A stretch of DNA of 64,000 bases. It comes from Oscillospiraceae bacterium. GTDB taxonomy: Bacteria; Bacillota; Clostridia; Oscillospirales; Ruminococcaceae. Location: positions 16,770 to 80,769 of the forward strand of contig JAGAUA010000011.1 of the NCBI GenBank assembly GCA_017847885.1, in the 5' to 3' direction. Shown here one piece after another: positions 1 to 64,000 of the stretch. The notes below the pieces were generated by a model. It did not search any database, was not told the origin of the DNA, and worked only from the letters and a program-made list of their open reading frames with translations. Numbering within the stretch: the stretch's first letter is position 1; every line of letters starts with the position of its first letter. Both the position numbers and the translations under genes were made by a program.

Positions 1-1428
1 CTTGATATGCTTGTGCTGAACAACATGGTTGGCGACGCCACATACATGAAGGAGTACATCACCTTTGACATGATGAAGTCGGCAGGCATCGAAACGCCCT
101 ATTTCGGGTACTCAAGCGTTACGGTCAACGGCGAGGACTGGGGCTTTTACTTTGCTTTGGAAGCTTATGACGACAGCTACAAGCAGAGGGTCTCCGGGGA
201 CGACAGCGGAGAGCTTTACAACGTGAAATCGTCTTTGGAAATGGGCGGCGCGGATATGAAAAATGCCGAACGGGGCGAAAAGCCTTCACGGGGCGATAAC
301 TCCGAAAAGCCCGATTTTTCCGAAAACACGGACAGAAAAAGCTTCCGCGGCATGGACGGCGGCGGTGGCATGGGCGGCGGCGGTATGGGTGCTTCCCAAA
401 GCGGCGGCAGCCTGCAATACACAAGCGACGACCCGTCGGATTACTCCGCAATTTTTGAAAACTCCGAAAACGGCAGCACCGAGAAGGACTACCAAAAGGT
501 AATTGCGGCGCTGAAAGCCCTTGACAGCGGCGAAAATATCGAGAAATATTTTGACGTCGACGAGATACTCCGCTATCTTGCGGTGCATACGGCGGTGGTC
601 AATCTGGACAGCTATTCCTCGGGCATGGCGCAGAATTACTACATTTACGAGTATGACGGCGTGCTTCAGATTTTGCCGTGGGATTACAACTACGCGTGGG
701 GCGGCTTTCAGAGCGGCAGTTCCTCCGACGTGGTGAATTTCCCCGTGGATACTCCCGTAAGCGGCGTTGAAATGTCGGAAAAACCGCTTATTTCCAAGTT
801 TTTTGAAAATGAAGAATATCTTGATATGTACCATACCTATCTGCGCGAGCTGGTGGACGGCTACTTTGCAGACGGTGCATTTGCGCAAAAAATCAACGAA
901 CTTGACTCCCTTATCGGGGAGTACGTGAAAAACGATGTTTCCGCGTTCTACACCTATGACGAGTATCAGAAAGCAATCGAGGCGTTCAAGCTTCTTGGCA
1001 ATCTCAGAGCGGAAAGCATCAGCGGTCAGCTTGACGGCACCGTTCCGAGTACAACCGACGGGCAAAAAGCAGAGCAGGGCAAGCTTATCGACGCTTCCGC
1101 GGTAGACCTAAGGGATTTGGGCTCGGGCGGAATGGGTGACAAGGGCGGCACGAATTTCCCACAAATGGGCGGTATGACCGATATGCCTACAGGCGGAAAT
1201 ATGCCGCAGAATGACGGTATGCCGAGTATGCCAACGGGCGGTGATATGCCGCAAAACGGCGGTATGCCGAGTATGCCGACAGACGGAAATATGCCGCAGG
1301 AGAACAACGCAAAAACCGATGCCCCAAACAGCTCCGAGGATAAAAGGAAGCTTCTTTATACGGCAGGGTCGGCAGCTTTGCTTGTTATTGCAAATATCGG
1401 CGCGGCACTTGTGAAAAGAAGATTCTGA
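1..1428 (+). CDS. CotH-family (spore-coat kinase-like) protein, 5' end off the window; low-complexity Gly/Met/Pro tail and C-terminal hydrophobic anchor
   Basis: The frame is open to base 1. Segments such as YMKEYITFDMMKSAGIETPYFGY and NYYIYEYDGVLQILPWDYNYAWGG match the CotH family as I remember it. The tail has GMPSMPTGG(N/D)MPQN repeats, then LLYTAGSAALLVIANIGAALV. Confidence 0.7.
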   Translation, partial: LDMLVLNNMVGDATYMKEYITFDMMKSAGIETPYFGYSSVTVNGEDWGFYFALEAYDDSYKQRVSGDDSGELYNVKSSLEMGGADMKNAERGEKPSRGDNSEKPDFSENTDRKSFRGMDGGGGMGGGGMGASQSGGSLQYTSDDPSDYSAIFENSENGSTEKDYQKVIAALKALDSGENIEKYFDVDEILRYLAVHTAVVNLDSYSSGMAQNYYIYEYDGVLQILPWDYNYAWGGFQSGSSSDVVNFPVDTPVSGVEMSEKPLISKFFENEEYLDMYHTYLRELVDGYFADGAFAQKINELDSLIGEYVKNDVSAFYTYDEYQKAIEAFKLLGNLRAESISGQLDGTVPSTTDGQKAEQGKLIDASAVDLRDLGSGGMGDKGGTNFPQMGGMTDMPTGGNMPQNDGMPSMPTGGDMPQNGGMPSMPTDGNMPQENNAKTDAPNSSEDKRKLLYTAGSAALLVIANIGAALVKRRF

Positions 1429-1481
1429 CGGTTGAAAAAATGCAGGGGCAGTGATATACTTTTATCAAGGGGGCGGTAAAA

Positions 1482-2189
1482 ATGTTCAGCGTTCTGGTCT
1501 GCGAGGACGACAGAAATATCAGGCGGCTTATGTGCGAGTATCTTTCACAGGACGGCTACACCGTTTTTGAGTGTGAAAACGGTGCACGCGCCCTTGACAT
1601 CATTGATGAAAGCCATATCGACCTGCTCATTACCGACATAATGATGCCCGAAATGGACGGCTTTGAGCTTTCGGAAACGCTGCGCGGCTCGGGATACGAA
1701 ATGCCTATCCTTATGATAACCGCAAGGGGCGGCATGGACGACAAAAAGGCAGGCTTCGGCTGTGGTGCGGACGACTACATGGTCAAGCCCATCGACATGG
1801 AGGAAATGCTGCTGCGTGCGGCGGCTCTTCTGCGGCGCGCAAAGGCTGTCAGCGACAAGAAAATAACAATAGGCGGCACGGTTCTTGACTACAACGATTT
1901 TTCCGTTGAGGGGCACGGCAAACGCACCGAGCTTCCCAACAAGGAGTTCCGCATACTGTTCAAGCTGCTTTCAAGCCGCAGCACTATATTCACCCGCACC
2001 CAGCTTATGGACGAAATATGGGGCTACGACAACGACAGCTCCGAGCGGACGGTTGATGTTCACATACGCAGGCTGCGCGAAAAGTTTGAGGATAACCCCG
2101 ATTTTGAGATAGTGACCGTAAAGGGTCTGGGGTACAAGGCGGTGCAGAAAACCCCCGAAAGGAGCGCTTCCGATGAAAGACAGGCTTAA
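1482..2189 (+). CDS. OmpR/PhoB-family response regulator
   Basis: Receiver domain (VCEDD, DLLITDIMMPEMDG, MVKP) plus winged-helix output (RTVDVHIRRLREK, GLGYK). Confidence 0.9.
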   Translation: MFSVLVCEDDRNIRRLMCEYLSQDGYTVFECENGARALDIIDESHIDLLITDIMMPEMDGFELSETLRGSGYEMPILMITARGGMDDKKAGFGCGADDYMVKPIDMEEMLLRAAALLRRAKAVSDKKITIGGTVLDYNDFSVEGHGKRTELPNKEFRILFKLLSSRSTIFTRTQLMDEIWGYDNDSSERTVDVHIRRLREKFEDNPDFEIVTVKGLGYKAVQKTPERSASDERQA

Positions 2190-3516
2190 ACGCTTTTTCG
2201 GGTCGATATACTTCCGCTTTCCTGCGGTTTTTATCTGTACATTCATGCTTTCGCTGCTTATCCCTGCCTTTGGAGCAAATGTTGCAAAAGCGCCGAAAAT
2301 TGAGAAAAATGCCAGACTTTCCATTGCCGAGCGTGCGGAAAACATTAAGCGGCTGACGGATAACCATGAGATGTCCGTTAATGAGGCTGCGGAGCTTTTT
2401 ATTGCAAAGGACGCGCATATCGAAATTTATGAGACTCTTTCCGACTGCGGAATAACGCTTACCGAAGAGGAAATGCGTATGCTGGCAAGCGGCAAAACGG
2501 TGCTTGCCCCTCCCGAAAAGGACAGGCAGGAGATGTTTGCCCTGTTTGAAACGGACGGAAAGTACGTGCTGATAAGGCAGGACAGGGAAAACGGTCCTAT
2601 GGGCGAGTTTATGAATATGCAGATATTCTATGTTGCGGTGCCGATGGCGCTTGGAATGGTGCTGATAATCCTTGCTTCCGTTACCGTTGCAAAGCCGATA
2701 AAGCAAATTTCACGGGCTTCCCAGCAGGTCGCAAAGGGCGATTTATCGGTACGGCTCACGCCCTCGGGCAGCGGCGAGATACGTGAGCTTGCGGAAAATT
2801 TCAACAGCATGGTACGGGGACTTTCCCAAAACGAATATCTCCACAAGGAGTTCGTCAGCAACGTATCCCACGAATTCGGCACGCCCATCACCTCTTTGAA
2901 GGGCTATGCAAAGCTGATGAAGCGCGACGACCTTTCCCCCGAAAAGCGCGCGGAGTATGCCGACATAATCATCAGCGAAAGCGAGCGGCTTTCAAGGCTT
3001 TCCTCTGACCTGCTGAAGCTTTCGGAGCTTGAAAACAAAGGCAGCCTTACTTCGCGGCAAAGCTTTTCCCTTGACGAGCAGCTTCGCTCGGTAATTATCC
3101 TGCTGCAAAACTCATGGGAAAGCAAGGCTCTTGACCTTGATGTGGAGCTTGACGAAACCGTGTTTTACGGCGATGAATCGCTGCTTTATCAGGTATGGGT
3201 GAACCTTGTTTCAAACGCTGTTCGGTATACCGAACGGGGCGGAAAGATACGCGTCGCGCTTGAAAAGGCGGAGGATGCAGTCACGGTTTCCGTCAGCGAC
3301 AACGGCAAGGGCTTGTCGGAGGAGGAAGCTGCAAACGTGTTTCGCAGATTTTACAAGGCGGACAAATCTCGCGGCTCACAGGGCACGGGGCTTGGGCTTT
3401 CCATTGCAAAGCGCATTGCCGAGCTTCACGGCGGCGATATTTCCGTATCGGGCGGAAAAGGCGTGGGGACGACATTTACGGTCACTCTGCCGGTTGTATT
3501 GCCCGACAAAATGTGA
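2173..3516 (+). CDS. Sensor histidine kinase (TM-HAMP-HisKA-HATPase)
   Basis: H-box SHEFGTPIT, N box NAVRYT, G boxes DNGKGL and GTGLGLSI. The start overlaps the response-regulator stop by 17 nt. Confidence 0.9.
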   Translation: MKDRLKRFFGSIYFRFPAVFICTFMLSLLIPAFGANVAKAPKIEKNARLSIAERAENIKRLTDNHEMSVNEAAELFIAKDAHIEIYETLSDCGITLTEEEMRMLASGKTVLAPPEKDRQEMFALFETDGKYVLIRQDRENGPMGEFMNMQIFYVAVPMALGMVLIILASVTVAKPIKQISRASQQVAKGDLSVRLTPSGSGEIRELAENFNSMVRGLSQNEYLHKEFVSNVSHEFGTPITSLKGYAKLMKRDDLSPEKRAEYADIIISESERLSRLSSDLLKLSELENKGSLTSRQSFSLDEQLRSVIILLQNSWESKALDLDVELDETVFYGDESLLYQVWVNLVSNAVRYTERGGKIRVALEKAEDAVTVSVSDNGKGLSEEEAANVFRRFYKADKSRGSQGTGLGLSIAKRIAELHGGDISVSGGKGVGTTFTVTLPVVLPDKM

Positions 3517-3520
3517 AAAA

Positions 3521-3552
3521 AGCAGGAGCGGAAAACCGTTCCTGCTTTTATT
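3521..3552. terminator. Bidirectional hairpin terminator between the kinase (+) and the EamA gene (-)
   Basis: AGCAGGAGCGG-aaaa-CCGTTCCTGCT, with A-run and T-run flanks. Confidence 0.6.
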
Positions 3553-3558
3553 CATTTA

Positions 3559-3972
3559 TTACAGTATCATTATAAACGTTCCTGCCGCAATAAGCAGACA
3601 GCCGATTATCTTTTTCGCGTCGGGCGTTTCGTGAAGCACCAAAAACGCCAGCACAACGCTTATCACCACGCTTAGCTTGTCAATGGGAATGACCTTTGAC
3701 GCCTCACCCGTTTGCAGAGCCTTGTAATAGAATATCCAGCTAAGCCCCGTTGCAATTCCCGAAAGGATAAGGAATATCCAGCTTTTCGGTGCAATCTCAG
3801 ATATGCCGCTGTGCTTCCCCGTGAAGAAAACTATCCCCCATGACATTACCAGCACAACGATGGTGCGTATCGCCGTGGCAAGAGTGGAGTCTATCTTTTC
3901 AAGTCCGATTTTGGCAAGAATTGAAGTCAGCGCCGCGAAAACTGCGCTAAGTACCGCGTATAAAATCCACAT
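3559..3972 (-). CDS. Small single-domain EamA/DMT-family membrane transporter
   Basis: The hydrophobic repeat pattern is EamA-like (MWILYAVLSAVFAALTSILAKIGL...). I chose the internal Met at 3972 because the longer ORF would overlap the pheT 3' end. Confidence 0.7.
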   Translation of the reverse strand: MWILYAVLSAVFAALTSILAKIGLEKIDSTLATAIRTIVVLVMSWGIVFFTGKHSGISEIAPKSWIFLILSGIATGLSWIFYYKALQTGEASKVIPIDKLSVVISVVLAFLVLHETPDAKKIIGCLLIAAGTFIMIL

Positions 3973-4036
3973 AAAATCACCGCTTTTCAAAACAGCAAGG
4001 TCTCCGCCAAGACTGACCGACGGAGACCTTATTTTT

Positions 4037-6454
4037 TTACGCTCTAAGCTCTGTGCCAAGTGCAGCAAGCTCTTTCAGCACGCGCTTTACTGCCGCGTCA
4101 GCCTGCTCATCGGTGAGTGTGCCCTCATGGGAACGCATGGAGATAGCATATGCAACAGACTTCTTTCCTGCCGCTATCTGCTTGCCCTGATATACGTCGA
4201 ACAGGGTAACTGTCTCAAGGATATTTCCAACCGCCTTTTTGATTGCCTTTTCAAGCTCGGCAACGGGAAGGGACTCGTCACACACGATTGCAAGGTCACG
4301 GGTCGTTGCAGGGAACTTAGGCAGGGGCTTGTAGGTCTTTACCGCAGTTGCCATATCAAGAAGCTCGGTAACGTTCAGCTTTGCGGCATAAGCCTTTACG
4401 CCGATGCCGTAGTTTTCCAGAACCTCGGGGTGAAGCTCGCCCACAATACCGACAGCCTTGCCGTCCTTGGTGATAACGGCGCATCTGCCCGGGTGGAATG
4501 AGCTTGCCTCGGCAAATACGGCGGTATCGGTGCAGGCGGTGTACTCAAAATCCTCAACACCCACATTTTTCAGCATAGCGTCAACAATGCCCTTGATGTC
4601 GTAGAAATCGCAGTTTCCGCCGTACATACCAACACTGAGACGTACAGGCTCTTCGGGAAGCTCTTTGCCGCAGGGGAGATATTCGCTGCCTATCTCAAAC
4701 AGGCAGGCGGAAGCGTTTCTGTTGTTGTAGTTTCTTGCAAGCACCTCGCACATGGACGGGAGCAGAGTTGTTCTCATAACGGAGGTATCCTCGCCCAGAG
4801 GATTGGTGATAACCACAGTGTTTCTAAGCTTGCTGTCCTCGGGGAGACGAATTTTATCGAAGTACTTGGGGCTGATAAACGAGTATGTGGTTATCTCGTA
4901 CGCGCCCAAAGCAGTCATAGCGTTCATAATTCTGCGCTCAAACTTCTGCTTTTCGGTAAGCTCGGCAGCAGCAACACCACGGATAATCGTCTTAGGAATG
5001 TTGTTGTAGCCGTAAATTCTTGCAACTTCCTCCGCAATGTCAGCCTTGCACTCGATGTCGATACGGACAGAGGGTGCATAAGCCATACCGTTCTCGATTT
5101 TGAAATCAAGCTTTTCAAGGCAGGAACGCATAACGTCCTCGGAAATATCCGTGCCGAGGAAATTATTTATCCATGTGGGGTTGAACTCAACGCCCTTGGG
5201 AGTCTTGTCGGTGTAATCAGCGTCGATAATTGTATTTACAACCTCGCCGCAGCCCAGCATTTCAACCAGCTCAAACGCACGCATAAGCGCAGGGTAAGCG
5301 TTCTGTGCGTCAATGCCCTTTTCAAAGCGTGCGGAAGCGTCCGTTCTCATGCCGAGAGCCTTTGCTGTTGTGCGTACAGAAGCACCGTCAAAGCAAGCCG
5401 CCTCGAAAACAACATCAACGGTGTCGTCCATGATTCCGCTGTACTCGCCGCCCATTACGCCTGCAACCGCAACAGGCTTTTCAGCGTCTGCGATAACAAG
5501 CATTTTTTCGGTAAGAGTTCTCTCAACTCCGTCAAGAGTTGTGATTGTTTCGCCCTGCTTTGCGTTGCGGATATTAATCTCGTTGCCCTTGATATAGCGG
5601 ATATCGAAAGCGTGCATGGGGTGACCGTATTCAAGCATTACATAGTTTGTGATGTCGACAAAGTTGTTGATTGGGCGCACACCGCTTGCACGGAGACGTT
5701 CTCTCATCCAGCGGGGAGACGGACCAATTTTAACGTTCTTTACAACGCCTGCGATGTATCTGGGGCAAAGCTCCTTGTTGTGAATTTCGACTTTCAGCAT
5801 GGAGTTGATGTCGCCCTCCACGCCCTTGTATTCGGGAGTTTTCACGGTGTAGGGTCTGTCAAAGGTAGCGTGGGTCTCTCTTGCAAGACCGATAACGGAA
5901 AGGCAGTCGGGACGGTTTGAGGTAATCTCAAACTCAACGGATGTATCGTTCAGACCGATAGCCTCGCGGATATCCATACCCAGTTCAAGCTGGGGGCAGC
6001 CCTCTTCCTGCTGCATAATGAAAATTCCGTCTGCAATTGCATAAGGGAAATCGTGTGTGGTAAGTCCAAGCTCGCCCAGAGAGCAGAGCATACCGTTAGA
6101 CTCAACGCCGCGGAGCTTGCCCTTCTTTATCTTTACGCCGCCGGGGAGAGTTGAGCCGTCCATTGCAACGGGAACGATATCTCCTGCCTTGACGTTTGAA
6201 GCGCCCGTAACTATCTGTATAGGCTCGCCGTTTCCTGCCTTGCCAACGTCAACCTGACACACTACAAGGTGGTCGGAGTTTTCGTGGGGAACAACGGAAA
6301 GAAGCTTGCCCACAACGACCTTGCTTATCTCCTCGCCCTCGGTCTCCCAGCGCTCAACCTTTGAGCCGCTTATGGTAAGTCCCGAGCAGAATTCTTTTAT
6401 TGAAAGGTCGGATACGTCAATATAATCCGACAGCCATCTCATTGATAAATCCAT
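4037..6454 (-). CDS. pheT: Phenylalanine--tRNA ligase beta subunit
   Basis: 805 aa with the characteristic N-terminal tRNA-binding region and B3/4, B5 and C-terminal FDX-ACB-like regions. It lies directly downstream of pheS. Confidence 0.97.
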
Positions 6455-6486
6455 TTTATTTCACCAACACTTTCTATTTATCTTAA

Positions 6487-7506
6487 TCAGAATTGTCCCA
6501 AAAATCTCATATCGTTCTCATAAAGCAGACGCATATCGTTTATCTCGTAGCGTCCCATTGTGATACGCTCAAGACCGATACCGAAAGCAAAGCCGCTGTA
6601 AACCTCGGGGTCAATGCCGCAGCCCTCAAGCACCTTGGGGTGTACCATACCTGCGCCCAGAAGTTCGATATAGCCCTCGTTCTTACACATGGGGCAGCCC
6701 TCGCCGTGACAGTTGAAGCACATTATATCAACCTCGGCAGACGGCTCGGTGTAGGGGAAGTGGTGGGGACGGAGACGGATTTTGCAGTCCTCGCCGTAAA
6801 GTCTCTGCATAAGCAGCTCCAGCGTGCCGCAAAGGTCGGCAAAGGTGATACCCTTGTCGATAACGAGACCCTCAATCTGGTGGAAAAGAGGAGAGTGTGT
6901 CGCGTCAACGGCGTCGGAACGGTAAACACGTCCCGGAGAGATAATTCTGATAGGAGGCTTCTTGTTCTCCATTGTACGTATCTGTACCGAGGAAGTCTGT
7001 GTTCTCAGCAGAACGTTTTCGCTGATGTAGAACGTATCCTGAGTATCTCTTGCAGGGTGGTGCTTGGGCATATTCAACGCCTCAAAGCAGTAGTGGTCTG
7101 TCTCGACCTCGGGACCTTCAACGACCTCAAAGCCCATGCCGAGGAAAACCTCCTTGACCTCGTTGAGGGTTACTGTCAGCGGATGAAGCTTACCCACGTT
7201 CTGCACCTTGCCGGGCAGGGTAACGTCGATAGTTTCCTCCTTGAGCTTCTTTGCCGCCATTTCGGTTTTGAGAGCCGCAGTTCTTGCTGCAAGCTTATCC
7301 TCGATATTTTTGCGCACCTCGTTTGCAAGCTGACCGATAACGGGTCTTTCCTCTGCGGAAAGTCCGCCCATCTGCTTCAAAATAGCGGTAAGCTCACCCT
7401 TTTTGCCGAGGTACTTTACACGGAGATTTTCAAGCGCGTCGGCAGCGCCGCATTCCGCCAGCTCCTTTTCGGCAAGCTGTCTGATTTTTTCAAGCTGTTC
7501 TTTCAT
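6487..7506 (-). CDS. pheS: Phenylalanine--tRNA ligase alpha subunit
   Basis: 339 aa. Class II motifs are present, for example [11 protein letters not shown] and [18 protein letters not shown]. Confidence 0.97.
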
Positions 7507-7555
7507 TTAAAAACCAATCCTTTCTGTTCCCGTGACTTTTTCGGAAAATGTCATA

Positions 7556-7750
7556 CCAAACAAAAAGCCTTGTCCCGTTTTTCGGGACAAGGCAAACCTT
7601 GCTTATAACCACCCATTCAAAGGACAGACATCCTCCATGCCTTAACGCGGCAAAAACGTTTCCGCCTACCTGCAAAACGCCTCAGCAGAACCACTCGCGG
7701 GTGAAATTCGTCATGACGGGGTAAAAAGGAGCTTCCAGCAAATGCCCCTC
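7556..7750 (-). promoter_or_regulatory. T-box leader (Phe specifier) controlling pheST
   Basis: On the minus strand: candidate specifier UUC followed by A (plus 7703-7705); T-box core AAUGGGUGGUUAUAAGC (plus 7601-7617); terminator GCCUUGUCCCG-AAAAA-CGGGACAAGGC plus U-run (plus 7567-7593). Confidence 0.75.
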
Positions 7751-7966
7751 TCTCTGTATAAACCGTGTCCGTCTCTGCTACTTTGCCCGGTCGTAATGTT
7801 TCGGGAATTTATTTCATACCGATATCCGTTTTCAGCGGATATGAATATCACATTTATTATTATATACAATAACGTCACAAATTGCAAGCAAATTTTTATT
7901 GCAAAACTGTTTTTTTTGTGTTATAATATATTTTATACAAAAACCAATATTAATCAGGAGGAAAAA

Positions 7967-8515
7967 ATGGACATTTTTGTTGAACAAATCGTAAAAAAAG
8001 AAACGTCGGGTAAGGACTGGGCACTGAGAGTCCTTATCGGTATAGGCATAGGCGTGCTTTCGGCAGTATCGCTTTTCATTTTCTTTTTCATGCTGCCCAT
8101 ACCTATGGCAGGTCTTTTGCTTGTATGCGGAATATGCTTCGGCGGATACCACCTCATGACGGGTCTTGACTGCGAATATGAATACATCGTTACAAACGGC
8201 GAGATCGACTTTGACAAGATCGTTGCCAAAAGAAAGCGTTCCAGACTTATTACCGCCAAGGTCTCAACCTTTGAGGCTTTCGGCGAGTATACCGAAAACA
8301 CCCCTGCTCCGGGCAGCGGCGTTACAATAGTAAGCGCAGTAGGAATAAACGAATTCGGCGGCGATACCAAGCCTTACTATGCCGATTTCAGGCACGCTTC
8401 CGCAGGAAACGTCCGGGTGATATTCACCCCCGAGGAAAAGGTCATCGACGCGATAGTTCCGTTTCTTCCGAGACAGATAAAGGTCAAGCTTGACCTTAAC
8501 AAAAAGAATAGCTGA
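7967..8515 (+). CDS. Hypothetical membrane protein (two predicted TM helices)
   Basis: ATG at 7967 is preceded by AGGAGGAAAAA. The longer ORF from 7742 runs through an AT-rich promoter-like region. No family was recognised with confidence. Confidence 0.6.
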   Translation: MDIFVEQIVKKETSGKDWALRVLIGIGIGVLSAVSLFIFFFMLPIPMAGLLLVCGICFGGYHLMTGLDCEYEYIVTNGEIDFDKIVAKRKRSRLITAKVSTFEAFGEYTENTPAPGSGVTIVSAVGINEFGGDTKPYYADFRHASAGNVRVIFTPEEKVIDAIVPFLPRQIKVKLDLNKKNS

Positions 8516-8553
8516 TAAATTATACCGCACCGGAATTCATAGGAGGATCCATT

Positions 8554-8913
8554 ATGACAATAAGCAGTTACATTATAGAAATGCCGCGTTTCAGAAAGCT
8601 TGCCGCAAAGCCGAGATTTCTTGCAAAGTATTATTCGCCCCAAGAAATGAAATTCCTCATGGAAAAGCACTTCCCCGTATACGCCATAGCGGAAATGATG
8701 GCGGCAAAAGCAGCTTTTGTTAAAACAATGGGCGTAAGCGCCTCGGCAATAAGGATAAACGAGATTTCCGTGCTTACGGATTACAGCGGAGCATATTATA
8801 TCAGCCTTTCGGGAAAAGCGAAAAAGCTGTTTGCCATTAAAAAAAGCAAGATAGCAGTAAGCTGTACCCACACAAAGGGGCTTGCTCAGGCAACTATTCT
8901 TTTGTATGATTAA
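8554..8913 (+). CDS. AcpS-like 4'-phosphopantetheinyl transferase homolog with substituted catalytic residues
   Basis: It aligns by eye to B. subtilis AcpS (AAKAAFVKTMG vs AAKEAFSKAFG; VSCTHTK vs VSITHTK). The N-terminal GxD and the Glu of AKEA are absent. Confidence 0.65.
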   Translation: MTISSYIIEMPRFRKLAAKPRFLAKYYSPQEMKFLMEKHFPVYAIAEMMAAKAAFVKTMGVSASAIRINEISVLTDYSGAYYISLSGKAKKLFAIKKSKIAVSCTHTKGLAQATILLYD

Positions 8914-8922
8914 CGGACAAAA

Positions 8923-8966
8923 AATGCGTACCGAAAAAGGGACACCCCTTTTCGGTACGCATTTTC
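8923..8966. terminator. Bidirectional hairpin terminator
   Basis: GCGTACCGAAAAAGGG-acac-CCCTTTTCGGTACGC, flanked by A-run and T-run. It sits between convergent genes. Confidence 0.6.
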
Positions 8967-8986
8967 TTTTTATGTGACAGCTGTGC

Positions 8987-9667
8987 TTATCTTCCCGTGT
9001 CGGAAATTACCCGCCCATCGGCAATGCGGACAGTTCTTGCCGCCTGGGTTGCAACACTGTCATCGTGTGTGATTATCACCACAGTCTTTCCTTGGGCGTT
9101 AAGGTCGTACAGTATCCGCATGACCTCCGCGCCGCACCTGCTGTCAAGATTTCCCGTAGGCTCGTCCGCAAGGATTATCGGCGGCTCTGCGGCAATCGCC
9201 CGCGCAATCGCAACACGCTGCTGCTGTCCCCCCGACATCTGCCACGGGTGATGTCCAAGACGGTTTTTCAGCGACACCTTTTCCAGCGCATGGACTGCAA
9301 GCTCGCGGCGCATATTTGGGGATATGCCGCGGTATATCAGCGGAAGCTCAACGTTTTCCAGCGCCGTCAGCGAGGGAATGAGGTTGAAGCTTTGGAATAT
9401 AAAGCCTATCTCACGGTTGCGTATCCGTGAAAGCTGCCTGTCGGGTATATCGCTTACCCGTGTTCCGTCGAGGGTGTACTCCCCCTCGGTCTGAACATCA
9501 AGACAGCCCATAAGGTTCATCAGCGTGGATTTTCCCGACCCCGACGCACCTGCCACCGCAACAAATTCTCCGCGGCATATGCTGAGGGACACGCCGTCAA
9601 GGGCGGCGACCCTGTTTTCACCGCAGCCGTACAGCTTTTTCACGTTTTTCATCTCAATAAGCGGCAT
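8987..9667 (-). CDS. ABC transporter ATP-binding protein, MacB/LolD/FtsE-like
   Basis: Walker A GASGSGKST, signature MSGGQQQRVAIARA, Walker B ILADEPTGNLD. I chose the start at MPLIEMKNV (9667). Confidence 0.85.
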   Translation of the reverse strand: MPLIEMKNVKKLYGCGENRVAALDGVSLSICRGEFVAVAGASGSGKSTLMNLMGCLDVQTEGEYTLDGTRVSDIPDRQLSRIRNREIGFIFQSFNLIPSLTALENVELPLIYRGISPNMRRELAVHALEKVSLKNRLGHHPWQMSGGQQQRVAIARAIAAEPPIILADEPTGNLDSRCGAEVMRILYDLNAQGKTVVIITHDDSVATQAARTVRIADGRVISDTGR

Positions 9668-9787
9668 AATATCTATCCTTTCCCGACAAAGCTTTTCAAA
9701 GTTATTTTGCCCGTAATAATTGATATTAGCCATGATTTTTGAGAAAAACGGTTTTAAAAAAATTTAGTGAATATAGAATAGTTATTC

Positions 9788-9855
9788 GTAGGGGCGGCTA
9801 TCAGCTGCCCGTTATTTGTCGATATGTCACGGGCGGATAATATCCGCCCCTACAA
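9788..9855. repeat. REP-like GC-rich palindromic intergenic element (copy A)
   Basis: GTAGGGGCGGCTATCAGCTGCCCG...GGGCGGATAATATCCGCCCCTAC. Near-identical copies lie at 57327-57397 and 58643-58667. Confidence 0.8.
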
Positions 9856-9933
9856 TATTTGCTCCGTTCAAAACAGCCTATCGGCACGTTTTTGACACGA
9901 TAACTTTGTTTAAGTGGGATAGAACTCAAATCA

Positions 9934-11700
9934 TCAATTCATCGCCGTATAAAGCTTGTAGTAGTCGCCCTTTTTCGCCATAAGCTCGTCATGTGTTCCG
10001 CACTCCTTTATGCCCCGGTCGGAAACATACATTATCTTGTCGCAGTTCTTTATTGTGGACAGACGGTGTGCGATAATGAACGATGTTCTTCCCTCAAGAA
10101 GCCTTTGAAGTCCCTCCTGCAAAAGCTTTTCCGTTTTTGCGTCAATGGAGGAGGTCGCCTCGTCAAGCACAAGTATCTTCGGGTCGCTGATAAGGGTTCT
10201 CGCAAAGGCGATAAGCTGTCTCTGTCCCTGTGAAAGCATTGAACCGCCCTCGTTTATGACGGTGTCATAGCCGTTGGGGAATTCTCTGATAAACTCGTCG
10301 GCGCACACCGTCTTGCACGCCCTTACTATCTCCTCATGGGTCGCGTCAAGCTTTCCATAGCGGATATTTTCCTCGATAGTACCGCTGAAAACAACGCTGT
10401 CCTGAAGCATTATACCCATCTGCGAGCGGAGCGATTTAAGCGTAACATCGGAAATATCGTGTTCATCCACAAGCACCCTGCCCCCGTTAACGTCGTAGAA
10501 ACGGGAGATAAGGTTAACAATAGTGGTCTTGCCTGCGCCCGTAGGCCCAACAAGTGCAACGTTCTCGCCCTTTTTTACGCTGAATGAAAGGTTTTCCAAT
10601 ATGGTCTTGCTCTCGTCGTATGCAAAGGTCACATTTTCAAAGCGGACATTTCCCTCAATACGTGGAAGCTCCTCGGCGTTCTCCTTGTCGTTTACCTTTA
10701 TCGGCTCGTCAAGGGTCTCGAAAATTCTTTCAAGGTATGATACCGCATTAACAAAGTTGTTGAACAGGTTTGCAAGGTTAAGTATCGGCTGCCAGAAGCG
10801 TGAAGCATACCCCGACATTGCAACGATAGTACCGAGAGAGACCGACGCAGGTCCTATTACAAGCAGTCCCACAAAGTAAATGGACGCGGCGATTACTGCG
10901 GATATCGTGTCAACGGTAGGCCAAAGCAGGTTGTTGTATGTAACTGCCTTCATCCAGCTTGTGCGGTACGCCTCGGAAAGCCTGCTGAATATCTCCGCAT
11001 TTTCCTCCTCACGGGCAAAAAGCTGGGTGACCTTTACGCCCACAAGTCCCTCGTGAAGATATGCGTTAAGGTTTGAGCTTTTGTTGTTTACCGTCTGCCA
11101 TGCCTTGCGCTGCCTGTTCTTTATAAACATTATCACCGCCATAAGCACGGGTACTCCGGCAAGTATCACAAGCGCCATTTTCCAGTGCATCGCAAACATG
11201 AACACTATAATGAAAACCAGGTTGAAAAGCTCAAGCACAAAGGTGATGATACCGTTTGAAAGGGTATCGGAAACGCTGTTTACATAGTTGATGATACGCA
11301 CAAGGATTTTTCCGTGGGGACGGCTGTCGTAATACTCAAAGGAAAGCCGCTGGAGATGCTCGAAAAGGTCTGTGCGTATGTCAAAAATGATGTCCTGACC
11401 CACCTTGGTCATAATGCGCGAGCGTATGGTGGAAAAAATAATGTTCACCGCTATCGTCATAAGCAGCAGCACCGCAAGAAGTATAAGCTGCTTTATATTG
11501 CCGCTTGGAATGGTGTTGTCTATGGCGTACTGCGTGATAACGGGAGCAAAAAGCCCGATTATTACCGCAGCCGCACTAAGCCCGAGGGAAAGTATCATAC
11601 GCCATTTGTAACGCCCCACATATATCATTGCGCGTTTAAGGTGCCGTATGTCAAAAGGGCTTTCAAGATTTTCGTCAACGTCAAATTTATTTCTTGCCAT
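9934..11700 (-). CDS. ABC exporter, fused permease/ATPase (heterodimer partner)
   Basis: Six-TM N-terminal domain plus NBD (GPTGAGKTT, LSQGQRQLIAFAR, LVLDEATSSID). Confidence 0.9.
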   Translation of the reverse strand: MARNKFDVDENLESPFDIRHLKRAMIYVGRYKWRMILSLGLSAAAVIIGLFAPVITQYAIDNTIPSGNIKQLILLAVLLLMTIAVNIIFSTIRSRIMTKVGQDIIFDIRTDLFEHLQRLSFEYYDSRPHGKILVRIINYVNSVSDTLSNGIITFVLELFNLVFIIVFMFAMHWKMALVILAGVPVLMAVIMFIKNRQRKAWQTVNNKSSNLNAYLHEGLVGVKVTQLFAREEENAEIFSRLSEAYRTSWMKAVTYNNLLWPTVDTISAVIAASIYFVGLLVIGPASVSLGTIVAMSGYASRFWQPILNLANLFNNFVNAVSYLERIFETLDEPIKVNDKENAEELPRIEGNVRFENVTFAYDESKTILENLSFSVKKGENVALVGPTGAGKTTIVNLISRFYDVNGGRVLVDEHDISDVTLKSLRSQMGIMLQDSVVFSGTIEENIRYGKLDATHEEIVRACKTVCADEFIREFPNGYDTVINEGGSMLSQGQRQLIAFARTLISDPKILVLDEATSSIDAKTEKLLQEGLQRLLEGRTSFIIAHRLSTIKNCDKIMYVSDRGIKECGTHDELMAKKGDYYKLYTAMN

Positions 11701-11713
11701 TCAGCTCACCCCT

Positions 11714-13468
11714 TTACTCAATGCTCCCGTGCTGGAGATTGTATATTTCTGTATAGTATCCGTCCTTGTTTTTCAGCAGCTCCTCGTGAGTGCCCATTTC
11801 GGATATTTTGCCGTCCTTGAGAATGATTATCTTGTCCGCGTCCTTGGCAGAGGATATTCTCTGGGCAATGATAATTTTGGTGCAGTCAAAATCCAGATTT
11901 GCAAGATTTTCCTGTATCTGCTTTTCCGTTTCAAGGTCAACAGCGGAAGTCGTGTCGTCCAGAATAAGTATGGACGGACGTATCGCAAGGGCTCTTGCAA
12001 GAGATATTCTCTGCTTCTGACCGCCCGAAAGTCCCACGCCGCGCTCGCCCACGATTGTGTCGTAGCCGTCATTCAGCTTGGTGATAAAGTCATCCGCGTC
12101 GGCAGCCTTTGCAAAGGTGCGTATGTCCTCGTCGGGCATATCGCTTTTGCCGAAAGCAATGTTTCCGTCAATGGTATCCGACCAGAGAAGCACATCCTGC
12201 ATAGCCATGCCGATATTGCTTCTGAGGGTTTTCAGCTTTATGTACCTCACGTTTACCCCGTCCACAAGCACTTCCCCCGAAGACGGGTCGTAAAGCCTTG
12301 CGATAAGGTTGACAAGGGTGGTCTTTCCCGAGCCTGTTTCGCCCATTATCGCCACGGTCTCGCCTGCGTTTATCTTGAAGCTTATATTTTCAAGCACGTT
12401 TCCCGAGTCATACTTAAAGGAAACATTTTTGAACTCGATATCGCCTTTAAGGTGTTCGGGCATATCCTTTGCGTCGGCACGGTCAACGATAAAGGGACGG
12501 GAGTAGTATACCTCAATAATTTTTGAAGCGGAAGCCATGAACCGCTGGAGGTCGTTAATGAGCGTGCCCACGTTTCTCATGGGGTTGGAAAGAGACCAGA
12601 TAAGACCGCTATACGCGATAAATTCGCCCATTGTAAGCCTGCCCGATATTACGAAAATACCGCCTGCGATAAGGTGAACTATGGTAAGTCCCTGAGCGGT
12701 AATTTCAATGAAGGGGAAGTATTTCAGCCACGTCATTGCCGCGTCCTTGTTCGCCTTGGCATACTCCGTATTCTTTTCCTGAAAGCTCTTTATTTCGTAG
12801 TCCTCACGGGCAAAGGCACGGACTACCCTGTTGCCTGCGATATTTTCCTGGGCACGGGTGTTAAGCTGTGAAAGCCTCTCGCGCAGGTCCACATACTTGG
12901 GGCCCACCTCTTTGCGGAACACGCCCGTTATAATGAATATCAGCGGCGTAAGCGCAAGCAGACAAAGCGCCATAAGAGGGTCAAGGATAAAAAAGTATAT
13001 CGTAGTCGTGGTGAAAAGCACTATGCTTTCAAGCAGGGTCTTGATTATCCACGCAACGCTGTGCCGCACCATATCAAGGTCGCCCGAAAGACGGGTCATA
13101 AGGTCGCCCGTGCTGTTGCGGTCATAGAAGGTCATATCCTGCTTCTGAACGTTTGCAAAGAGGTAGTTCCTGATACGCGACAGCATACTCTGGGAGCATT
13201 TTTCGTAGAGCATATTGGAGCTGAACTGGAGTATCGTTCTTACCAGCGTGAACAGAATCATTCCTCCGCAGAGCATGATAAGCAGGCGGCTGTTGTTTGC
13301 AAGGTTTTCCGCAGCATTTTCGCTGTAAATAAAGGTATCGACGATCTTCTGTCCGAAAACGGGATTTGTGAGATACATCATCTGCGTGATAACAGACAGA
13401 CAGAGCGCAAGGATATACCTTCCGCGGCAGCCCTTTAGGTTTTCCCAGATCCACTTTATCTGGAACAT
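11714..13468 (-). CDS. ABC exporter, fused permease/ATPase (heterodimer partner)
   Basis: TMD plus NBD (GETGSGKTT, LSGGQKQRISLARA, LILDDTTSAVD). It is 13 nt upstream of the partner gene. Confidence 0.9.
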   Translation of the reverse strand: MFQIKWIWENLKGCRGRYILALCLSVITQMMYLTNPVFGQKIVDTFIYSENAAENLANNSRLLIMLCGGMILFTLVRTILQFSSNMLYEKCSQSMLSRIRNYLFANVQKQDMTFYDRNSTGDLMTRLSGDLDMVRHSVAWIIKTLLESIVLFTTTTIYFFILDPLMALCLLALTPLIFIITGVFRKEVGPKYVDLRERLSQLNTRAQENIAGNRVVRAFAREDYEIKSFQEKNTEYAKANKDAAMTWLKYFPFIEITAQGLTIVHLIAGGIFVISGRLTMGEFIAYSGLIWSLSNPMRNVGTLINDLQRFMASASKIIEVYYSRPFIVDRADAKDMPEHLKGDIEFKNVSFKYDSGNVLENISFKINAGETVAIMGETGSGKTTLVNLIARLYDPSSGEVLVDGVNVRYIKLKTLRSNIGMAMQDVLLWSDTIDGNIAFGKSDMPDEDIRTFAKAADADDFITKLNDGYDTIVGERGVGLSGGQKQRISLARALAIRPSILILDDTTSAVDLETEKQIQENLANLDFDCTKIIIAQRISSAKDADKIIILKDGKISEMGTHEELLKNKDGYYTEIYNLQHGSIE

Positions 13469-13645
13469 TTTTATTCCCCCTTTGGTTACGTAAAATTATA
13501 TCAAAGTATATCATTACTTTTTTGAATATATAGAGACTTATTGCGAAAAAATTGTTAAATACACGTTTATTTTTTCACGATAACGTTTAAGATTTCACTT
13601 AACCGTTTAAGTTTTTTCGGCACGGAATAACTGTATTGAAGCGTA

Positions 13646-13674
13646 TTGAAAAAAAGGTTGATATGTGGTATAAT
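13646..13674 (+). promoter_or_regulatory. SigA-type promoter for maf
   Basis: TTGAAA-17 nt-TATAAT with an extended -10 (TGgTATAAT). Confidence 0.6.
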
Positions 13675-13707
13675 ATTGGTATACTTTTTCGAAACGAGGA
13701 CTTTGAA

Positions 13708-14268
13708 ATGAGAGTAATTCTTGCCTCCGCGTCGCCAAGACGAAGGGAGCTTCTGAAATATGCCGTACCCGAATTTGACGTTATCCCTGCGGACATAGAT
13801 GAGACCCTCCCCGGGGATACCCCTGCCGAAAAAAGTGCGGAATATCTTGCCGTGAAAAAAGCAAGGCACATCGCCGAACTTTACCCCGACAGCCTTGTTA
13901 TCGGCAGCGACACCGTTGTCATCTCCGAGGGGGAAATACTCGGCAAGCCCCGTGACGAGGCGGACGCGGCACGTATGCTGAAAAAGCTGTCGGGCAAGAC
14001 CCACTCCGTTATAACGGGCGTATGCGCTGTCTGCGGCACAAAATGCGAGAGCTTTTCTCAGGAAACACGGGTGAAATTCTACCCCCTCAGCGATGATGAG
14101 ATAGCGGCATACATCGCCACGGGAGACCCCATGGACAAGGCAGGCGCGTACGGCATACAAAGCGGCGGCTGTATTCTTGCCGAGAGCATAGAGGGGGACT
14201 TTTTCAATGTGGTGGGTCTGCCCGTTGCCGGACTGAAAAGGCTGTTGGACGAAAAATTCCTGCGGTAA
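13708..14268 (+). CDS. maf: Maf-family nucleoside triphosphate pyrophosphatase / septum formation inhibitor
   Basis: MRVILASASPRRRELL, GSDTVV, GKP, AGAYGIQ. I chose the start at 13708, which follows AACGAGGA. Confidence 0.9.
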   Translation: MRVILASASPRRRELLKYAVPEFDVIPADIDETLPGDTPAEKSAEYLAVKKARHIAELYPDSLVIGSDTVVISEGEILGKPRDEADAARMLKKLSGKTHSVITGVCAVCGTKCESFSQETRVKFYPLSDDEIAAYIATGDPMDKAGAYGIQSGGCILAESIEGDFFNVVGLPVAGLKRLLDEKFLR

Positions 14269-14335
14269 AATTTTGCGTCTTGCCATACACAAGAATATGT
14301 GTTATAATTAGACAGATTTATTTTAAACGAAAAGA

Positions 14336-14971
14336 GTGATCATTTTGAAACGCTTTATTGACATTTTCCTCCGCGCGGTAATGACGGGCTTTATGATCGG
14401 CATCGGCGGAGCGGTTTATCTTTCCTGCGACAACAAATACGTTGGCTCCTTCCTTTTTGGCACGGGACTTTTCGTAATTCTCACCTTCGGCTTTAACCTC
14501 TTTACGGGAAAGGTGGGATACGCGGTCGAAAACAAGCCGTCTTACATAATTGACCTTATCGTGATATGGCTGGGAAATCTGGTGGGTACGGCGGCAATGG
14601 GCGGTATGCTCCTCTGCACGAGAATTTCGGGCATCGGCGAAAAGGCGGCAGACATCTGCAATGTTAAGTTTGCGGACAACCTGCTCAGCATTTTTATTCT
14701 CGCATTTTTCTGCGGTATGCTCATGTTCATCGCCGCGGACGGCTTCAAGAAAATCGAAAATCCCGTGGGAAAAATGCTTGCGGTTTTCCTGCCCGTTATG
14801 GCGTTTATCCTCAGCGGCTACGAGCACTGCATTGCCAATATGTTCTACTTCACCGTTGCTCGGGTTTGGTCGCTGAACACCTTGGGATACCTTATGGTAA
14901 TGACCCTCGGCAACGCATTCGGCGGAATGTTCATACCCTTTGTGAGAAAGGGCTTTGCGGAAAATAAGTAA
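14336..14971 (+). CDS. Formate/nitrite transporter (FNT) family channel, short form
   Basis: Hydrophobic protein with FNT-like motifs (LFTGKVGY, SGYEHCIANMFYF). GTG start as given by the ORF track. Confidence 0.7.
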   Translation: MIILKRFIDIFLRAVMTGFMIGIGGAVYLSCDNKYVGSFLFGTGLFVILTFGFNLFTGKVGYAVENKPSYIIDLIVIWLGNLVGTAAMGGMLLCTRISGIGEKAADICNVKFADNLLSIFILAFFCGMLMFIAADGFKKIENPVGKMLAVFLPVMAFILSGYEHCIANMFYFTVARVWSLNTLGYLMVMTLGNAFGGMFIPFVRKGFAENK

Positions 14972-14981
14972 GTGAAAAACA

Positions 14982-15030
14982 ACACGGGCGGATACAGCAG
15001 CTTAACTGTATCCGCCTGTGTTATTTTTTA
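14982..15030 (+). terminator. Rho-independent terminator
   Basis: ACACGGGCGGATACAG-loop-CTGTATCCGCCTGTGT followed by TATTTTTTA. Confidence 0.7.
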
Positions 15031-15107
15031 CGATATGTCCGAGGACATTTTCAACTCTCAAAATTTGCTGAAACAATTTGTGATTTATAAAAAAATTCCA
15101 AAATCCA

Positions 15108-15136
15108 TTGACTTTTATTGAATATAGTGATACAAT
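15108..15136 (+). promoter_or_regulatory. SigA-type promoter of the BFD-like mini-gene
   Basis: TTGACT-17 nt-TACAAT. Confidence 0.55.
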
Positions 15137-15206
15137 AAATTTAATCGGTATATCTCTGCTGATAATAAAAATATACTTACAAAATATAATAGGAGGCTTT
15201 TAAATT

Positions 15207-15401
15207 ATGGAAGATAGAGTTATATGCCATTGCATGAATGTTTCTTATTCAGATGTTGAAAAGGTACTTCATGAAAGCAAGTCATTTTCAGATGTTGAAA
15301 AGGAATTTGAGGAAATACAGAAGATCACTCATTGTTCAACAGGCTGCGGCGGCTGTCACGATGAAATTCTGGACGCTATATCTGAAATTATGAGTAAGTA
15401 A
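15207..15401 (+). CDS. BFD-like [2Fe-2S]-binding domain protein (64 aa)
   Basis: CHC...CSTGCGGC cysteine pattern typical of the BFD-like domain. RBS AGGAGG lies 9 nt upstream. Confidence 0.75.
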   Translation: MEDRVICHCMNVSYSDVEKVLHESKSFSDVEKEFEEIQKITHCSTGCGGCHDEILDAISEIMSK

Positions 15402-15411
15402 TATAAAAACT

Positions 15412-15444
15412 GGAGGTTCAAATCTGAACCTCCTTTATTTTTTT
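15412..15444 (+). terminator. Rho-independent terminator
   Basis: GGAGGTTCA-aatc-TGAACCTCC followed by a T-run. Confidence 0.75.
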
Positions 15445-15502
15445 CATTCCGTAACAAGTTATAATAATACTAATTCCTAATCTCCTAATAGACAAAGTAT
15501 AA

Positions 15503-15589
15503 GAACCAATTAAAAAGTATACAAAAAATCAAGCAAAAGCTTGCGTATATGGATTTTGCGCAGATTTTTTGTCTATACTTTTATTGGTT
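15503..15589. repeat. AT-rich imperfect inverted repeat abutting the recG stop codon
   Basis: AACCAATTAAAAAGTATACAAAAAATC (15503-15530) pairs with GATTTTTTGTCTATACTTTTATTGGTT (15563-15589). Confidence 0.5.
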
Positions 15590-15596
15590 ATTAGTA

Positions 15597-17642
15597 TTAA
15601 AGTGCCTCCGCCGCATTTCCGTTTTGCGTGAACAGCGCGTCAACCTCGGCTTTCAGCGCAGGATACTCCGACAAATCTGGGCTTTTTTCAAGCAGCGTTT
15701 TTGCCGCCCTTTGACAGCAGGCAAGAAGTTCCCTGTCCGCGGCAATATCCGCGATTTTCAGGTCGGGAAGACCGTGCTGACGGTTGCCGAAAAAGTCGCC
15801 TGCACCGCGCATTTTCAGGTCGTACTCCGAAATCTCAAAGCCGTCCGATACCTTTGTCATGACCTCAAGCCGCTGCCGTGATTCCTCCGTGACCGTGCCT
15901 GCAATAAGCACGCAGTAGCTTTTGTACTGTCCCCTGCCAACCCGTCCGCGGAGCTGGTGAAGCTGGGAAAGCCCAAAGCGGTCGGCGTTTTCTATGACCA
16001 TAACCGTTGCGTTGGGGACGTCCACCCCTACCTCCACCACCGTCGTTGCCACAAGCAGATCCAGCTCATGCGCCTTGAACGCCGCCATTACCCTGTCCTT
16101 TTCCGCGGCAGGCATCTTTCCGTGGAGCAGACCTATTCTGCAATCCGCAAGTGCCGTCTTTTTCAGCATTTCGGCATACCCCTTTGCCGCCGCAAGCTCG
16201 TTTTCGTTTTCCTCTATCATCGGGCAGACGATATACCCCTGCCTGCCCTCGTCAAGCTGCTTTTTCACAAAGCCGAGAGCCCGCTCACGCAGCTTTGCCG
16301 TTACCGCAAAGGTCTCTATCTTCTGCCGTCCCTTGGGAAGCTCGTTCAGCACAGATATGTCCAGATCGCCGTAAATTATCAGCGCAAGCGTACGGGGTAT
16401 GGGCGTTGCCGACATAACAAGGCGGTGAGGGTTGTTGCCCTTTCCTGCAAGAGCCGCCCTTTGGTTTACGCCGAAGCGGTGCTGCTCATCGGTAATAACC
16501 AGCCCCAGCCGTTGAAATTCCGTGTCCGCAGATATCAGCGCATGAGTGCCCACCGCAACAGAGTATGTTCCGTCCCCGATTTTTTCGGCAGTATCCGTCC
16601 GCTGCTTTTTCGTCATTGAGCCTGTCACGCGGCACACCCTTACGCCCAAAGGCTCCAGCATATCCGAGACCGTGCGGAAATGTTGTTCGGCAAGTATTTC
16701 CGTTGGCGCCATAAGCGCGGTCTGGAAGCCGTTTTTTGCCGCCAAAAAAGCCGCCGCCGCCGCGACTGCGGTCTTGCCCGAGCCCACGTCACCCTGCACA
16801 AGCCTGTTCATGGGCGAGTCTCCGCACATATCCTTTATAATGTCCTCCACGGCACGCCTTTGCGCCCCTGTCATTTCAAATGGCAGCGCGGCGTAAAACC
16901 GTGCCGTTTCCTTTTCCATAGGCAGCATTTTGCAGCCGTTTTCGGTACGGGTGCGGCTTTTTATCATTATCATGCCAAGCTGCAATCTCAGCAGCTCGTC
17001 AAAGGCAAGCCGCCTTTTTGCAAGCTCCGCGGCGTGTTCGTCCTTTGGAAAATGAATACTCCGCAGGGCGTACTCCAAAGTGGAAAGTGCGTACTCCATG
17101 CGTATCTCGTCGGGCAGAGCGTCGGCAAAAAAGCTTTCCTCCGCATTTGCAAGGACTTCCGAAACGTTGGTCGTGACCATAGCCGCCGTCAGCCCCTCGG
17201 TGAGGGGGTAAACGGGGCGAAGCAGATTTTTCTCCTCCGCGCTGATAACTGTCGGAGAGTTCATCTCCTTCCGCGTAAAATTGCCGCTCACCTTTCCGCT
17301 GAAAAGGTACTCCTGCCCCTCGTGAAGCGCGTCCGCGGCAAAACGGTTGTTGTAGTATGTCACGGTAATGCGACTTCCGCCCTCGTCCTCGGCAACGATT
17401 TTGTACAGCACCAAGCCTTGGCGTATCCGCGCGGCAGGCATTTTTTTCACGACCATAGCCTTTATTACGGCGTGCTGACCGATTTCCGCAGCGTCCGCAG
17501 ACACCTGAGCCGAATAGTCCGTATACCGTCTCGGGAAATGAAATATCAGGTCTCCCACGGTGTTTATCCCGATTTTTCCGTACAAAGCCGCTCTCTTTTC
17601 GCCCACGCCCTTCAGCTCGCGGATAGGTGTGTTTCTGTTCAT
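15597..17642 (-). CDS. recG: ATP-dependent DNA helicase RecG
   Basis: Wedge domain plus helicase motifs (GDVGSGKT, DEQHRFG, SATPIPRT, QLHQLRGRVGRG). I chose the start at MNRNTPIRELKGVG (17642). Confidence 0.93.
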   Translation of the reverse strand: MNRNTPIRELKGVGEKRAALYGKIGINTVGDLIFHFPRRYTDYSAQVSADAAEIGQHAVIKAMVVKKMPAARIRQGLVLYKIVAEDEGGSRITVTYYNNRFAADALHEGQEYLFSGKVSGNFTRKEMNSPTVISAEEKNLLRPVYPLTEGLTAAMVTTNVSEVLANAEESFFADALPDEIRMEYALSTLEYALRSIHFPKDEHAAELAKRRLAFDELLRLQLGMIMIKSRTRTENGCKMLPMEKETARFYAALPFEMTGAQRRAVEDIIKDMCGDSPMNRLVQGDVGSGKTAVAAAAAFLAAKNGFQTALMAPTEILAEQHFRTVSDMLEPLGVRVCRVTGSMTKKQRTDTAEKIGDGTYSVAVGTHALISADTEFQRLGLVITDEQHRFGVNQRAALAGKGNNPHRLVMSATPIPRTLALIIYGDLDISVLNELPKGRQKIETFAVTAKLRERALGFVKKQLDEGRQGYIVCPMIEENENELAAAKGYAEMLKKTALADCRIGLLHGKMPAAEKDRVMAAFKAHELDLLVATTVVEVGVDVPNATVMVIENADRFGLSQLHQLRGRVGRGQYKSYCVLIAGTVTEESRQRLEVMTKVSDGFEISEYDLKMRGAGDFFGNRQHGLPDLKIADIAADRELLACCQRAAKTLLEKSPDLSEYPALKAEVDALFTQNGNAAEAL

Positions 17643-17715
17643 ATGGGACGTCCTTTCGTACAAAAACGGGGACCGCTGCAACCTGCTGCAACAGTCCCCT
17701 GTTATGTATACTTGA

Positions 17716-18798
17716 TTAGTTGTTGTTGCCGAAAATGTCAATAAGCGCGGAATAATCGTCAATTGCAGAGGAAGCCTTAGGTGCTTCTGCCTCGCCGCGT
17801 GCAGCCGCCTCGTCAGCCTTAATGACCGTGCCCGAAGTCATGCCCTTGAAGCCGGAAGCAATAACGGTAATATTTATCTCGTCGTTCATGTTCTCGTCAA
17901 ATCTTGCACCGAAAATGAACTCAACATCGGGGTCAGCCGCCTCGGTAATAAGCTTTGTAGCCGTGTCGATGTCGGTAGAAAGCGTATCCTCGGACATAAC
18001 GATATCAACAAGCAAACGTGTAGCGCCGCTGATAGAGGTCTCAAGGAGCGGGCTGGAAATAACAGCGTTTGCAGCCTCGGCAGCCTTATCCTTGCCCGAA
18101 CCGTGACCGATAGCCATGTGAGCGTAGCCTGCGTTCTTCATGGTAGTCTCAACGTCTGCAAAGTCAAGGTTGATGAAGCCTTCAACGGTGATAAGCTCGG
18201 CAATGGACTTAACGCCCGTTTTGAGGATATTATCAGCAAGAGAGAAGCTTTCCTTCATTGTAAGGGGCTTGTCGCTTGTGGAAATGAGGCGCTCGTTAGG
18301 GATAACAACGAGGGAGTCAACGTGCTTCATAAGCTCGCCGATACCGCGTTCAGCCTGTGCCATTTTAGCCTTCTGCTCAAAGTTAAAGGGCTTTGTTACC
18401 ACTGCAACGGTAAGGATATCCATTTCCTTTGCTATCTCGGCAACAACGGGAGCAGCGCCCGTGCCCGTACCGCCGCCCATACCTGCGGCAATAAATACCA
18501 TTGTAGCGCCTTTAAGAGCCGCAGCAATTTCGTCGCGGTTTTCCTGAGCGGAGCGTTCGCCTATCTCAGGCTTGTTGCCCGCGCCGCGTCCTCTTGTAAG
18601 CTTTTCGCCTATCTGGACCTTGGTAGAAGCCTTTGAGGAACGAAGTGCAGCCGCGTCGGTGTTTACAGCAACGAATTCAACGTCGAAAATGCCCTCTTTA
18701 GTCATGCAGTTGAGCGCGTTTCCGCCGCCGCCGCCGACACCCACGACTTTTATATTGATATCGGAAAAGATTTCCTCGTTATCCACCGCAAAACCCAT
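17716..18798 (-). CDS. ftsZ: Cell division GTPase FtsZ
   Basis: GGGTGTGAAPV tubulin signature, NTDAAAL, and a conserved C-terminal peptide. Confidence 0.98.
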   Translation of the reverse strand: MGFAVDNEEIFSDINIKVVGVGGGGGNALNCMTKEGIFDVEFVAVNTDAAALRSSKASTKVQIGEKLTRGRGAGNKPEIGERSAQENRDEIAAALKGATMVFIAAGMGGGTGTGAAPVVAEIAKEMDILTVAVVTKPFNFEQKAKMAQAERGIGELMKHVDSLVVIPNERLISTSDKPLTMKESFSLADNILKTGVKSIAELITVEGFINLDFADVETTMKNAGYAHMAIGHGSGKDKAAEAANAVISSPLLETSISGATRLLVDIVMSEDTLSTDIDTATKLITEAADPDVEFIFGARFDENMNDEINITVIASGFKGMTSGTVIKADEAAARGEAEAPKASSAIDDYSALIDIFGNNN

Positions 18799-18858
18799 TG
18801 TAACGTCCTCCTAAATTAAAATTCTATATAAATTACTTAATTACGATACACAACATTT

Positions 18859-18887
18859 ATTTTAACATACTTTTGCACACATTTCAA
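18859..18887 (-). promoter_or_regulatory. SigA-type promoter upstream of ftsZ
   Basis: Minus strand TTGAAA-17 nt-TAAAAT. Confidence 0.5.
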
Positions 18888-18934
18888 GGGTTTTCTGAAA
18901 AAAACCTTACTTTTAGAAATATTTACAAAAAAAC

Positions 18935-19819
18935 CTATTCAAAATTAAGCTTTGTTGAAGCGTTTGTCTCAGAAGCGGTGTTTTCCGACGTTTCGGACGC
19001 TTCCGTTTCGGCTTGCTGCGAGGTTTCCATACTAATTTTACGGTTTTCCTCGATCTGCTCAAGGTCAGCCTTGCTTAGGAACTGTGCGCCGTCCTCCAGC
19101 ATTTTCAGCCTGCCCTCGGCGTCGGGGGAAATTTTGGTTGAAAGTATCTCCTTTGCAAGCCTGAACTTGTAGTCGATATCGGAAACAACGCCAAGCTGTA
19201 TGTCTATCCTGTCCTCGTAAACACAGCTTATGTTGAGCCTGTCGGTCACGTCAAAGGAAGTTATCTTCGAAACGAAATCCGAGTCCATATATCCCATAAG
19301 CTTGTAAATAACATCGGTCTTGTGTTCATCCTCCGAAGCAAAGGTCATGCCCACAGCCATACCCTCGGCAGGGTTCACGCCGTAAAAAACGGGAATATCC
19401 TCAACGGGAGCCTCCACGCTTCTGAGTATCTTTCCCTCGGCGCTTACCACGAAAAAGCCGTCCTCATTCTGAAAGCACGCCGTTTCGGTACACGGGGTAA
19501 TCACTATCTCAACCGATGACGGAAGCACGCGGCTTATCTCCGCCTTTTCGATATAAACAAGCTGCTCAACGATGTTCTTCTCTGCCTTGCCGAGATTTTT
19601 GCGTATCATGTTGTCGCCGCCTTTTATTCCGCCTGCCGCGATTATCTCCTCTGCGGAATAAATGGACGAGCCGATGATATTTGCCGACTCTATGTTAAAA
19701 AAGACCGTCACGGAAAGCACGGCGAATATTACCGTAACGATAAGCGCCACCGTTCCGTAATAAAGCGACATATTCCGCTTTTGCCGCCGCTGTCCGCGTA
19801 CGGATGCTGCGTTCTGCAT
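18935..19819 (-). CDS. ftsQ: FtsQ/DivIB-type cell division protein
   Basis: Single N-terminal TM helix, POTRA/FtsQ-like body and an acidic Ser/Thr/Glu tail. Its position is immediately upstream of ftsZ. Confidence 0.75.
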   Translation of the reverse strand: MQNAASVRGQRRQKRNMSLYYGTVALIVTVIFAVLSVTVFFNIESANIIGSSIYSAEEIIAAGGIKGGDNMIRKNLGKAEKNIVEQLVYIEKAEISRVLPSSVEIVITPCTETACFQNEDGFFVVSAEGKILRSVEAPVEDIPVFYGVNPAEGMAVGMTFASEDEHKTDVIYKLMGYMDSDFVSKITSFDVTDRLNISCVYEDRIDIQLGVVSDIDYKFRLAKEILSTKISPDAEGRLKMLEDGAQFLSKADLEQIEENRKISMETSQQAETEASETSENTASETNASTKLNFE

Positions 19820-19839
19820 TTTATGCTCACGCTCCTTTT

Positions 19840-21099
19840 TTATTCCCTCTTTATATCCGCGCCTGCCGAGGCAAGGACCTTTTCGATGTCCTCGTAGCCG
19901 CGGTCGATATAATGTATATTTGAAATTTCACTTGTTCCCTCAGCCGAAAGCGCCGCCGCAACAAGTCCTGCGCCGCCCCTCAAATCGGGAGCAGCAGCCT
20001 TTGCGCCATAAAGCCGCGGCACGCCCTCTATCACCGCCACCTTTCCCTCAACGAGAATATCCGCGCTCATGCGCTTTAGCCCGTCAACGTGCTTGTAGCG
20101 GTTTTCAAAGATGTTCTCCACGAACACCGAGGTACCCTTCGCCTTGCATAACGCCGCCATCACGAATGCCTGAGCGTCGGTGGGAAACCCGGGGTAGACC
20201 ATGGTCCGTATCGGGTCTACCGCGCGAAGGGGAGAGTTTGCGCTGAAATAGATTTTCTCGCCGTGGGTATGGACTATGCAGCCCATCTGCTCGAAAACCC
20301 CCAGTATGCTTTCCATGTCCGAGGGTCTGCACCGCGAAGCGATTATCTCGCCCCCTGCCGCCGCCGTGCAGGCAAGGTATGTCGCACAGGCTATTCTGTC
20401 GGGCATGACCGTGTATTCGCAGCCGTGAAGCTTTTCCGTGCCGTTTACGGTTATCCTGCTGCTGCCTGCGCCGTGTATATCCGCGCCGCACTTGTTGAGA
20501 AAGTCCGCAAGGTCGGATATCTCGGGCTCACGCGCCGCGTTCTGTATCACGGTAACGCCCTTTGCAAGAACTGCGGCAAGCATGATATTTTCCGTTGTGC
20601 CAACCGACGGGAAGGACAAATTTATCTTTGCCCCGTGAAGCCTGCCGTCGGCAAAGCAGTCCAGCACGCCGTACTCCTCGCGTATCACCGCACCCATTTT
20701 GCGAAGGGCGGAAAGGTGCATATCTATCGGTCTGGGACCCAAGTCGCAGCCCCCCGGAAGGGTTATCCTGCACCGCCCCGTCCTGCCGATAAGTGCGCCG
20801 AGGAAGAATATGGACGAACGCATCTCACGCATAAGCTCGTCGGAGATATCGTTTGCCGAAATGGTCTCGGAGGATATCACAACCGTGTTTCCGCTGCCGT
20901 CAAAGCCTGCCTTGCAGCCGAGATATGTAAGAATTTTCATGGCGGAGTATACGTCCGATATTCTCGGGCAGTTGTGCAGAACGGTCTCGCCGCCGCACAA
21001 AACAGCCGCCGCCATTATCGGCAGAGTCGCGTTTTTCGAGCCTTGAACAGCTATCTCTCCGCCCAGCCTTTTTCCTCCGTTTATAATCAATTTCTGCAT
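19840..21099 (-). CDS. murA: UDP-N-acetylglucosamine 1-carboxyvinyltransferase
   Basis: 419 aa, MQKLIINGGKRLGGEIAVQGSKNATLPI. The active-site loop has LPGGCDLGPRPID. Confidence 0.95.
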   Translation of the reverse strand: MQKLIINGGKRLGGEIAVQGSKNATLPIMAAAVLCGGETVLHNCPRISDVYSAMKILTYLGCKAGFDGSGNTVVISSETISANDISDELMREMRSSIFFLGALIGRTGRCRITLPGGCDLGPRPIDMHLSALRKMGAVIREEYGVLDCFADGRLHGAKINLSFPSVGTTENIMLAAVLAKGVTVIQNAAREPEISDLADFLNKCGADIHGAGSSRITVNGTEKLHGCEYTVMPDRIACATYLACTAAAGGEIIASRCRPSDMESILGVFEQMGCIVHTHGEKIYFSANSPLRAVDPIRTMVYPGFPTDAQAFVMAALCKAKGTSVFVENIFENRYKHVDGLKRMSADILVEGKVAVIEGVPRLYGAKAAAPDLRGGAGLVAAALSAEGTSEISNIHYIDRGYEDIEKVLASAGADIKRE

Positions 21100-21119
21100 A
21101 AAGGCAGCTCCCTTACATT

Positions 21120-21285
21120 GGGGAACCTCTAAAAACCTCCTTATCGGCAGATTTTCTATGACTTACATCATCTGCTGCGTTGTCAAACCTTGTAATACAT
21201 CCAGTATTGCTGCGGTTTGACGCCTTGCAGCTGATGTAAGTCATGTACGAAAATCTGCTCGAGTCCCGGTTTTTAGAGAACCCCC
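21120..21285. repeat. ~165-nt imperfect palindrome (long hairpin) in the murG-murA spacer
   Basis: Outer arms: GGGGAACCTCTAAAAACC and GGTTTTTAGAGAACCCCC. Inner arms: GCAGATTTTC..ATGACTTACATCA..GTCAAACC and GGTTTGAC..TGATGTAAGTCAT..GAAAATCTGC. Confidence 0.8.
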
Positions 21286-21295
21286 GTTTTATTTT

Positions 21296-21355
21296 ATACT
21301 ATGCTGTAAGGGATTTTTGGTGCGTAAATACTATGCTGTAAGGGAATTTTGGTGC
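21296..21355. repeat. Two tandem 28-nt direct repeats (32-nt period)
   Basis: ATACTATGCTGTAAGGGATTTTTGGTGC and ATACTATGCTGTAAGGGAATTTTGGTGC. Confidence 0.85.
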
Positions 21356-21364
21356 AAAAATCAG

Positions 21365-22501
21365 TTATTCCTTGCCGATAAGCCGCTTTATCACGGCGTA
21401 TATCCTGTCATTTGTGTCCTTTACGTATGTATCCGCCGCACGCTTTGAAAGAGCGTTCAGCTTTTCGGGGTCGTCGGTCAGCTCTTTTACCTTTTCAATA
21501 AGCAGCTCATCTGTAAGGTTTTTCTCCTCAATGACGACCGCCGCACCTGCCCTGCCCAGCACCATAGCGTTGTGGTACTGGTGATTTGCTGTAACATTTG
21601 GCGACGGGATAAGCACCGACGCCCGTCCCATTGCCTGAAGCTCGGAAATAGTGGACGCGCCACTCCTGCATATTATCAAGTCGGCAGCCGCAAGGCACAC
21701 GTCCATGTTGTGGATATACTCCTTAACGATGAGCCTGTCGTCCTTTTCGGAGTCGATACCCGATTCCGCAAGCCTTTGGAGGAAGGTGTCCTTACCCATT
21801 TTTCCGTAGCCGTGAATGTGGTTTATTGGCAGGTTTCCGTCCTTTTCCCACTTTATAAGAGCAAGTGCGCCGTTGTTTATCGCACCTGCGCCGAGACTTC
21901 CGCCAAAGCTGAATATGCAAAGGCTTTCGTCAAGACCAAGCTGCTTTTTCGCTTCCGAACGGTTTATCGCTCCTGCCGAAAAGCCAGCGCGAACGGGCAG
22001 ACCCGTCACGGTGTATTTTGCGCAAGCGTCAAGGTGCTGCGCCGCTTCCTCAACGGTGAGCATGACCTCGTCCACCTTTTTTGCAAGGAGACGGTTGGTT
22101 ATTCCGGGGAAAGCGTTCTGCTCGTGGATAACGGTGGGTATGCCCATTTGAACAGCCTTTGCAAGAATGGGATAACTTACGTAGCCACCCGTGCCGATAA
22201 CGATGTCGGGCTTGAAATCAGAAATTATTTTGTGTGAGCGGTATCCCGAAGCGGCAAGATATGCTGCCGCCTTTGCGTTGCGGACGAGATTTTTCGGCGT
22301 AGGCTTCCGCTGAAAGCCGCTGACCTTTATTGGCGCAAAGTTATACCCTGCTTGTGGGATAAGCTTTGCCTCCATACCGTTTGGAGTTCCTGCGAAGAGA
22401 AACTCCGCGTCGGGGTTATGTTCCTTTATTATTGAAGCTATCGCAAGGGCAGGGTTAATATGTCCGCCCGTTCCGCCGCCTGCAAGCAGCACCCTAAGCA
22501 T
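21365..22501 (-). CDS. murG: Lipid II synthase MurG (undecaprenyl-PP-MurNAc-pentapeptide GlcNAc transferase)
   Basis: GGGTGGHINPALA N-terminus, and its position in the dcw cluster. Confidence 0.95.
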   Translation of the reverse strand: MLRVLLAGGGTGGHINPALAIASIIKEHNPDAEFLFAGTPNGMEAKLIPQAGYNFAPIKVSGFQRKPTPKNLVRNAKAAAYLAASGYRSHKIISDFKPDIVIGTGGYVSYPILAKAVQMGIPTVIHEQNAFPGITNRLLAKKVDEVMLTVEEAAQHLDACAKYTVTGLPVRAGFSAGAINRSEAKKQLGLDESLCIFSFGGSLGAGAINNGALALIKWEKDGNLPINHIHGYGKMGKDTFLQRLAESGIDSEKDDRLIVKEYIHNMDVCLAAADLIICRSGASTISELQAMGRASVLIPSPNVTANHQYHNAMVLGRAGAAVVIEEKNLTDELLIEKVKELTDDPEKLNALSKRAADTYVKDTNDRIYAVIKRLIGKE

Positions 22502-22524
22502 TGTTACCAGTCCTTTCCCACACT

Positions 22525-23769
22525 CTAATTTTCAATTATCGACTGCCGCGATACGTTCAGCACTATTCCCATCTGGGCAAGCTGCATTATCAGAGCCGTT
22601 CCGCCGTAGCTGAAAAACGGCAGGGATACGCCCGTGTTTGGGATAGTGTTTGTTACAACAGCGATATTCAGAAGTGCCTGCAAGCCTATCTGCACCGTCA
22701 GACCCAGCGCAAGCATCATGCCGAATTTATCGGGAGCTTTTGAAGCAATGTAAAAGCCGCGAATGATAAAAAGCAGAAACAGAATAATTACAAGCAGAGC
22801 TCCCACGAAGCCAAGCTCCTCGCATACAACCGCGAAAACGAAGTCGTTCTTTGCCTCGGGAAGATAGAGGAACTTCTGTCTGGAATTTCCCAGACCAAGC
22901 CCGAAAAGTCCGCCCGAGCCGATAGCGATAAGGCTGTTTCGGGTCTGCCACGTTGCTTCCTTGTTGTCCGATTCAAAGGGATAAAGCCATGAGATGATAC
23001 GCTTTTCAAAGTAGGAAAAGCCCTTTACCTCAATGAGTATGAACAGGATTATCGCAAGCGCGGTAATACCCACAGCCGCAAGCGCAAGAAGGTGCTGCAC
23101 CTTTGAGCCGCCGACAAACATCATGATTATGCCGATAGCGCAGATGATGATAGTACCCGAAAGGTGAGGCTGGAGCATCATAAGTCCGACCACTACTCCC
23201 AAAAATATCAGAAACGGGATAATGCCGTATTTGAACTTTTTCATCTTGGAGTAGTTGACCGAGATAAGGTAGGAAAACAGTATTATTATCGCAAGCTTCA
23301 TCATTTCCGACGGCTGGAATGCCGGCAGTCCGGGGAACTTTACCCAGCGGTAGGAATTGTTGTGGGGGTCGGTAAAAGGTCCCACTCTGCACAATAACAG
23401 AAGCACAACGCAGAAGCCGTAAAAGCCGTATGCGATGATAGGCTTTCTCAGCCAGTGGTAGTCGAAAAACGACGCAAAGAACATTCCCGCAAGTCCTATC
23501 GCCGCCATTTTAAGCTGGTTCTGAACATAGTCCGTACCCTTGCCGCCCTCGGCGATAGCCCACGCATAGCCTGCGGAAAACATCATGATTATACCCATAA
23601 CAAGGAGAATCATTACTATAAGAAAGAACGGAAAATCCATGGGTCCCGTTGCAAATTTTTCGGTGTAGCCCTTTGAAGTGCCGCTTGAGGTTATCTTTTT
23701 GCGCGAAGCGTTTTTGGCTTTTCGGCTTTGACGTCCGCTGTCCGAAGCAGCGCCTGCGGTATTTTGCAT
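22525..23769 (-). CDS. ftsW: SEDS-family peptidoglycan glycosyltransferase FtsW/SpoVE
   Basis: Polytopic membrane protein with a SEDS signature (QPSEMMKL, GLGNSRQKFLYLPEAKNDFVFA, SYGGT). Confidence 0.9.
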   Translation of the reverse strand: MQNTAGAASDSGRQSRKAKNASRKKITSSGTSKGYTEKFATGPMDFPFFLIVMILLVMGIIMMFSAGYAWAIAEGGKGTDYVQNQLKMAAIGLAGMFFASFFDYHWLRKPIIAYGFYGFCVVLLLLCRVGPFTDPHNNSYRWVKFPGLPAFQPSEMMKLAIIILFSYLISVNYSKMKKFKYGIIPFLIFLGVVVGLMMLQPHLSGTIIICAIGIIMMFVGGSKVQHLLALAAVGITALAIILFILIEVKGFSYFEKRIISWLYPFESDNKEATWQTRNSLIAIGSGGLFGLGLGNSRQKFLYLPEAKNDFVFAVVCEELGFVGALLVIILFLLFIIRGFYIASKAPDKFGMMLALGLTVQIGLQALLNIAVVTNTIPNTGVSLPFFSYGGTALIMQLAQMGIVLNVSRQSIIEN

Positions 23770-23803
23770 AGCTTATCTCCTTTCGGGTATAGTTTGGGAA
23801 AGC

Positions 23804-24817
23804 TTAACAGAGGTTGTATATCAGATTTGCCCCAACGCCTGCAATAAGCGCGGCGGCAGAAAATGTAATAACTATCTTGTATTCGGAAAATCCGCACATT
23901 TCAAAGTGGTGATGAATGGGCGACATCTTGAAAAGACGCTTGCCCTTTGTAAGCTTGAAGTAGGTCACCTGAATTACCACCGAAAGCGCCTCGGCAATAT
24001 ACACTACCGCTATCAGCGCAAGAAGAAGGTGTCTGTGTGTTGCAAAGCCAATGGCGCACACCGCTCCGCCGAGAAACATTGAGCCTGTGTCGCCCATGAA
24101 AACCTTGGCAGGGTGCAAATTCCACACCAAAAAGCCGAGACAGCCTCCTGCAAGAGCCATGGAGAAAATGGAGTACTCCCACATTCCCATAGCCGCGCAG
24201 AGCATTACAAAGGAAAGCGCCGCTATGACCGTTACCGAGCCGCAAAGTCCGTCTACACCGTCGGTAAGGTTGACCGCGTTGGTGAGGAATATCAGATACA
24301 GAACCATTATGGGATAGTAGAATATGCCGAAGTCAACGTCCCCGAAAAAGGGAAAGCGTATCGCTGTGGAATGGTCTCCCAGCAGGTAAAGGACGTACAG
24401 AAACGCGCAGCTCAAAACAAGCTGCATTATCATTTTCTGCTTTGCCCTAAGACCGAGATTTTGCTTCTTCACCGCCTTGATGTAGTCGTCTGTAAAGCCT
24501 ATACCTGCATTGAGAAGCGCAAAGCCGAAGCCTGCAATAAGCCTGTAAAAATTCGTGTTGTCGGGCAAAGCGGCTGCGTCTGCAGAGCGGAAACGGAATA
24601 TCGCATATCCCACGGCAACAGCAATCGCCGTGCCGATAATAAACATAAATCCGCCCATCATCGGAGTGCCCTGCTTGCTTTTGTGCCACGCAGGTCCCTT
24701 TTCATAAATAGTCTGACCGAAATGCAGCTTTTTAAGCAGCGGAATGAGAAATATTCCCGTTACAGCCGACACGCCGAATGACACCAGCGCAACGATTAAA
24801 TTTATCCAAAATGGCAT
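23804..24817 (-). CDS. mraY: Phospho-N-acetylmuramoyl-pentapeptide transferase
   Basis: NAVNLTDGVDGL, GDTGSMFLGG and PIHHHFE motifs. Confidence 0.97.
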   Translation of the reverse strand: MPFWINLIVALVSFGVSAVTGIFLIPLLKKLHFGQTIYEKGPAWHKSKQGTPMMGGFMFIIGTAIAVAVGYAIFRFRSADAAALPDNTNFYRLIAGFGFALLNAGIGFTDDYIKAVKKQNLGLRAKQKMIMQLVLSCAFLYVLYLLGDHSTAIRFPFFGDVDFGIFYYPIMVLYLIFLTNAVNLTDGVDGLCGSVTVIAALSFVMLCAAMGMWEYSIFSMALAGGCLGFLVWNLHPAKVFMGDTGSMFLGGAVCAIGFATHRHLLLALIAVVYIAEALSVVIQVTYFKLTKGKRLFKMSPIHHHFEMCGFSEYKIVITFSAAALIAGVGANLIYNLC

Positions 24818-24835
24818 AAACTATCCTCCAAGCAA

Positions 24836-27718
24836 TCAGCAGTCTTTGTAAAAGTCCTCGATAAGCTCCTCCATGTGGATACCGCGGCTTGCCTTGAAAA
24901 GCACGATATCATTGGGCTTGAGCTTATATTTCAGGAAGTTGAGGACCATTTTCTTGTCCTCGGAGCAGCCTGCGTGCATACCAAGCTCGTCGGCGCGCTT
25001 TGCGATGAACTTCGCGTTTTTGCCGTAGCATACAAGCAGGTCAACGCCCTTTTTCACGATATACTCGCCTATCTGCTCATGCAGGTTGTCGGAATCCTCG
25101 CCAAGCTCCAGCATATCTCCAAGCACCGCAACGCGCCTGCCGCCCTCCTGGGGCTTCATCTCGCAAAGCACGTCGATAGACGCTTTCATTGACGTGGGCG
25201 AAGCATTGTAGCAATCCACAATAATTGTCTGCTCGCCCCGCTTCTGGACGTGCTGGCGGAGGGAATCGGGCTGGAACGCGCTGAGCATTTCCGCCGCCGC
25301 AACAGGGTCGCAGCCCACCACAACAGCCGCGCAGACTGCCGCAAGAGCGTTATAGATATTGTGCCTGCCTATGCAGAAAAGCGACACATCGCAGATTATC
25401 TCTCCGCCGGTCATTATGTTGAAATACATTCTGTCGTTTTTCACGCATATATCCACCGCGCGGTAATCGGCGCTTTCGTTTTCGATACCGTAGGTGATGA
25501 CCTGACAGTATCCCTCGTAATCCTCTTTGAGCGGCGCAAGGAAAGGGTCGTCGCCATTTACGATAAGAGGAGCCTTTCTGTCCGCGCCCTTGAGTATCTC
25601 AAGCTTTGCCTCAAGGATACCCTCCTGGGAGCCGAGATTTTCTATGTGGGAATAGCCGATGTTGGTTATGATACATACGTTGGGGCGCGCCGTTCTGGAA
25701 AGACGCTCTATCTCTCCGAAGTCGGACATACCCATCTCAAACACCGCCGCCGAGCAGCTGTGGTTGAGCTTGAATATCGTGAAGGGCAGACCTATCTCGT
25801 TGTTGTGGTTGCCCTCGGTCTTGAATACGCTGTGCTGGCAGGAAAGCGCAAGAGCCACCATGTCCTTGGTCGTGGTCTTGCCCACGCTTCCCGTAATTCC
25901 CACAACGGGGATATTGAACTTGCTTCTGAAATGTCTGCCCAAGTCAAGCAGAGCCTTGCGCGTGCTTTTCACAACAATGCTGGGGACGTCCACCACCGTG
26001 CGCTCCGTTATTGCAAGTATCGCACCGTTATCCACCGCCTGCTTTGCAAAGTTGTGACCGTCGAAGCGTGAGCCTTTAAGCGCCACGAATACGCCGCCCT
26101 GAACGATATTTCTCGTATCGGAGAAAAGCCCCGACATCGTGATTTTCCGCTCAAAATTCTTTATGGAGTAGGGTTTCCCCCCCGTAACATCCATAATTTC
26201 GTTTATGGTCATGACCTCGTACATATTGGGGTCGTATCTCTTTCTTGTGTAGCCGCTCATTATCTCCTTTACGATCTCGCGCTCGTCAAAGTGTATATGA
26301 ACGTTGTCCTTTAATATCTGGTAATCCTCGTGACCCTTTCCTGCAAGAACGATTATATCGCCCTTTTCTGCAATGGTTATCGCACGGTGTATAGCCGCAC
26401 GTCTGTCGGTTATCCTGATATACGGCTTCATAAGGGTAAGACCGCCCACAATGTCGTCGATGATAGCGTCGGGGTCTTCATTTCGGGGATTATCCGAGGT
26501 GATGATAAGCAGGTCGGAATACTTCTCCGCCGCCTTAGCCATAAGGGGACGCTTTGTCTTGTCACGGTCTCCGCCGCAGCCGAAAAGGCAGATAAGCCGT
26601 CCCGAGCAGCCCTCCTTGATGTTGGGGAGCATATTTTCCAGCGCGTCGGGAGAGTGGGCATAGTCGCAGATTATCGAGAAATCCCTGCCCGTTGGTATAA
26701 ACTCGCAGCGTCCTCTAACGCCGCGGAAGCTTGCCACGGCAGAGGTAACGTTATTCATGCTGATATTGAGCTTCAAGCACGCCGCAATTGCCTCAATTGC
26801 GTTGCTGACGTTGTATGTGCCCAGCATATTCAGATGGAAGGGATAGCTCTTTGTTGCAATGGAGAGCCAGAACTTTGTCACATTTTTTGATACCCTTATC
26901 TGATTTGCGGAAACCGTTGCGGGCTGACCGCTTATTGTGCAGGATACCCTTTCAATTCCCGTGCTTTCAAGCTCCTCGTAAAGGCGCATACCGTAGCGGT
27001 CGTCGATGTTGATTATCGCCGTTTCGCAATGCTCGGTAAAAAGCTTTTTCTTCGCCTCGTAGTAGCTTTCCATATCGCCGTGGTAGTCGAGATGGTCCTG
27101 AGTGAGATTTGTGAAAATTCCTATGCGGAACATGGCAGGACCGATGCGGTTTTGGTCGAGAGCAAAGGAGGAGACCTCCATAACAACGCAGTCGCAGCCG
27201 TTTTTCGCCATGTCGTAGAATATCTTGTAAAGCTCGTAAACGCGGGGAGTCGTAGGGGTAGAGCCGTCCGTCTCGATAGGCTTGCCGTTAATGAGCGCGC
27301 CCGTTGTGCCGATAAATCCAACACGGTGTCCGTTTTCCGCAAGCACATGGCTTATCATGGTGGCAAGAGTGGTCTTGCCGTTTGTACCCGTAACGCCGAT
27401 AAGCTTCATGCGCCGTTCGGGGTGATTGAACCATATTGCGCAAAGATGTCCGTAGAAGGTACGCGAATTTCTGACTATTATCTGATTGTCCAGACCCAGG
27501 TCGCGCTCCGTTACAATGCAAAGCGCACCCTTTTCAAATGCGTCAACAGCAAAGTCGTGACCGTCAAATTTCGCACCCTTTACGCATACGAAAATACAGC
27601 CCTCCGTGATATTTTCGGTATTATCGGTAATATCCGTGACCGCCGCGTGTTTGTCAAGCACATTTTCCTTTATCGGCATGACCTTTGCCGCTTCGTCAAG
27701 AAGTTCGTCTAGTCTCAT
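24836..27718 (-). CDS. murE/murF: Fused MurE (tripeptide synthase) - MurF (D-Ala-D-Ala adding enzyme), 960 aa
   Basis: The N-terminal half has GVTGTNGKTT and TSDNPRNEDP (MurE). The C-terminal half restarts with a MurF-like N-terminus (MTINEIMDVTGGK) and a second GITGSVGKTT. It is one uninterrupted frame. Confidence 0.85.
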   Translation of the reverse strand: MRLDELLDEAAKVMPIKENVLDKHAAVTDITDNTENITEGCIFVCVKGAKFDGHDFAVDAFEKGALCIVTERDLGLDNQIIVRNSRTFYGHLCAIWFNHPERRMKLIGVTGTNGKTTLATMISHVLAENGHRVGFIGTTGALINGKPIETDGSTPTTPRVYELYKIFYDMAKNGCDCVVMEVSSFALDQNRIGPAMFRIGIFTNLTQDHLDYHGDMESYYEAKKKLFTEHCETAIINIDDRYGMRLYEELESTGIERVSCTISGQPATVSANQIRVSKNVTKFWLSIATKSYPFHLNMLGTYNVSNAIEAIAACLKLNISMNNVTSAVASFRGVRGRCEFIPTGRDFSIICDYAHSPDALENMLPNIKEGCSGRLICLFGCGGDRDKTKRPLMAKAAEKYSDLLIITSDNPRNEDPDAIIDDIVGGLTLMKPYIRITDRRAAIHRAITIAEKGDIIVLAGKGHEDYQILKDNVHIHFDEREIVKEIMSGYTRKRYDPNMYEVMTINEIMDVTGGKPYSIKNFERKITMSGLFSDTRNIVQGGVFVALKGSRFDGHNFAKQAVDNGAILAITERTVVDVPSIVVKSTRKALLDLGRHFRSKFNIPVVGITGSVGKTTTKDMVALALSCQHSVFKTEGNHNNEIGLPFTIFKLNHSCSAAVFEMGMSDFGEIERLSRTARPNVCIITNIGYSHIENLGSQEGILEAKLEILKGADRKAPLIVNGDDPFLAPLKEDYEGYCQVITYGIENESADYRAVDICVKNDRMYFNIMTGGEIICDVSLFCIGRHNIYNALAAVCAAVVVGCDPVAAAEMLSAFQPDSLRQHVQKRGEQTIIVDCYNASPTSMKASIDVLCEMKPQEGGRRVAVLGDMLELGEDSDNLHEQIGEYIVKKGVDLLVCYGKNAKFIAKRADELGMHAGCSEDKKMVLNFLKYKLKPNDIVLFKASRGIHMEELIEDFYKDC

Positions 27719-27745
27719 ATTATCATCCTCTCCCGGGTATTAGTA

Positions 27746-30088
27746 TTATCCTTCGTCCTTTATGATAAATGTTACCTCAATTATCGTTCCTGCCGGAACA
27801 ACGTCGCCCTCTGCGTAATTCTGGCTGTACGCGATAGCACCTGCGTGGTTTGCAGCACCGTCGCCCACCTTAAAGTTAAGGTTATTGCTTGTGAGGATAG
27901 AGTTTACGTCGGAAAGTCCGTAGCCGATAACGTTTGGCACGGTTGTATACTCCGTATCGTAATTTTCCTCGGTATAAAGAATTACCTTTCCGTTTCTCGG
28001 AATTGAGCTTCCCCGTTTGGGCACTTGCGCAACGACCTTGTTTCCGTCACCGATAACAGTAACCTGCAGGCTCAGCGCCTCAAGGGTATCCCTTGCAATA
28101 TCCACAGTCTCGCTCTCAACAGACGGGAGCGTCACGCCCAGCGCCTCCAGCTCTTCCTCGGTGTATTCGGGGTAATAGCCAAGATAAGGCAGCGCCTCTT
28201 TCAGCACGTTCGCCACCGCAGGAACGGCAACAACGCTTCCGTAGTACATCAGCGAGCCGTTCTGGTCTCGCGCAGTAGGCTCGTCGACCATAACAAGCAT
28301 GATTATCTCGGGGTCGTCGGCAGGCGCAAATGCACAGTATGAGGAAACATAGAGATTATCATTTCCCGTTTCGTTGCTCTTGTCTATCTTCTGAGACGTA
28401 CCCGACTTTCCGCCGATAGCATAGCCCTTGATGTAAGCGTTTGAGCCGCCCTTTGTGTTAACAACGCTTTCAAGGACCTGTCTCATCTGCGCCGAGGTCT
28501 CCTCCGAAATGACCTGTCTTTTTATGGACGGCTCGGTGGTTTTTACAACGTTGCCGTTAGGGTCAACTATCTTGCTTACAACATACGGGGTAACAAGATA
28601 TCCGCCGTTTACAACTGCGGCGTAAGCCGTTATCATCTGCAAGGGCGTTACCTTGTTGGTCTGACCGAAGGAGCATGAAGCAAGCTCAACGGGACCCTTT
28701 TCGCTGGTGTTTACATAAAGGCTGTTTGACTCGCCGGGCAGGTCTATGCCCGTCGGCTCGGTAAAGCCGTAAGCCTTGAAATAATTGTAGAAATTGTCCT
28801 TGCCCAGAAGCTGTCCTATCTGAATGAATGCAGGGTTGCAGGAGTTTGTCATTGCCGTGGTGAAATCCTGGGTGCCGTGGGAATAGTTTGACCAGCAGTG
28901 CATCGTGGTGTCCGCCACAACAATGCTCTGACCGCAGTTAAATGTGGAGTTAAGAGAAATCACCTTTTCCTCCAGCGCCGCCGAGCCCGTGATAACCTTG
29001 AAAACCGAGCCGGGGAAGTAAAGCTCAGTGATAGCCTTGTTCTTCCACTGCTGCTCACGGTATGTCGCATACGCCTTGTTGTACTCCTCCTCATCGGTGA
29101 TAGCCGCAAGCTTTGCAAGGTCGTTTGGGTTGTAAATGGAGTTTTTGTCGTTAAGGTTAAAGCCGGGGGTACTCGCCATTGCAAGCACCGCGCCCGTGTT
29201 CACGTTCATCATTATCGCGCAGGCACGGTTTGCAACATCGTGAGCCTCCACCTGCTGTTCAAGGTACTTTTCAACCATGTACTGCAGGTTCATATCCAGC
29301 GTCAGATAAAGGGAGTTGCCGTCCTGAGCGTCGTATATCTTATCGTTTTTGTAGGGCATTTCGTTGCCCCACGCGTCGACTGCGGAGATGACCTTTCCGT
29401 CAACGCCCTTGAGGTAATCGTTGTAGTAGGACTCAACGCCGTAAACGCCGTCGCCGTCATAATTCGTAAAGCCGATGACCGCCGCCGCAAGCTCCGCCTG
29501 GGGGTAGTACCGCTTTGTGTCAAGGTCGGTGAAAATAAGGTCGCCCAGCTTTTCCTCATCGGCACGGGCAATTATCTTGTCCGCAACAGGCTTTTCGATG
29601 GACTTTGCCACGCACGCCCAGCTGCTGTTTTCGGCATTTTCCGTAAGCTTCTTTACGGCAAAATCATAAGTAACGTTTCCGCCCAGCTCCTCGCTAAGTA
29701 TCTTTGCCGCCTTTTCCACCATAAGCTGGGATTTCAGCTTTCCGTCGGTAAGCTCGGGCTCGTCGGACTTTTTCTCCTTTTGCTGCTGCTCGTAAATGCG
29801 GTACGGGTTTACGCAGATTGAATACACCGTAGCCGACTGCGCAAGTATCTTTCCGTTTGCGTCGTAGATACTGCCGCGGTATGCCTTGACAACGGAGCTG
29901 CCGAACTGCTTTTCGTTGGCAAGCGCCTGATATTTAGCGTTGTCCGTAATGGACGTCTTAAAAAGATTGACAAGTATCCAGCAGGTAAATGCCAGAAAAA
30001 CAAGCAGAACCACAACGTTCAGCTTAAATCTCATTTTGTTGGTCGGCTGGTAAGACAAGGCTTTTCTCCTTTCGGTTTTGTGCGGCAA
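27746..30088 (-). CDS. Class B penicillin-binding protein (FtsI/PBP2B/SpoVD family) with two C-terminal PASTA-like repeats
   Basis: N-terminal TM helix, SVFK (SxxK), SNS and KSGTS motifs. The tail has two PASTA-like segments. Confidence 0.9.
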   Translation of the reverse strand: MPHKTERRKALSYQPTNKMRFKLNVVVLLVFLAFTCWILVNLFKTSITDNAKYQALANEKQFGSSVVKAYRGSIYDANGKILAQSATVYSICVNPYRIYEQQQKEKKSDEPELTDGKLKSQLMVEKAAKILSEELGGNVTYDFAVKKLTENAENSSWACVAKSIEKPVADKIIARADEEKLGDLIFTDLDTKRYYPQAELAAAVIGFTNYDGDGVYGVESYYNDYLKGVDGKVISAVDAWGNEMPYKNDKIYDAQDGNSLYLTLDMNLQYMVEKYLEQQVEAHDVANRACAIMMNVNTGAVLAMASTPGFNLNDKNSIYNPNDLAKLAAITDEEEYNKAYATYREQQWKNKAITELYFPGSVFKVITGSAALEEKVISLNSTFNCGQSIVVADTTMHCWSNYSHGTQDFTTAMTNSCNPAFIQIGQLLGKDNFYNYFKAYGFTEPTGIDLPGESNSLYVNTSEKGPVELASCSFGQTNKVTPLQMITAYAAVVNGGYLVTPYVVSKIVDPNGNVVKTTEPSIKRQVISEETSAQMRQVLESVVNTKGGSNAYIKGYAIGGKSGTSQKIDKSNETGNDNLYVSSYCAFAPADDPEIIMLVMVDEPTARDQNGSLMYYGSVVAVPAVANVLKEALPYLGYYPEYTEEELEALGVTLPSVESETVDIARDTLEALSLQVTVIGDGNKVVAQVPKRGSSIPRNGKVILYTEENYDTEYTTVPNVIGYGLSDVNSILTSNNLNFKVGDGAANHAGAIAYSQNYAEGDVVPAGTIIEVTFIIKDEG

Positions 30089-30173
30089 TGCGATATTATT
30101 TTAAGCAAAATTCGGGCTGCAGAGGGAGATATGTTCTCCTTAAGTGCAACCCTAATGTTACTATACTATTGCG

Positions 30174-30635
30174 TCATCCTCTGATATATTCCATAAAATC
30201 CGTGAACGCGCTTTTGATCTTGATAAAGATGTTGTCCTCGTCCTCGGGTATATCCACAACGCTTCCGTTTGAAAGACTGACATACTCTATCTGGGACTTG
30301 TCCAGCTTCTGCATACCGAGTATCTGCTCGGCATAAAGCTCAACGGATTTTAACGCCGTTTTCTCCTCTATCTCCGATTTCATGCGCACGTTTTCGCTGT
30401 TCAGCATATTCACATACTTTGTCTGGTCGGCAATTTCCGCATGAACGGCGGCGTTTTCAACCTTTCCGTAAACCACCGCACCTAGCAGAAGTCCTGCCGC
30501 AGATATGGCAACGATAAGCTTGGGCGCAGACCCGGCAGCCTCGTTCCGTTTTCTTCGCACGCGTATCTTGGGAGCCTTTTCGGGTGCAACGTCCTCATAT
30601 TTGGTAAGGTCGTAGGCAAGATTATTTTTACTCAT
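30174..30635 (-). CDS. ftsL: FtsL/septum-formation-initiator-like small bitopic protein
   Basis: 153 aa with basic N-terminus, one TM helix and a coiled-coil-like ectodomain. Its position is between rsmH and the PBP gene. Confidence 0.65.
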   Translation of the reverse strand: MSKNNLAYDLTKYEDVAPEKAPKIRVRRKRNEAAGSAPKLIVAISAAGLLLGAVVYGKVENAAVHAEIADQTKYVNMLNSENVRMKSEIEEKTALKSVELYAEQILGMQKLDKSQIEYVSLSNGSVVDIPEDEDNIFIKIKSAFTDFMEYIRG

Positions 30636-30674
30636 AGACGTGACATTGCTCCTTTTCCGTTCTTCACGATTGAC

Positions 30675-31616
30675 TTACTTTATTTTTTCTATTATCCTTA
30701 ATTTTGCGCTGCGGCTTCTGTTGTTTGCAGCAAGCTCCTCCTCCGAAGCCTCAATAGGCTTGCGGTTTATAAGCTTGCCCCTCGGGGTCTGTCCGCATAT
30801 GCACTGGGGGAAATCGGGAGGGCATATACAGCCCTTGCAAAGCGCAGCAAAGCGCTGCTTAACTATCCTGTCCTCCAGCGAGTGGAAGGTTATCACGCAA
30901 AGCCTGCCGCCCGGATTCAGCAGCTCAAACGCCTCGTCAAGACCCTTGCTCAAGTGGTCGAATTCGCAGTTTACCGCAATTCTGAACGCCTGAAAGGTTT
31001 TCTTGCAGGGGTTTTTGTCCCGCTTGAATTTTGCGGGAACAGCCGCGCTCACGATGTCCGCAAGCTCGCCCGTGGTCTCTATCGGCTTTATTTCGCGGCG
31101 TTTTACTATTTCATCGGCAATGCGCCTGCTGAATTTTTCCTCGCCGTATTCAAACATTATTCTGCTGAGTTCCTCCGCGGAAAGCGTGTTTGCCAAGTCC
31201 GCGGCAGTCTGCCCCGTCTGTGACATTCTCATATCAAGGGGCGCGTCACCGTGGTAGGAAAACCCCCGTTCAAGGGTATCAAGCTGATGTGAGGATACCC
31301 CAAGGTCAAGGAGTATACCGTCCGCCGCCTCTATCCCCTCGGCACGCACAAGCTCGGTCATATCGGAGTAATTCCCGTGAAGCACCTTTGCGTTATAGGG
31401 CGCAAGCCGCTCCGAAGCAGCCTTTACCGCGTCGGGGTCCCTGTCAATACCGATAAGCCTGCCCGTGGTGAGCCGCTTTGCTATCTCCGCTGAGTGACCT
31501 GCTCCGCCGCAGGTGCCGTCGATGTAGACCCCGTCGGGCTTTACCGCAAGCCCCTCGATAGATTCGGGGAGCAGCACGGAAATATGCGAAAAGTTTATTT
31601 TTTCCATATTGTTCAT
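30675..31616 (-). CDS. rsmH: 16S rRNA (cytosine1402-N4)-methyltransferase
   Basis: HISVLLPE, DGTCGGAGHS, DLGVSSHQLD. Confidence 0.96.
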   Translation of the reverse strand: MNNMEKINFSHISVLLPESIEGLAVKPDGVYIDGTCGGAGHSAEIAKRLTTGRLIGIDRDPDAVKAASERLAPYNAKVLHGNYSDMTELVRAEGIEAADGILLDLGVSSHQLDTLERGFSYHGDAPLDMRMSQTGQTAADLANTLSAEELSRIMFEYGEEKFSRRIADEIVKRREIKPIETTGELADIVSAAVPAKFKRDKNPCKKTFQAFRIAVNCEFDHLSKGLDEAFELLNPGGRLCVITFHSLEDRIVKQRFAALCKGCICPPDFPQCICGQTPRGKLINRKPIEASEEELAANNRSRSAKLRIIEKIK

Positions 31617-31673
31617 TCCTTAATATACGGCAGTTTCCTGCCAAAAAGGGTAAAAATCATAATATATAGTATA

Positions 31674-32102
31674 TCAGAACGCAAGCTCCGAAAGCGCGTC
31701 CGAGAGCATTTCGTTGGTAATTTCGCTGCTGAACTCCTTGAAGCGTGCGCTGTCCCATATTTCGGCACGGTTTATAACGCCGAGAACGGTAACATCGTGG
31801 TCAAGGTGGGCATAATCCCTAAGATTCTGGGGAATAAGTATGCGTCCCTGCTTGTCGGGCTCAACGGTGCAGGCATTGACGATGATAAGCTTTGCCGCCT
31901 TTGCCTTTGCGCCTGTAAGCGTTTGAAGCTTTTCTGTAAATATGTCCCATTCCTCGTTGGAATATACGTAAAGACAGCCGTCAAGACCGATAGTAACGAT
32001 AAAGCTGACGCCCAGACGGTCGCGAAGCTTGGTGGGAAACGCCATGCGTCCCTTTGCGTCCATAGTATGCTCGTAAGTACCCATTAAAGAATTGGCAGCC
32101 AT
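31674..32102 (-). CDS. mraZ: Transcriptional regulator MraZ
   Basis: 142 aa with duplicated DxxxR motif context (MDAKGRMAFP, PDKQGRILIP). Confidence 0.95.
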   Translation of the reverse strand: MAANSLMGTYEHTMDAKGRMAFPTKLRDRLGVSFIVTIGLDGCLYVYSNEEWDIFTEKLQTLTGAKAKAAKLIIVNACTVEPDKQGRILIPQNLRDYAHLDHDVTVLGVINRAEIWDSARFKEFSSEITNEMLSDALSELAF

Positions 32103-32228
32103 GCTTTATCACTTCCTTTCAACGGCTTTTTTAACACATTTTTAGTTTGGATTCACGGTTTTACGCGGCAATTCGACAGGGCTTTCCACATTTTCAACAT
32201 CTGCGCCTTGATAAGCTTTCAACACCAT

Positions 32229-32324
32229 GTGGAAAACTCGGTGGAAAATCACCACTTTTCACCTCAAAGCAGTGACATTTCACCACTTTAATGATATTAT
32301 ACACCAACCGTAACCAAATTGCAA
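32229..32324 (-). promoter_or_regulatory. mraZ promoter with phased GTGG repeats (candidate MraZ operator)
   Basis: Minus strand TTGCAA-17 nt-TATAAT (plus 32296-32324). Immediately downstream are AAAGTGGTGA (twice) and GAGGTGAAA, with CACC at plus 32250, 32260 and 32281. Confidence 0.55.
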
Positions 32325-32523
32325 CCTTTGTAAAAATTTGAAAAGAAAATAAATAATGAAATTTCCTGCCGTATTTTATGCAATTTGCCCACATAAATTA
32401 CAAAACGGATTTTGTTTACAGTTATATACTTTGTGTATTTAAAGAAATACAGCTGTTACCGCCCATTGGCTAAAATGTATAAAAAATTAACGTAAAATTA
32501 TATATAAATATTTTGAAAGGATA

Positions 32524-32552
32524 TTGAAAAACTTTTAGGCATATTGTATAAT
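32524..32552 (+). promoter_or_regulatory. SigA-type promoter for the HD-domain gene
   Basis: TTGAAA-17 nt-TATAAT. Confidence 0.55.
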
Positions 32553-32588
32553 AAATTTAAAGTATGCAAAAGGAGATGATCACTAAAA

Positions 32589-33128
32589 ATGCTAAAAGCG
32601 ATAGGTTCAAAGATCGACCTGGACGATAAGGACCTTACCACCTACTATCATCTCGTGTCCGACCTGCTTGAAAACGAGCTGGTGCTTAAAATGAAGGAGT
32701 TTACCCACCACGGCGAGACCACCTGCTTCCAGCATTGTCTCAACGTTTCGTACTACAATTACAGAGTGTGCAGATTTTTCTCCCTGAACGAGCGCGCAGG
32801 CGCAAGAGCGGGGCTGCTCCACGACCTGTTCCTCTACGACTGGCATACGTACAAGCCGCAGAAGGGTGAAAGGCTCCATGGCTTTACCCACGCAAAGACC
32901 GCGCTTAAAAATGTGAAGGAAAACTTCTATATTTCCGACCTTGAAAGCGACATCATAGAAAAGCATATGTTTCCGCTGAATATCACCGCGCTGCCCAAGT
33001 ACCGCGAAACTTTGGTCATCGTGCTTGTGGACAAATACTGCGGAATCCTCGAAACGGTCATTCCAAGACTCAGAAAGGTGAAAACGCCTTTTGTGAAGCT
33101 TGCGGCACGCTTCAAAAGAACAGCATAA
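32589..33128 (+). CDS. HD-domain phosphohydrolase-like protein
   Basis: H...HD pattern (FQHCLNVSYY, GLLHDLFLYDW) and RBS AAAGGAG. Confidence 0.75.
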   Translation: MLKAIGSKIDLDDKDLTTYYHLVSDLLENELVLKMKEFTHHGETTCFQHCLNVSYYNYRVCRFFSLNERAGARAGLLHDLFLYDWHTYKPQKGERLHGFTHAKTALKNVKENFYISDLESDIIEKHMFPLNITALPKYRETLVIVLVDKYCGILETVIPRLRKVKTPFVKLAARFKRTA

Positions 33129-33191
33129 CATTAACGGACTCTGTATGACGGTACAAAGTCCGTTTTTTATTTTCAGCAAATAAAAAAACAA

Positions 33192-33220
33192 TTGACACAT
33201 TATGCAAAAAAGTGTATAAT
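33192..33220 (+). promoter_or_regulatory. Consensus SigA promoter of the mgtE leader
   Basis: TTGACA-17 nt-TATAAT, an exact consensus. Confidence 0.7.
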
Positions 33221-33226
33221 AGTGTG

Positions 33227-33593
33227 GCACGGTTAAAAAGGATTTTCCCGTGCATACTAAATATGGTCACATCTAAAAACTATAGTGCCTCAGATGCGCA
33301 GTCAGATTTTTCGGCAGATTGTATCAAAACGACGCAGGAATACTGTATGTATTGCAAGGAGTTTTGGTGCAATATGACGGAAAATATGCAAGCATATGAG
33401 GTGCTAAGGCGTTAGCCGGTGGTTTTTAGAGGTGACCATAAGGAAATAAAGGAGTGAAATCAATGGACGCCGGTAACAGTAAGGGTATAAAACCGCGAAG
33501 TTGCGGCTTTGGACAGGTGCCGTGCGTGCATTTGTTTCATAGCCGTTAATGCCGTTTTATACCTTCTATTTCAACTGAATAGGAGGTTTTTTT
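33227..33593 (+). promoter_or_regulatory. ~365-nt mgtE 5' leader, candidate M-box (Mg2+) riboswitch
   Basis: The leader is long. It has patches resembling the B. subtilis M-box in the right order (GAUGCGCAG; AAACGACGCAGGAAU; AUAUGAGGUGCUAAGGC). I could not verify the alignment. Confidence 0.45.
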
Positions 33594-34946
33594 ATGGAAA
33601 AAGAGCTTGCTCTGGAGCTGCTCGAGGCTAAAAAGCTCGTCCAGCTCAGAAAAGACTTGCAGGAGCTTAACCCTGCCGACATCGCAACGCTCATCGAGGA
33701 AATGAGAGAGTCGGAGGAATTCGACGAGAAAAAGCTTATCCTGCTTTACCGTATCCTGCCCAAGGAGCTTGCCGCAGAGGCTTTCACCTACCTTGACAGC
33801 GATACCCAGATTGCGCTTATCGGGGCGTTTTCCGATAAGGAGCTGCGCTACGTCATAGACGAGCTTTACCTTGACGATACCGTTGATATTATCGAGGAAA
33901 TGCCCGCAAACGTGGTTTCGCGAATTTTGAGCAGCACCGACCCCGACACAAGAAAGCAGATAAACGAGCTGCTGAATTACCCCAAGGACAGCGCAGGCTC
34001 GGTAATGACAACCGAGTTTGTATACCTGCACAGATACCTGACCGTAAGGGAAGCCTTTGAGCAGATAAGGAAAATAGGTCTTGTCAAGGAAACGGTATAC
34101 ACCTGTTACGTGATATCCTCCCACCGCAGACTTGTGGGACGGGTCACCGTTCTGGATATGCTTGTTGCCGACGAGGATACCAAAATTGAAGATATCATGG
34201 AGACCAACGTTATCTTCGTCAGAACTCACGACGATAAGGAACACGTTGCGCATACCATGTCCAAGTACGATATCGCCGCAATTCCCGTCGTTGACAACGA
34301 GGACAGAATTGTCGGTATCGTAACATTCGACGACGCTATGGACGTCCTGCAGGAGGAAAACACCGAGGACTTCGCAAAAATGGCGGCGGTCGTTCCTGCG
34401 GAGGACAGCTACTTCAAGACCTCCGTATGGCAGCACGCAAAAAGCCGTATCCCGTGGCTGCTTGTACTTATGCTTTCCGCAACGTTGACAGGCTGGATAT
34501 CCTCCAGATTTGAACCCCAGATAGCGGTAATACCCATGCTTGTGTCGTTCATGCCGATGGTAATGGGTACGGGCGGTAACTGCGGCTCCCAAAGCTCAAC
34601 GCTTATCATACGCGGCATGGCGCTTGAGGAGATACGCTTGAAGGACTTTTTCAAGGTGGTTTTCAAGGAATTCCGCATTGCACTTCTCTGCGCGGCGGTG
34701 CTTTCCGTTGTAAACGGTCTGCGTGTGCTTATAACCTATAAAGACCCCGCCCTTGCCCTTGTTATAGCACTTTCCCTTATAGGCACGGTGGTCATAGCAA
34801 AGCTTGTGGGCGCAATGCTCCCTATGGCGGCAAAGGCGGTACACCTTGACCCTGCGATAATGGCAAATCCGCTTATCACAACAGTTGTGGACTCATGCTC
34901 ACTGCTGATATACTTCACTATTGCAACCAACGTTTTGGGCATATGA
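33594..34946 (+). CDS. mgtE: Magnesium transporter MgtE
   Basis: N-domain, tandem CBS domains and a C-terminal 5-TM domain (PMVMGTGGNCGSQSS). Confidence 0.96.
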   Translation: MEKELALELLEAKKLVQLRKDLQELNPADIATLIEEMRESEEFDEKKLILLYRILPKELAAEAFTYLDSDTQIALIGAFSDKELRYVIDELYLDDTVDIIEEMPANVVSRILSSTDPDTRKQINELLNYPKDSAGSVMTTEFVYLHRYLTVREAFEQIRKIGLVKETVYTCYVISSHRRLVGRVTVLDMLVADEDTKIEDIMETNVIFVRTHDDKEHVAHTMSKYDIAAIPVVDNEDRIVGIVTFDDAMDVLQEENTEDFAKMAAVVPAEDSYFKTSVWQHAKSRIPWLLVLMLSATLTGWISSRFEPQIAVIPMLVSFMPMVMGTGGNCGSQSSTLIIRGMALEEIRLKDFFKVVFKEFRIALLCAAVLSVVNGLRVLITYKDPALALVIALSLIGTVVIAKLVGAMLPMAAKAVHLDPAIMANPLITTVVDSCSLLIYFTIATNVLGI

Positions 34947-34967
34947 GCGCACAAAACATACAAAATC

Positions 34968-34995
34968 AAGGACGGATATTATCCGTCCTTTTTTG
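34968..34995 (+). terminator. Rho-independent terminator of mgtE
   Basis: AAGGACGGATA-t-TATCCGTCCTT followed by TTTT. Confidence 0.8.
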
Positions 34996-35090
34996 CTGCA
35001 AAGAAGCCTCGCTTTTCCCTTGACACAAAGCGCAATTTCAGCTATAATTCATATAAAGGCAGTAAGCGGACTATCGGAAAGGAGAACGAC

Positions 35091-35864
35091 ATGAAAGCTG
35101 TTATTTTAGCCGGCGGTTTCGGCACGAGGATAAGCGAGGAATCCCACCTGAGACCTAAGCCGATGATCGAGATCGGAGAAATGCCTATACTCTGGCATAT
35201 TATGAAGGAGTACTCCCATTACGGCATCAAAGAATTTATAATCTGCGCAGGCTACAAGCAGCATATTATCAAAGAGTGGTTTGCCAATTATTTTCTGCAT
35301 ACTTCCGATATAACCTTTGATTTTTCCGACAACAACATGATCGTCCACAATAAGCACGCAGAAAACTGGAAGGTCACCATCGTTGACACGGGACTGAAAA
35401 CCCAAACGGGTGGACGTGTTAAAAGGATAAAGGAGCATATCGGCAATGAGTCATTCCTGCTTACATACGGCGACGCCGTGTCTGATATGAACATAGACGA
35501 GCTGATAGATTTTCATAAATCCCACGGCAAGATAGGCACTATATCGCTATATAATTTCGGTCAGAGCAAGGGCGTTGTAGAGGTAAAGGAAAACAAAATC
35601 ACCGCGTTCCGTGAAAAATCCGATTTGGACGGCGACCTTATCAACATCGGCTATATGGTGTTTGAGCCTGCGATATTCGATTATATTTCAGGCGATGAAA
35701 TGCCGCTGGAAACAGAGCCTTTTGCCTCTCTTATAAAGGAAGACCAGCTCTGCGGTTATGTTCACAGAGGCTTCTGGCAGTGTATGGATACGCTAAGAGA
35801 AAAGCAGCGGCTTGAGCAATACTGGGAGTCGGGAGACGCTCCTTGGAAGGTGTGGAACGACTGA
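35091..35864 (+). CDS. rfbF: Glucose-1-phosphate cytidylyltransferase
   Basis: MKAVILAGGFGTRISEESHLRPKPMIEIG, 257 aa, typical of RfbF/DdhA. Confidence 0.92.
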   Translation: MKAVILAGGFGTRISEESHLRPKPMIEIGEMPILWHIMKEYSHYGIKEFIICAGYKQHIIKEWFANYFLHTSDITFDFSDNNMIVHNKHAENWKVTIVDTGLKTQTGGRVKRIKEHIGNESFLLTYGDAVSDMNIDELIDFHKSHGKIGTISLYNFGQSKGVVEVKENKITAFREKSDLDGDLINIGYMVFEPAIFDYISGDEMPLETEPFASLIKEDQLCGYVHRGFWQCMDTLREKQRLEQYWESGDAPWKVWND

Positions 35865-36922
35865 TGGACTTATCGTTTTATAAAGGAAAAAGGGTGCTTG
35901 TCACAGGGCACACAGGCTTTAAGGGCACATGGCTCACAAGAATTCTTGTTAACGCAGGCGCGGAAGTTGCAGGCTATTCAAGATGCTCCGAAAAAGAGCC
36001 TTCTCTGTTTGAAGCGGCAGACGTAAAGGACAGTATCGTACATATCAAAGGCGATGTAAGAGATTTGGAGCATCTGAAAAAGGTGTTTGCCGAATTTCAG
36101 CCTGAGATAGTGCTGCACCTTGCCGCGCAGCCCATAGTGAGGGACAGCTATAAGGACCCGGTGTATACATACGAGACCAACGTTATGGGAACGGTCAATA
36201 TCATGGAGTGCGTAAGGCTTAATCCGTGCGTGAAGTCGGTGCTGAACGTTACTACCGACAAAGTTTACCTGAACAACGAATGGTGCTGGGGGTATCGGGA
36301 GGACGAGCCTCTCGACGGCTTTGACCCGTACTCGAATTCAAAGTCCTGCTCGGAGCTTGTTACCCACAGCTATAAAAACAGCTTTTTTGCAGACGGCAGA
36401 GCCGCGGTATCTACAGCAAGAGCAGGAAATGTTATCGGCGGCGGCGACTTTGCCAATGACAGAATTATCCCCGATTGTGTAAGAGCAATGGCTGACGGAA
36501 GGGTCATCGGCGTAAGAAATCCGTACAGCACCCGTCCCTATCAGCACGTTCTGGAGCCGCTTTTCGTGTACCTTACCATTGCGGCAAAGCAGTATGAATG
36601 CCCCAAATATCAAGGCTATTACAACGTAGGTCCGGACGATTGTGATTGTGTTACAACAGGAGAGCTTGTCAGCCTTTTCTGCAAATGCTGGGGAGAAAAC
36701 GCAAAATGGGAAAATCAAGCGGAAGCCGGCGCTCCCCATGAAGCAAGCTTCCTCAAGCTGGATTGCAGCAAGCTTAAAAGCACCTTTGGCTGGAAGCCCC
36801 GCTGGCACATAGAAAAGTGTATGGATATGGTCTGCCGCTTCAGCAGGATATGGCTTGCAGGCGGAGATATCCCTGAGGAAATGGATAAGGAAATAAGGGA
36901 ATTCGCGGGAAATCAGCCCTGA
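35864..36922 (+). CDS. rfbG: CDP-glucose 4,6-dehydratase
   Basis: KRVLVTGHTGFKGTWL and YSNSK (YxxxK). The ATG overlaps the rfbF stop (TGATG). Confidence 0.92.
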   Translation: MDLSFYKGKRVLVTGHTGFKGTWLTRILVNAGAEVAGYSRCSEKEPSLFEAADVKDSIVHIKGDVRDLEHLKKVFAEFQPEIVLHLAAQPIVRDSYKDPVYTYETNVMGTVNIMECVRLNPCVKSVLNVTTDKVYLNNEWCWGYREDEPLDGFDPYSNSKSCSELVTHSYKNSFFADGRAAVSTARAGNVIGGGDFANDRIIPDCVRAMADGRVIGVRNPYSTRPYQHVLEPLFVYLTIAAKQYECPKYQGYYNVGPDDCDCVTTGELVSLFCKCWGENAKWENQAEAGAPHEASFLKLDCSKLKSTFGWKPRWHIEKCMDMVCRFSRIWLAGGDIPEEMDKEIREFAGNQP

Positions 36923-36961
36923 TTTTCGTAAGAGATTTTACAGAAAAAACGACAAGAATTA

Positions 36962-36990
36962 TTGACAAAATCGGTAATTTCTGTTATGAT
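36962..36990 (+). promoter_or_regulatory. SigA-type internal promoter
   Basis: TTGACA-17 nt-TATGAT with TGt extended -10. Confidence 0.5.
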
Positions 36991-37049
36991 TATAAGTGAA
37001 AATTTTAAACGTCAGCATATATTATTTCTTGCCGTTTGGAGGGTATTAA

Positions 37050-38711
37050 ATGGATCATTTATTCACAAAAGAACAGGACGAGATCACGCTTCAGATATTA
37101 ACTTCTCTTCAAACCGCTTATGAAGCAACCGATATTTTGCTTAATGAAATAAAAAACAATAAAGACTGGTCGCAGTTTGACACGCTGACATCAACGCTAA
37201 ACCAGCTTATTACAGTCATAATGGACGCTTCCGAGCCGTATCACAAGAAATATGACTTTATAACGCTTCCCATTACCTGCCGCTGTATGCTGCATACCTT
37301 GAGTAAAATAATTTCGGCAAGAAGCTCCGATCTGAAAAAATGCTTCGGCAAGCTTGAATTTGAGCTTGTTCCTGCCATTGAAGAGGCTTATCAGCAGTTC
37401 TATTTCTGGACCTGCGTTTATTCCTATCCCGAACGCGAAAAGGAATATTACAATCAAGAAATTTATGAGCTTTCTTCCAACAAATACACCAACGCTTCCG
37501 TAAAAAGCGGTCAATTCAAATATGACCTTTCAATTATGGTTCTGGCGTATAATAAGCTGGAATATACCAAAAAGTGTATAGAACACCTGCTTCCCAATAT
37601 CCCCAAGAATTTGAACTGCGAGCTTATCTTATTCGATAACGGCTCAACCGACGGAACTGCCGAATATTTTGAAAGCTTAAATCCGACAAAACTGTTTCAG
37701 CCTAAAATCAATTGGGGATACGGATTGGCTGTAAACCGAATTATTGAATCGAAATATCTGCTGTATGTGTCAAATGACGTTTTGGTAATGCCCGGCGTTA
37801 TTGAAAATATGCTGGAATGTATAAAATCAGATGACAAAATAGCGCGTATCGTTCCCGCAACAACAAACGTAAGCAACAGACAGGCTGTTATCGAAGGCTT
37901 TAAAAGCTTTGACGACGTTTATGCTTATGCCCGTAAAAACAATGTTCCCGACCCTTTCAGACGGGAAGAAAGAGTCCGCTTGTGTGACCCTATCTCGCTT
38001 ATGGATATGTCGGTGTACGCTTCGGAAAAAGGCATATGCAACTTCGGCTATTATCGGGATAAAGTAATGTCATTCCCCGATGATATGGCGTCATTGATGC
38101 TTAGAAGAAGAGGCTACAAGCAGATACTTCAAAAGGACGCTTTCTGTTATCATTTTGGCTCTATAACGGTAAAAAATGAAATTGACCCTGATTTTTATAC
38201 CCGCGGAAGAAAAATATTCAAAAAAGAATTCGGCGTTGACCCCTGGGGAACAGGCTTTTGCTATGACTCCCCGTTTGAAGAACGGGTCGTAAAGGACGAG
38301 CAGGGTCACGTTGAAGTCCTCGGAATAAACTGCGGTTTCGGCAGCAACTCTCTAAAAATCAAGGAACAGCTCAAAGAGTATTGCAATAATCTTGACTGCA
38401 CACTTTCAAACGTAACCGACGATCCAAGCTTTATTTCCGATTTGAAGGGCATAAGCGATAATGCGCAGCTTGTCACGGATATTAAGTCATTCGAAGAATT
38501 TCTGGATACGCATATGTACAACTATGTGGTTTGGCAGACGCCGTTTATTATTCGAAATGACGCTTCGGCAGTATTCGACCTGCTTCTTTCCCATATCTGC
38601 CCCGGCGGAATTTTATTCGTAAAATCAAATAATTCTTTTTTGGAATATGCAAATAAAAATAACCTTTCTGTATTATCCTTGCCGGAAGAATGGATAAAGC
38701 TGGAGGTTTAA
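37050..38711 (+). CDS. Multidomain family-2 glycosyltransferase (unknown N-terminal ~160 aa, GT2 core, unknown C-terminal ~150 aa)
   Basis: GT2 core LSIMVLAYNKLEYTKKCIEHL...LILFDNGSTDGT. The flanking regions were not recognised. Confidence 0.75.
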   Translation: MDHLFTKEQDEITLQILTSLQTAYEATDILLNEIKNNKDWSQFDTLTSTLNQLITVIMDASEPYHKKYDFITLPITCRCMLHTLSKIISARSSDLKKCFGKLEFELVPAIEEAYQQFYFWTCVYSYPEREKEYYNQEIYELSSNKYTNASVKSGQFKYDLSIMVLAYNKLEYTKKCIEHLLPNIPKNLNCELILFDNGSTDGTAEYFESLNPTKLFQPKINWGYGLAVNRIIESKYLLYVSNDVLVMPGVIENMLECIKSDDKIARIVPATTNVSNRQAVIEGFKSFDDVYAYARKNNVPDPFRREERVRLCDPISLMDMSVYASEKGICNFGYYRDKVMSFPDDMASLMLRRRGYKQILQKDAFCYHFGSITVKNEIDPDFYTRGRKIFKKEFGVDPWGTGFCYDSPFEERVVKDEQGHVEVLGINCGFGSNSLKIKEQLKEYCNNLDCTLSNVTDDPSFISDLKGISDNAQLVTDIKSFEEFLDTHMYNYVVWQTPFIIRNDASAVFDLLLSHICPGGILFVKSNNSFLEYANKNNLSVLSLPEEWIKLEV

Positions 38712-38893
38712 AGCGCTGCGGTATGAAACGGGTCACCGGTATGCAGCATCAAAAAGAACGGAAAAACAAATACATTGCTGCGTATCCGCCCAATGCTCCT
38801 TGTTCCCAATAAGCAAAAATGCCACGGCGCTTACCGTGGCATTAGTTGTATATTCATCTGCCGCAGAAAAATCAATTTTTGGAGGACCGATAA

Positions 38894-40237
38894 ATGAGTA
38901 ATTGGACAAGCGAAGCCGAAGCACGTCAACAGATAAAAGCTATGGTAGCAGAATATTACCATGATTTTATGGAAAAAAAAGACGCATTTAAACCCGGCGA
39001 CCGCATAAGCTATGCTTCACGGGTATTCGATGAAAAGGAAATGTGCAGCCTGACAGATGCCGTTTTGGATTTCTGGCTGACAACAGGCAGGTTTTCCGAC
39101 GAATTTGAACGCAATTTTGCCGAGTGGATAGGCGTGAAATATGCACATCTTGTCAACAGCGGCTCTTCCGCAAACCTTATTGCGTTTTCCGTTCTGACCG
39201 CTCCCGAGCTTGGCGAGCGGCAGATAAAGCGCGGCGATGAGGTCATCACCGTTGCCGGCGGCTTTCCCACTACCGTTACGCCGATACTTCAGTATGGCGC
39301 AATACCCGTATTTGTTGACGTGACTGTTCCACAGTACAACATTGATGTTACAAAGCTTGAAGCCGCTTTGAGCGATAAGACAAAGGCGGTCATGATAGCG
39401 CACACCTTGGGTAATCCCTTTGACCTGTCTGCGGTAAAGGCCTTCTGCGATAAGCATGGTTTATGGCTTGTGGAGGATAACTGCGACGCCCTCGGCACGG
39501 AGTACACCATTGACGGAGTAACCAAATTCACAGGCACATGGGGCGATATCGGAACAAGCAGCTTCTATCCGCCCCACCATATGACAATGGGAGAAGGCGG
39601 CTGCGTTTATACCAATGACCCGATGCTTCATCGCCTTATACTCTCCTACCGCGACTGGGGTCGGGACTGCATCTGCCCGTCGGGACGGGATAATTTTTGC
39701 GGACGCCGTTTTGACGGACAATACGGCGAGCTGCCCCGCGGATACGACCACAAATATGTTTACAGCCATTTCGGATATAACCTCAAAGTTACCGACCTGC
39801 AAGCCGCTGTTGGCGTGGAGCAGCTGAAAAAGTTCCCGTCCTTTATTGAGCGGCGCCGCCATAACTGGGACAGGCTGCGAAATGCGCTGAAATGTGTTCG
39901 GGATAAAATTATCTTGCCCGAGCCTGCGGAAAACAGCAGACCCTCATGGTTCGGCTTTCTCATTTCCGTGAAGCCCGAAACGGGTCTTGACAGAAATAAC
40001 GTTACCCGTTATATTGAGGAGCATAATATCCAAACAAGGCTTTTATTCAGCGGCAATCTTATCAAGCACCCCTGCTTTGACCATATCCGCGGCACCGACG
40101 CATACCGCGTGGTCGGAGAGCTTTCCAACACCGATTTCATCATGAATAACAGCTTTTGGGTGGGTGTGTATCCCGGCATGAGCGATGAGATGATAGATCA
40201 TATGGCAAAGATTATCATAGAAGCTGTGAATAAGTAA
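38894..40237 (+). CDS. rfbH: CDP-6-deoxy-D-xylo-4-hexulose 3-dehydrase (E1, RfbH/DdhC type; DegT fold)
   Basis: 447 aa DegT/DnrJ-like protein. It has SFYPPHHMTMGEGG, with His at the position of the usual PLP lysine. It is adjacent to rfbF and rfbG. Confidence 0.85.
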   Translation: MSNWTSEAEARQQIKAMVAEYYHDFMEKKDAFKPGDRISYASRVFDEKEMCSLTDAVLDFWLTTGRFSDEFERNFAEWIGVKYAHLVNSGSSANLIAFSVLTAPELGERQIKRGDEVITVAGGFPTTVTPILQYGAIPVFVDVTVPQYNIDVTKLEAALSDKTKAVMIAHTLGNPFDLSAVKAFCDKHGLWLVEDNCDALGTEYTIDGVTKFTGTWGDIGTSSFYPPHHMTMGEGGCVYTNDPMLHRLILSYRDWGRDCICPSGRDNFCGRRFDGQYGELPRGYDHKYVYSHFGYNLKVTDLQAAVGVEQLKKFPSFIERRRHNWDRLRNALKCVRDKIILPEPAENSRPSWFGFLISVKPETGLDRNNVTRYIEEHNIQTRLLFSGNLIKHPCFDHIRGTDAYRVVGELSNTDFIMNNSFWVGVYPGMSDEMIDHMAKIIIEAVNK

Positions 40238-40306
40238 ATAATATTATTTTTGCAGTAAAGGACAAAATGGGTGTTGGAAAACTTTTATTGATATACCAAT
40301 AAAAGT

Positions 40307-40335
40307 TTGCAAAAAACAGGGAAATATGTTATAAT
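40307..40335 (+). promoter_or_regulatory. SigA-type promoter immediately upstream of repeat copy 1
   Basis: TTGCAA-17 nt-TATAAT with TGt extended -10. The predicted TSS is near 40342. Confidence 0.6.
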
Positions 40336-40345
40336 AGAGGTATAA

Positions 40346-40484
40346 GTTTGAAAATAAATTTTCAAACCCGAATTTTGTTTTCCTTGCTGCTGCAAGGGAT
40401 TTGCTTAGCCGGCTTTGTCAGTTTCAAACCGCAAAACATCGGAAAGGAGTGCATTTTCCCTTTGGGGAAATGGTCATAAAAATG
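40346..40484 (+). repeat. Repeated ~137-nt leader, copy 1 (5' UTR of first FkbM gene)
   Basis: About 90 percent identical by eye to 46561-46696. The 3' 62 nt have only 3 differences. Confidence 0.9.
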
Positions 40485-41621
40485 ATTGACAATGAATTAT
40501 TAATGTTTTTGCAAACAGTTCCAAATGAAACAGACTTATTTGTAAAACAGCTTAAAGCCGAACAAGATAATAAGAAAATATATTTATATGGCTGCGGTAA
40601 TCACGTCAGATTTGTTGCTGATTATTTAAAATACCATGATATTAAGATAACGGCTATACTGGATACATTTAAAGAAGGCATTTTTTCCGGGATCCCTGTT
40701 ATTCGTTATTCCGATTTTCTTGCTGAAAAACCCGATCCGGAAAAATGTATAATTATTATTTCTGCTCCGGCAAAAGCAAAGGAAATTTCAGATAATCTAA
40801 AGAGATCCGGCAATTGGAACTTTTGGCTGTTTTCTTCAGTATTAGGCATATTTATGAGCGATCTTGACGAATACAGAAACTATCTTGCCCAAAACTGGGA
40901 TGAATTTATTAAATTTTCCAATTCATTGGAAGACGATTTGTCGCGAAAAACTCTTGAGTGTGTTCTAAAAGGCAAGGTCTCGGGAGATCCAAAATATTTT
41001 GCGGAATGTTATGCCCCGAATCAATATTATCCAAATGATATTATTAAATTTTCCGACAATGAAGTTATGGTAGATCTGGGAGCTTATGATGGAGATTCAC
41101 TGTCAGAATTCATTAAAGTTTGTCCCGAATATAGATCTGCTTATTGCTTTGAACCCCAGGAAGAATATTTCAATAAACTAAACACGATTGTCAAGAAACA
41201 GCAAAAATTAGGGAAAAATGTCCATGCAATAATGAAAGGAGCATGGGAGAAAAGCTGCAAACTCCAATTTAGGCAAAATACCGGAATAGGCGGAAGCTTT
41301 TCACAAGATCCTTGTGATGAAAATGCGGAAAATATATGCTTTCTTGATGTAGCATCTGTTGATGAAGAAGTTAAAGAGCCGATCACATATATGAAAATGG
41401 ATATTGAGGGCTCTGAGCTTGCTGCACTTCACGGTGCAAAACGACAGATTTCTGAGAATAAACCTAAGCTGGCAGTCTGTGTATACCACAAAACAGAGGA
41501 TTTTCTTGATATATGGAATTATTTGCGAAGCCTTGTTCCGGAATATAAATTTTATTTGCGTCACCATATGAAAACTGAAGTATCAGAAACAGTATTGTAT
41601 GCCATTACCGATATAAAATAA
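40482..41621 (+). CDS. FkbM-family methyltransferase with NeuD-like N-terminal Rossmann region (paralog 1)
   Basis: 379 aa, colinear with paralog 2. I chose the start by alignment with paralog 2 (MIDNELLMFLQTVPNE vs MLNNELLEFLKSVPNE). The C-terminal half is FkbM-like (VDLGAYDGDS...MDIEGSE). Confidence 0.8.
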   Translation: MIDNELLMFLQTVPNETDLFVKQLKAEQDNKKIYLYGCGNHVRFVADYLKYHDIKITAILDTFKEGIFSGIPVIRYSDFLAEKPDPEKCIIIISAPAKAKEISDNLKRSGNWNFWLFSSVLGIFMSDLDEYRNYLAQNWDEFIKFSNSLEDDLSRKTLECVLKGKVSGDPKYFAECYAPNQYYPNDIIKFSDNEVMVDLGAYDGDSLSEFIKVCPEYRSAYCFEPQEEYFNKLNTIVKKQQKLGKNVHAIMKGAWEKSCKLQFRQNTGIGGSFSQDPCDENAENICFLDVASVDEEVKEPITYMKMDIEGSELAALHGAKRQISENKPKLAVCVYHKTEDFLDIWNYLRSLVPEYKFYLRHHMKTEVSETVLYAITDIK

Positions 41622-41639
41622 AAGAAAAGAGGAATAAAA

Positions 41640-42779
41640 ATGTTAAATAATGAATTATTGGAATTTTTAAAATCAGTTCCAAATGAAACGAAATTATTTG
41701 TAGAAAAGCTTAAAGCTGAACAAGGAGATAAAAAAATATACTTATTCGGCTGCGGCAATCATGTCAGAGTGGTTGTTGACTTTCTAAGACGTCGGAATTT
41801 TGATATAACTGCGATTATAGACACCTTCAAAGAAGGAGAGCTTTCCGGAATCCCTGTTATTCGTTATTCCGATTTCCTCGCTGAAAAACCCGATCCGGAA
41901 AAATGTATAATTATTATTTCTGCTCCGTCAAAAGCAAAGGAAATTACAGATACTTTAAGGAAATCCAATGATTGGAACATTAAAACATTTACAGTTGGAT
42001 TGAACGCCTTTATTGATGATATTGATGAATACAGAAACTATCTCGCCCAAAACTGGAATGAGCTTATTGAATTTGCTGATTCATTGGAAGATGATTTTTC
42101 GCGAAAAACTCTTGAATGTGTTCTAAAAGGCAGGGTCTCGGGAGATCCAAAATACTTTGCGGAATGTTATGCTGCCAATCAATATTATCCAAATGATATT
42201 ATTAAATTTTCCGATAATGAAGTTATGGTGGATCTTGGAGCTTATGATGGAGATTCACTTTCGGAATTCATTAAAGTTTGTCCCGAATATAGATCTGCTT
42301 ATTGCTTTGAACCACAGGAAGAATATTTCAATAAATTAAACGCGATCGTCATGGAACAACAAAAATTAGGGAAAGGCACCCATGCAATAATGAAAGGAGC
42401 ATGGGAGAAAAGCTGCAAGCTGAAATTTATACAAAACATGGGAACCGGCGGAAGCTTTTTACAAGATTCTTGTGATGCAAATGCGGAAAATATATGCTTT
42501 CTTGATGTAGCAGCTGTTGATGAAGAAGTTAAAGAGCCGATCACATATATGAAAATGGATATTGAGGGCTCTGAGCTTGCTGCACTTCATGGTGCAAAAC
42601 ATCAGATTTCTGAGAACAAACCTAAGCTGGCAATTTCCGTATATCATAAAATTGAAGATTTTCTCGACATTTGGAATTATTTGCGCAGTCTTGTTCCTGA
42701 ATATAAGTTTTATCTGCGTCATCATGTGGAGTATGAGATGCCGGATACGGTTTTGTACGCTGTTGCTGATACAAAATAA
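41640..42779 (+). CDS. FkbM-family methyltransferase (paralog 2, tandem duplicate)
   Basis: About 80 percent amino-acid identity to paralog 1 by eye, with long identical nucleotide runs. Confidence 0.85.
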   Translation: MLNNELLEFLKSVPNETKLFVEKLKAEQGDKKIYLFGCGNHVRVVVDFLRRRNFDITAIIDTFKEGELSGIPVIRYSDFLAEKPDPEKCIIIISAPSKAKEITDTLRKSNDWNIKTFTVGLNAFIDDIDEYRNYLAQNWNELIEFADSLEDDFSRKTLECVLKGRVSGDPKYFAECYAANQYYPNDIIKFSDNEVMVDLGAYDGDSLSEFIKVCPEYRSAYCFEPQEEYFNKLNAIVMEQQKLGKGTHAIMKGAWEKSCKLKFIQNMGTGGSFLQDSCDANAENICFLDVAAVDEEVKEPITYMKMDIEGSELAALHGAKHQISENKPKLAISVYHKIEDFLDIWNYLRSLVPEYKFYLRHHVEYEMPDTVLYAVADTK

Positions 42780-42863
42780 AAGAAAGTATTAAGAATATCA
42801 AAAAACGTATTTTACGGTATGTGAGGATTTGGTTAGTTCTTATGCTGATGCAATGACTGCAGA

Positions 42864-43544
42864 ATGGAGATTATTATGCAAATGAGTTTGACAAAGGACG
42901 ATCTGATCAGATATGTTGGGAGACAGTTGGAAATGTTCTTTCCGGATGGAATGAAATTTGATATAAGTCAGCATATCTCGTCATACAATCTTGCACTTGA
43001 ACGGCTGGAGTATTGTCTTGATTCAATTTGTGTCAAAGGATATCATGATGAAAAAGGCAATGTGACATTCTCCCATCTGCACGCTGATCAGTATGCAACG
43101 TTCATATGGTTCTTCAGCAATTCGGTCTGGAGGCTTGAGGAGAATGATTTTTTGAGCAGTAAGCTTCTTCAGCTGAACAGGTTATTGCATCAGATATTTA
43201 TTTCATACAAATGTGATATGCCGGATCACTTTTTTTTAGGGCATCCTATAGGAACTGTTTTAGGTAATGCAAAGTATGGGGATTTCTTAGCAGTTCTTCA
43301 AGGTGTTACCGTAAACACCAATAATGATTTGAAGATAGGAAAAGGTGTTTTCTTGGGAGCAAATTCGAAAATAATCGGAAGCAAACCAATCGGAGACAGA
43401 GCTTCTGTTGCAGTAGGTACACTACTATTTGAAACCTCTGTCCCGGACAATCATGTTGCAATGAATATAGATGGAAAAACCATTATACGCAAAAGGAAAA
43501 GGGAAAAATGTGTGGCTCAGAGATATTTTAACATAGATATTTAA
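42864..43544 (+). CDS. Left-handed beta-helix (hexapeptide) acyltransferase, serine-acetyltransferase-like
   Basis: GHPIGTVLGNAKYGDFLAVLQGVTVNTNNDLKIGKGVFLGANSKIIG. An alternative start at 42876 follows GGAGA. Confidence 0.75.
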   Translation: MEIIMQMSLTKDDLIRYVGRQLEMFFPDGMKFDISQHISSYNLALERLEYCLDSICVKGYHDEKGNVTFSHLHADQYATFIWFFSNSVWRLEENDFLSSKLLQLNRLLHQIFISYKCDMPDHFFLGHPIGTVLGNAKYGDFLAVLQGVTVNTNNDLKIGKGVFLGANSKIIGSKPIGDRASVAVGTLLFETSVPDNHVAMNIDGKTIIRKRKREKCVAQRYFNIDI

Positions 43545-43668
43545 GAGTCTCTTATATAAAGAAACTCAATTTTTAAGTTTTGCGAATTTGTTTATACTTT
43601 ACTGTGTTCACATAGATGTATTTGCACATCTGTTTTATGTGAACAAATTTCAAAAATAGGAGATAAAA

Positions 43669-45471
43669 ATGAAAATACGTGTTGCTGATTATATTGCTCA
43701 ATTTTTTGTTGAAAACGGAATAACTCAATTGTTTTCAGTTGTTGGCGGAGGAGCCATGCATCTGAATAATGCATTTGGTCTGGAAAAAAGGCTCAATGTT
43801 ACATACAACCATCACGAACAGGCATCGGCTATTGCAGCTGAAAGCTACAGCCGTGTGAACAACAAGGTTGCGGCAGTATGCGTTACAAGCGGACCGGGCG
43901 GTACAAATGCCCTTACAGGCGTTCTGTGTGCATGGCAGGATAATCTGCCGATGATCGTCGTTTCGGGACAGGTTCGTTATGATATAACTGTAGACAGCAC
44001 CGGTTTGAATCTGCGTCAGTTCGGTGAGCAGGAATATTATATCATACGCTCTGTTTCACCTATGACCAAGTATGCAGTAATGATAACAGATGCCAAAACA
44101 ATAAAGTATCATCTTTCAAAGGCTCTGCATCTTGCTACTACAGGTCGCCGCGGGCCGGTATGGATAGATGTGCCGCTGAATATACAGGGACAGGAAATTG
44201 ATACTGATGATTTGATAGAATATGTGCCTGAATCAGATTTCGGGGCATATAAAGCTGATATAGATAACATTGTACGTGAGATCTCATCTGCAAACCGTCC
44301 GGTTTTCATTGCCGGTTCCGGACTGCGCACCTCCGGCGCACTTGAAAAGTTCAGAGAACTTGCCGAAAAGCTGAATATACCTGTAGTTTGCCCAACAAGC
44401 ACTGTGGATTACTTTACCCCGTCAGAAAAAAAATACTTTGGAATGTTCGGTACATTCGGCGGCAGAACCGGTAATTTTATAGTTCAAAATGCTGACCTGC
44501 TTATTTCACTTGGTGCAAGATTGTCATTCAAACAGATAGGTTTTAATTTTGAACATTTTTCACCCCAATCACGCAGAATAGTAGTTGATGCAGATGCGGA
44601 AGAACTGAAAAAGCCTACGATCCGTATAGATATTCCAATATGCGCTGATGTTGCAGACGTTGTGTCAGCATTGCTGGAACGTGATATTGAAACAAAGACG
44701 GAAGAAAAAATGCAGTGGATGGAATATTGCAGATTTTTGAAAAACAGGTTTGCTACTTCTGCTGATACTGAAAGAAAATCAATAAGTGCATATCGTTTTT
44801 CAGAGGTGTTTTTTGAAAAGGCAGACGAAAATGCTGTCTGTGTATTGGGAAACAATACCGCGGCGGTTTCTCTTCTCCAGTGCGGAATAAAGAAAAAAGG
44901 ACAAAGAATGTACGGCAATGTAAACTGCGGTACAATGGGATACGACCTGCCGGCTGCTATCGGTGCGGCATTTGCTTCCGGAAAGACTGTGTTCTGTCTT
45001 ACCGGCGAGGGTACTTTGCAGATGAATTTGCAGGAACTTCAGACAGTGGTGCATAACAACCTGCCGGTTAAGATAGTTGTATTTAACAATAATTCCTATC
45101 AGGCAATAGTTGCAACTCAGAAGAACTTTTTCAACGGCGTTTTTTGCGGAGCCACAAATGATTCGGGAATAAGCTTCCCTTCATTCAAAAAGCTTGCTGA
45201 CTGCTATGATTTCCCGTTTAAATCTATAAGCAGGTCTGATGAGCTTGAAGCGGCAGTTGACTGGCTTTTAAATATTGAAGGACGTGCAATTTTAGAGCTT
45301 GTTCAGACTGAGCCTGACCCGATCATGCCTAAGCTTTCAAGTAAAAAGCTTAATGACGGCAGCATTGTGTCACCGCCTATTGATGACCTGTTCCCGTTTT
45401 TATCAGAAGAAGAATATGAAAAGTGCCGATACATAAATTTTGTTAAGGCAAATACAGAAACAGTATTATAA
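43669..45471 (+). CDS. Thiamine-diphosphate enzyme of the acetolactate-synthase superfamily (YerE-like candidate)
   Basis: N-terminal Pyr domain (HEQASAIAAESYSR, TSGPGGTNA) and C-terminal PP domain (GTMGYDLPAAIGAA...GEGTLQMNLQEL...NN). Confidence 0.85.
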   Translation: MKIRVADYIAQFFVENGITQLFSVVGGGAMHLNNAFGLEKRLNVTYNHHEQASAIAAESYSRVNNKVAAVCVTSGPGGTNALTGVLCAWQDNLPMIVVSGQVRYDITVDSTGLNLRQFGEQEYYIIRSVSPMTKYAVMITDAKTIKYHLSKALHLATTGRRGPVWIDVPLNIQGQEIDTDDLIEYVPESDFGAYKADIDNIVREISSANRPVFIAGSGLRTSGALEKFRELAEKLNIPVVCPTSTVDYFTPSEKKYFGMFGTFGGRTGNFIVQNADLLISLGARLSFKQIGFNFEHFSPQSRRIVVDADAEELKKPTIRIDIPICADVADVVSALLERDIETKTEEKMQWMEYCRFLKNRFATSADTERKSISAYRFSEVFFEKADENAVCVLGNNTAAVSLLQCGIKKKGQRMYGNVNCGTMGYDLPAAIGAAFASGKTVFCLTGEGTLQMNLQELQTVVHNNLPVKIVVFNNNSYQAIVATQKNFFNGVFCGATNDSGISFPSFKKLADCYDFPFKSISRSDELEAAVDWLLNIEGRAILELVQTEPDPIMPKLSSKKLNDGSIVSPPIDDLFPFLSEEEYEKCRYINFVKANTETVL

Positions 45472-45570
45472 ACGTAATCTGAATAAGATAAACCATATAG
45501 ATAATTAAAGAAATGATGTGTTGCAGTTTTGAAAACATTTAATATTGAAAATATTGCCGTAGGAAAAGAA

Positions 45571-46566
45571 ATGCTTGTTATCCCGGAAATCGGTATAAAT
45601 CACGGCGGCAGCCTTGAGGTCGCAAAGCTTATGATCGATGCTGCTGCAAATGCAGGTGCAAAAATAGTTAAGCACCAGACCCATATTGTAGATGACGAGA
45701 TGTCCCATGCGGCAAAACACGTAATTCCGGGTAATTCTAAAAAATCAATATATGATGTTATGGAGGAATGTGCGCTTTCAGAAAGCGAAGAGCTTGAGAT
45801 GATGCGCTATGCTGAAAGCAGGGGACTCGTATTCATGAGTACGCCCTTTTCAAGAGCAGCAGCGGACAGACTTGAAAAATTCGGAGTGTCCGCCTATAAA
45901 ATCGGTTCGGGGGAAATGAATAATTATCCGCTTATTGAGCATATTGCTGACTTCGGCAAACCGATGATCGTTTCCACCGGCATGAATGATATCAAATCAA
46001 TCGAAAAAACGGTAAATATACTTGAACGAAAAAATGTGAAATACGCACTTCTGCATACTACCAACATTTACCCCACAAAACCTGAACAGGTAAGACTTGG
46101 AGCAATGCTTGAAATGGCAGAAGCATTTCCCGATGTACCGTTCGGACTTTCAGACCATACGCTTAACAACAATTCATGTATAGCCGCTGCCGCTTTGGGT
46201 GCAACAATATTTGAACGTCATTTTACTGACAGCAAAAGCAGAGAAGGAAATGACATTGTATGCTCTATGGACGGGCATGAGCTTTCAGAGCTTATAAAAG
46301 CAGTCAATGAAGTTAAGCTGATGCGCGGCGGTGAAAAGAGTGCCCTTGCCGATGAACAGGTCACAATAGATTTTGCTTTCGCAACAGTAGTTTCGATCAA
46401 GCCGGTCGCAAAGGGCGACGTGTTCAGCAAAGAAAATATATGGGTAAAAAGACCGGGAACAGGCGAAATTCCGGCTGTGGATTATCCTAAAATACTTGGG
46501 AAAAAAGCAGCCTGCAATATTCCGTCAGATACACATATAACTCTTGATATGGTGGAAGAAGTTTGA
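45571..46566 (+). CDS. neuB: N-acetylneuraminate (nonulosonate) synthase family protein with C-terminal SAF domain
   Basis: [14 protein letters not shown]...KHQTH...KIGSGE. The ORF track offers an upstream TTG at 45529. The ATG at 45571 matches usual NeuB N-termini. Confidence 0.85.
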
Positions 46567-46696
46567 AAAAAATTCAAACCCGAGTTTTGTTTTCCTCGCT
46601 GCCGCAAGGAATTTTCTTAGCTGACTTTGTCAGTTTAAAACCGCAAAACATCGGAAAGGAGTGCATTTCCCCTTTGGGAAAATGGTCATAAAAATG
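46561..46696 (+). repeat. Repeated ~137-nt leader, copy 2 (between neuB-like and neuC-like genes)
   Basis: It starts on the neuB stop codon (GTTTGA) and ends at the neuC ATG. See copy 1. Confidence 0.9.
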
Positions 46697-47869
46697 AGTG
46701 ATTTGAAGATAGTTTTTCTAACAGGCACCCGTGCTGACTATGGCAAGCTGAAACCTCTTATGCTGGCATGTGAGAAAGATAAACATATTGATCTCAGTGT
46801 TTATGTTACAGGTATGCATTTATTTGAGAAATATGGAAGTACATATCACGATATCGTATCGGACGGATATTCAGATATACATATAGCCGAAGATTATGTC
46901 ATGACAGAAAATATGGATATAGATCTTGCAAATACTATTATTGGCTTTTCAAAATATATAAAGAAAATTAAACCTGATATGATAGTTGTCCACGGTGACA
47001 GGATAGAGCCTCTCGCAGGTGCTATTGTAGGGGTTCTGAATAATATCAAGGTCGTACATATAGAGGGCGGAGAAGTTACCGGTACTGCTGATGAATTTAT
47101 GAGGCACGCTATTTCAAAGCTCAGCAGTATGCATTTTGTATCCAATGATGAAGCAAAATTTCGCCTTATCCAGCTTGGTGAGCGTGAAAGTTCAATAGTT
47201 GTATTCGGTTCACCGGATATAGATATTATGCTTTCCGATAATCTGCCTGACTTGAATGATGTCAAGAAAATGTATAACATATACCATGATAAATACGCTA
47301 TTTTCAGTTATCACCCTGTTACAACTTCGGATAATCTGGAATTTGAGATCAATCAGGTTATTGAAGCTTTGAAAAAATCCGATAAAAATTACATTGTAAT
47401 TTATCCAAATAACGACACAGGTTCTGAAATAATATGCAAAGCCCTGGACAGCCTTGGTGATGACAGAAGATTTATATGCTATAAGTCGATCCCCTTTGAG
47501 AATTTCATAGTTTTGTTGAAAAACGCAGATTTTATTATCGGAAATTCAAGCGCAGGAGTTCGTGAGGCGTGTGTTTACGGAGTTCCTGCAATAGATATCG
47601 GTAAAAGACAAAACGGCAGATATAATTTGAAGATCATGAGAAATATTCAGTATGCAGATGAATGCTGTCCGGAAATTCTCAAGTGTATTTCCAATGTTGA
47701 CAATCATAGGTTTATATCATATTACTATGGCAATGGACATTCAGCAGAAATATTTTTGAAAACCATAAAAAGCAGAAATTTCAGAAAAATGGATATTCAA
47801 AAAACTTTTGTAGACTCATCAGAAACACATAAAGCAATAATAAATTATATTAATGAGGTGAGTTTTTGA
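46694..47869 (+). CDS. neuC: UDP-N-acetylglucosamine 2-epimerase (hydrolysing), NeuC type
   Basis: KIVFLTGTRADYGKLKPLM and HIEGGEVTGTADEFMRHAISKL. I chose the start at MSDLKIV. Confidence 0.85.
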   Translation: MSDLKIVFLTGTRADYGKLKPLMLACEKDKHIDLSVYVTGMHLFEKYGSTYHDIVSDGYSDIHIAEDYVMTENMDIDLANTIIGFSKYIKKIKPDMIVVHGDRIEPLAGAIVGVLNNIKVVHIEGGEVTGTADEFMRHAISKLSSMHFVSNDEAKFRLIQLGERESSIVVFGSPDIDIMLSDNLPDLNDVKKMYNIYHDKYAIFSYHPVTTSDNLEFEINQVIEALKKSDKNYIVIYPNNDTGSEIICKALDSLGDDRRFICYKSIPFENFIVLLKNADFIIGNSSAGVREACVYGVPAIDIGKRQNGRYNLKIMRNIQYADECCPEILKCISNVDNHRFISYYYGNGHSAEIFLKTIKSRNFRKMDIQKTFVDSSETHKAIINYINEVSF

Positions 47870-48714
47870 TGAATGTAATTGTTACCGGCGGTACCGGATT
47901 TCTTGGGAATGCGCTTGTATCTGAGCTGATACGCAGCGGAGATACGGTGACCGCACTCGTTCGCCCGAATTCGGTAAGACTAAGCAGAATTGAAAAAATT
48001 CCGGGAGTAAAAATTGTTGAAGCAAGGCTTGATGAAGATATCATACTACCCAAAGATAATTATGATGTTTTTTATCATCTGGCATGGGAAGGAGAAAGAG
48101 ACAATTACAACTCACAGTATAAAAATGTAAAAATGACTTTGAATTGTCTTAATGCTTCCGCAAAATATGGGTGCAAGAGGTTTATTTGTACAGGTTCACA
48201 GGCGGAATATGGTGAAACCGATCATGTCATAACCGAGGAAACACCTGTTGCTCCGACTACATCATACGGGGCTGCAAAAGCAGCTGCATATTATTTGTCA
48301 AAGGATCTGGCAAGGCATTATAATATTGAGCATATATGGGTAAGGGTATTCAGCGTTTATGGCGAAAATGACAATGCCAATACGTTGTATACACAGTTAT
48401 CCGAAGCATTGCACAACTCAAAAAAATACAGTCTTTCCACAGACGGAAAACATATGTGGAATTTTCTGCACGAAACAGATGCAGCACGCGCACTTCGTCT
48501 GCTTTATGCTCCTGATGTCAGTGAGGGAGTCTATAATTTGGCTTCAAAGTACAGCAGACCATTGTGTGAATATGTTGACCTGATGAGGCAAAGTATTGAC
48601 CCGTCTGCGGAAATATCATTCGGAAATCAAAAAAGTAAAATTAATCTAAACGCATCGACAGTCAAGCTTCGCAAAGCTGTTGGAGAGTTTGAAGAAAAGA
48701 CATTTCCAGTATAA
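47866..48714 (+). CDS. Short NAD(P)-dependent SDR epimerase/reductase (CDP-paratose/abequose-synthase-like or YerF-like)
   Basis: VTGGTGFLGNAL and YGAAK (YxxxK), 282 aa. It overlaps the neuC stop by 4 nt. Confidence 0.75.
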   Translation: MMNVIVTGGTGFLGNALVSELIRSGDTVTALVRPNSVRLSRIEKIPGVKIVEARLDEDIILPKDNYDVFYHLAWEGERDNYNSQYKNVKMTLNCLNASAKYGCKRFICTGSQAEYGETDHVITEETPVAPTTSYGAAKAAAYYLSKDLARHYNIEHIWVRVFSVYGENDNANTLYTQLSEALHNSKKYSLSTDGKHMWNFLHETDAARALRLLYAPDVSEGVYNLASKYSRPLCEYVDLMRQSIDPSAEISFGNQKSKINLNASTVKLRKAVGEFEEKTFPV

Positions 48715-48777
48715 AAAATATAAATATTTAAGCGATTAAGGAAGCACTGATTTAATCAGTACTTCCTTAACATATAC

Positions 48778-48823
48778 AAAAAATCTGCGCAAAATCTTTC
48801 ATATATAGATTTTGCGCATTTTT
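48778..48823. terminator. Bidirectional terminator between convergent genes
   Basis: A-run, then TGCGCAAAATC-11 nt-GATTTTGCGCA, then T-run. Confidence 0.65.
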
Positions 48824-48865
48824 ATATATACTTTGAGCGTAAGTCAGGAAAGCACTGATTGAATG

Positions 48866-50950
48866 TTATTTACGGTTATGCAGTTTATATTTCAAAATTC
48901 CTATTTCGGGATCAGCCGGACAAATCTTTTCAAGCTCAAGCAGCGTGCTTTCCGCAGTGGAAATATCCCCCGCGTCGATCATGCTGCGAATATTTTTCTT
49001 TACCGCAGCAGCCATTTCCGCAAGCTCTGAACGGACGCTTTTCTTCTGCACAGCCTCACTTTCGATAACCTTGCGGTACTCCGAAACAAACGGTGCAAAA
49101 TCGGGGCAAACCTTTATCAGCCTGCGCATTTCGCTGATACAGGTCTGATAATCCTTTCTTTCCCGTGCTTCGGTTATGCCGTGAACGATAATTCCCGCAC
49201 GAATATCCCCCGGGATATTTTCCTCATTGGGGAATTCGCTCTGCCATCTTGCAGCGATCTTACCGAACATTTCAAAAAGCTTTGTAATATCCTTACCAGA
49301 ATTAAGCGCTTCCACCATTGCCCAGCCGTATAAAGACGCGGCGTTCACAAGCGCGTCCGACGAAAGCATACAGATGTCATACTCATCAAGCAGGCAGGCA
49401 TACTCCGAAAAATCAGCGTATAATTCATGCACGAAGCTGCCGGCTTTAAAGTCGTCCGCCGTTAAAAAGCAGGATATATCCATGCTGCATTTTAACATCA
49501 TGCAGAGTATATCTGTATTGCCGAATGCTCCGTATTTTTTCGTAAAACTCTCGGCCTGCTCATATTGAAGAACATTGTCAATGAAGTATCCGCGATAAAT
49601 TTCAACTGCATCGTCAACGCAGGGAACATACTCCGAAAATTCCGACATGACGCTTAACAGCTCTTCGGGCTTGTCCGAAGAAAACATTTTGCCGCGAAGA
49701 ACTTGGAAAAACAGCTTTCTGTTGTTATCGTCAAGAGTGCTTACAAGCTTCTTTATGCTTTTCCAGCCGATATGCTCCATGATCTCGGCTCTGTCGCGGA
49801 AATGTACAAGCATATAATCCTTGTCGTCAAGATACTTTTCTATAGGGAATGCCTTCAAATATTCCGCGGCGGTGTTATATTTCTGCGTCATCACGCAAGA
49901 TTTAAAAAACATAAAATAAATATTTTTTAAATTTCTGTCACCTACTTTTACCGCAGAATAAAGCAGGTCATCAGTATTAAGCTTTCCGCTTTTGTAGGAT
50001 TTGTACACCTTGAAAAACTGTAGAAAATCATAAATTGCCTTATTAAACTGCTCAGTACGGAAATATGCTTCTCCGCGCATTGCATACATATTAACATCAT
50101 TTGCAAGTACCTGCGTATGGGACGGATTATCGCTTCCAAAATAATTATTGCAGGTCTCGATAACTCCAGGATAATCATTATAGCATGAAATTAAAAGGCT
50201 TGCCTTATTATTGTAATACTGAGTTATGGCAATAATGCTATGGTCAAGGTTATCCAAACCCATGTTTATGTATTTAAGTGCTTTTTCATGGTTATTAATT
50301 ATATTATAGCAGTCTGAAATTTCTCTGTAAGCGTTGAAATCAACGTCTTGATTTTCAAGGCTCTTAAACAGCATTTCAAGATTTCTTTTGCTTTTTACAT
50401 ACGCTTGTTCGGTCACTTCGCCGTTATTGCTATAAAAATATCCGTAATGATCTGCAACAGTACTAAATTTTTTAACAGGACTATGTACCGGACATAACGC
50501 CTCATGAATTGCATTTACAAAACAAACAGCAGAGTATCTATTGGTAAGCCGAAGCGCATTTGAATCTGTATATCTGCTTAAATCGACTTCATCAAAATAA
50601 GAGCGCACTATATAAGAGGCACTTCCGTATGACTTATACTCTCCCGAATTAAAAAAGCTTATTATCTCATCGCAGGACTGAAAAACTTCATCGGCGTCAA
50701 GAAACATATACCATTCTCCGACGGATTTTTCCATAGTAAAATTACGTGCAGCCGAAAAGTCGTCTATCCATTCAAAGTAATAAACCTTGTCGGTAAATTT
50801 CTTTGCTATCTCAACGGTATTATCCGTTGAACCCGTATCGGCAATAATAAGCTCGCTGTCCACCTTTTCAAGAATAGGCTTTAATGCGGTAAGGCACTTT
50901 TCAAGATACTTTTCCTCATTTTTAACTATCATTCCGATTGACAAAAGCAT
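48866..50950 (-). CDS. GT2 glycosyltransferase fused to a long TPR-like helical domain (candidate flagellin glycosyltransferase)
   Basis: LSIGMIVKNEEKYLEKCL...ADTGSTDNT...DADE. I chose the start at 50950, preceded by GGGAGGA with a 7-nt spacer. It lies directly downstream of a flagellin gene. Confidence 0.8.
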   Translation of the reverse strand: MLLSIGMIVKNEEKYLEKCLTALKPILEKVDSELIIADTGSTDNTVEIAKKFTDKVYYFEWIDDFSAARNFTMEKSVGEWYMFLDADEVFQSCDEIISFFNSGEYKSYGSASYIVRSYFDEVDLSRYTDSNALRLTNRYSAVCFVNAIHEALCPVHSPVKKFSTVADHYGYFYSNNGEVTEQAYVKSKRNLEMLFKSLENQDVDFNAYREISDCYNIINNHEKALKYINMGLDNLDHSIIAITQYYNNKASLLISCYNDYPGVIETCNNYFGSDNPSHTQVLANDVNMYAMRGEAYFRTEQFNKAIYDFLQFFKVYKSYKSGKLNTDDLLYSAVKVGDRNLKNIYFMFFKSCVMTQKYNTAAEYLKAFPIEKYLDDKDYMLVHFRDRAEIMEHIGWKSIKKLVSTLDDNNRKLFFQVLRGKMFSSDKPEELLSVMSEFSEYVPCVDDAVEIYRGYFIDNVLQYEQAESFTKKYGAFGNTDILCMMLKCSMDISCFLTADDFKAGSFVHELYADFSEYACLLDEYDICMLSSDALVNAASLYGWAMVEALNSGKDITKLFEMFGKIAARWQSEFPNEENIPGDIRAGIIVHGITEARERKDYQTCISEMRRLIKVCPDFAPFVSEYRKVIESEAVQKKSVRSELAEMAAAVKKNIRSMIDAGDISTAESTLLELEKICPADPEIGILKYKLHNRK

Positions 50951-51035
50951 ATCTATATCCTCCCAAAATAAAATCTTATAATTGATATCATTTTTAAATT
51001 TCAAATTTTTTGCCGCTTAAAAATAACATCAATTA

Positions 51036-51067
51036 AGAGAAAAGCGGCTGTCCTTGCGGACAGCCGC
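51036..51067 (-). terminator. Rho-independent terminator of flagellin A
   Basis: Minus strand GCGGCTGTCC-gcaa-GGACAGCCGC followed by UUUUCUCUU. Confidence 0.8.
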
Positions 51068-51106
51068 CCTGAAACTCGCTTTAAGCAGATTTTAAACCGT
51101 GATCTC

Positions 51107-52924
51107 TTACTGGAGGAGTGAGAGAACGCCCTGAGGCAGCTGGTTTGCCTGAGCAAGCATAGACTGAGATGCCTGGCTGAGGATCTGCTGCTTTGTGAAG
51201 TTCATCATCTCTTCTGCCATGTTTGTATCACGGATACGAGACTCAGCAGAAGTAAGGTTCTCAGTTGTAACGTTGAGGTTGTCGATCTTGTGTTCGAGAC
51301 GGTTCTGAACAGCACCGAAGGAACCTCTTACCATGGAAACCTTGTTGATAGCGTTGTCGATCTTGTCGATAGCAGCGTTAGCAGACTCCTGAGTTGTGAG
51401 AGAAAGCTTATCTGTACCGAGACCTCTTGCGGAGCAGTCGAGGTCAGCCTTAAGATCGCCAAGGCCGTTAGAAGTATACTCGAATGAGAAGTTTACGCTG
51501 TCCTTAGTTCTTGCGCCAACCTGAAGTGTGAGGTTGTCAGCATAAGTAAGGGGAGCTGAAGCTGCATTGTTGGAGTTGGATCTTGAAACGTTACCTGTCT
51601 TAGCAACTTCGATTGAAGGTGCAGCAGCTGCGTCATACTTGGACTTTTCAATACCGATCTTGTAAGAAATATTACCTACAGAAGTATCAGTATCTGTAGC
51701 AGCCTTAGCAGTAATTGTTCCAATTGTTACACTGCTTGTTTCATCCTTAATTGTAAGAACACCTGCATCTGTTGTAGTGAAAGAGAATTCAGAATTGCCG
51801 ATCTTAATTTTTGTACCAGCGGTATTACCTGTAATAGCAGTTCCATCTTTAAGGGTGAGCTTGAAATCGCCAGCCTTAGATGCTGTTTTGTTCTTATAAG
51901 CAGCATCAAACTGTGCTCCGTCAAGAAGATCCATAAGCTTGTCAATATCTTCTGTCATTTTAGCATCTGTAAGACCTGTGTCAAGTTTAACCTTAACATC
52001 AGCATCTTTAAGCTTGATCGAACCCTCTGTGAAGTTTGTGCTGTCGGAAACTGTTGCACCTGCGTTTGTGGGAGCAGAAATACCGTTTGCAGGATTGTTA
52101 AATGTAAGAGTGATCGTATCGCCATTGCCGAGCTTAGTCTGGTCAACAACTACGTTAGCAACTGTTACGGAATTGATCTCAACAGCGAAACCGCCGTTTG
52201 CAGTTTTAGCGCAAGTAATGCTACCTGTGCTTGCACCGTTTGTTGCACCGGTTGCAGACCAAGTACCATCAGCCTGGTTAAACTTAAAGGTGATGTCAAC
52301 AGAGTCAGGACCGTTTGTTGCAGGCTTACCAGCTTCTCTTGTCCACTGACCGTTAAGTACCTTCCAAGCAACGCTTGCTGTAGTACCGTTATCCCAAGCC
52401 TGAGCGTCGAGTACGTTTACATCGCCCTTGCCAAGCTTTGTAGCAGCCTTTGTGCCGTTCTCGTAGTCGAACTTGCCGTTGATAGCCTTTGTGCCGTCAG
52501 CCATCTGACCACCGTTAAGAGCAACAACACCGTTGAAGTCTGTGTCAGCGATCTGGTTGAGCTCGTCGTTCAGCTGGTTGAATTCGAGCTGGATAGCTTC
52601 ACGGTCAACGTCGTCCTGGTAAGAACCGTTAGCAGACTGAGCAGCAAGAGTCTTCATTCTCTGGAGAATGGAGTCTGTCTCTGTGAGAGCACCCTCATAT
52701 GTCTGAACCATGGAGATACCGTCCTGAGCGTTCTTTACAGCCTGTGTAAGACCGCCGATCTGAGATCTCATCTTTTCGGAAACTGCGAGACCTGCAGCGT
52801 TATCGCCTGCACGGTTGATTGCGTAACCGGAAGAAAGCTTTTCGAGAGATTTGGAAAGCTTGTTGTTGTTGATACCAAAGTATCTGTTAGCGTTTATCGC
52901 TGTTAAGTTGTGCTGTACTACCAT
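51107..52924 (-). CDS. fliC: Flagellin (paralog A, 605 aa, large Ser/Thr-rich variable middle)
   Basis: MVVQHNLTAINANR...LSSGYAINRAGDNAAGLAVSEKMR N-terminus and ...MLAQANQLPQGVLSLLQ C-terminus. Confidence 0.97.
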   Translation of the reverse strand: MVVQHNLTAINANRYFGINNNKLSKSLEKLSSGYAINRAGDNAAGLAVSEKMRSQIGGLTQAVKNAQDGISMVQTYEGALTETDSILQRMKTLAAQSANGSYQDDVDREAIQLEFNQLNDELNQIADTDFNGVVALNGGQMADGTKAINGKFDYENGTKAATKLGKGDVNVLDAQAWDNGTTASVAWKVLNGQWTREAGKPATNGPDSVDITFKFNQADGTWSATGATNGASTGSITCAKTANGGFAVEINSVTVANVVVDQTKLGNGDTITLTFNNPANGISAPTNAGATVSDSTNFTEGSIKLKDADVKVKLDTGLTDAKMTEDIDKLMDLLDGAQFDAAYKNKTASKAGDFKLTLKDGTAITGNTAGTKIKIGNSEFSFTTTDAGVLTIKDETSSVTIGTITAKAATDTDTSVGNISYKIGIEKSKYDAAAAPSIEVAKTGNVSRSNSNNAASAPLTYADNLTLQVGARTKDSVNFSFEYTSNGLGDLKADLDCSARGLGTDKLSLTTQESANAAIDKIDNAINKVSMVRGSFGAVQNRLEHKIDNLNVTTENLTSAESRIRDTNMAEEMMNFTKQQILSQASQSMLAQANQLPQGVLSLLQ

Positions 52925-52950
52925 AAATGTTACCTCCTGTAAATTTGGTT

Positions 52951-52970
52951 AATGCGAATCCGTTCGCATT
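52951..52970 (-). promoter_or_regulatory. Leader hairpin presenting GGA in the loop (candidate CsrA site) for flagellin A
   Basis: Minus strand AUGCGAA-CGGA-UUCGCAU. A second GGA lies in the SD ACAGGAGGU. Confidence 0.5.
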
Positions 52971-52995
52971 TCACTAAAGTATGCTTTAGCGAAAT
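52971..52995. repeat. 25-nt inverted-repeat box, left copy (in flagellin A leader)
   Basis: TCACTAAAGTATGCTTTAGCGAAAT. It matches the reverse complement of 53241-53265 at 24 of 25 positions. Internal dyad CTAAAG-N4-CTTTAG. Confidence 0.85.
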
Positions 52996-53151
52996 TAGCC
53001 GTTATTTTCCTAATGCGCATCTCGGAAATTCCCGATAATTTCACTAAAAATTGGGTGGAAGACCCTTTTTTTAGAAGTCGTTCCCGTAAAGAGAACATTT
53101 TCGAGGAGAATTTTCTCACTTTCGAGTCTGTTCTCCTTACTTCTGTCTAAT

Positions 53152-53178
53152 ATATCGGCAGTAATCGGGGTTACTTTA
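53152..53178 (-). promoter_or_regulatory. Sigma-28 (SigD/FliA) promoter directed toward flagellin A
   Basis: Minus strand TAAA-gtaaccccgattact(15 nt)-GCCGATAT, an exact match to the B. subtilis SigD consensus. Confidence 0.8.
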
Positions 53179-53240
53179 TAGTTTTTTTATTAATATTTAA
53201 TGAAATAATTATTAAATCAAGCATAATTTACAAAATTTAT

Positions 53241-53265
53241 ATTTCGCTAAAGCATACTTTAATGA
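53241..53265. repeat. 25-nt inverted-repeat box, right copy (in flagellin B leader)
   Basis: ATTTCGCTAAAGCATACTTTAATGA. Confidence 0.85.
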
Positions 53266-53270
53266 AAAAC

Positions 53271-53296
53271 GGCTAAGAAATGGATTTCTCATAGCC
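53271..53296 (+). promoter_or_regulatory. Leader hairpin presenting GGA in the loop (candidate CsrA site) for flagellin B
   Basis: GGCUA-AGAAA-UGGA-UUUCU-CA-UAGCC. A second GGA lies in the SD ACAGGAGGU. Confidence 0.5.
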
Positions 53297-53321
53297 AAAT
53301 AATTACAGGAGGTAACATTTT

Positions 53322-55229
53322 ATGGTAGTACAGCACAATTTAACAGCGATGAACGCTAACAGATACTTCGGTATCAACAATTCTAAGCTTTCCAAGTCTC
53401 TGGAAAAACTTTCTTCCGGTTACGCGATCAACCGTGCAGGCGATAACGCAGCAGGCCTCGCAGTTTCCGAAAAGATGAGAAGCCAGATCGGCGGTCTTAA
53501 TCAGGCTGTAAAGAACGCTCAGGACGGTATCTCAATGGTTCAGACATTTGAAGGTGCTCTCACAGAAACAGACTCCATTCTCCAGAGAATGAAAGTCCTT
53601 GCAACTCAGTCTGCAAACGGTTCTTACGATGATCCCGTTGACCGTAACGCAATCGAGCAGGAATTCCTCCAGTTGAACGACGAACTCGACCAGATCGCTG
53701 ACACAGACTTCAACGGCGTTGTTGTTCTTAACGGCGGTGTAATGGCTGACGGTACAAAAGCGGATCCTGAAACAGGTCTTATCAACTATGCGATTGCTGC
53801 TGATGGAGCTGATGAAAAGGTTCAGATTACCGATGCAGATGTAGCTGCATACGACGGAGAAAATGATACTGTAACAACAGCTAAAATTGCTCAAGCTCAG
53901 GTTGGTGACGTAAATACATTTAACAAGGGCGCATATAAAACAGCCGTTTCTGCACTGAAAGAAGAAACTGATGTAACTTATGCTTATGCAGGCGATGGCA
54001 AGTGGATAAACAACTATGATAAGTCTGTTATATCTGCAAAGGAAACAGGCGGATTCGTTGGTCTGTTCGGTGAAACAATCACTCTTGACGACACAGCTCT
54101 TGAAGTTGGCGATACTGTTACTGTAACAGTAACACCCGGCGTTGAAGCTGAAAGTCAGGAAGTTAAGAACTGGGACGCTGTAGCTGCTGTTACAGATGGT
54201 ACTGGTGATACTGATTCTCTTACAGTAACAGGCGATGCAAAATTTGAGATCACCTATACAGGTGCTGATGAAAAAGCTTTGAAGGCTATTGCAGATTTGA
54301 ATGGCGGAACAATTTCTTTAGCTAATAAGGCAGATAGTTCCATGACCACCTTTGCAGTAACAGGTGGAGGATTAAGTGCTGAAACAGATGCAACCAATAC
54401 TGCTAATGCCTTGGCTTCCGGAAAGGTAGCAGCAGTTTATAACGCAGCTACTAATACCGTTGATTTTTATGTTAACAAGGGTACTACACAGATTGCTGCC
54501 GGTCAGGATTTAACTACTAATGCAAATGCAGAGAAAATCGGTACATTTACATTACCAACAATGACATCAACTTCAACAACTGCTAACGACGACAAGGTTG
54601 TGTATACTCTCCAGACAGCAATGAAGTCTGCAGTTACAGGTGAGCCTGCTACAGTTGAACTTGCAGCTGTTCAGACCGTATCTGCTGAAGATAAAGCTGA
54701 TTTTGTTGAAAGAATAAATGCAGGTGTTGACGGCGGAACAGTTGAAGTTTCCAAGTCTAATGCTTTCAGCAAGTCTGAAGCTCAGATGACCTACAAGAAG
54801 AGCATCACTCTCCAGGTTGGTTCAAGAACCAAAGACGCTGTAGACTTTACATTCCAGTATAATTCCACAGCTATGGGCAAGCTTGCTCCTGACCTTAACT
54901 GTACAGCATATGGTCTTGGAACAGATGCGCTTACACTTTCTACTCAGGAAGATGCTAACTACGCTATCGACAAAATCGACCAGGCTATCAACAAGGTTTC
55001 CATGGTAAGAGGTACATTCGGTGCTATCCAGAACCGTCTTGAACACAAGATCGACAACCTCAATGTTACTACAGAGAACCTTACTTCTGCTGAGTCTCGT
55101 ATCCGTGACACTAACATGGCAGAAGAGATGATGAACTTCACAAAGCAGCAGATCCTCAGCCAGGCATCTCAGTCTATGCTTGCTCAGGCAAACCAGCTGC
55201 CTCAGGGCGTTCTCTCACTCCTCCAGTAA
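53322..55229 (+). CDS. fliC: Flagellin (paralog B, 635 aa, different variable middle)
   Basis: The termini are the same as in paralog A. The last 117 nt are identical to paralog A by my reading. Confidence 0.97.
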   Translation: MVVQHNLTAMNANRYFGINNSKLSKSLEKLSSGYAINRAGDNAAGLAVSEKMRSQIGGLNQAVKNAQDGISMVQTFEGALTETDSILQRMKVLATQSANGSYDDPVDRNAIEQEFLQLNDELDQIADTDFNGVVVLNGGVMADGTKADPETGLINYAIAADGADEKVQITDADVAAYDGENDTVTTAKIAQAQVGDVNTFNKGAYKTAVSALKEETDVTYAYAGDGKWINNYDKSVISAKETGGFVGLFGETITLDDTALEVGDTVTVTVTPGVEAESQEVKNWDAVAAVTDGTGDTDSLTVTGDAKFEITYTGADEKALKAIADLNGGTISLANKADSSMTTFAVTGGGLSAETDATNTANALASGKVAAVYNAATNTVDFYVNKGTTQIAAGQDLTTNANAEKIGTFTLPTMTSTSTTANDDKVVYTLQTAMKSAVTGEPATVELAAVQTVSAEDKADFVERINAGVDGGTVEVSKSNAFSKSEAQMTYKKSITLQVGSRTKDAVDFTFQYNSTAMGKLAPDLNCTAYGLGTDALTLSTQEDANYAIDKIDQAINKVSMVRGTFGAIQNRLEHKIDNLNVTTENLTSAESRIRDTNMAEEMMNFTKQQILSQASQSMLAQANQLPQGVLSLLQ

Positions 55230-55263
55230 GAGGTCTAAGCAAATTTCCTGCTCAAACAATAAC

Positions 55264-55293
55264 AAAAACCGCTCCGAAAGGGGCGGTTTTTTT
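55264..55293 (+). terminator. Rho-independent terminator of flagellin B
   Basis: AAAACCGCTCC-gaaa-GGGGCGGTTTT followed by a T-run. Confidence 0.8.
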
Positions 55294-55437
55294 GCGGCAT
55301 AATATACAATATCCCGACCTGTGTTTACGGGTTTATTCATATTTCTGCAAAAAATCACCCGGAATAATTGACTTTGGATACTATTATAATGTATAATGTT
55401 CTTTGCGATGATCACACTAAAGAAAGGACTTTTTACA

Positions 55438-57240
55438 ATGAAAAAACAGGCAAAACTTATTTGGGCGGCTTTATGCGCGGCAGGTATCACCCTGCTTTCG
55501 GGCTGCACAAATTACAGCAAAATGATGCACGAACAGCCGGGTGAGTATATCTCTCTTGCGCAGGAAAATACTGCTGACGCAGTTGTGAAGGGCGCACTTG
55601 CCGATGAATACGAGATTTTCAAGGCTGCTGCCGAGAACGGTACGGCTGCATTTGAATTTGAGGCAGAGGGCATAAAGTTCAGCGGCGACTATTTCATCAA
55701 CAGCAAGAGCATCGAGGCTGCGGCTAACTTCAATATGGCAGGCTCGGACGACTCTTCGGCAGGCTGCACGGTGTATGCCGACAAAACCGCGGCTCTGCTT
55801 GGTATAAACGGCAATTCGGGCAACCACGTTTACAGCATTACCTACAATACCATTGCAGATAAGCTTGCGACTTCTGTTTTTGCACCCGAGTCGGGCTCAA
55901 AGTATGCTATGAGTCAGGAAGAATACAACGCAATTACAGAGCAGTTCAAGCAGGTCACGGCAGCAATTGAGGGCGGCGAGAGCGCTGCGGAGGAAAACCC
56001 CTATGCAAAGATAATCACCGATTATCTTGAGACTCACCCTCCCGTGGTCACTGAAAAGACCGATGCCGACATAAACGGCGAGACCGTCAAGGCGAATATC
56101 CTTACATACGACATTCCGGGCGAGGACGTGAAAATGCTTGCAAGCCAGCTTGCGGACGAGGTAATTGCCGAGCTTATGAAGGAAGAGACCTTTGCGGAGT
56201 ATTACACCGCCGAGGACCTTAAAGCAAGCGTTAACGAAGTTATGGACAGAATAGAGACCTGCAATCTCAAGGTTGAGTACTTCGTCAACGCCAAGACCCA
56301 CGTAATGATGAAAGAGGACGTAAGCTTCATCATTACCGTCGACGGTGAAACTGCCGAGGCATATATCCGCACCAACTACGGCGCAGACCCTGCAAAGACC
56401 GACAAGGGTCAGTTTGCCGCAGGACTTATCGCAGACGGCGAGGAAATGAGCATAACCGCCGATACCACACGGGGCGAAAATGTTTCCGACATGGTTATCT
56501 CCATGACCCAATCCGGAGAGACTACCGAGCTTGCAAAGCTTACATTTGAGGAAAGCGACGACGGCGCATATACCATAACCGCGTCTATTAAGGAGCTTGA
56601 AGCCGAAGCAAAGATAACGGGTACGGTAACAAGCGAAAAGGACACCTTTACCGCAACCGTGGACAGAATATCCCTCTCGGAAGGCTCGGCAGAGGTTTCC
56701 TACCTTCCCAAGGGCGTGCTGACCGTAACAAAGGGCGGCAAGAAGCCCGAGCTTACCGCAGAAAAGGAGTTCTTCGACATTACCGAAGAGGAGCTTGATA
56801 CCCTTGCGGAAAACATCGAAGCTGATTTCGGCGCAGTATTAAACAGCGCGGCGAACGACAGCGTTGTGGGCGGCATGATAAACTATGTTGAGGAATCCAA
56901 AATCGCTTCGGCAAATGCAAACGCAAAAGCCTGCTATGTTTCGGTAACAACAACACTTACGCAAATTGCGATAAAAGACAAAACGGTTGACGGAAGCTAT
57001 GCAGAGGGCGAGGGCGCAGCGCTCACTATCGGCAGCGAAACCTACGACCAGAGCGATTATCTCGGCAGCGATTTCAACGGGTACTATTACGGCACAGTTG
57101 ACGGAGAGAGTTACATGGTGAACTATATGCTTTGGTCGGAAGAGCCTATTCCCGACGAGTATAAAAAGCCGCTTACCGCCGACGAGCAGGAGGAGCTTGC
57201 AAATCAGGGCATCATCATCGGCTGTTATCCTATCGGATAA
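55438..57240 (+). CDS. Large secreted lipoprotein of unknown function
   Basis: MKKQAKLIWAALCAAGITLLSGC lipobox. I chose the start at 55438, which follows AAGAAAGGA. The mature part is acidic with no recognised domain. Confidence 0.7.
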   Translation: MKKQAKLIWAALCAAGITLLSGCTNYSKMMHEQPGEYISLAQENTADAVVKGALADEYEIFKAAAENGTAAFEFEAEGIKFSGDYFINSKSIEAAANFNMAGSDDSSAGCTVYADKTAALLGINGNSGNHVYSITYNTIADKLATSVFAPESGSKYAMSQEEYNAITEQFKQVTAAIEGGESAAEENPYAKIITDYLETHPPVVTEKTDADINGETVKANILTYDIPGEDVKMLASQLADEVIAELMKEETFAEYYTAEDLKASVNEVMDRIETCNLKVEYFVNAKTHVMMKEDVSFIITVDGETAEAYIRTNYGADPAKTDKGQFAAGLIADGEEMSITADTTRGENVSDMVISMTQSGETTELAKLTFEESDDGAYTITASIKELEAEAKITGTVTSEKDTFTATVDRISLSEGSAEVSYLPKGVLTVTKGGKKPELTAEKEFFDITEEELDTLAENIEADFGAVLNSAANDSVVGGMINYVEESKIASANANAKACYVSVTTTLTQIAIKDKTVDGSYAEGEGAALTIGSETYDQSDYLGSDFNGYYYGTVDGESYMVNYMLWSEEPIPDEYKKPLTADEQEELANQGIIIGCYPIG

Positions 57241-57250
57241 TATAAAGTGA

Positions 57251-57397
57251 TGTGGGGGAATATATAATCCGCCCATACAAATTTAGCGGTGTAACATTTT
57301 GTAGGGGACGGGTCTCCCGTCCCGATTTTGTAGGGGCGGCTATCAGCCGCCCGTTGATTGTTGTTAATGTTTCGGGCGGATAATATCCGCCCCTACA
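57251..57397. repeat. Cluster of three REP-like units (one degenerate, one short variant, one full composite)
   Basis: Three units: TGTGGGGGAATATATAATCCGCCCATACAA; GTAGGGGACGGGTCTCCCGTCCC; GTAGGGGCGGCTATCAGCCGCCCG...GGGCGGATAATATCCGCCCCTAC. Confidence 0.8.
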
Positions 57398-57435
57398 AAA
57401 AATAACGCGTTATTGTCATCAGAAAGGAATCTGCC

Positions 57436-58566
57436 ATGAAAATCCTGCACACCTCAGACCTGCACCTCGGAATAAGCCTTTGCGGAATTCCGCTGCTGCC
57501 GTATCAGAAAAAATTCTGCGATACCCTCTGCAAAGCTGCCGAAAACGCCGACGCGGTGATTATCGCAGGTGATATTTTCGACACCTCTGTTGCCTCGGCG
57601 GAGGCGGTGCGCTGTTGGAGCGAGCTTGCCACAAAGCTTTGCACGGAGCGGAAAATCCCCGTGATAGTCTGTGCAGGCAACCATGACGGCGCGGCACGGC
57701 TTGCTTCCTGTGCAGACCTTCTCAAATCCGCAGGACTTTACATTTCGGGCGCATTTGAGGACGCCTTCACTCCCGTTATCATCGGTAACACCGCGATATA
57801 TTCCATGCCCTATTTCAACCCCACGGACGCGGCTGCCGTACTCGGCTGCAAGCCCACGGCGGCAGAGGTAATGAAATCCGCGGCGAAAAAAATACTACAA
57901 ACCGCCGACCCCGACAAGTGCAACATTCTTGCGGCGCATTGCTTTGCGGCAGGCGCGGTTTCGGGAGAAAGCGACATCTCGGCACGGGCTTCCGAAGCGG
58001 TAGGCGGCGCAGACCGAATTCCGCTCTCGGCATTTGACGGCTTCAACTATGTTGCTCTGGGACATCTCCACAAACCCCAGACCCTGTCACGACCCGAAAG
58101 CAAAACCGTTGTCCGATACAGCGGAACGCCGCTGCCCTACTCATTCGGAGAAGCGGCATACCCCAAGACCCTGACGATTTTCGATACCGAAACGGGCAGC
58201 ATTTCCGAAACGGAAGTGCCGTTGCCCTACACTCTGCGGACGATTGAGGATACCTATGAAAATATCCTTGCCGCCGCCGAAAAGGACGAAAAACGCGGCG
58301 ATTTCATGCGCATAACCGTTACCGACCGCTATGTAGGGGACGGGCTTTTCATGCAGATGAAGGAGCTTTACCCCAACCTGCTGCGATTTTCGGGCAGGCA
58401 GTACGAATCCTCGGACGGCAAAACGGTAAGTGCAAAGGAAGCCTTTGAAATGGACATCGTTACCCTTGCAAAGCGTTACTGCGCGGAGCATAGAGGGGAC
58501 GAGCCGGACAGCGACGAGCTTAAATGGCTTGCAGAGGCAATGGAGGATATAGAGCAGAACGGCTGA
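57436..58566 (+). CDS. sbcD: Exonuclease SbcCD, nuclease subunit D (Mre11 family)
   Basis: MKILHTSDLHLG, AGDIFD, GNHD and GHLH phosphoesterase motifs. Confidence 0.9.
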   Translation: MKILHTSDLHLGISLCGIPLLPYQKKFCDTLCKAAENADAVIIAGDIFDTSVASAEAVRCWSELATKLCTERKIPVIVCAGNHDGAARLASCADLLKSAGLYISGAFEDAFTPVIIGNTAIYSMPYFNPTDAAAVLGCKPTAAEVMKSAAKKILQTADPDKCNILAAHCFAAGAVSGESDISARASEAVGGADRIPLSAFDGFNYVALGHLHKPQTLSRPESKTVVRYSGTPLPYSFGEAAYPKTLTIFDTETGSISETEVPLPYTLRTIEDTYENILAAAEKDEKRGDFMRITVTDRYVGDGLFMQMKELYPNLLRFSGRQYESSDGKTVSAKEAFEMDIVTLAKRYCAEHRGDEPDSDELKWLAEAMEDIEQNG

Positions 58567-58574
58567 AAATACAG

Positions 58575-58610
58575 AAAAAGAGTACACGCATAAAGTGTAC
58601 TCTTTTTATT
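58575..58610. terminator. Hairpin terminator after sbcD
   Basis: AAAAAGAGTACAC-gcataaa-GTGTACTCTTTTT. Confidence 0.7.
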
Positions 58611-58642
58611 TGCAATAAAATGTTTTGGGCTTATATGCTTAT

Positions 58643-58667
58643 TGTAGGGGCGGATATTATCCGCCCG
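58643..58667. repeat. REP-like unit (copy C, core hairpin only)
   Basis: TGTAGGGGCGGATATTATCCGCCCG. Confidence 0.75.
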
Positions 58668-58693
58668 ATATTGAAAACTGCTTTTTCTGTTTA

Positions 58694-60727
58694 TCAAAGA
58701 TTAAACTTTCCGATAAGCTCCTTGAGCATACCTGCCTGACCCGAAAGCTCCTCGGAAGCGGCAGCGCTTTCCTCGGCTGTTGCGGAGTTGGACTGAACAA
58801 CGCCTGCTATCCGCGCGATATCCTCATTTATCCTTGTGACCATGTCCGCCTGCCTGCGTCCCGACTCGGTAATGTCGTCAACTATCTTCTTTACCGCAAG
58901 GGTGTATTCGTCCAGCGTCTTAACAGCCGTGGCGGTCTGCTCGGTAATTTTTGCGCCGCTGTTAACGGCTTCGATAGAGCTGTCGATGAGGCTTGTTGTA
59001 TCGCTTACAGCTTCCGCGGATTTTGCCGCAAGGTTTCTTACCTCGTCCGCAACCACAGCAAAGCCCTTGCCCGCTTCGCCTGCTCTTGCAGCCTCAACAG
59101 CCGCGTTCAAAGCAAGGATATTCGTCTGGAAAGCGATATCCTCAATGGTTTTGATGATATTGCTTATCTTGTCGGAAGTTTCGTTTATGTTGTTCATCGC
59201 CTCGGTAAGGCTGTTCATCTTTTCGTTTACCTCATCAAGATAAGCCGACGTGCTGTTCATAAGCTTGTGCGCCTCGGTGCAGTTATCGGAATTTACATTC
59301 ACCTGCTCCTCGATAGTTTGAAGATTTCTTGCAAGCTCGTCAATGGAAGCTGTCTGCTCGATAGTTCCCTGAGACAATACCTGCGCCCCGGCAGCGACCT
59401 GACCCGAGCCGGAGTTTACCTGCTCCGCCGCCGCGTGAATATCTGTCAGCACGGTCGTCAGCTTGCTCTTTATTGCTTCAAGATTATCCGCCAGTACAGA
59501 AAAATCGCCCATGTAATAATTTCTGTTCATGTCAACATCAACGGCAAAATTCTCGTCAGCCATTTCGCCGAGGATACGCCCGATGTCGTTTGTTGCATTT
59601 TTTAAAGACAGACACAGCATATTTACCGCGTTTGCAATATTGCCTATTTCGTCTTTTCTGTATGTATATTTTTCGATATTATCGCCTGCGTCAAGCTGTA
59701 TGTTTCCAAGTTCGGTAACAGCGTTTTCAACAGCCTTCAAGGGGGATATCATTCTGCTTACAACGATATATGCAAATATTGTAAGAACTACCTCGCATAT
59801 AAAGCATATGATACCCAGCTCTATCCTCAGAGTTTTTGCAGAAGCAAGAACCTCGGACGCCTTGTCGGATAAAATAAATACCCAGCCCTGCTCGCTCAAA
59901 CTGTTGAAAGCCGCTATATTTTTTACGCCGTTTTCGTCCTTGTAATTTATCGAGCCGCATACGTCCTCGCTTTTGCCCTTTACCTGTTCAATAATGTCGT
60001 TAACGAATTTTTCCTCAGCAACGGTGGTCATCTTTTCGGTATCGGGGTGGAAAATATATTCGCCCGTGTTTGCATTTACAAGGTAATACTGCGCTTCCGA
60101 CAGACCGTCAAGGGGAAGTTCGTTCAGCTTGTCCACAAGACCGCTTGTTAATATGGCTATTCCGCCGAAGCCAATAGGATTTCCGTCTTCTCCTATGACA
60201 GCTTTATACATTGAAATTACCTGATTACCACTGGCAGGGGAGATGAGAATACCCGTGTTGTATACGCCCTCTGTTGCAAGCATAGCGTCATGAAGCGGCT
60301 TGCGCTTTGCTTCATCCGGACGGGTAACTAAACCCACCGCCTTTGAACTTGTATGAGTAAGCGTTTTGGTGTCCCAACTGCTGGCATAAATGCCCTCAAG
60401 GTTTGCGACATCCTTGCTGAAATTTTCTGTATATTTCTGCGCAGCAGCAACATACTCCTCATTTGAAGGGTCACGAAGCAGGTCGTATATCTGCTCTGCC
60501 TTCAAATAAGCAGTAAGAGTATCCTCCGTGGACTTAATATAGTTGCTGATTATCTCCGAGCGGTCGAGAGCGGCGGTCTGCATATTATTTACAGCGTTAT
60601 CCTGAGTCGAAGCGGAAACAGAGCTGCTTATAAAAGCAAACAGAAAAGAGAACACTATAAATTGTACAGCCAGTACCGCTGCCGAAATTCTTAATCCCAA
60701 CCGACATATTTTCTTGTTTGTGTTCAT
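58694..60727 (-). CDS. Methyl-accepting chemotaxis protein (Cache-like periplasmic sensor, HAMP, MCP signalling domain)
   Basis: Two TM helices flank a ~270-aa ectodomain. The C-terminus has [37 protein letters not shown]. Confidence 0.92.
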
Positions 60728-60888
60728 TTGTTTACCTCCTGTTTAAACTATTGAATTTATATGATATATGTGATATAATTGTATAGGTTAAAAGTAATAT
60801 AGAGAGTGTGCATAAAATAGGGGGACGGTACGCAGCTTTTCTGCTGACCCGATTTTTGCGCATAACTCGGAAAGGATGTTGTTTTACT

Positions 60889-61758
60889 ATGGAGCTTAAT
60901 CAGATAAAGCAGTTCAGGGTCATCGCACGGACGGAAAGCATATCCAAAGCGGCAGAGCTTCTTTTTATTGCGCAGCCCTCATTAAGCCAGACCTTGAAAC
61001 GCCTTGAAAACGAGCTGGGCACACCGCTTTTTGACAGACGGGGAAGAAGAATCGTCCTAAACGGCGCAGGAAAAATATTTCTCAAATATTGTGACGAAAT
61101 TGTTTTTGCTTTGGACAATGCCACAAAGGAGATAAGCGAATACATAGGCAACGAAAAAAGCGATATCAATATCTGGGTCGAGTCCACATCGCTGATAATC
61201 CCCGACGTTGTGGATAAAATGCGCAAATACTATCCTTGGTCGCTGCCGCATATGTATCAGGGCTTTTGCGACGATTGGGATATAAAGATATGCTCCGATA
61301 TCTGCCCCGACTGCGGAAACCTTTCAACGGTAGTCATAGAAGAGCCTATCGGCGTAATGTTTCCGAAAAATCACTTTCTTGCCTTAAAAGACGAAATAAG
61401 AAAAAAAGACCTTGAAGAATGTGATTTTCTGTGTCCCAACCAAACGGACGGGTTAGTGGGGATAATATTTGATTTCTGCTCCAAAGCTGATTTTAAGCCG
61501 AACATCACTATGTATGTGGAATCGCCGTGGATAATACATGAGCTGCTGAAAAGCGGGGTCGGCGTATCCTTTGCACCTCAGTATACGTGGCATTGCTACT
61601 ATAACGAACAGCTTGAATTCAGACAAGTTTCGGATATGCCCATGAGGCAATTTGTGCATCTTATTATGAACGATAAAAAATACGTTACAAAAAATATGCA
61701 ATGCTGCTACGACGCTCTTGTAAAATTCTACCGCGAATATGCTCAAAAATTTTGCTGA
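60889..61758 (+). CDS. LysR-family transcriptional regulator
   Basis: HTH region FRVIARTESISKAAELLFIAQPSLSQTLKRLENELGTPLFDR. I chose the start at MELNQIK, which follows GGAAAGGA. Confidence 0.88.
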   Translation: MELNQIKQFRVIARTESISKAAELLFIAQPSLSQTLKRLENELGTPLFDRRGRRIVLNGAGKIFLKYCDEIVFALDNATKEISEYIGNEKSDINIWVESTSLIIPDVVDKMRKYYPWSLPHMYQGFCDDWDIKICSDICPDCGNLSTVVIEEPIGVMFPKNHFLALKDEIRKKDLEECDFLCPNQTDGLVGIIFDFCSKADFKPNITMYVESPWIIHELLKSGVGVSFAPQYTWHCYYNEQLEFRQVSDMPMRQFVHLIMNDKKYVTKNMQCCYDALVKFYREYAQKFC

Positions 61759-61902
61759 AAAATCTTCAAAAAATATTAACATTAAGCATATTATACCATA
61801 GTTTTGTTAAATTTCATAATATAAATTTTATATGTACTTATAATTTTGGAATTATACATAGCAAATTAAGGCATTGCCTTAACAGAAGAAAGGAGATATG
61901 CC

Positions 61903-64000
61903 ATGCTGCCGATAAAGCTTAAAATGCAGGCGTTTGCATCGTATGCAGAGGCTGCCGAAATAGATTTTGAAAAGCTGGACAGCCTGTTTCTTATCCACGG
62001 CGAAACGGGCGCAGGAAAAACCGCTGTTCTTGACGGCATGATGTACGCCCTCTACGGTGAGTCCAGCGGCGGCGAGCGTACCGAAATGCGCTGCGCCCTG
62101 CCCTCGGCGGAAAAGCTCCCCACCGAGGTTGAATTTACCTTTAAGATACGGGGCACGGTGTACAAATTCACCCGCTCTATAATCATTACCCCACGAAGCA
62201 AAAAGCTTGAACAGCGGCAGGACTGCTTCTATCTTGACGCCGAGTCGGGGCAGTTCCGCGCATTTTTCGAAAACCCGAAGCAGGCGACGGTCAGGCAGAA
62301 AGCCGAGGAGCTGACGGGGCTCACCGCCGAGCAGTTCAGGCAGGTCATAATACTGCCCCAAGGACGGTTTGAGCGGCTTCTTACATCGGAAAGCGCGGAC
62401 AAGGAAAAGATACTTTCCACCCTTTTCTGCGCGGAAAAGTACACCGCCCTTTCCGACAGGCTTACGGAAAAGGCGGCGGAGGAACGCAGGCTGCTTTCCG
62501 AGGAGGATACGGCGCTGAAAACCATTCTTGCAGGAGAAAACGCCGAGTCCCCCCAGCAGCTTGAAGAGGAAATAAAGCTGCTTTCCGAGGAGAAGAAGGG
62601 CATTGCGCCCATGCTTGAAAATGCGAAAAAGGCTCTTGCGGAGGCGCGGAGCAAGGTCACCGCGGCAGAGCTTCTCGGGGCGAAATTTTCCGCGCTCGGC
62701 ACGGCAAGGTCGCGTCTTGAACGACTTGACGCGCAGAAAGACAGGTACGAGCTGATGAAGGAGCTTCTTTCGGCGCACGGTAATGCAAACCGCGCAAACG
62801 CCGAATATGCCGCACTTTCCGCCGCGAAGGAGGAGCGGGATAGCCGCGGCGAACAGCTTTTGGCAGCAAAGCAAAAGCTTGCCGACACGGAAAAGGAATA
62901 CACCGCCGCGCAGCGTAAAAACGAGGAAATTGCCGCGTCCGAGCTTGATTTTCAGGCAAAATCAAAACGTCTCGCGGTCTTGAGCGAGCTTTCGGGGGTA
63001 TACGAAAAGGCTGCCGCTCTTGAGGAACAAACCGCGAAGCTTGCCGCGGAGTATGCCGAAGCGCAGGGCGAGCGGAAAAAGCTTGCGGCGGAGCTTGAGT
63101 CGGCAGATACCGCAATAGCCGAAACAGTCGCAGAGCGCGAGCGTATAACACGGGATTTTTCACGCCGCCTGCCCGAGCTTTCCGCAAGAAAATCCGCCCT
63201 TGAACAGGGTGCAGAAGCGGCGGCGCGGCTTGAAAAATACACCGCCGCGCTAAAGGGTATACACCGCGACATTGGGGCAATTTCCGCTGAAACGGCTGCA
63301 CTTGAGCAGAAAAAAGCCGCCCTTGAAGCGGAGTACGACAGGCTTTACGGCGGCTATATCGCAAGCGCCGCGGCGGAGCTTTCCTCGTCCCTTAAAGAGG
63401 GGCAGCCCTGCCCCGTGTGCGGAAGCCTCTCCCACCCTGCCCCTGCCTGCGCATCGGGAACGGGCATTACCGCAGAGGACGTAAAAACCGCACGAAGCCT
63501 GTTCGAAAACGCCGCGGCGGAGTATTCGGAAAAGCAGACCGAGCTTGCAAAGCAGCAGGCGCTTATACCTGCGGCGGAGGACTGTATTGCCCAGCAAAAG
63601 CGTATAACCGAGGAATGTGGCTATACCGCCGAAAAACTGAAACACGCGGTCTCGGAGTACGCAGAAGCTGAAAAGCAGCACGGTCTCCTGCCCCGTCTTG
63701 ACCGTCTTTACGGGGAATACACGGCGAAAAAGCAGTCCCTTGAAGGCCGCATAAAAGCCGCCGACAGCCGAATTTCGGAGCTTGAAGCGGTGAAAAGCCG
63801 TGCAGAAGCGGAGCTTGAAGCCCATCGCGCCCGTATCGACAAGGAGTTTCCCGACGCGAAATCATACGCCGCAGGAACGGCGCGGCTCAGAAGCGAGATA
63901 GACGATTTTTCCCGAAAAAAGGCGCTTACCGAGCAGGCTTACAGGTCTGCGGAAGCGCGCAGGATAGAGGCGCTTTCCCTTGCAAATCAAGCGCAGGAGG
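61903..64000 (+). CDS. sbcC: Exonuclease SbcCD, ATPase subunit C (Rad50/SMC-like), 3' end off the window
   Basis: This frame is not in the ORF track because it has no stop in the window. It reads MLPIKLKMQAFASYAEAAEIDFEKLDSLFLIHGETGAGKTAVLDG, then a long coiled coil and a CPVCGS zinc hook near 63411. RBS GAAAGGAG. Confidence 0.88.
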   Translation, partial: MLPIKLKMQAFASYAEAAEIDFEKLDSLFLIHGETGAGKTAVLDGMMYALYGESSGGERTEMRCALPSAEKLPTEVEFTFKIRGTVYKFTRSIIITPRSKKLEQRQDCFYLDAESGQFRAFFENPKQATVRQKAEELTGLTAEQFRQVIILPQGRFERLLTSESADKEKILSTLFCAEKYTALSDRLTEKAAEERRLLSEEDTALKTILAGENAESPQQLEEEIKLLSEEKKGIAPMLENAKKALAEARSKVTAAELLGAKFSALGTARSRLERLDAQKDRYELMKELLSAHGNANRANAEYAALSAAKEERDSRGEQLLAAKQKLADTEKEYTAAQRKNEEIAASELDFQAKSKRLAVLSELSGVYEKAAALEEQTAKLAAEYAEAQGERKKLAAELESADTAIAETVAERERITRDFSRRLPELSARKSALEQGAEAAARLEKYTAALKGIHRDIGAISAETAALEQKKAALEAEYDRLYGGYIASAAAELSSSLKEGQPCPVCGSLSHPAPACASGTGITAEDVKTARSLFENAAAEYSEKQTELAKQQALIPAAEDCIAQQKRITEECGYTAEKLKHAVSEYAEAEKQHGLLPRLDRLYGEYTAKKQSLEGRIKAADSRISELEAVKSRAEAELEAHRARIDKEFPDAKSYAAGTARLRSEIDDFSRKKALTEQAYRSAEARRIEALSLANQAQE

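Follow-up and report, generated by a model that had tools for sequence, protein, structure and literature searches.

What sugar is made by a set of genes that adjoins two divergent flagellin genes, and to what is it attached? The island (positions 35091–50950 of the window, i.e., the whole 64-kb stretch of DNA analyzed) encodes twelve proteins, from RfbF to a GT2-TPR glycosyltransferase. An earlier note had read it as a flagellin glycosylation island, and Pfam and NCBIfam scans confirmed the gene content given there.

Gene Content and Composition of the Island

The left boundary is formed by a terminator-like hairpin (34968–34990, + strand; 10-bp stem followed by a T run) after mgtE (33594–34946), and a sigma-70-type promoter match, TTGACA-17-TATAAT (35020–35048, +; 12/12, a consensus match only), precedes rfbF. 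The genes for CDP-dideoxyhexose formation all exceed their NCBIfam equivalog cut-offs. These are rfbF (35091–35864, +; TIGR02623, 371 bits, cut-off 300), encoding the glucose-1-phosphate cytidylyltransferase that forms CDP-glucose, rfbG (35843–36922, +; TIGR02622, 427 bits versus 278; 352 aa as called in L085), and rfbH (38894–40237, +; NF011936, 710 bits, cut-off 423), encoding an E1-type CDP-6-deoxy-4-keto-hexose 3-dehydrase. RfbH carries His at the PLP-lysine position (PPHHMTMGEGG) and the cysteines C197...C259-x-C261-x7-C269; a gene for the E3 reductase RfbI (DdhD) was not seen in the island.

Between rfbG and rfbH, a promoter-like site (36962–36990, +; 11/12, TG extension) precedes GT2a (37050–38711, +), which Pfam (GT2), AF2, and Foldseek describe as a soluble three-domain glycosyltransferase, and a bidirectional hairpin (38818–38843) occupies the GT2a/rfbH gap. 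The GT2a model (pLDDT 91) comprises a helical bundle (residues 7–153), a GT-A domain (158–410), and an alpha/beta domain (421–552). Foldseek matched it to GT-A transferases only, and neither model nor search revealed a hidden cytidylyltransferase domain. GT2a is a candidate for transferring a CDP-activated branched sugar; orthologues lie beside the ThDP-NeuB-NeuC-SDR cassette described below in L003 (two copies), L004, L006, L082, L083, and L087.

Downstream of a further promoter-like site (40306–40335, +; 10/12, with TG), FkbM1 (40401–41621, +) and its tandem duplicate FkbM2 (41640–42779, +; 80% amino acid identity, 1158-nt period) each combine, according to domain scans, a PglD_N nucleotide-sugar-binding-type domain with an FkbM methyltransferase domain. 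They are followed by a CysE/EpsC/WcaB-like hexapeptide-repeat protein (42864–43544, +; NCBIfam below cut-offs, Hexapep sub-threshold), which is probably an O-acetyltransferase and was found in no lineage but this one.

The GC content is 0.406 in the island and 0.491 outside. The AT-richness noted earlier from about 40.3 kb onward is real but patchy: FkbM1 through GT2-TPR range from 0.35 to 0.43 and rfbF, rfbG, and rfbH from 0.46 to 0.50, but GT2a is already low (0.406). Per-gene GC, together with the different tailoring genes of a related island (88% identity between the ThDP enzymes), supports the proposed mosaic composition. A division into modules by internal consensus promoters fared less well, as promoter-like sites are not enriched (57 observed versus 48.6 ± 5.9 expected), although three strong ones lie in intergenic gaps.

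A YerE-like Carboligase in a Conserved Cassette

The key gene, to which the earlier note had given no role, encodes a ThDP-dependent, YerE-like carboligase (43669–45471, +), assigned by PDB matches and tree. The protein contains all three TPP domains. Its best PDB matches are JanthE (8rph; 1.8e-109, 370 bits), aligned over the full length including the C-terminal tail, and PpYerE (5ahk; 2.7e-68, 234 bits), both of which are ketone-accepting carboligases; E. coli ALS I ranks below them (213 bits). The enzyme has GEG in place of the GDG motif and is probably functional nevertheless, because 36 of the 120 closest homologues also have GEG. YerE-like clusters have reportedly been surveyed in silico by Krug et al. 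(2024).

We compiled gene co-occurrence within 10-kb flanks for 81 loci, of which 80 come from genomes and one, L001, is a piece of the present island. Homologues of RfbH (60/81), RfbF (56/81), and RfbG (51/81) were found near the ThDP gene, and 49 of the 76 scored loci had an SDR homologue within 3 kb. YerE-like enzymes join 2-keto acids to CDP-4-keto-3,6-dideoxyglucose (PMC12247030; PMC9306805). A YerE-type C-branching of the CDP-dideoxyhexose is thus likely, with the 282-aa extended SDR (47866–48714, +; Pfam Epimerase) as the candidate YerF-like side-chain ketoreductase.

The SDR gene, whose start overlaps the NeuC stop, is the last in a conserved order of ThDP, NeuB, NeuC, and SDR. NeuB (45529–46566, +; PF03102 and SAF) is of the N-acetylneuraminate-synthase type; it matches the Neu5Ac synthase NeuB of N. 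meningitidis at 4e-122 and scores slightly below cut-off on TIGR03569 (381 bits versus 399.65). NeuC (46661–47869, +; TIGR03568, 385 bits, cut-off 236) is of the hydrolysing UDP-GlcNAc 2-epimerase type, as are its PDB matches. The same order was found at 12 or more independent loci spread over several phyla. It is kept in Oscillospiraceae, Ruminococcus, Paenibacillus, Peptostreptococcaceae, Acetatifactor, C. botulinum, and P. polymyxa, where the stop of one gene often overlaps the start of the next and NeuB is 64–73% identical. The pairing of CDP-dideoxyhexose chemistry with NeuB/NeuC, previously regarded as unusual, is therefore not a one-off mosaic. We found no description of the cassette in the searchable literature. 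One locus, L010, has the cassette and no rfb genes within 10 kb.

In the published branched-sugar scheme, an aldolase is required for the 3-deoxy-4-hydroxy-2-keto acid donor (PMC12247030; PMC9306805). Around the ThDP gene, an HMGL-like/HpcH aldolase occurred without NeuB at 30 loci, NeuB without an aldolase at 16, and both at one, which also has NeuA. The two kinds of neighbor are thus nearly mutually exclusive (Fisher p = 6.6e-4; 76 scored loci). In a neighbor-joining tree, NeuB-linked, aldolase-linked, and partnerless ThDP enzymes formed separate clades. At four docking-defined JanthE positions, strict-cassette loci have E/F/K/F versus D/(V,I,M)/R/Y in other clades, the E and F being constant throughout the NeuB clade.

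A Predicted Hybrid Sugar

We see an even chance that the core of the pathway uses the NeuB product, Neu5Ac, as donor for the ThDP enzyme and fuses it onto CDP-4-keto-3,6-dideoxyglucose, giving one hybrid, long-branched sugar. We infer the substrates, the order of steps, and the division of labor between the two GT2 enzymes as follows. RfbF, RfbG, and the E1 enzyme RfbH would convert glucose-1-phosphate to CDP-4-keto-3,6-dideoxy-D-glucose, the reductase partner of E1, not encoded in the island, presumably being a general ferredoxin or flavodoxin system. NeuC would form ManNAc from UDP-GlcNAc, and NeuB would condense it with PEP to free N-acetylneuraminic acid, a 2-keto-3-deoxy-4-hydroxy acid. 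The ThDP enzyme would decarboxylate this keto acid and add the C8 unit to the CDP sugar at its C4 ketone, after which the SDR would reduce the new side-chain ketone in a YerF-like manner. FkbM1 and FkbM2 would then O-methylate and the acetyltransferase O-acetylate the product. The CDP already on the hexose would be the activating group, and a CMP-sialate synthetase would therefore be unnecessary. GT2a would act in sugar transfer, and the GmaR-like GT2-TPR enzyme would recognize flagellin and form the protein–sugar link. The predicted residue has a mass of 395.18 Da before methylation and acetylation, and a branched sugar of this type has probably not been described before.

Weighing against this reading, Neu5Ac as a donor is a C9 compound, mostly in pyranose form, and bigger than any tested for YerE-like enzymes, of which C8 is the largest (PMC9306805). 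Co-inheritance of two sugars of one glycan would also give gene linkage.

Distribution of NeuA

The earlier note had proposed a dideoxyhexose with a separate nonulosonate branch. In that case two independent sugars, Neu5Ac and a CDP-dideoxyhexose that is plain or carries a pyruvate-derived, yersiniose-like C2 branch, would enter one flagellin glycan; a CMP-synthetase whose gene lies elsewhere would activate the Neu5Ac, and an unrecognized enzyme would transfer it. The closeness of NeuB and NeuC to authentic sialic-acid enzymes fits this, pyruvate is YerE's own donor (PMC9306805), and sugars that share a glycan commonly have linked genes. We searched for the CMP-nonulosonate synthetase NeuA with an HMM derived from five NeuA proteins of solved structure. 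No match was obtained in a six-frame translation of the whole window, nor in the 10-kb flanks of any of the at least 12 strict-cassette loci, which include complete flagellin-to-fliD islands; neuA may lie beyond the window or these flanks. The HMM matched only in two control loci, L064 and L013, where neuA does lie beside such a cluster; L013 is a deep-branching locus of the NeuB clade (NeuB 31% identical) in which a 535-aa NeuA-like ORF separates the ThDP gene from NeuB. A Maf transferase is likewise absent from the window and from every strict-cassette locus, and a sialyltransferase-type enzyme from the island, whose only glycosyltransferases are the two GT2 enzymes. Moreover, mere co-inheritance predicts neither the NeuB/aldolase exclusivity nor the partner-split ThDP tree. 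With the ThDP enzyme being YerE-like, the separate nonulosonate branch is probably wrong, and we consider the two-sugar explanation rather unlikely.

Flagellin Context

The fused, branched sugar would be attached to flagellin. GT2-TPR (48866–50950, −) is convergent with the other island genes, and the 694-aa protein recorded by NCBI agrees with 50950 as the end coordinate of the island. A strong terminator-like hairpin (51041–51070, −; 13 pairs, 8 GC) separates it from flaA (51107–52924, −; Flagellin_N and Flagellin_C), which a sigma-28-type promoter match (TAAA-N16-GCCGATA; 53153–53178, −) faces; three such matches occur in the window versus 0.46 expected. Flagellin A (605 aa) and flagellin B (53322–55229, +; 635 aa) are the presumed acceptors. 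Their long middles were described as Ser/Thr-rich, and the content is indeed raised (20–21%, with 21% in flagellin A, versus 13% in the conserved ends), but moderately so and chiefly in Thr.

GmaR is the flagellin O-GlcNAc transferase of Listeria, and SunS and ThuS are peptide-modifying enzymes. GT2-TPR resembles GmaR (2e-28) and also SunS in sequence, and Foldseek matched its model to SunS/ThuS and to the TPR of OGT. The model (AF2 pLDDT 90) consists of a GT-A domain (residues 1–170) and helical repeats (181–693). TPR matches are sub-threshold in the protein's own sequence, but the label is backed by Pfam matches in orthologues and by the all-helical C-terminal part.

No convincing membrane segment was detected in any of the twelve island proteins (MgtE served as positive control), all of which are predicted to be soluble. 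As claimed earlier, Wzx, Wzy, Wzz, an initiating transferase, and an exporter, ABC type included, are absent among ORFs of at least 80 aa between 33 and 58 kb. In two cultured species, Clostridium botulinum (B2 433) and Paenibacillus polymyxa (GCA_030812515.1), the same gene set lies between a flagellin gene and flaG/fliD (flagellin-GT2TPR-RfbF-RfbG-ThDP-NeuB-NeuC-SDR-FkbM-...-GT2a-RfbH-FlaG-FliD in P. polymyxa, equivalent in C. botulinum). It adjoins flagellins in five other lineages, and the flagellar loci holding it include Paenibacillus sp. TAB 01, Acetatifactor, a Caulobacteraceae MAG, and a Desulfatiglandales MAG. Flagellar or GmaR-like genes were nearby in 6 of 16 NeuB-clade loci versus 2 of 60 others (p = 7.9e-4). 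Because of the flagellin adjacency, the GmaR-like GT2-TPR, the soluble proteins, and these flagellar loci, the earlier view that a protein is decorated and no polymer built holds, and we are confident that the island serves the O-glycosylation of flagellin in the cytoplasm.

That the island instead feeds an S-layer protein, a cell-wall polysaccharide, or a capsule assembled elsewhere, with flagellin adjacency incidental, is improbable. Known YerE-type sugars are carried by LPS and LOS (PMC12247030), 37 of the 60 more distant YerE-like loci have GT2/GtrA/GT87-type envelope glycosylation genes, and the island lies here between mgtE and flaA, outside any full flagellar operon. However, Gtr-type genes occur in just 2 of 16 NeuB-clade loci, and neither the lack of membrane protein, flippase, polymerase, and priming transferase, nor the kinship of GT2-TPR with GmaR and SunS/ThuS, nor the position of the gene set in the two cultured species fits such a role.

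Highly improbable is a plain 3,6-dideoxyhexose island of the paratose or abequose type with the SDR as RfbS/RfbJ C4-reductase and the ThDP protein as metabolic acetolactate synthase, as predicted in part by a 2026 study assigning paratose to clostridial flagellar islands with RfbF/G/H/S (PMC13317340) and as the RfbS-like length of the SDR and the nearest NCBIfam models of the ThDP protein, acetolactate synthases far under cut-offs, would allow: the protein reaches 315 bits versus the 538-bit ALS cut-off, JanthE and PpYerE are closer, Pfam scans of the island ORFs revealed no ALS small subunit or ilv-type neighbor, the gene accompanies RfbF/G/H in most loci examined, and the C. butyricum island lists an 'acetolactate synthase' and a 'citrate lyase family protein' (supplementary table, PMC13317340), a pair that is itself the signature of the branched-sugar scheme.

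Comparison with Known Systems

The YerE/YerF pathway of yersiniose A and the 'unifying scheme' that extends it to sugars with longer acyl branches (erwiniose, caryophyllose, and gastriose; ErwE, MMAR_2332, and MyGE; PMC12247030; PMC9306805) share with the island the genes for CDP-4-keto-3,6-dideoxyglucose (RfbF/G/H = DdhA/B/C), a YerE-like ThDP carboligase, an adjacent NAD(P)H reductase, methyltransferases, and GT2. In both, a dedicated C–C bond-forming enzyme of the cluster supplies, here by prediction, a 3-deoxy-4-hydroxy-2-keto acid donor. This enzyme is a pyruvate aldolase in the scheme, whereas the island has PEP-dependent NeuB together with NeuC. The predicted side chain is C8, N-acetylated, and longer than any described, and the target would be flagellin instead of LPS or LOS. 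The island further differs in lacking E3 (DdhD) and in its GEG motif.

Firmicute GT2-TPR flagellin islands (Listeria GmaR; Clostridium and Paenibacillus) are alike in flagellin adjacency, the GT-A and TPR enzyme, soluble sugar-nucleotide enzymes, the lack of export machinery, and variable tailoring genes. They differ in sugar chemistry, as GmaR adds GlcNAc only. The clostridial paratose predictions end at a plain 3,6-dideoxyhexose and leave both the ThDP enzyme and its aldolase/NeuB partner without a role (PMC13317340). Maf-dependent nonulosonic-acid systems (Campylobacter, Helicobacter, Aeromonas, and the legionaminic-acid islands of C. botulinum) likewise have a NeuB-family synthase and a NeuC-type 2-epimerase by flagellin genes. 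In contrast to these, the island encodes neither a CMP-nonulosonate synthetase nor a Maf transferase, and the Maf-type pathway as defined could therefore not be completed there. With the rfb O-antigen pathway of Salmonella and Yersinia, the island has in common RfbF/G/H above equivalog cut-offs and an E1 enzyme retaining the His-for-Lys exchange and the cysteine motif. Unlike that pathway, it lacks RfbI (E3), an RfbS/J/E assignment, Wzx, Wzy, and WbaP, and the ThDP enzyme probably takes over its dideoxyhexose product while this is still a 4-keto sugar.

Gene content and base composition of the island

Pfam and NCBIfam searches over the ORFs of the island recovered the gene content described in the earlier note, with minor corrections. 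The island spans twelve genes (35091–50950) in a metagenome-assembled genome of Oscillospiraceae, and the window proteins match those of NCBI MAG records with 100% identity. On the forward strand, rfbF (35091–35864; glucose-1-phosphate cytidylyltransferase) and rfbG (35843–36922; CDP-glucose 4,6-dehydratase) are followed by GT2a (37050–38711), a GT2 of 553 aa, and by rfbH (38894–40237), encoding a 3-dehydrase of the E1 type. Next are the genes for two PglD_N plus FkbM methyltransferases, FkbM1 (40401–41621) and FkbM2 (41640–42779), which are 80% identical and represent a tandem duplication of 1158 nt, and for a hexapeptide-type acetyltransferase (42864–43544). The forward series ends with the genes for a three-domain ThDP enzyme (43669–45471), NeuB of the N-acetylneuraminate-synthase type (45529–46566), NeuC of the hydrolysing 2-epimerase type (46661–47869), and an SDR of 282 aa (47866–48714). 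The reverse strand carries the gene for GT2-TPR (48866–50950), a GT2 with helical repeats, and the flagellin gene flaA (51107–52924), which is divergent from the second flagellin gene flaB (53322–55229, forward strand). Upstream of the island lie mgtE and a dcw cluster for cell division, which comprises mraZ, mraW, a PBP with a PASTA domain, and an apparent MurE-MurF fusion. The latter is a single ORF of 960 aa (24836–27718, reverse strand) with two complete Mur-ligase modules. Directly downstream of flaB, a 614-aa predicted lipoprotein (55396–57240), whose signal peptide ends in LLSGC, had no Pfam or NCBIfam match.

The island has a GC content of 0.406 compared to 0.491 outside, which agrees with the AT-richness noticed earlier; however, the pattern is patchy and does not begin at about 40.3 kb, as GT2a is already low. 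While rfbF, rfbG, and rfbH are genome-like (0.46–0.50), GT2a and the genes from FkbM1 to GT2-TPR range from 0.35 to 0.43, and this gene-by-gene pattern bears out the proposed mosaic make-up. As to the internal promoters said to divide the island into modules, strong matches occur in three intergenic gaps (a weak annotation), but the 57 promoter-like sites do not exceed shuffled sequences (48.6 ± 5.9), and promoter enrichment was rejected as evidence for modules. Terminator-like hairpins bracket mgtE, GT2a, and flaA. A search for island-less strains by exact match to the MgtE protein returned only the same arrangement, so that an insertion boundary could not be demonstrated.

A putative YerE-like carboligase and its predicted acceptor

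RfbF, RfbG, RfbH, and NeuC scored above the NCBIfam equivalog cut-offs, and NeuB just below (381 vs. 399.65 bits). In RfbH, a histidine replaces the PLP lysine, and the cysteines follow a C...C-x-C-x7-C pattern; under the motif definitions that we take to apply, both features are those of an E1 dehydrase and not of an aminotransferase. No gene for a DdhD-like E3 reductase was found in the island; SpnQ is an example of an E1-type dehydrase that can work with general reductases of the ferredoxin or flavodoxin kind.

The top PDB matches of the ThDP enzyme were the YerE-like carboligases JanthE (8rph; 1.8e-109), aligned over its full length together with the C-terminal tail, and PpYerE (5ahk; 2.7e-68), with true acetolactate synthases behind. 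Its catalytic Glu50, located in an HHEQ motif, is invariant. A metabolic acetolactate synthase was rejected, as the protein falls far below the respective cut-offs and is closer to the YerE-like structures. Homology and gene context thus predict that the enzyme is a YerE-like carboligase and the key to the island. Regarding its ThDP-binding motif, GEG (residues 446–448) replaces the canonical GDG; among the 120 closest homologues, 36 have GEG and 81 have GDG, and the island motif resembles the likewise unusual CDG of JanthE (PMC12247030).

YerE-like lyases are the only known decarboxylase subclass that adds 2-keto-acid-derived acyl anions to isolated ketones, and their physiological acceptor is CDP-4-keto-3,6-dideoxy-D-glucose (PMC12247030, PMC9306805), which is the exact product of RfbF, RfbG, and RfbH. 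In a co-occurrence table of 81 loci encoding homologues of the ThDP enzyme (80 fetched genome loci plus a fragment of the same island), RfbH was found near the ThDP gene in 60, RfbF in 56, and RfbG in 51; in L010, the ThDP-NeuB-NeuC-SDR cassette has no rfb gene at a distance of up to 10 kb. A search by exact match to the ThDP protein of the island returned only a 4-kb fragment. Of 76 scored loci, 49 have an SDR homologue no more than 3 kb from the ThDP gene. The SDR is the last gene of the cassette and a candidate for a YerF-like ketoreductase of the side chain.

NeuB and NeuC as probable partners of the carboligase

The earlier note had assigned NeuB and NeuC to a separate nonulosonate branch. 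In favor of this, a synthase and a hydrolysing 2-epimerase are both present, and NeuB is very close to the Neu5Ac synthase of N. meningitidis (4e-122). However, no CMP-nonulosonate synthetase (NeuA/LegF/PseF) and neither Maf nor sialyltransferase Pfam families were found among the island proteins, in which both transferases are GT2. An HMM of five CMP-sialate synthetases with solved structures (the sequence used for N. meningitidis was 100% identical to 1EYR) detected no NeuA in the six-frame translation of the 64-kb window or in any locus with the strict cassette order; it matched only two positive controls, L064 (4e-45) and L013 (1.5e-35). A neuA gene may lie elsewhere in the genome, beyond the 64 kb, but a separate branch is probably the wrong reading. 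In L013, a Bacillota MAG locus, a 535-aa ORF (11798–13405) with a NeuA-like domain (122 bits) lies between the ThDP gene and a distant NeuB of 31% identity; L013 is the only NeuB-clade locus in which a nonulosonate may be CMP-activated.

The combination of genes is also not the one-off that it had seemed. At least 12 independent loci share the order ThDP-NeuB-NeuC-SDR, in many cases with a stop codon that overlaps the next start, and identities to the window proteins in cassette loci amount to 64–73% for NeuB and 51–62% for NeuC. The aldol-type reaction of NeuB is that of the aldolases, except that it is irreversible, and both kinds of enzyme yield a 2-keto-3-deoxy-4-hydroxy head group. In the unifying scheme for long branched sugars, an aldolase encoded in the cluster makes the 3-deoxy-4-hydroxy-2-keto acid donor (PMC9306805). 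An HMGL-like or HpcH/citrate-lyase aldolase without NeuB flanks the ThDP gene in 30 loci, NeuB without an aldolase in 16, and neither in 29; both occur together in a single locus, which also has NeuA (Fisher p = 6.6e-4). The island has no HMGL or HpcH aldolase, and NeuB and NeuC fill that niche, which makes it a variant rather than a plain member of the YerE/YerF pathway.

NeuB-linked, aldolase-linked, and partnerless ThDP enzymes formed three separate clades in a simple neighbor-joining tree without support values; genes in the loci were called by a greedy ORF heuristic. At four active-site positions of JanthE defined by docking (PMC12188165), enzymes of the strict-cassette loci have E/F/K/F compared to D/(V,I,M)/R/Y in the other clades, and the E and F hold throughout the NeuB clade. 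NeuB and NeuC are thus best read as belonging with the ThDP enzyme and not with a sialylation pathway; that they supply its donor we regard as an evenly balanced proposition.

Cassette loci in other genomes differ in their tailoring genes (L002, 5562–7478 and 17917–20823; L003, 14824–17815; L010, 16199–18312; L087, 8403–11859). Among their products are a B12-radical SAM protein, three radical-SAM/SPASM proteins in tandem, a pair resembling 2-hydroxyacyl-CoA dehydratase together with its activator ATPase, an Fe-ADH, and an aldo-keto reductase with a fused 4Fe-4S domain, a hint that the sugar may also exist in deoxygenated or C-methylated forms. L003, from a Ruminococcus MAG, further contains two tandem GT2a-ThDP pairs (4736–11791) ahead of a single NeuB-NeuC-SDR set.

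Flagellin as the predicted target

The GT2-TPR gene ends 100 bp from flaA. By sequence, GT2-TPR is nearest to Listeria GmaR (2e-28), a flagellin O-GlcNAc transferase, and to the peptide S-glycosyltransferases SunS and ThuS. Its confident AlphaFold model (pLDDT 90.3) comprises a GT-A domain and then about 500 residues of helical repeats, with Foldseek matches to SunS/ThuS and to the TPR superhelix of OGT. As Pfam detected TPR in the island protein only below threshold, the repeats were judged from the structure; TPR is present in the orthologues. The idea of a hidden cytidylyltransferase domain in GT2a was rejected, since structure prediction and Foldseek account for the protein by a helical bundle, a GT-A domain, and an alpha/beta domain alone.

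The strongest support for a role on flagellin comes from comparative gene context. In P. polymyxa, the order is flagellin, GT2-TPR, RfbF, RfbG, ThDP, NeuB, NeuC, SDR, FkbM, a 229-aa protein, GT2a, RfbH, FlaG, and FliD, and C. botulinum B2 433 has an equivalent gene set downstream of fliD and flagellin genes. The cassette likewise has flagellins and/or GmaR-like enzymes as neighbors in Paenibacillus sp. TAB 01, Acetatifactor, a Caulobacteraceae MAG, a Desulfatiglandales MAG, and another Oscillospiraceae MAG. Flagellar context was found in 6 of 16 NeuB-clade loci vs. 2 of 60 loci of the other ThDP clades (p = 7.9e-4), while GT2/GtrA/GT87 envelope-glycosylation genes were found in 2 of 16 vs. 37 of 60.

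An O-antigen, capsule, or S-layer glycan would be marked by Wzx/Wzy/Wzz or an ABC exporter together with an initiating phosphoglycosyl transferase, and none of these hallmarks was found. No island ORF matched a Pfam family of flippases, polymerases, chain-length proteins, priming transferases, or exporters, and a hydropathy scan with MgtE as control revealed no credible membrane segment in any island protein. The island thus combines flagellin adjacency, an enzyme of GT-A plus TPR type, and soluble enzymes without lipid-carrier machinery, and the proposal of flagellin as the target was probably right.

The leaders of flaA and flaB are mirrored (52908–53338): the copies of a 27-nt element (52969–52995 and 53241–53267) match at 96%, and the two genes are 100% identical around the RBS and start. 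A regulatory element of the 5'-UTR thus seems to have been duplicated, possibly for CsrA/FliW-type control. A sigma-28-like promoter sought ahead of the island genes turned up only before flaA, which it faces (53153–53178).

Proposed pathway and its implications

With the substrates that we infer for each step, RfbF, RfbG, and RfbH would form CDP-4-keto-3,6-dideoxyglucose, and NeuC and NeuB would form free Neu5Ac. The ThDP enzyme would decarboxylate Neu5Ac and attach the remaining C8 unit at position C4 of the CDP sugar, and the SDR would reduce the ketone of the side chain. As CDP is already on the hexose, CMP activation would be unneeded. The FkbM enzymes and the acetyltransferase may decorate the product, which GT2a and GT2-TPR would transfer onto Ser or Thr of flagellin. 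We give slightly less than an even chance to the whole proposal, i.e., that NeuC and NeuB, without a CMP-synthetase, were recruited as keto-acid supplier to a YerE-like carboligase, yielding a CDP-activated, 14-carbon, N-acetylated, C4-branched 3,6-dideoxyhexose that is then methylated and acetylated and decorates flagellins of Oscillospiraceae, Lachnospiraceae, Clostridium botulinum, Paenibacillus, Caulobacteraceae, and others. Neu5Ac is mostly cyclic in solution. It is also larger than any donor tested for YerE-like enzymes (PMC9306805).

The predicted free sugar, C16H31NO11, has a computed mass of 413.190 Da (residue 395.179 Da; +14.016 per methyl and +42.011 per acetyl), and the CDP intermediates have computed [M-H]- values of 795.174 and 797.190, so that cultivable organisms can be searched for exact masses. 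If the proposal is true, this C4-branched compound would be a higher sugar not described before, and its synthesis would define a new way to make very long branched sugars, with NeuB as the irreversible stand-in for the aldolase of the YerE scheme. It would further explain widespread NeuB genes that have no neuA partner and assign a chemistry to a flagellin island of gut Clostridia, C. botulinum, and plant-associated Paenibacillus. Flagellin glycans influence filament assembly, phage susceptibility, and recognition by TLR5 or antibodies, which is relevant to abundant gut commensals. For biocatalysis, the clade offers ThDP carboligases that may take large polyhydroxylated donors.

Comparison with known systems

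Flagellin islands with GT2-TPR enzymes are already known, and YerE-like clusters have reportedly been surveyed in silico by Krug in 2024. In the literature searched, no report joins NeuB, sialic acid, or flagella with YerE-like enzymes, and nothing relevant was found on flagellin glycans with ThDP enzymes or on C. botulinum glycan masses. Branched sugars of the YerE type are known from LPS and LOS only (PMC12247030). For some clostridia, a 2026 survey predicted flagellin glycans of plain 3,6-dideoxyhexose ("paratose"), and its supplementary gene table for the C. butyricum DSM 10702 island includes an "acetolactate synthase" and a "citrate lyase family protein" that were given no role (PMC13317340). 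This "glucose plus paratose" island (FF104_14355–14395) also encodes, besides the acetolactate synthase large subunit and the citrate lyase family protein, a 3-dehydroquinate synthase and a ketoacyl reductase (PMC13317340, supplementary file 1). Since the same partner families surround YerE-like genes of the aldolase type, the C. butyricum island probably makes a branched sugar, too. Our proposal also suggests a second look at the "paratose" predictions made for flagellar islands of clostridia. We rate the island described here as a recurrent but undescribed type of flagellin island, with a NeuB-fed cassette of the YerE type as its core.

Follow-up and report, generated by a model that had tools for sequence, protein, structure and literature searches.

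Two nearly identical direct repeats bracket a 6.2-kb, five-gene cassette in a 64-kb stretch of DNA from an Oscillospiraceae genome (hereafter, the window), which raises the question of what such a repeat is and what, if anything, it does for the genes that follow it. An initial annotation, made from the sequence, proposed three explanations, namely an RNA leader employed by two cistrons, a recombination substrate through which RecA could delete the cassette, and a scar of modular assembly.

The repeat pair and the genes it brackets

On global alignment, copy 1 (40346–40484) and copy 2 (46561–46696) were identical at 126 of 139 columns (90.6%); the differences comprised 10 mismatches and a single 3-column indel, and 59 of the last 62 columns matched. 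These figures upheld the coordinates and the ~90% and 59/62 identities of the initial annotation. The longest exact run common to both copies was 31 nt. A 30-mer from the 3′ part of the repeat (≤ 3 mismatches) occurred exactly twice in the window and never in 100 shuffles; the repeat pair is real and far exceeds anything expected by chance. Copy 2 was also recovered in separate assemblies of other sequencing runs (L014 and L025–L027). Element limits were set by comparison with empty sites in related loci, which placed the AAAA-ATG that lies 3′ of each window copy in the native flank, outside the element. At the right edge of copy 1, homology to an FkbM gene of the related locus L016 began at 40478. 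The main features are as follows.

40307..40335, + strand: sigma-70-type promoter, TTGCAA, 17-nt spacer and TG-n-TATAAT (consensus scan, 10 of 12 positions plus TG)
40346..40477, + strand: element copy 1, 132 nt, from GTTTGAAAAT to GGTCAT (covariance model, 167.6 bits)
40482..41621, + strand: FkbM1, with PglD_N and FkbM methyltransferase domains, the first gene after copy 1
41640..42779, + strand: FkbM2, duplicated in tandem with FkbM1 and preceded by a plain RBS but not by a leader
42864..43544, + strand: hexapeptide-type acetyltransferase
43669..45471, + strand: ThDP enzyme resembling the acetolactate-synthase large subunit
45529..46566, + strand: NeuB, whose stop codon (TGA, 46564–46566) comes from the inserted element
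46561..46689, + strand: element copy 2, 129 nt (empty sites in four related loci; covariance model, 174.8 bits)
46694..47869, + strand: NeuC, a hydrolysing UDP-GlcNAc 2-epimerase encoded just after copy 2

The assignment of the five bracketed genes (two FkbM genes, an acetyltransferase, a ThDP enzyme and neuB) agreed with Pfam and NCBIfam, and the locus is a flagellin glycosylation island. The TTGCAA-17-TATAAT promoter described upstream of copy 1 was recovered at 40307–40335 together with a TG extended −10; transcription is predicted to start at ~40342–40344, which would leave the first hairpin of the element 2–4 nt from the mRNA 5′ end. Copy 2 had been described as lacking a promoter, and the best match found there agreed at only 9 of 12 positions, its −10 reading AAAAAT. 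Both start codons at which the repeats were said to end proved to be the true ones: FkbM1 starts at ATG 40482, judging from comparison with FkbM2 and with its L016 orthologue, and neuC starts at ATG 46694, as almost every close homologue has a length of 391 aa. At the other limit of copy 2, the neuB stop codon lies within the first hairpin of the element.

Empty and filled sites at two unrelated junctions

The neuB/neuC junction was empty in four related loci (L015, L016, L017 and L019), in all of which the two genes overlap; in three related loci with 80–88% identical NeuC, this overlap takes the form ATGA. Homology between the window and the four loci stopped at 46559/60 and restarted at 46690–92, with contiguous coordinates on the side of the relatives, and identity to the left and right of copy 2 was equal (83.2/82.2%, 78.7/78.8% and 74.7/75.1%). 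Comparison of these filled and empty sites showed that copy 2 is a clean ~129-nt insertion into a formerly overlapping, translationally coupled neuB–neuC junction.

A third homologue was found in another Oscillospiraceae genome, the metagenome-assembled genome L002 of a gut bacterium, where it lies between fabZ and accC. It scored 117.6 bits (E = 9e-30) with a covariance model that was built from the three copies themselves, and 33 of 34 nt matched around the search seed independently of that model. The element was missing from this junction in five relatives of L002 (AccC 88–92% identical), four of which have only 21–26 nt between fabZ and accC (L020, L021, L023 and L024) and one of which has an unrelated 114 nt (L022). 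In L002, ~15 nt of native RBS sequence had been replaced and none duplicated. As judged by these alignments, the element was shown to have inserted between fabZ and accC in another genome and not to be specific to the cassette.

These sites bear directly on the proposal that the repeats are scars of modular assembly, that is, seams joining gene modules of different origin. Gene order near copy 1 does differ between the window (GT2-DegT) and L016 (DegT-GT2), and the FkbM gene is duplicated in the window, both of which fit a history of assembly. However, the same element sits inside a housekeeping fab/acc operon, and no seam exists at copy 2, because both neuB and neuC show the same degree of similarity to three relatives whose versions of these genes adjoin and overlap. 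An intact junction thus received an insertion at copy 2, and we consider an assembly scar very unlikely.

A RecA-mediated deletion of the 6.2-kb cassette, fusing the promoter to neuC and yielding a glycan-variant subpopulation, appeared highly improbable as well. Islands of the glycosylation type are loci at which surface variation is common, and the direct repeats (~130 nt, 90.6% identical, with the 31-nt exact run) might be expected to recombine, but an exact run of this length, given 10% divergence, lies close to the lower limit at which homologous recombination is efficient. No deletion junction was observed, although short-read contigs of the kind examined would not reveal one. Copy 2 was retained in a second strain that has diverged by ~1–3%, on whose contigs the first 20 nt of copy 1 were also present. 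Moreover, the deletion would remove ThDP and NeuB while keeping NeuC and SDR, splitting a four-gene block that is conserved in L015, L016 and L019; the product would be a dead pathway instead of an alternative glycan, and the event would be irreversible. The single copy in L002 further implies that bracketing is not the purpose of the element. The switch proposed in the initial annotation thus lacks support.

The element was rare. A 20-mer had one true match among 185,579 species genomes and none in scans of JGI metagenomes and IMG/VR, and neither the covariance model nor blastn-short detected further copies in ~200 kb of related loci. Everything searched yielded three copies, two in the 64-kb window and one in 8 kb of L002; because of this rarity, the element could be neutral. 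The search for additional copies called for by the initial annotation succeeded to the extent of the fabZ/accC homologue, but the orthologous sites of related islands were empty. Four Logan contigs from two strains all ended 20 nt into copy 1, a position at which the window alone predicts no graph branch, and this pattern may reflect one more copy at another genomic site.

Predicted RNA architecture and start-site geometry

All three copies were oriented in the sense direction and ended exactly 4 nt 5′ of the native AUG. Their predicted folds followed a common layout, in which a P0 hairpin is followed by P1, which encloses a variable insert, an unpaired Shine-Dalgarno (SD) sequence, P3, 9 nt and the native AUG. 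The parts of the two window copies, as predicted or read from sequence, are listed below.

40346..40367, + strand: predicted P0 of copy 1, a 10-bp AT-rich hairpin, GTTTGAAAAT-AA-ATTTTCAAAC
40368..40442, + strand: predicted P1 of copy 1, CCGAAUUUUGU (40368–40378) pairing with GCAAAAC-A-UCGG (40431–40442)
40441..40449, + strand: strong SD of copy 1, GGAAAGGAG (anti-SD duplex; unpaired in the MFE fold)
40452..40472, + strand: predicted P3 of copy 1, CAUUUUCCC-UUU-GGGGAAAUG
40462..40479, + strand: candidate mini-cistron of copy 1, UUG GGG AAA UGG UCA UAA (MGKWS*), its use being inferred
46561..46579, + strand: predicted P0 of copy 2
46580..46590 with 46643..46654, + strand: predicted P1 of copy 2
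46653..46661, + strand: SD of copy 2
46664..46684, + strand: predicted P3 of copy 2, with AUG#1 at 46682
46674..46691, + strand: candidate mini-cistron of copy 2

Compared to shuffled sequences, the three copies were predicted to fold more stably (z-scores of −2.3, −2.5 and −3.1). Across four distinct sequences, 91.8% of cells could pair, against 31–54% when the partners were slid. The covariance analysis suggested by the initial annotation, run on these four distinct sequences, yielded no covariation: one pair was changed on both sides, and 38 of 500 shuffles paired equally well. Several of the substitutions between copy 1 and copy 2 weaken predicted stems; one P1 pair is an A·C mismatch in copy 1 and G-C in copy 2 and in L002.

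Such a structured leader might be a signal-responsive cis-regulatory RNA (a riboswitch, thermosensor, protein-binding operator or attenuator) through which FkbM1 and NeuC would be regulated together. The fold stability would suit this role, as would the 3′ 60 nt, which are ~90–97% identical between the two organisms while the centre has been replaced; a start codon in frame with FkbM1, AUG#1 (40470–40472), which is sequestered in the 3′ arm of P3 in copy 1; and, within both window copies, a terminator-like hairpin with a U-rich run after it (40380–40399 in copy 1). On the other hand, that terminator-like hairpin was absent from L002, and the architecture of the junction varied, with two inner hairpins within P1 in the window copies (40380–40399 and 40408–40422 in copy 1) and one in L002. 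Rfam 15 gave no match at the gathering threshold anywhere in the window, and at a relaxed limit of E ≤ 10 the surroundings of copy 1, of copy 2 and of the L002 copy returned noise alone (E ≥ 0.09, unrelated families). The genes downstream (a methyltransferase, NeuC and AccC) share no common pathway, the orthologous sites of close relatives lack the element, and the SD was unpaired in all predicted folds, which leaves no obvious OFF state. A signal-responsive regulatory RNA is, on balance, unlikely.

The start-site geometry would suit a role in translation initiation. The element SD, GAAAGGAGU, formed an anti-SD duplex of −12.2 kcal/mol, compared to −4.2 to −12.7 kcal/mol for neighbouring genes, and was the sole strong SD upstream of both FkbM1 and neuC. 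The SDs of neighbouring genes lie 5–7 nt from their start codons, and no second SD was present near the AUG served by the element. From the element SD, the gaps were ~31 nt to the real AUG (30–32 nt across copies), 19 nt to AUG#1 and 11 nt to a UUG in the P3 loop. In copy 1, copy 2 and L002, GGAG was followed by 2 nt, a 19–21-nt hairpin, 9 nt and AUG, the layout of a split initiation region; if the predicted P3 forms, a linear SD–AUG spacing of 30–32 nt would become an effective 11 nt. At 11 nt, the effective spacing would be among the longest that work.

The loop UUG may itself open a mini-cistron. In copy 1 it lies 12 nt past GGAG, and the stop codon of the candidate reading frame falls 2 nt upstream of AUG 40482. 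The corresponding stop is also 2 nt before the real AUG in copy 2 and overlaps the AUG in L002; the encoded peptide differs between the window and L002 and is not conserved.

A proposed portable leader, possible mobile DNA and related systems

The explanation that we favour, with a probability of roughly one in two, is that the repeat is a small, ~130-nt, sense-oriented insertion element acting as a portable 5′ leader or intercistronic expression module. Its insertion was shown by comparing filled and empty sites, and from the sequence together with the predicted folds we infer the leader function. In this model, the element would be co-transcribed with its operon, and P0 and P1 would insulate the downstream parts and, in copy 1, cap the 5′ end of the mRNA. 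The unpaired 8–9-nt SD, which is predicted to be the strongest or nearly the strongest of the cluster, would then recruit ribosomes, and P3 would fold the 30–32-nt SD–AUG distance down to 11 nt, giving a split initiation region as in phage T4 gene 25. Alternatively, the loop UUG presented by P3 could start a coupler of the mini-cistron type, 5–8 codons long, that finishes at the real AUG. Either way, FkbM1, NeuC and, in the other genome, AccC would gain a translation start that is autonomous and buffered by structure, replacing coupling or a weak native RBS, and a bound 30S subunit together with P0 may shield the downstream mRNA against 5′-to-3′ decay. Of the three initial proposals, the RNA leader reused for two cistrons came closest to this model: the sense orientation, the sole strong SD, the common predicted fold and the third gene, accC, fit it, but the element was a sporadic, recent insertion without covariation and not a conserved regulator of the glycan locus.

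A more ambitious version, in which the element is a natural mobile 'plug-and-play' translation-initiation cassette for any ORF, even in overlapping pairs, seemed rather doubtful to us. It would unite in one self-contained module a capping hairpin at the 5′ end, a helix for insulation, a strong SD, and a split initiation region or, alternatively, a coupler of the mini-cistron type, would convert coupling into autonomous, context-independent initiation, and would have spread within the Oscillospiraceae by a route that does not use terminal inverted repeats (TIRs).

It is also possible, if less readily defended, that the element is mobile DNA, selfish or neutral, comparable to a MITE, a PATE or an interspersed repeat, which lands between genes and persists only where it does not happen to abolish expression of the gene downstream; its SD and hairpins would then be incidental or serve mobility. 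Filled and empty sites of the MITE type were observed at two unrelated loci, neuB/neuC (L015, L016, L017 and L019) and fabZ/accC (L020, L021, L023 and L024), and presence among close relatives was sporadic; the hairpins near both ends recall IS200/IS605-derived elements, and the contig breaks at copy 1 would fit another genomic copy. Between two strains, copy 2 carried 1 difference in 129 nt, compared to 0.3–1.2% in its neighbours, and thus showed no extra conservation. Other properties argued against such mobile DNA. When the outermost 45 nt at either end (30 nt of element and 15 nt of flank) were compared in inverted orientation, TIRs did not exceed shuffled controls (best scores of 5–7 against shuffle means of 6.3–6.9, with 172–296 of 300 shuffles scoring as high). 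No clear target-site duplication was seen: copy 2 is flanked by A-runs, in which at most 2 extra A residues could represent a duplication, and native RBS sequence was replaced in L002. Copy number was very low across all sequence searched, and a sense orientation with a fixed 4 nt to the AUG in three of three copies would be rare under random insertion. PATE elements derived from IS200/IS605 and REP/RAYT elements insert 3′ of a fixed 4–5-nt target and have a cognate Y1 transposase in the genome. The left flanks of the copies share just a terminal AA (ATAA, AGAA and GTAA), and the junctions may reflect illegitimate or microhomology insertion rather than classical transposition.

Membership of known classes of mobile DNA was considered separately. 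The many dispersed copies typical of a MITE were not observed (two in 64 kb and one in 8 kb of L002). P0 begins at the very first base, so there is no room for a guide segment of the IS200/IS605 type, and no transposase gene was present among the annotated ORFs of the window. An integron attC boundary was rejected, as the ends GTTTGAA and GGTCAT do not fit RYYYAAC and GTTRRRY, five genes are bracketed where an integron cassette has one ORF, and in L002 the element lies in a fab/acc operon. The template and variable repeats of a diversity-generating retroelement were likewise rejected, as the 10 mismatches were mixed (A/G, T/C, G/A, G/T, C/T and C/A) and not restricted to the adenines of one copy; no reverse transcriptase was found among the annotated neighbouring ORFs.

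The element is a modest curiosity of operon evolution, and a deletion switch was not demonstrated. If the leader function holds, the element would illustrate one route of operon rewiring after gene transfer, with a 130-nt insertion uncoupling neuB from neuC and giving the downstream gene a strong start in a flagellin glycosylation island, where enzyme ratios set the sugar that is made. A compact leader serving unrelated genes would then also be a useful expression part in poorly tractable gut Clostridia. If the insertion is merely neutral, the finding would be an ordinary one, adding one more small, rare bacterial repeat family.

Among known systems, ERIC (IRU) and Correia (NEMIS) repeats resemble the element in being ~100–170 nt long, in having RNA that is predicted to be highly structured, in occupying transcribed intergenic sites of operons and in having filled and empty sites between relatives. 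Co-transcribed repeats of these families change the mRNA fate of neighbouring genes, and repeats of the ERIC/IRU and Correia/NEMIS type have orientation-dependent effects on neighbouring mRNAs (PMC2229807). Unlike them, the element lacks TIRs, TA ends and a clear target-site duplication, has a very low copy number, is predicted to fold into three local domains instead of one long stem-loop, and carries a full-strength SD at a fixed distance from the start codon. CIR of Caulobacter and Brucella also lacks TIRs and has 5′ and 3′ sections that fold independently (PMC2229807, Table 1); however, it is defined by a methyltransferase site, is present in many copies, has no SD/start-codon module and is unrelated in sequence.

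Hairpins between SD and AUG are known from phage T4, where they shorten linear spacings that would not function, namely 27 nt (to 11 nt) for gene 25 and 22 nt (to 5 nt) for gene 38 (PMC3014915). The predicted change from 30–32 to 11 nt in all three copies of the element is similar, but each T4 structure belongs to a single locus and has been tested by experiment, whereas the putative arrangement of the element is carried by an insertion at three genes. The STAB-SD of Bacillus thuringiensis cry3A, a GAAAGGAGG-like motif, binds the 16S rRNA 3′ end and blocks RNase J1 (PMC4113751). The element carries GAAAGGAG ~100 nt from its predicted 5′ end, in keeping with a STAB-SD at the level of sequence. 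Unlike the element, in which the SD may be the functional one, a STAB-SD lies ~125 nt from the start codon and has no role in initiation.

In bicistronic designs, a leader cistron with a strong SD ends at the target start codon and renders initiation context-independent. The candidate UUG mini-cistron of the element similarly ends at or overlaps the real AUG, although its use is conjecture and the bicistronic design, unlike the element, is engineered. The intercistronic expression element of plastids is transplantable and yields translatable units (PMC2230500); it differs from the present element in being organellar.

The repeat pair and its setting

The direct repeats described in the initial annotation were reproduced by alignment: copy 1 (40346-40484) and copy 2 (46561-46696) were identical at 126 of 139 columns (90.6%), the rest being 10 mismatches and one 3-column indel, and their 3' parts matched at 59 of the last 62 columns. 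A 30-mer from the 3' part, searched with up to 3 mismatches, occurred twice in the window and in none of 100 shuffles. The TTGCAA-17-TATAAT promoter upstream of copy 1 (40307-40335) was confirmed and also carries an extended -10 TG. Copy 2 begins on the neuB stop codon and, as first described, lacks a credible promoter; an internal promoter was rejected, as the best match reached only 9/12 with a poor -10. The genes between the repeats were indeed FkbM1, FkbM2, a hexapeptide acetyltransferase, an acetolactate-synthase-like ThDP enzyme and NeuB, and they are followed by NeuC and then an SDR. The wider setting is a flagellin glycosylation island, which includes two flagellin genes:

51107-52924, minus strand: flagellin gene
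53322-55229, plus strand: flagellin gene

The neuC start was placed at the ATG at 46694, because a length of 391 aa is common to nearly all close homologues of NeuC, and that of FkbM1 at the ATG at 40482 by comparison with FkbM2 and the orthologue in L016, a contig with a close NeuC relative. Each copy holds an extra in-frame ATG 12 nt upstream of the real start (40470; 46682). Look-up returned no record of an FkbM1 form starting at the leader GTG, and a protein-level search found no ORFs with a called N-terminus reading through the leader (AKHRKGVHFPFGKMVIKM and similar).

Origin and distribution of the element

We compared the window with contigs carrying the closest NeuC relatives (L015, 88% at the amino acid level; L016, L017 and L018, 83%; L019, 80%). 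In all of these, neuB and neuC overlap (ATGA) with no spacer. BLASTN homology between the relatives and the window breaks off at 46559/60 and picks up again at 46690-92, with the relatives' own coordinates contiguous across the gap (9997 to 9999, 8726 to 8724 and 8908 to 8907) and with equal nucleotide identity to its left and right (83.2/82.2%, 78.7/78.8% and 74.7/75.1%). It follows that the segment below was inserted at a junction that had been intact and translationally coupled:

46561-46689, 129 nt, GTTTGAA...GGTCAT: inserted copy 2

On this comparison of sequences, the insertion origin of the repeat is well established. The insert supplies the new neuB stop codon (GTT TGA). The right end of copy 1 was set at 40477, because FkbM homology in L016 begins at 40478; L016 has one FkbM gene, preceded by a plain RBS and lacking the leader. 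Inserted in sense orientation, the element parts neuB from neuC and heads the FkbM1 transcription unit, and it contains the only strong Shine-Dalgarno sequence (SD) upstream of FkbM1 and neuC. Two host strains differ at a single one of the 129 nt of copy 2, a divergence equal to that of the neighbouring genes (0.3-1.2%), which argues that it is under no special constraint.

Two earlier suggestions fared poorly against these comparisons. That the repeats are a scar of modular assembly is contradicted at copy 2, where both flanks are equally similar to contiguous relatives. That they serve as a RecA-mediated deletion switch was unsupported: the longest exact run common to the copies is 31 nt (90% identity overall), the second strain retains copy 2 and its contigs also carry the start of copy 1, and loss of the cassette would break up the ThDP-NeuB-NeuC-SDR block, which is conserved in L015, L016 and L019, leaving NeuC without NeuB. 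Short-read contigs break inside the repeats, so a deletion junction could not appear in them.

A 20-mer from the invariant part was scanned against one genome per species (185,579 species) and yielded one real homologue, in another Oscillospiraceae MAG (L002), and one chance match in Acetobacter (L001). The L002 element lies in sense orientation between fabZ and accC. It has CGAGTTTTGTTTT and, further on, CCGCAAAACATCGGAAAGGAGTRCATTTCCCCTTGGGAAATGRTCAT in common with the window copies, whereas the hairpin between these two stretches is a different one; 33 of 34 nt were identical around the search seed. A covariance model built from the three copies (R1) scored L002 at 117.6 bits, with 16 bits for the next best of anything else. 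Among relatives whose AccC is 88-92% identical (L020-L024), the fabZ-accC gap is only 21-26 nt in L020, L021, L023 and L024, and is an unrelated 114-nt spacer in L022. In L002, the element has replaced ~15 nt containing the native RBS, and the native ATTACTATG is kept. The element is thus sporadic rather than cassette-specific, and precedes three genes of unrelated function (those for a methyltransferase, NeuC and biotin carboxylase). The junctions look like products of illegitimate recombination, judging by the A-rich microhomology at copy 2 and the 15-nt replacement in L002.

Known classes of element did not fit. A riboswitch or other known RNA family was rejected, as no Rfam match appeared even at E values up to 10. 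The element failed the hallmarks of a MITE: its terminal inverted repeats were not above shuffled controls, no clear target-site duplication was present at the examined junctions, and copy number was not high in the sequences searched. Core sites of an integron attC were absent, mismatches were not adenine-specific as in a DGR TR/VR pair, and an indel in L002 breaks the frame of a candidate conserved minus-strand small ORF. We consider the element best filed as a new, rare, small structured intergenic insertion element.

Predicted fold and proposed role

All three copies gave the same predicted fold, with energies 2.3-3.1 SD (standard deviations) below those of shuffles. The predicted parts, from 5' to 3', and the mini-ORFs are:

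P0: AT-rich hairpin starting at the element's first base (predicted fold)
P1: CCGAGUUUUG paired with CAAAAC-A-UCGG around a variable insert (predicted fold)
SD: GGAAAGGAG, predicted unpaired
P3: CAUUUCCCC-UU(U)-GGGAAAUG, predicted hairpin 2 nt after the SD
40462-40479: mini-ORF of copy 1, MGKWS*, stop 2 nt before the real AUG
46674-46691: mini-ORF of copy 2, MGKWS*, stop 2 nt before the real AUG
L002, about 5452-5426, minus strand: mini-ORF, MGNDHYYV*, stop overlapping the real AUG

The P1 insert forms two hairpins in the window copies versus one long hairpin in L002. P0 of copy 1 would lie 2-4 nt from the mRNA 5' end, given a predicted start site at ~40342-40344. Neither P0 (AT-rich stem, U-run 5-6 nt away) nor the inner hairpin (missing from L002) was accepted as an intrinsic terminator. 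As to covariation among the only four distinct sequences, one pair was altered on both sides, and 38 of 500 shuffles paired as well. A number of the differences that separate copy 1 from copy 2 make predicted stems weaker.

The SD forms a duplex with the 16S 3' end of -12.2 kcal/mol, among the strongest of the cluster (neighbouring genes, -4.2 to -12.7). In neighbouring genes the gap from SD to start is 5-7 nt; in the element the native AUG is 31 nt away from the SD, the upstream AUG, which sits in the 3' arm of P3, is 19 nt away, and a UUG in the loop of P3 is 11-12 nt away. The native AUG lies 9 nt downstream of P3, and with P3 subtracted the distance from SD to AUG is 11 nt in all three copies. 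The P3-loop UUG is the first codon of a mini-ORF whose end falls at or on the real start codon, again in 3/3 copies. Within this frame the GGG/GGA change that distinguishes copy 1 from copy 2 is synonymous, and the peptide is not conserved in L002.

From this anatomy we infer that the element acts as a portable leader, whose exposed SD would bind ribosomes. Initiation might then follow either of two routes. P3 could present its loop UUG, leading to translation of a mini-cistron and then to reinitiation at the AUG next to it. Synthetic bicistronic designs work in a similar manner, with a translated mini-cistron followed by restart at an adjacent start codon. Alternatively, P3 could bridge the SD to the native AUG as a split initiation region, like those of T4 genes 25 and 38, in which the SD-AUG distance falls from 27 to 11 nt and from 22 to 5 nt, respectively (PMC3014915). 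P0, together with a bound 30S subunit, might in addition protect downstream RNA against RNase J1, as does the STAB-SD sequence (PMC4113751). Among natural systems, the element comes nearest to small co-transcribed repeats, for example ERIC and Correia, whose influence on the fate of adjacent mRNA depends on orientation (PMC2229807). The unusual feature here is a complete predicted module for translation initiation, set at a constant spacing from the start codon that follows. Such a function for the element is plausible. The initial proposal that an RNA leader is reused at two cistrons was partly right: the module is an import and not a conserved regulator of this locus.

Further copies and other features of the locus

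The search for further copies, proposed at the outset, gave the single L002 homologue; R1 and blastn-short found none elsewhere in the window or in ~200 kb of related loci. A JGI metagenome scan with a 19-mer returned nine loci, all chance matches whose similarity did not extend, and neither three IMG/VR pattern scans nor plasmid and phage BLAST gave a match. Four Logan contigs, which are short-read assemblies (L003, L004, L028 and L029; four runs, two strains), end at window position 40365, 20 nt into copy 1. In a k=31 graph built from nothing but the window, the sole branch is at the 31-mer common to the two copies (40455/6, 46667/8), and the end of contig L014 at 46667 matches that branch. 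The shared end at 40365 coincides with no such branch, so a sequence outside the window probably shares at least 30 nt from near 40336. Probably, either another locus shares sequence from ~40336 (a third copy) or the population is heterogeneous from 40366; the pattern is an indirect hint of one more copy. An invertible promoter was rejected as the cause of the break at 40365, since the promoter is to the left of that position and the inverted repeats available span only ~10 nt. The left ends of L003, L028 and L029 all fall at 33365, upstream of mgtE, which suggests another repeated or variable sequence there.

FkbM1 and FkbM2 (40476-41621; 41634-42779) form a tandem duplication (period 1158 nt; nucleotide identity 80-91%) and have several exact runs of at least 31 nt in common; L016 has a single copy. 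For recombination, these two genes are a better substrate than the leader repeats. A 712-aa GT2 glycosyltransferase gene (48866-51004, minus strand) adjoining a flagellin gene is 11.6% diverged between two strains, whereas surrounding genes differ by only 0.3-1.2%, and looks like a local hot spot of recombination or diversification. An RfbH-like CDP-sugar 3-dehydrase (38894-40237; NF011936, 710 bits) is combined with the acetolactate-synthase-like ThDP enzyme (43669-45471), NeuB, NeuC and SDR, a combination that resembles YerE-type branched-chain (yersiniose-like) sugar chemistry on flagellin; the ThDP-NeuB-NeuC-SDR block is conserved in all relatives examined. A near-perfect palindrome of 20+20 nt (40274-40313; TTGGAAAACTTTTATTGATA / TACCAATAAAAGTTTGCAAA) overlaps the -35 before copy 1 and has a weak, sub-threshold Rfam match to Flavo-1 (E 0.09); it may serve as an operator or form the hairpin at the 3' end of the RfbH transcript. 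At 35021-35093, the sugar operon's first promoter (TTGACA-17-TATAAT) and the NTP-transferase RBS share with the element's SD region the 12-mer ATCGGAAAGGAG, there at a normal spacing of ~6 nt, which may reflect chance or a house-style strong RBS.

Follow-up and report, generated by a model that had tools for sequence, protein, structure and literature searches.

The evidence tips modestly towards a reading in which a JanthE/ErwE-type ThDP carboligase would graft a keto acid made by NeuB onto CDP-4-keto-3,6-dideoxyglucose, for flagellin. The gene for this enzyme lies in a glycan island beside two flagellin genes, within the window, the whole stretch of 64,000 nucleotides analysed here from an Oscillospiraceae bacterium (assembly GCA_017847885.1, contig JAGAUA010000011.1). 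A first-pass annotation had placed a 600-residue ThDP enzyme in one island with rfbF, rfbG, rfbH and a short SDR, and the open reading frames, Pfam domains and NCBIfam scores agree with this gene content, which is as follows.

35091–35864, + strand: RfbF/DdhA glucose-1-phosphate cytidylyltransferase (TIGR02623, 371 bits, cut-off 300)
35843–36922, + strand: RfbG/DdhB CDP-glucose 4,6-dehydratase (TIGR02622, 427 bits, cut-off 278)
37050–38711, + strand: GT2 glycosyltransferase, 553 aa (PF00535)
38894–40237, + strand: RfbH/DdhC (E1), PMP/[2Fe-2S] CDP-4-keto-6-deoxyglucose 3-dehydrase (NF011936, 710 bits, cut-off 423)
40401–41621, + strand: PglD_N plus FkbM methyltransferase, copy 1 (PF17836 + PF05050)
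41640–42779, + strand: PglD_N plus FkbM methyltransferase, copy 2 (PF17836 + PF05050)
42864–43544, + strand: left-handed beta-helix O-acetyltransferase, EpsC/CysE-like (NF041874, E 7.9e-13, under cut-off)
43669–45471, + strand: predicted JanthE/ErwE-type ThDP carboligase (Glu50; GEG at 446-448; DGSIVSPPIDDLFP at 563-576)
45529–46566, + strand: NeuB, N-acetylneuraminate-synthase-type (411 bits to N. meningitidis NeuB, 1xuu)
46661–47869, + strand: NeuC, hydrolysing UDP-GlcNAc 2-epimerase (TIGR03568, an equivalog model, 385 bits, cut-off 236)
47866–48714, + strand: extended SDR of the Epimerase family, 282 aa (PF01370), its start overlapping the NeuC stop
48866–51004, − strand: GT2 with a long helical-repeat tail, GT2-TPR (PF00535), directly downstream of flagellin A
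51107–52924, − strand: flagellin A, 605 aa (PF00669 + PF00700)
53322–55229, + strand: flagellin B, 635 aa (PF00669 + PF00700)

The open reading frame at 43669-45471 is a real gene within a conserved gene set, and a chance ORF can be discounted: its ATG is preceded, at 6 nt, by the Shine-Dalgarno sequence GGAGA, all three ThDP-enzyme domains were found (PF02776, PF00205 and PF02775; TPP_enzyme_N, _M and _C), and close homologues (at least 55% identity) form more than 120 clusters. YerE-like ThDP lyases are recognised by a three-domain fold, a catalytic Glu and the motif GDG-X(24-27)-NN. The catalytic Glu50 is invariant in the alignment of homologues, and the Mg-ThDP motif is present as a G-E-G variant of GDG at 446-448, with the G-E-G...NN stretch spanning 446-475. 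The variant was counted against the best explanation. The idea of a dead enzyme, which it raised, was dropped, since replacement of the Mg-binding Asp by Glu occurs in 37 of 119 close homologues, about a third, and in other clades too, and Glu can ligate Mg. Toward the C terminus, the segment DGSIVSPPIDDLFP matches a motif, DG[ST]x[VI]SPPxDD[LM]xP, that is conserved across the JanthE/ErwE-type family and missing from acetohydroxyacid synthases (AHAS).

By sequence comparison, the enzyme belongs to the JanthE/ErwE-type family of long-chain-donor sugar-branching lyases, YerE-like enzymes whose donors are long, gamma-hydroxylated 2-keto acids. YerE proper is the sister group of this family and not part of it. 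The closest solved structure is JanthE from Janthinobacterium sp. HH01 (8rph, 8rpi, 8rpj), with 370 bits to 8rph over residues 2-586, as against 234 bits for PpYerE (5ahk) and 213 for E. coli IlvB. Identity to members of the family is only 42-47%, and the fold can be regarded as settled because the solved relative JanthE is of comparable identity. Both proteins share the C-terminal DG..VSPP..DL.P segment and a lysine, K567 of the JanthE hot spot and active-site cleft and K555 here, which is conserved in the family and missing from AHAS. They differ in the ThDP motif (CDG in JanthE, GEG here) and in the hot-spot residue V121, which is E120 here; the JanthE aromatics Y268 and Y297 correspond to F263 and F292. 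By analogy the enzyme probably contains FAD, and ThDP, FAD and Mg are drawn in JanthE according to the figure legend (PMC12188165).

In a careful IQ-TREE run, in which YpYerE, ErwE, MMAR_2332 and MyGE were represented by proxies chosen by PDB similarity and gene context rather than by the published sequences, the family separated from AHAS together with the YerE proxies with support of 100/98. The JanthE proxy L091 (759 bits to 8rph) fell inside the family holding our enzyme, as did the ErwE-type proxy L119, whose locus encodes ddhDABC, an HpcH aldolase, a ThDP enzyme, an SDR, an acetaldehyde dehydrogenase and a DmpG aldolase. The YerE proxy L120, ddh-linked, enterobacterial and scoring 871 bits to 5ahk, fell outside; the enterobacterial reference loci had been gathered as relatives of a Symbiopectobacterium locus. 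On the side of the tree away from AHAS, the YerE proxies and the family are sister groups; the proxies match AHAS better (272 bits) than JanthE (238 bits). The first-pass annotation was off the mark as regards a YerE-type enzyme in the strict sense, and right in proposing sugar branching: a sugar-branching carboligase is a highly probable activity for this protein, as predicted from sequence. YerE-like enzymes reportedly number more than 200 in the survey of Krug et al. 2024, by cluster similarity.

The gene neighbourhood of the family points to the donor. In the clade that holds the enzyme (support 100/100), the ThDP gene has NeuB and NeuC as neighbours in nine loci out of nine, from hosts that include Clostridium botulinum, Paenibacillus, Desulfitobacterium, Ruminococcaceae, Smithella and Bacteroides. 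JanthE-like sequences form a clade apart from this one. Sister clades carry HMGL-like or HpcH/HpaI (pyruvate) aldolases in place of NeuB and NeuC, and the two groups also differ in the pocket as aligned: E120, K288, F292 and V481 in the NeuB-linked clade, and D, R, Y and R in the aldolase-linked sister clades. Across 80 family loci an aldolase is present in 28, a NeuB-family gene in 22 and both together in none (hypergeometric P ~1e-5, with related loci counted as independent although kin are not); the NeuB-like neighbours from other clades were PF03102 proteins in all nine cases tested. NeuB, which takes the place of the aldolase beside the ThDP gene, is the proposed dedicated supplier of a 2-keto acid.

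The island pair resembles the canonical NeuC-NeuB-NeuA pathway, NeuC scoring above its equivalog cut-off and NeuB being very near the N. meningitidis enzyme (against TIGR03569 it reaches 381 bits, cut-off 400). It differs in being embedded in a CDP-sugar/ThDP module and in the lack of NeuA. No CMP-nonulosonate synthetase was found in the genome, which is 99.5% complete and in which GlmU is the sole PF02348 match; none was seen in the homologous islands, and there was no convincing match in two other Gram-positive genomes with the same module. The only sugar-nucleotidyltransferase of the island is RfbF. The NeuB product is, on balance, our favoured donor for the ThDP enzyme, and the donor is probably one other than pyruvate. 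Since NeuB and NeuC occupy the place of the sister-clade aldolases in all nine loci, the likely product is a long-branched sugar rather than yersiniose, and since the supplier is a PEP-dependent NeuB with NeuC and no pyruvate aldolase, the branch is predicted to have eight carbons and to be N-acetylated. Neu5Ac in solution is mostly in the pyranose form, and a ThDP enzyme requires the open-chain keto form; this preference counts against the favoured reading.

The principal alternative is a yersiniose-type sugar, in which a two-carbon branch derived from pyruvate would be placed on CDP-4-keto-3,6-dideoxyglucose and reduced by the SDR, while the nonulosonate made by NeuB and NeuC would be a separate product, its activation and transfer falling to unrecognised enzymes. 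The first-pass annotation had leaned this way; its branched-chain 3,6-dideoxyhexose is retained here as far as the branching goes, and its pyruvate donor is not. The known system, YerE/YerF of Yersinia pseudotuberculosis O:VI (yersiniose A), resembles the island in ThDP carboligation on the C-4 ketone of CDP-3,6-dideoxy-4-keto-glucose and in having ddh genes adjacent. The ddh-type genes and neighbouring SDR of the island are in keeping with such a pathway. Pyruvate is one of several donors taken by JanthE, the closest solved relative (PMC12188165). There is also a large Firmicutes sister clade with RfbFGH, the ThDP enzyme and the SDR and with neither aldolase nor NeuB (e.g. L021 and L035), so it is probable that part of the family draws on an everyday metabolite, for instance pyruvate. 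We nevertheless consider this alternative unlikely for the present island. Against it stand the NeuB/NeuC linkage of the clade, the family-wide mutual exclusion of NeuB and aldolase, and the lack of NeuA in the genome. Genes of Maf type or sialyltransferase type are also absent from the island, where the two GT2 enzymes are the sole transferases. In addition, YerE is a separate lineage that prefers pyruvate as donor, lacks the C-terminal extension of our enzyme's family, and clusters with a YerF-type reductase and DdhD, both of which are missing from the island.

On the acceptor side, the equivalents of DdhA, DdhB and DdhC in the island all score above their cut-offs. RfbH, the proposed maker of the keto-sugar acceptor, has an intact E1 Fe-S motif: its cluster cysteines C197, C259, C261 and C269 and the pair HH 228-229, with the active-site His, align with enterobacterial DdhC. 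In 45 of the 80 family loci, no more than 10 kb separates the ThDP gene from an RfbH of at least 40% identity, a pattern that bears out the link to CDP-3,6-dideoxyhexoses drawn in the first-pass annotation and extends it to the family. Neither the island nor the rest of the genome yielded an E3 (DdhD/AscD), the genome's only NAD_binding_1 protein being a hydrogenase/sulfite-reductase-type subunit. E3 is missing from 77 of the 80 family loci, so that its absence here is the norm and not the exception. The missing E3 was counted against the best explanation.

The SDR at 47866-48714, for which the role of YerF had been suggested, is not an orthologue of YerF or ErwF. BLASTP gave E values of 0.26 against an ErwF-like and 0.004 against a YerF-like reductase, two proteins that are 44% identical to each other, and solved structures yielded distant matches only (best 67 bits). 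We propose it as at most a functional analogue of YerF, which would reduce the branch carbonyl; its homologues (33-37% identity) directly adjoin ThDP genes in other Firmicutes loci. A weak match (25% identity, E 1e-11) was obtained to SDRs of about 287 residues that follow ddhC in enterobacterial clusters without a ThDP gene and are probably paratose or abequose synthases. Given this weak kinship, the SDR could act as a ketoreductase at C-4, in competition with branching.

Flagellin is the likely target. Flagellins A and B are the probable glycan acceptors, and the GT2-TPR protein is a likely flagellin glycosyltransferase, with counterparts at the equivalent position in L005, L006, L015 and L016. 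The 553-aa GT2 has homologues of 37-49% identity in islands of C. botulinum, Paenibacillus, Ruminococcaceae and Desulfitobacterium (L005, L006, L008, L016). The FkbM methyltransferases are tandem paralogues, copy 1 being a probable nucleotide-sugar methyltransferase, and a 43% identical homologue of the O-acetyltransferase is found in a Paenibacillus island.

A further possibility, which we regard as quite improbable, is that the ThDP enzyme tailors the nonulosonate apart from the CDP-sugar, in an Sfm-like manner or by making an acyl substituent; the SDR would then be a paratose/abequose-type C-4 reductase, and flagellin would carry two sugars. A ThDP-binding protein is encoded in the flagellin-modification operon sfmABCDE of Shewanella oneidensis, where the glycan comprises a 274 Da unit and a nitrogen-free, methylated 264-Da moiety, chemically unsolved (Bubendorfer et al. 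2013, PMC3765264). As judged by its published description only, that system is like the island in having a thiamine-dependent enzyme in a flagellin-glycan operon and methylated glycan parts; it differs in running beside a complete pseudaminic-acid-type pathway, with no CDP-dideoxyhexose genes noted (PMC3765264). The SDR also shows a weakly closer kinship with the enterobacterial SDRs next to ddhC than with YerF. Against such tailoring, there is no CMP-synthetase to activate the nonulosonate, the family follows RfbH rather than nonulosonate pathways, and the SDR moves with the ThDP gene and not with RfbH. An acyl substituent for the nonulosonate, the second option of the first-pass annotation, is inverted: it is more probable that the nonulosonate is itself grafted on the dideoxyhexose as a branch than that it receives an acyl group.

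That the enzyme is an AHAS, or another ThDP enzyme of central metabolism present in the island by accident, is scarcely credible and as an AHAS identity already contradicted: although its best NCBIfam matches are AHAS models and its homologues are publicly annotated 'acetolactate synthase', no AHAS model comes near its cut-off (TIGR00118: 315 bits, cut-off 538), two genuine AHAS genes (720 and 669 bits) lie elsewhere in the genome, the gene's neighbours are glycan genes, with small subunit, ilvC and ilvD all absent beside it, and this neighbourhood is kept across phyla. In the same maximum-likelihood tree, IlvB, IlvI, Gcl and the two AHAS of this genome split from the YerE proxies and the JanthE/ErwE-type family with support of 100/100, so that the grouping with true AHAS by which the first-pass annotation would have been refuted is not seen.

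The scheme that we infer for the JanthE/ErwE-type carboligase, from donor and acceptor through the order of steps and the role of the SDR to the flagellin target, would run as follows. RfbF, RfbG and RfbH, with an electron donor replacing E3, would form CDP-4-keto-3,6-dideoxy-D-glucose. NeuC would convert UDP-GlcNAc to ManNAc, which NeuB would condense with PEP to N-acetylneuraminate, a 3-deoxy-4-hydroxy-2-keto acid. Instead of CMP activation, the sialic acid would be decarboxylated by the ThDP enzyme to a C8 acyl-anion equivalent and added to the CDP-sugar at its C-4 ketone, giving a tertiary alcohol with a long carbon branch. The SDR would reduce the new branch carbonyl, the FkbM methyltransferases and the acetyltransferase would decorate the branched sugar, and the two GT2 enzymes would transfer it from CDP to flagellin. 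More tentatively, and with slightly less than even confidence, we suggest a general CMP-independent use of NeuB, in which Neu5Ac or a close nonulosonate, minus CO2, is grafted onto CDP-4-keto-3,6-dideoxyglucose and NeuB-family synthases are a second widespread class of keto-acid suppliers, interchangeable with pyruvate aldolases. If this is true, an N-acetylated sugar of 14 carbons, branched at C-4, would result, with a predicted glycosidic residue mass of 395.179 Da (+14.016 per methyl, +42.011 per acetyl), carried on flagella of Clostridia, Paenibacillus and others.

The proposed pathway recalls the 'unifying scheme for acyl-branched sugars' that covers ErwE/erwiniose of Pectobacterium atrosepticum, MMAR_2332 (caryophyllose) and MyGE (gastriose) (Steitz et al. 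2022, PMC9306805), in which ErwE refuses pyruvate and uses 4-hydroxy-2-keto acids (PMC9306805). As for erwiniose, a dedicated maker of a 4-hydroxy-2-keto acid would be followed by ThDP ligation to CDP-4-keto-3,6-dideoxyglucose and then by a reductase, and the ErwE-type proxy shares a protein family with our enzyme. The island differs from that scheme in its supplier (NeuB and NeuC instead of a pyruvate aldolase), in its reductase, which is not of YerF/ErwF type, in lacking E3, and in its setting, which is the glycosylation of a Gram-positive flagellin and not LPS or LOS.

The first-pass annotation had regarded a branched 3,6-dideoxyhexose as unprecedented on a Gram-positive flagellin. A genome-based prediction of 3,6-dideoxyhexoses on clostridial flagellins is already published, and its list for a C. 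butyricum flagellar island includes, uninterpreted, genes annotated 'acetolactate synthase' and 'citrate lyase family protein' (PMC13317340). In the literature searched for flagellin with yersiniose or branched sugars, no flagellin was described as carrying a branched sugar. Nothing relevant was found in the literature on a link between YerE and NeuB, although the survey of Krug et al. may already list NeuB-linked clusters, and none of the genes concerned is mentioned in a 2009 paper on the C. botulinum flagellar island. The predicted large carbon-branched sugar is not known to have been described chemically.

Such genes occur in gut Clostridia, in Paenibacillus and in a strain recorded as Clostridium botulinum. 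ThDP enzymes of this type are sought in biocatalysis for chiral tertiary alcohols, and that toolbox would be broadened by a clade specialised in large donors that are polyhydroxylated and N-acetylated. If the proposal is true, it would add a higher-carbon, C-branched amino sugar as a new type to the sugars of bacteria, and NeuB would gain a new role, feeding a C-C ligase instead of CMP activation. This would explain both the 'orphan' NeuB/NeuC pairs without NeuA and the 'acetolactate synthase' genes in flagellar and surface-glycan islands.

The open reading frame at 43669-45471 on the forward strand is a real gene that encodes P0001, a 600-aa protein with all three ThDP-enzyme domains, and it is preceded by a GGAGA ribosome-binding site 6 nt 5' of the ATG. 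The gene sits in a run of a single direction that extends from RfbF through a short-chain reductase (SDR), and its placement in an rfbF/G/H island by the first-pass annotation is confirmed:

35091-35864: RfbF, first in the run, above the curated equivalog cut-off
35843-36922: RfbG, second in the run, above the curated equivalog cut-off
Between RfbG and RfbH: GT2 of 553 aa
38894-40237: RfbH, above the curated equivalog cut-off
40401-42779: two PglD_N-FkbM methyltransferases, after RfbH
Between the FkbM pair and the ThDP gene: beta-helix acetyltransferase
43669-45471 (+): ThDP gene encoding P0001
45529-46566: NeuB, directly after the ThDP gene in the run
46661-47869: NeuC, above the curated equivalog cut-off
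47866-48714: SDR of 282 aa, last gene of the run
Beyond the SDR: convergent GT2 with a helical-repeat tail, then two flagellin genes

The island is bounded, since mgtE and a division/cell-wall cluster lie upstream; RfbF is its sole nucleotidyltransferase, and the GT2s are its sole transferases. The PglD_N-FkbM pair is a recent tandem duplication, its 300-nt blocks matching at 80-91% identity when offset by 1158 nt. Two copies of a 134-nt direct repeat (40356-40489 and 46568-46701; 90% identical, 6212 nt apart), placed immediately 5' of the first FkbM gene and of NeuC, respectively, flank five genes from FkbM to NeuB and may represent a common leader or the remnant of a cassette insertion. Directly downstream of flagellin B, a 614-aa reading frame (55396-57240) gave no Pfam or NCBIfam match.

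An identity of P0001 as acetolactate synthase (AHAS) was rejected. Its top NCBIfam matches are AHAS models, all far under cut-off (TIGR00118, 315 bits versus 538); two genuine AHAS large subunits (720 and 669 bits) are encoded on other contigs of the same 99.5%-complete genome; and P0001 falls apart from acetolactate synthases in the phylogenetic comparison that the first-pass annotation had proposed as a check. Among solved structures, the best match was 8rph (370 bits), followed by PpYerE (5ahk, 234 bits) and E. coli IlvB (213 bits); 8rph is JanthE, a 'YerE-like' lyase (PMC12188165). An exhaustive representative search found that the P0001 family is large, with more than 150 clusters at 50% identity scoring at least 350 bits, and its members share a C-terminal segment, DG[ST]x[VI]SPPxDD[LM]xP (563-576 in P0001), that is absent from AHAS.

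The tree was anchored with proxies set by PDB similarity and gene context, standing in for the published YerE, ErwE, and JanthE sequences. The JanthE proxy was a Methylotenera protein (L091; 759 bits to 8rph, CDG motif), and those for YerE and ErwE came from an RfbH search over 401 genomes of the enterobacterial family, which yielded 11 ddhC loci, three with an adjoining ThDP gene. In L120 the order is ddhD-A-B-C, ThDP, Epimerase-type SDR, GT2, and its ThDP protein, which reaches 871 bits against PpYerE, therefore stood in for YerE proper; L116 belongs to this type as well. The order in L119, ddhD-A-B-C, HpcH aldolase, ThDP, SDR, acetaldehyde dehydrogenase, DmpG-type aldolase, matches the published ErwE-F-J-I architecture of the erwiniose cluster (PMC9306805). 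A careful IQ-TREE analysis of 53 rows and 594 columns, concordant with quick and FastTree versions, separated Gcl, IlvB, IlvI, and the genome's two AHAS from the rest (100/100), and AHAS plus YerE proper from the JanthE/ErwE family (100/98). The YerE-type branching enzyme suggested earlier is thus retained as to the branching-enzyme side of the tree, but its type is ErwE/JanthE, with YerE proper outside the family; P0001 is accordingly annotated as a predicted branching enzyme of the JanthE/ErwE family rather than YerE proper. This placement bears on the donor because the two types differ in donor use: pyruvate is preferred by YerE, ErwE rejects pyruvate and uses 4-hydroxy-2-keto acids, and JanthE and MyGE work with long donors (PMC9306805, PMC12247030).

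In P0001 the catalytic Glu50 is invariant, and the Mg-ThDP motif is G-E-G, not GDG (residues 446-448, window 45004-45012), a variant that recurs among close homologues (37 of 119) and across several other clades; some family members instead read CDG, the JanthE form, or SDG. The JanthE hot spots V121, Y268, P293, Y297, and K567 correspond to E120, F263, K288, F292, and K555. A near-fixed signature of E120, K288, F292, and V481 marks the NeuB-linked clade (D, R, Y, and R in the aldolase-linked sister clades); it fits a different substrate but proves nothing.

The P0001 clade (100/100) comprises nine rows, namely the window, a record named Clostridium botulinum B2 433, Paenibacillus polymyxa, a Ruminococcaceae MAG, Desulfitobacterium, a contig labelled Caulobacteraceae, Smithella, a Bacteroides MAG, and a Clostridiales MAG, and NeuB and NeuC lie beside the ThDP gene in all nine. 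Flagellin adjoins five of these loci; the Smithella locus has no flagellin neighbour, so the ThDP/NeuB/NeuC module is a unit that does not depend on flagella. In sister clades, keto-acid-forming aldolases occupy the NeuB/NeuC position, frequently accompanied by a HAD phosphatase. Lachnospiraceae A4 and Selenomonas artemidis have the HMGL-like kind, Campylobacter concisus and an Oscillospiraceae MAG the HpcH/HpaI kind. The HAD-family phosphatases accompanying aldolases in loci L048, L022, and L040 hint that the keto-acid donors of those clades derive from phosphorylated aldehydes. For erwiniose, caryophyllose, and gastriose, the established 'unifying scheme' runs from aldolase to ThDP enzyme to reductase (PMC9306805). 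Across 80 family loci drawn from many phyla, an aldolase was present in 28, a NeuB-family gene in 22, and both in none (P about 1e-5 if loci were independent, which kin are not). NeuB-like neighbours from other clades were true PF03102 proteins in 9/9 tested, some fused to cupin; NeuB-SAF-cupin fusions of ~500 aa adjoin the ThDP gene in Chromobacterium and Methylophilus (L076:8496-9983, L093:8439-9959).

The window NeuB scores 411 bits against the N. meningitidis Neu5Ac synthase. Neu5Ac is a 3-deoxy-4-hydroxy-2-keto acid, of the same donor class as that of ErwE. No CMP-nonulosonate synthetase was found in the genome, whose sole PF02348 match is GlmU, none was visible in homologous islands, and two further Gram-positive genomes carrying the module gave no convincing match. 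Most economically, the NeuB product would be the acyl donor of the ThDP enzyme and not a sugar donor, because of the NeuB/NeuC linkage, the aldolase exclusion, the donor class of Neu5Ac, the missing CMP-synthetase, and an island with RfbF as its sole nucleotidyltransferase and GT2s as its sole transferases. Of the branched-chain 3,6-dideoxyhexose envisaged in the first-pass annotation, the branching enzyme stands, with a sialic-acid-type keto acid as its probable donor.

On the acceptor side, RfbH (at least 40% identity) lies no more than 10 kb from the ThDP gene in 45/80 family loci, many of the other contigs being short. The window RfbH keeps the four [2Fe-2S] cysteines (C197, C259, C261, C269) and the His replacing the PLP lysine. 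No E3 reductase was found in the island or genome; an E3 (DdhD) homologue is missing in 77 of the 80 loci and present in three, and a YerF/ErwF-type reductase occurs in one, the enterobacterial ddhD/yerF arrangement being the exception, not the rule, across this set. With E1 homologues, SpnQ among them, the part of E3 can be taken by a general cellular reductase, and by analogy one may replace E3 for the window RfbH. Islands of Ruminococcaceae (L008/L009) and Desulfitobacterium (L016) carry radical-SAM/SPASM enzymes and an aldo-keto reductase with a ferredoxin-like domain, which may be extra tailoring enzymes or E1 electron-transfer partners.

The SDR, previously put forward for the YerF role, proved not to be a YerF/ErwF orthologue (E 0.004 to YerF-like and 0.26 to ErwF-like proteins, two types that share 44% identity). 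Its identity to SDRs directly flanking ThDP genes in other Firmicutes loci is 33-37%, and just 25% to the ~287-aa SDRs found after ddhC in enterobacterial clusters that have no ThDP gene; the SDR co-travels with the ThDP/NeuB/NeuC unit and overlaps the NeuC stop at its start. We read it as a putative branch-carbonyl reductase, analogous to YerF/ErwF, though it may instead be a C-4 reductase.

We infer every functional step from sequence and comparative genomics. A 2025 review refers to more than 200 predicted YerE-like enzymes and is silent on sialic acid, PEP, flagella, and Gram-positives, and our literature search turned up no structural description of flagellin bearing a branched sugar. Clostridium flagellins are predicted to carry 3,6-dideoxyhexoses in a 2026 survey, which for the C. 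butyricum DSM 10702 island lists, but leaves uninterpreted, an 'acetolactate synthase' and the neighbouring 'citrate lyase family protein' (PMC13317340). The Shewanella sfm operon is an earlier case of flagellin modification that involves a thiamine enzyme, its chemistry unsolved (PMC3765264). Among 24 same-genus genomes, three encode a member of the P0001 family, each 47% identical, and none a close orthologue. The island is a flagellar glycosylation island that is highly variable within the genus and probably mobile.
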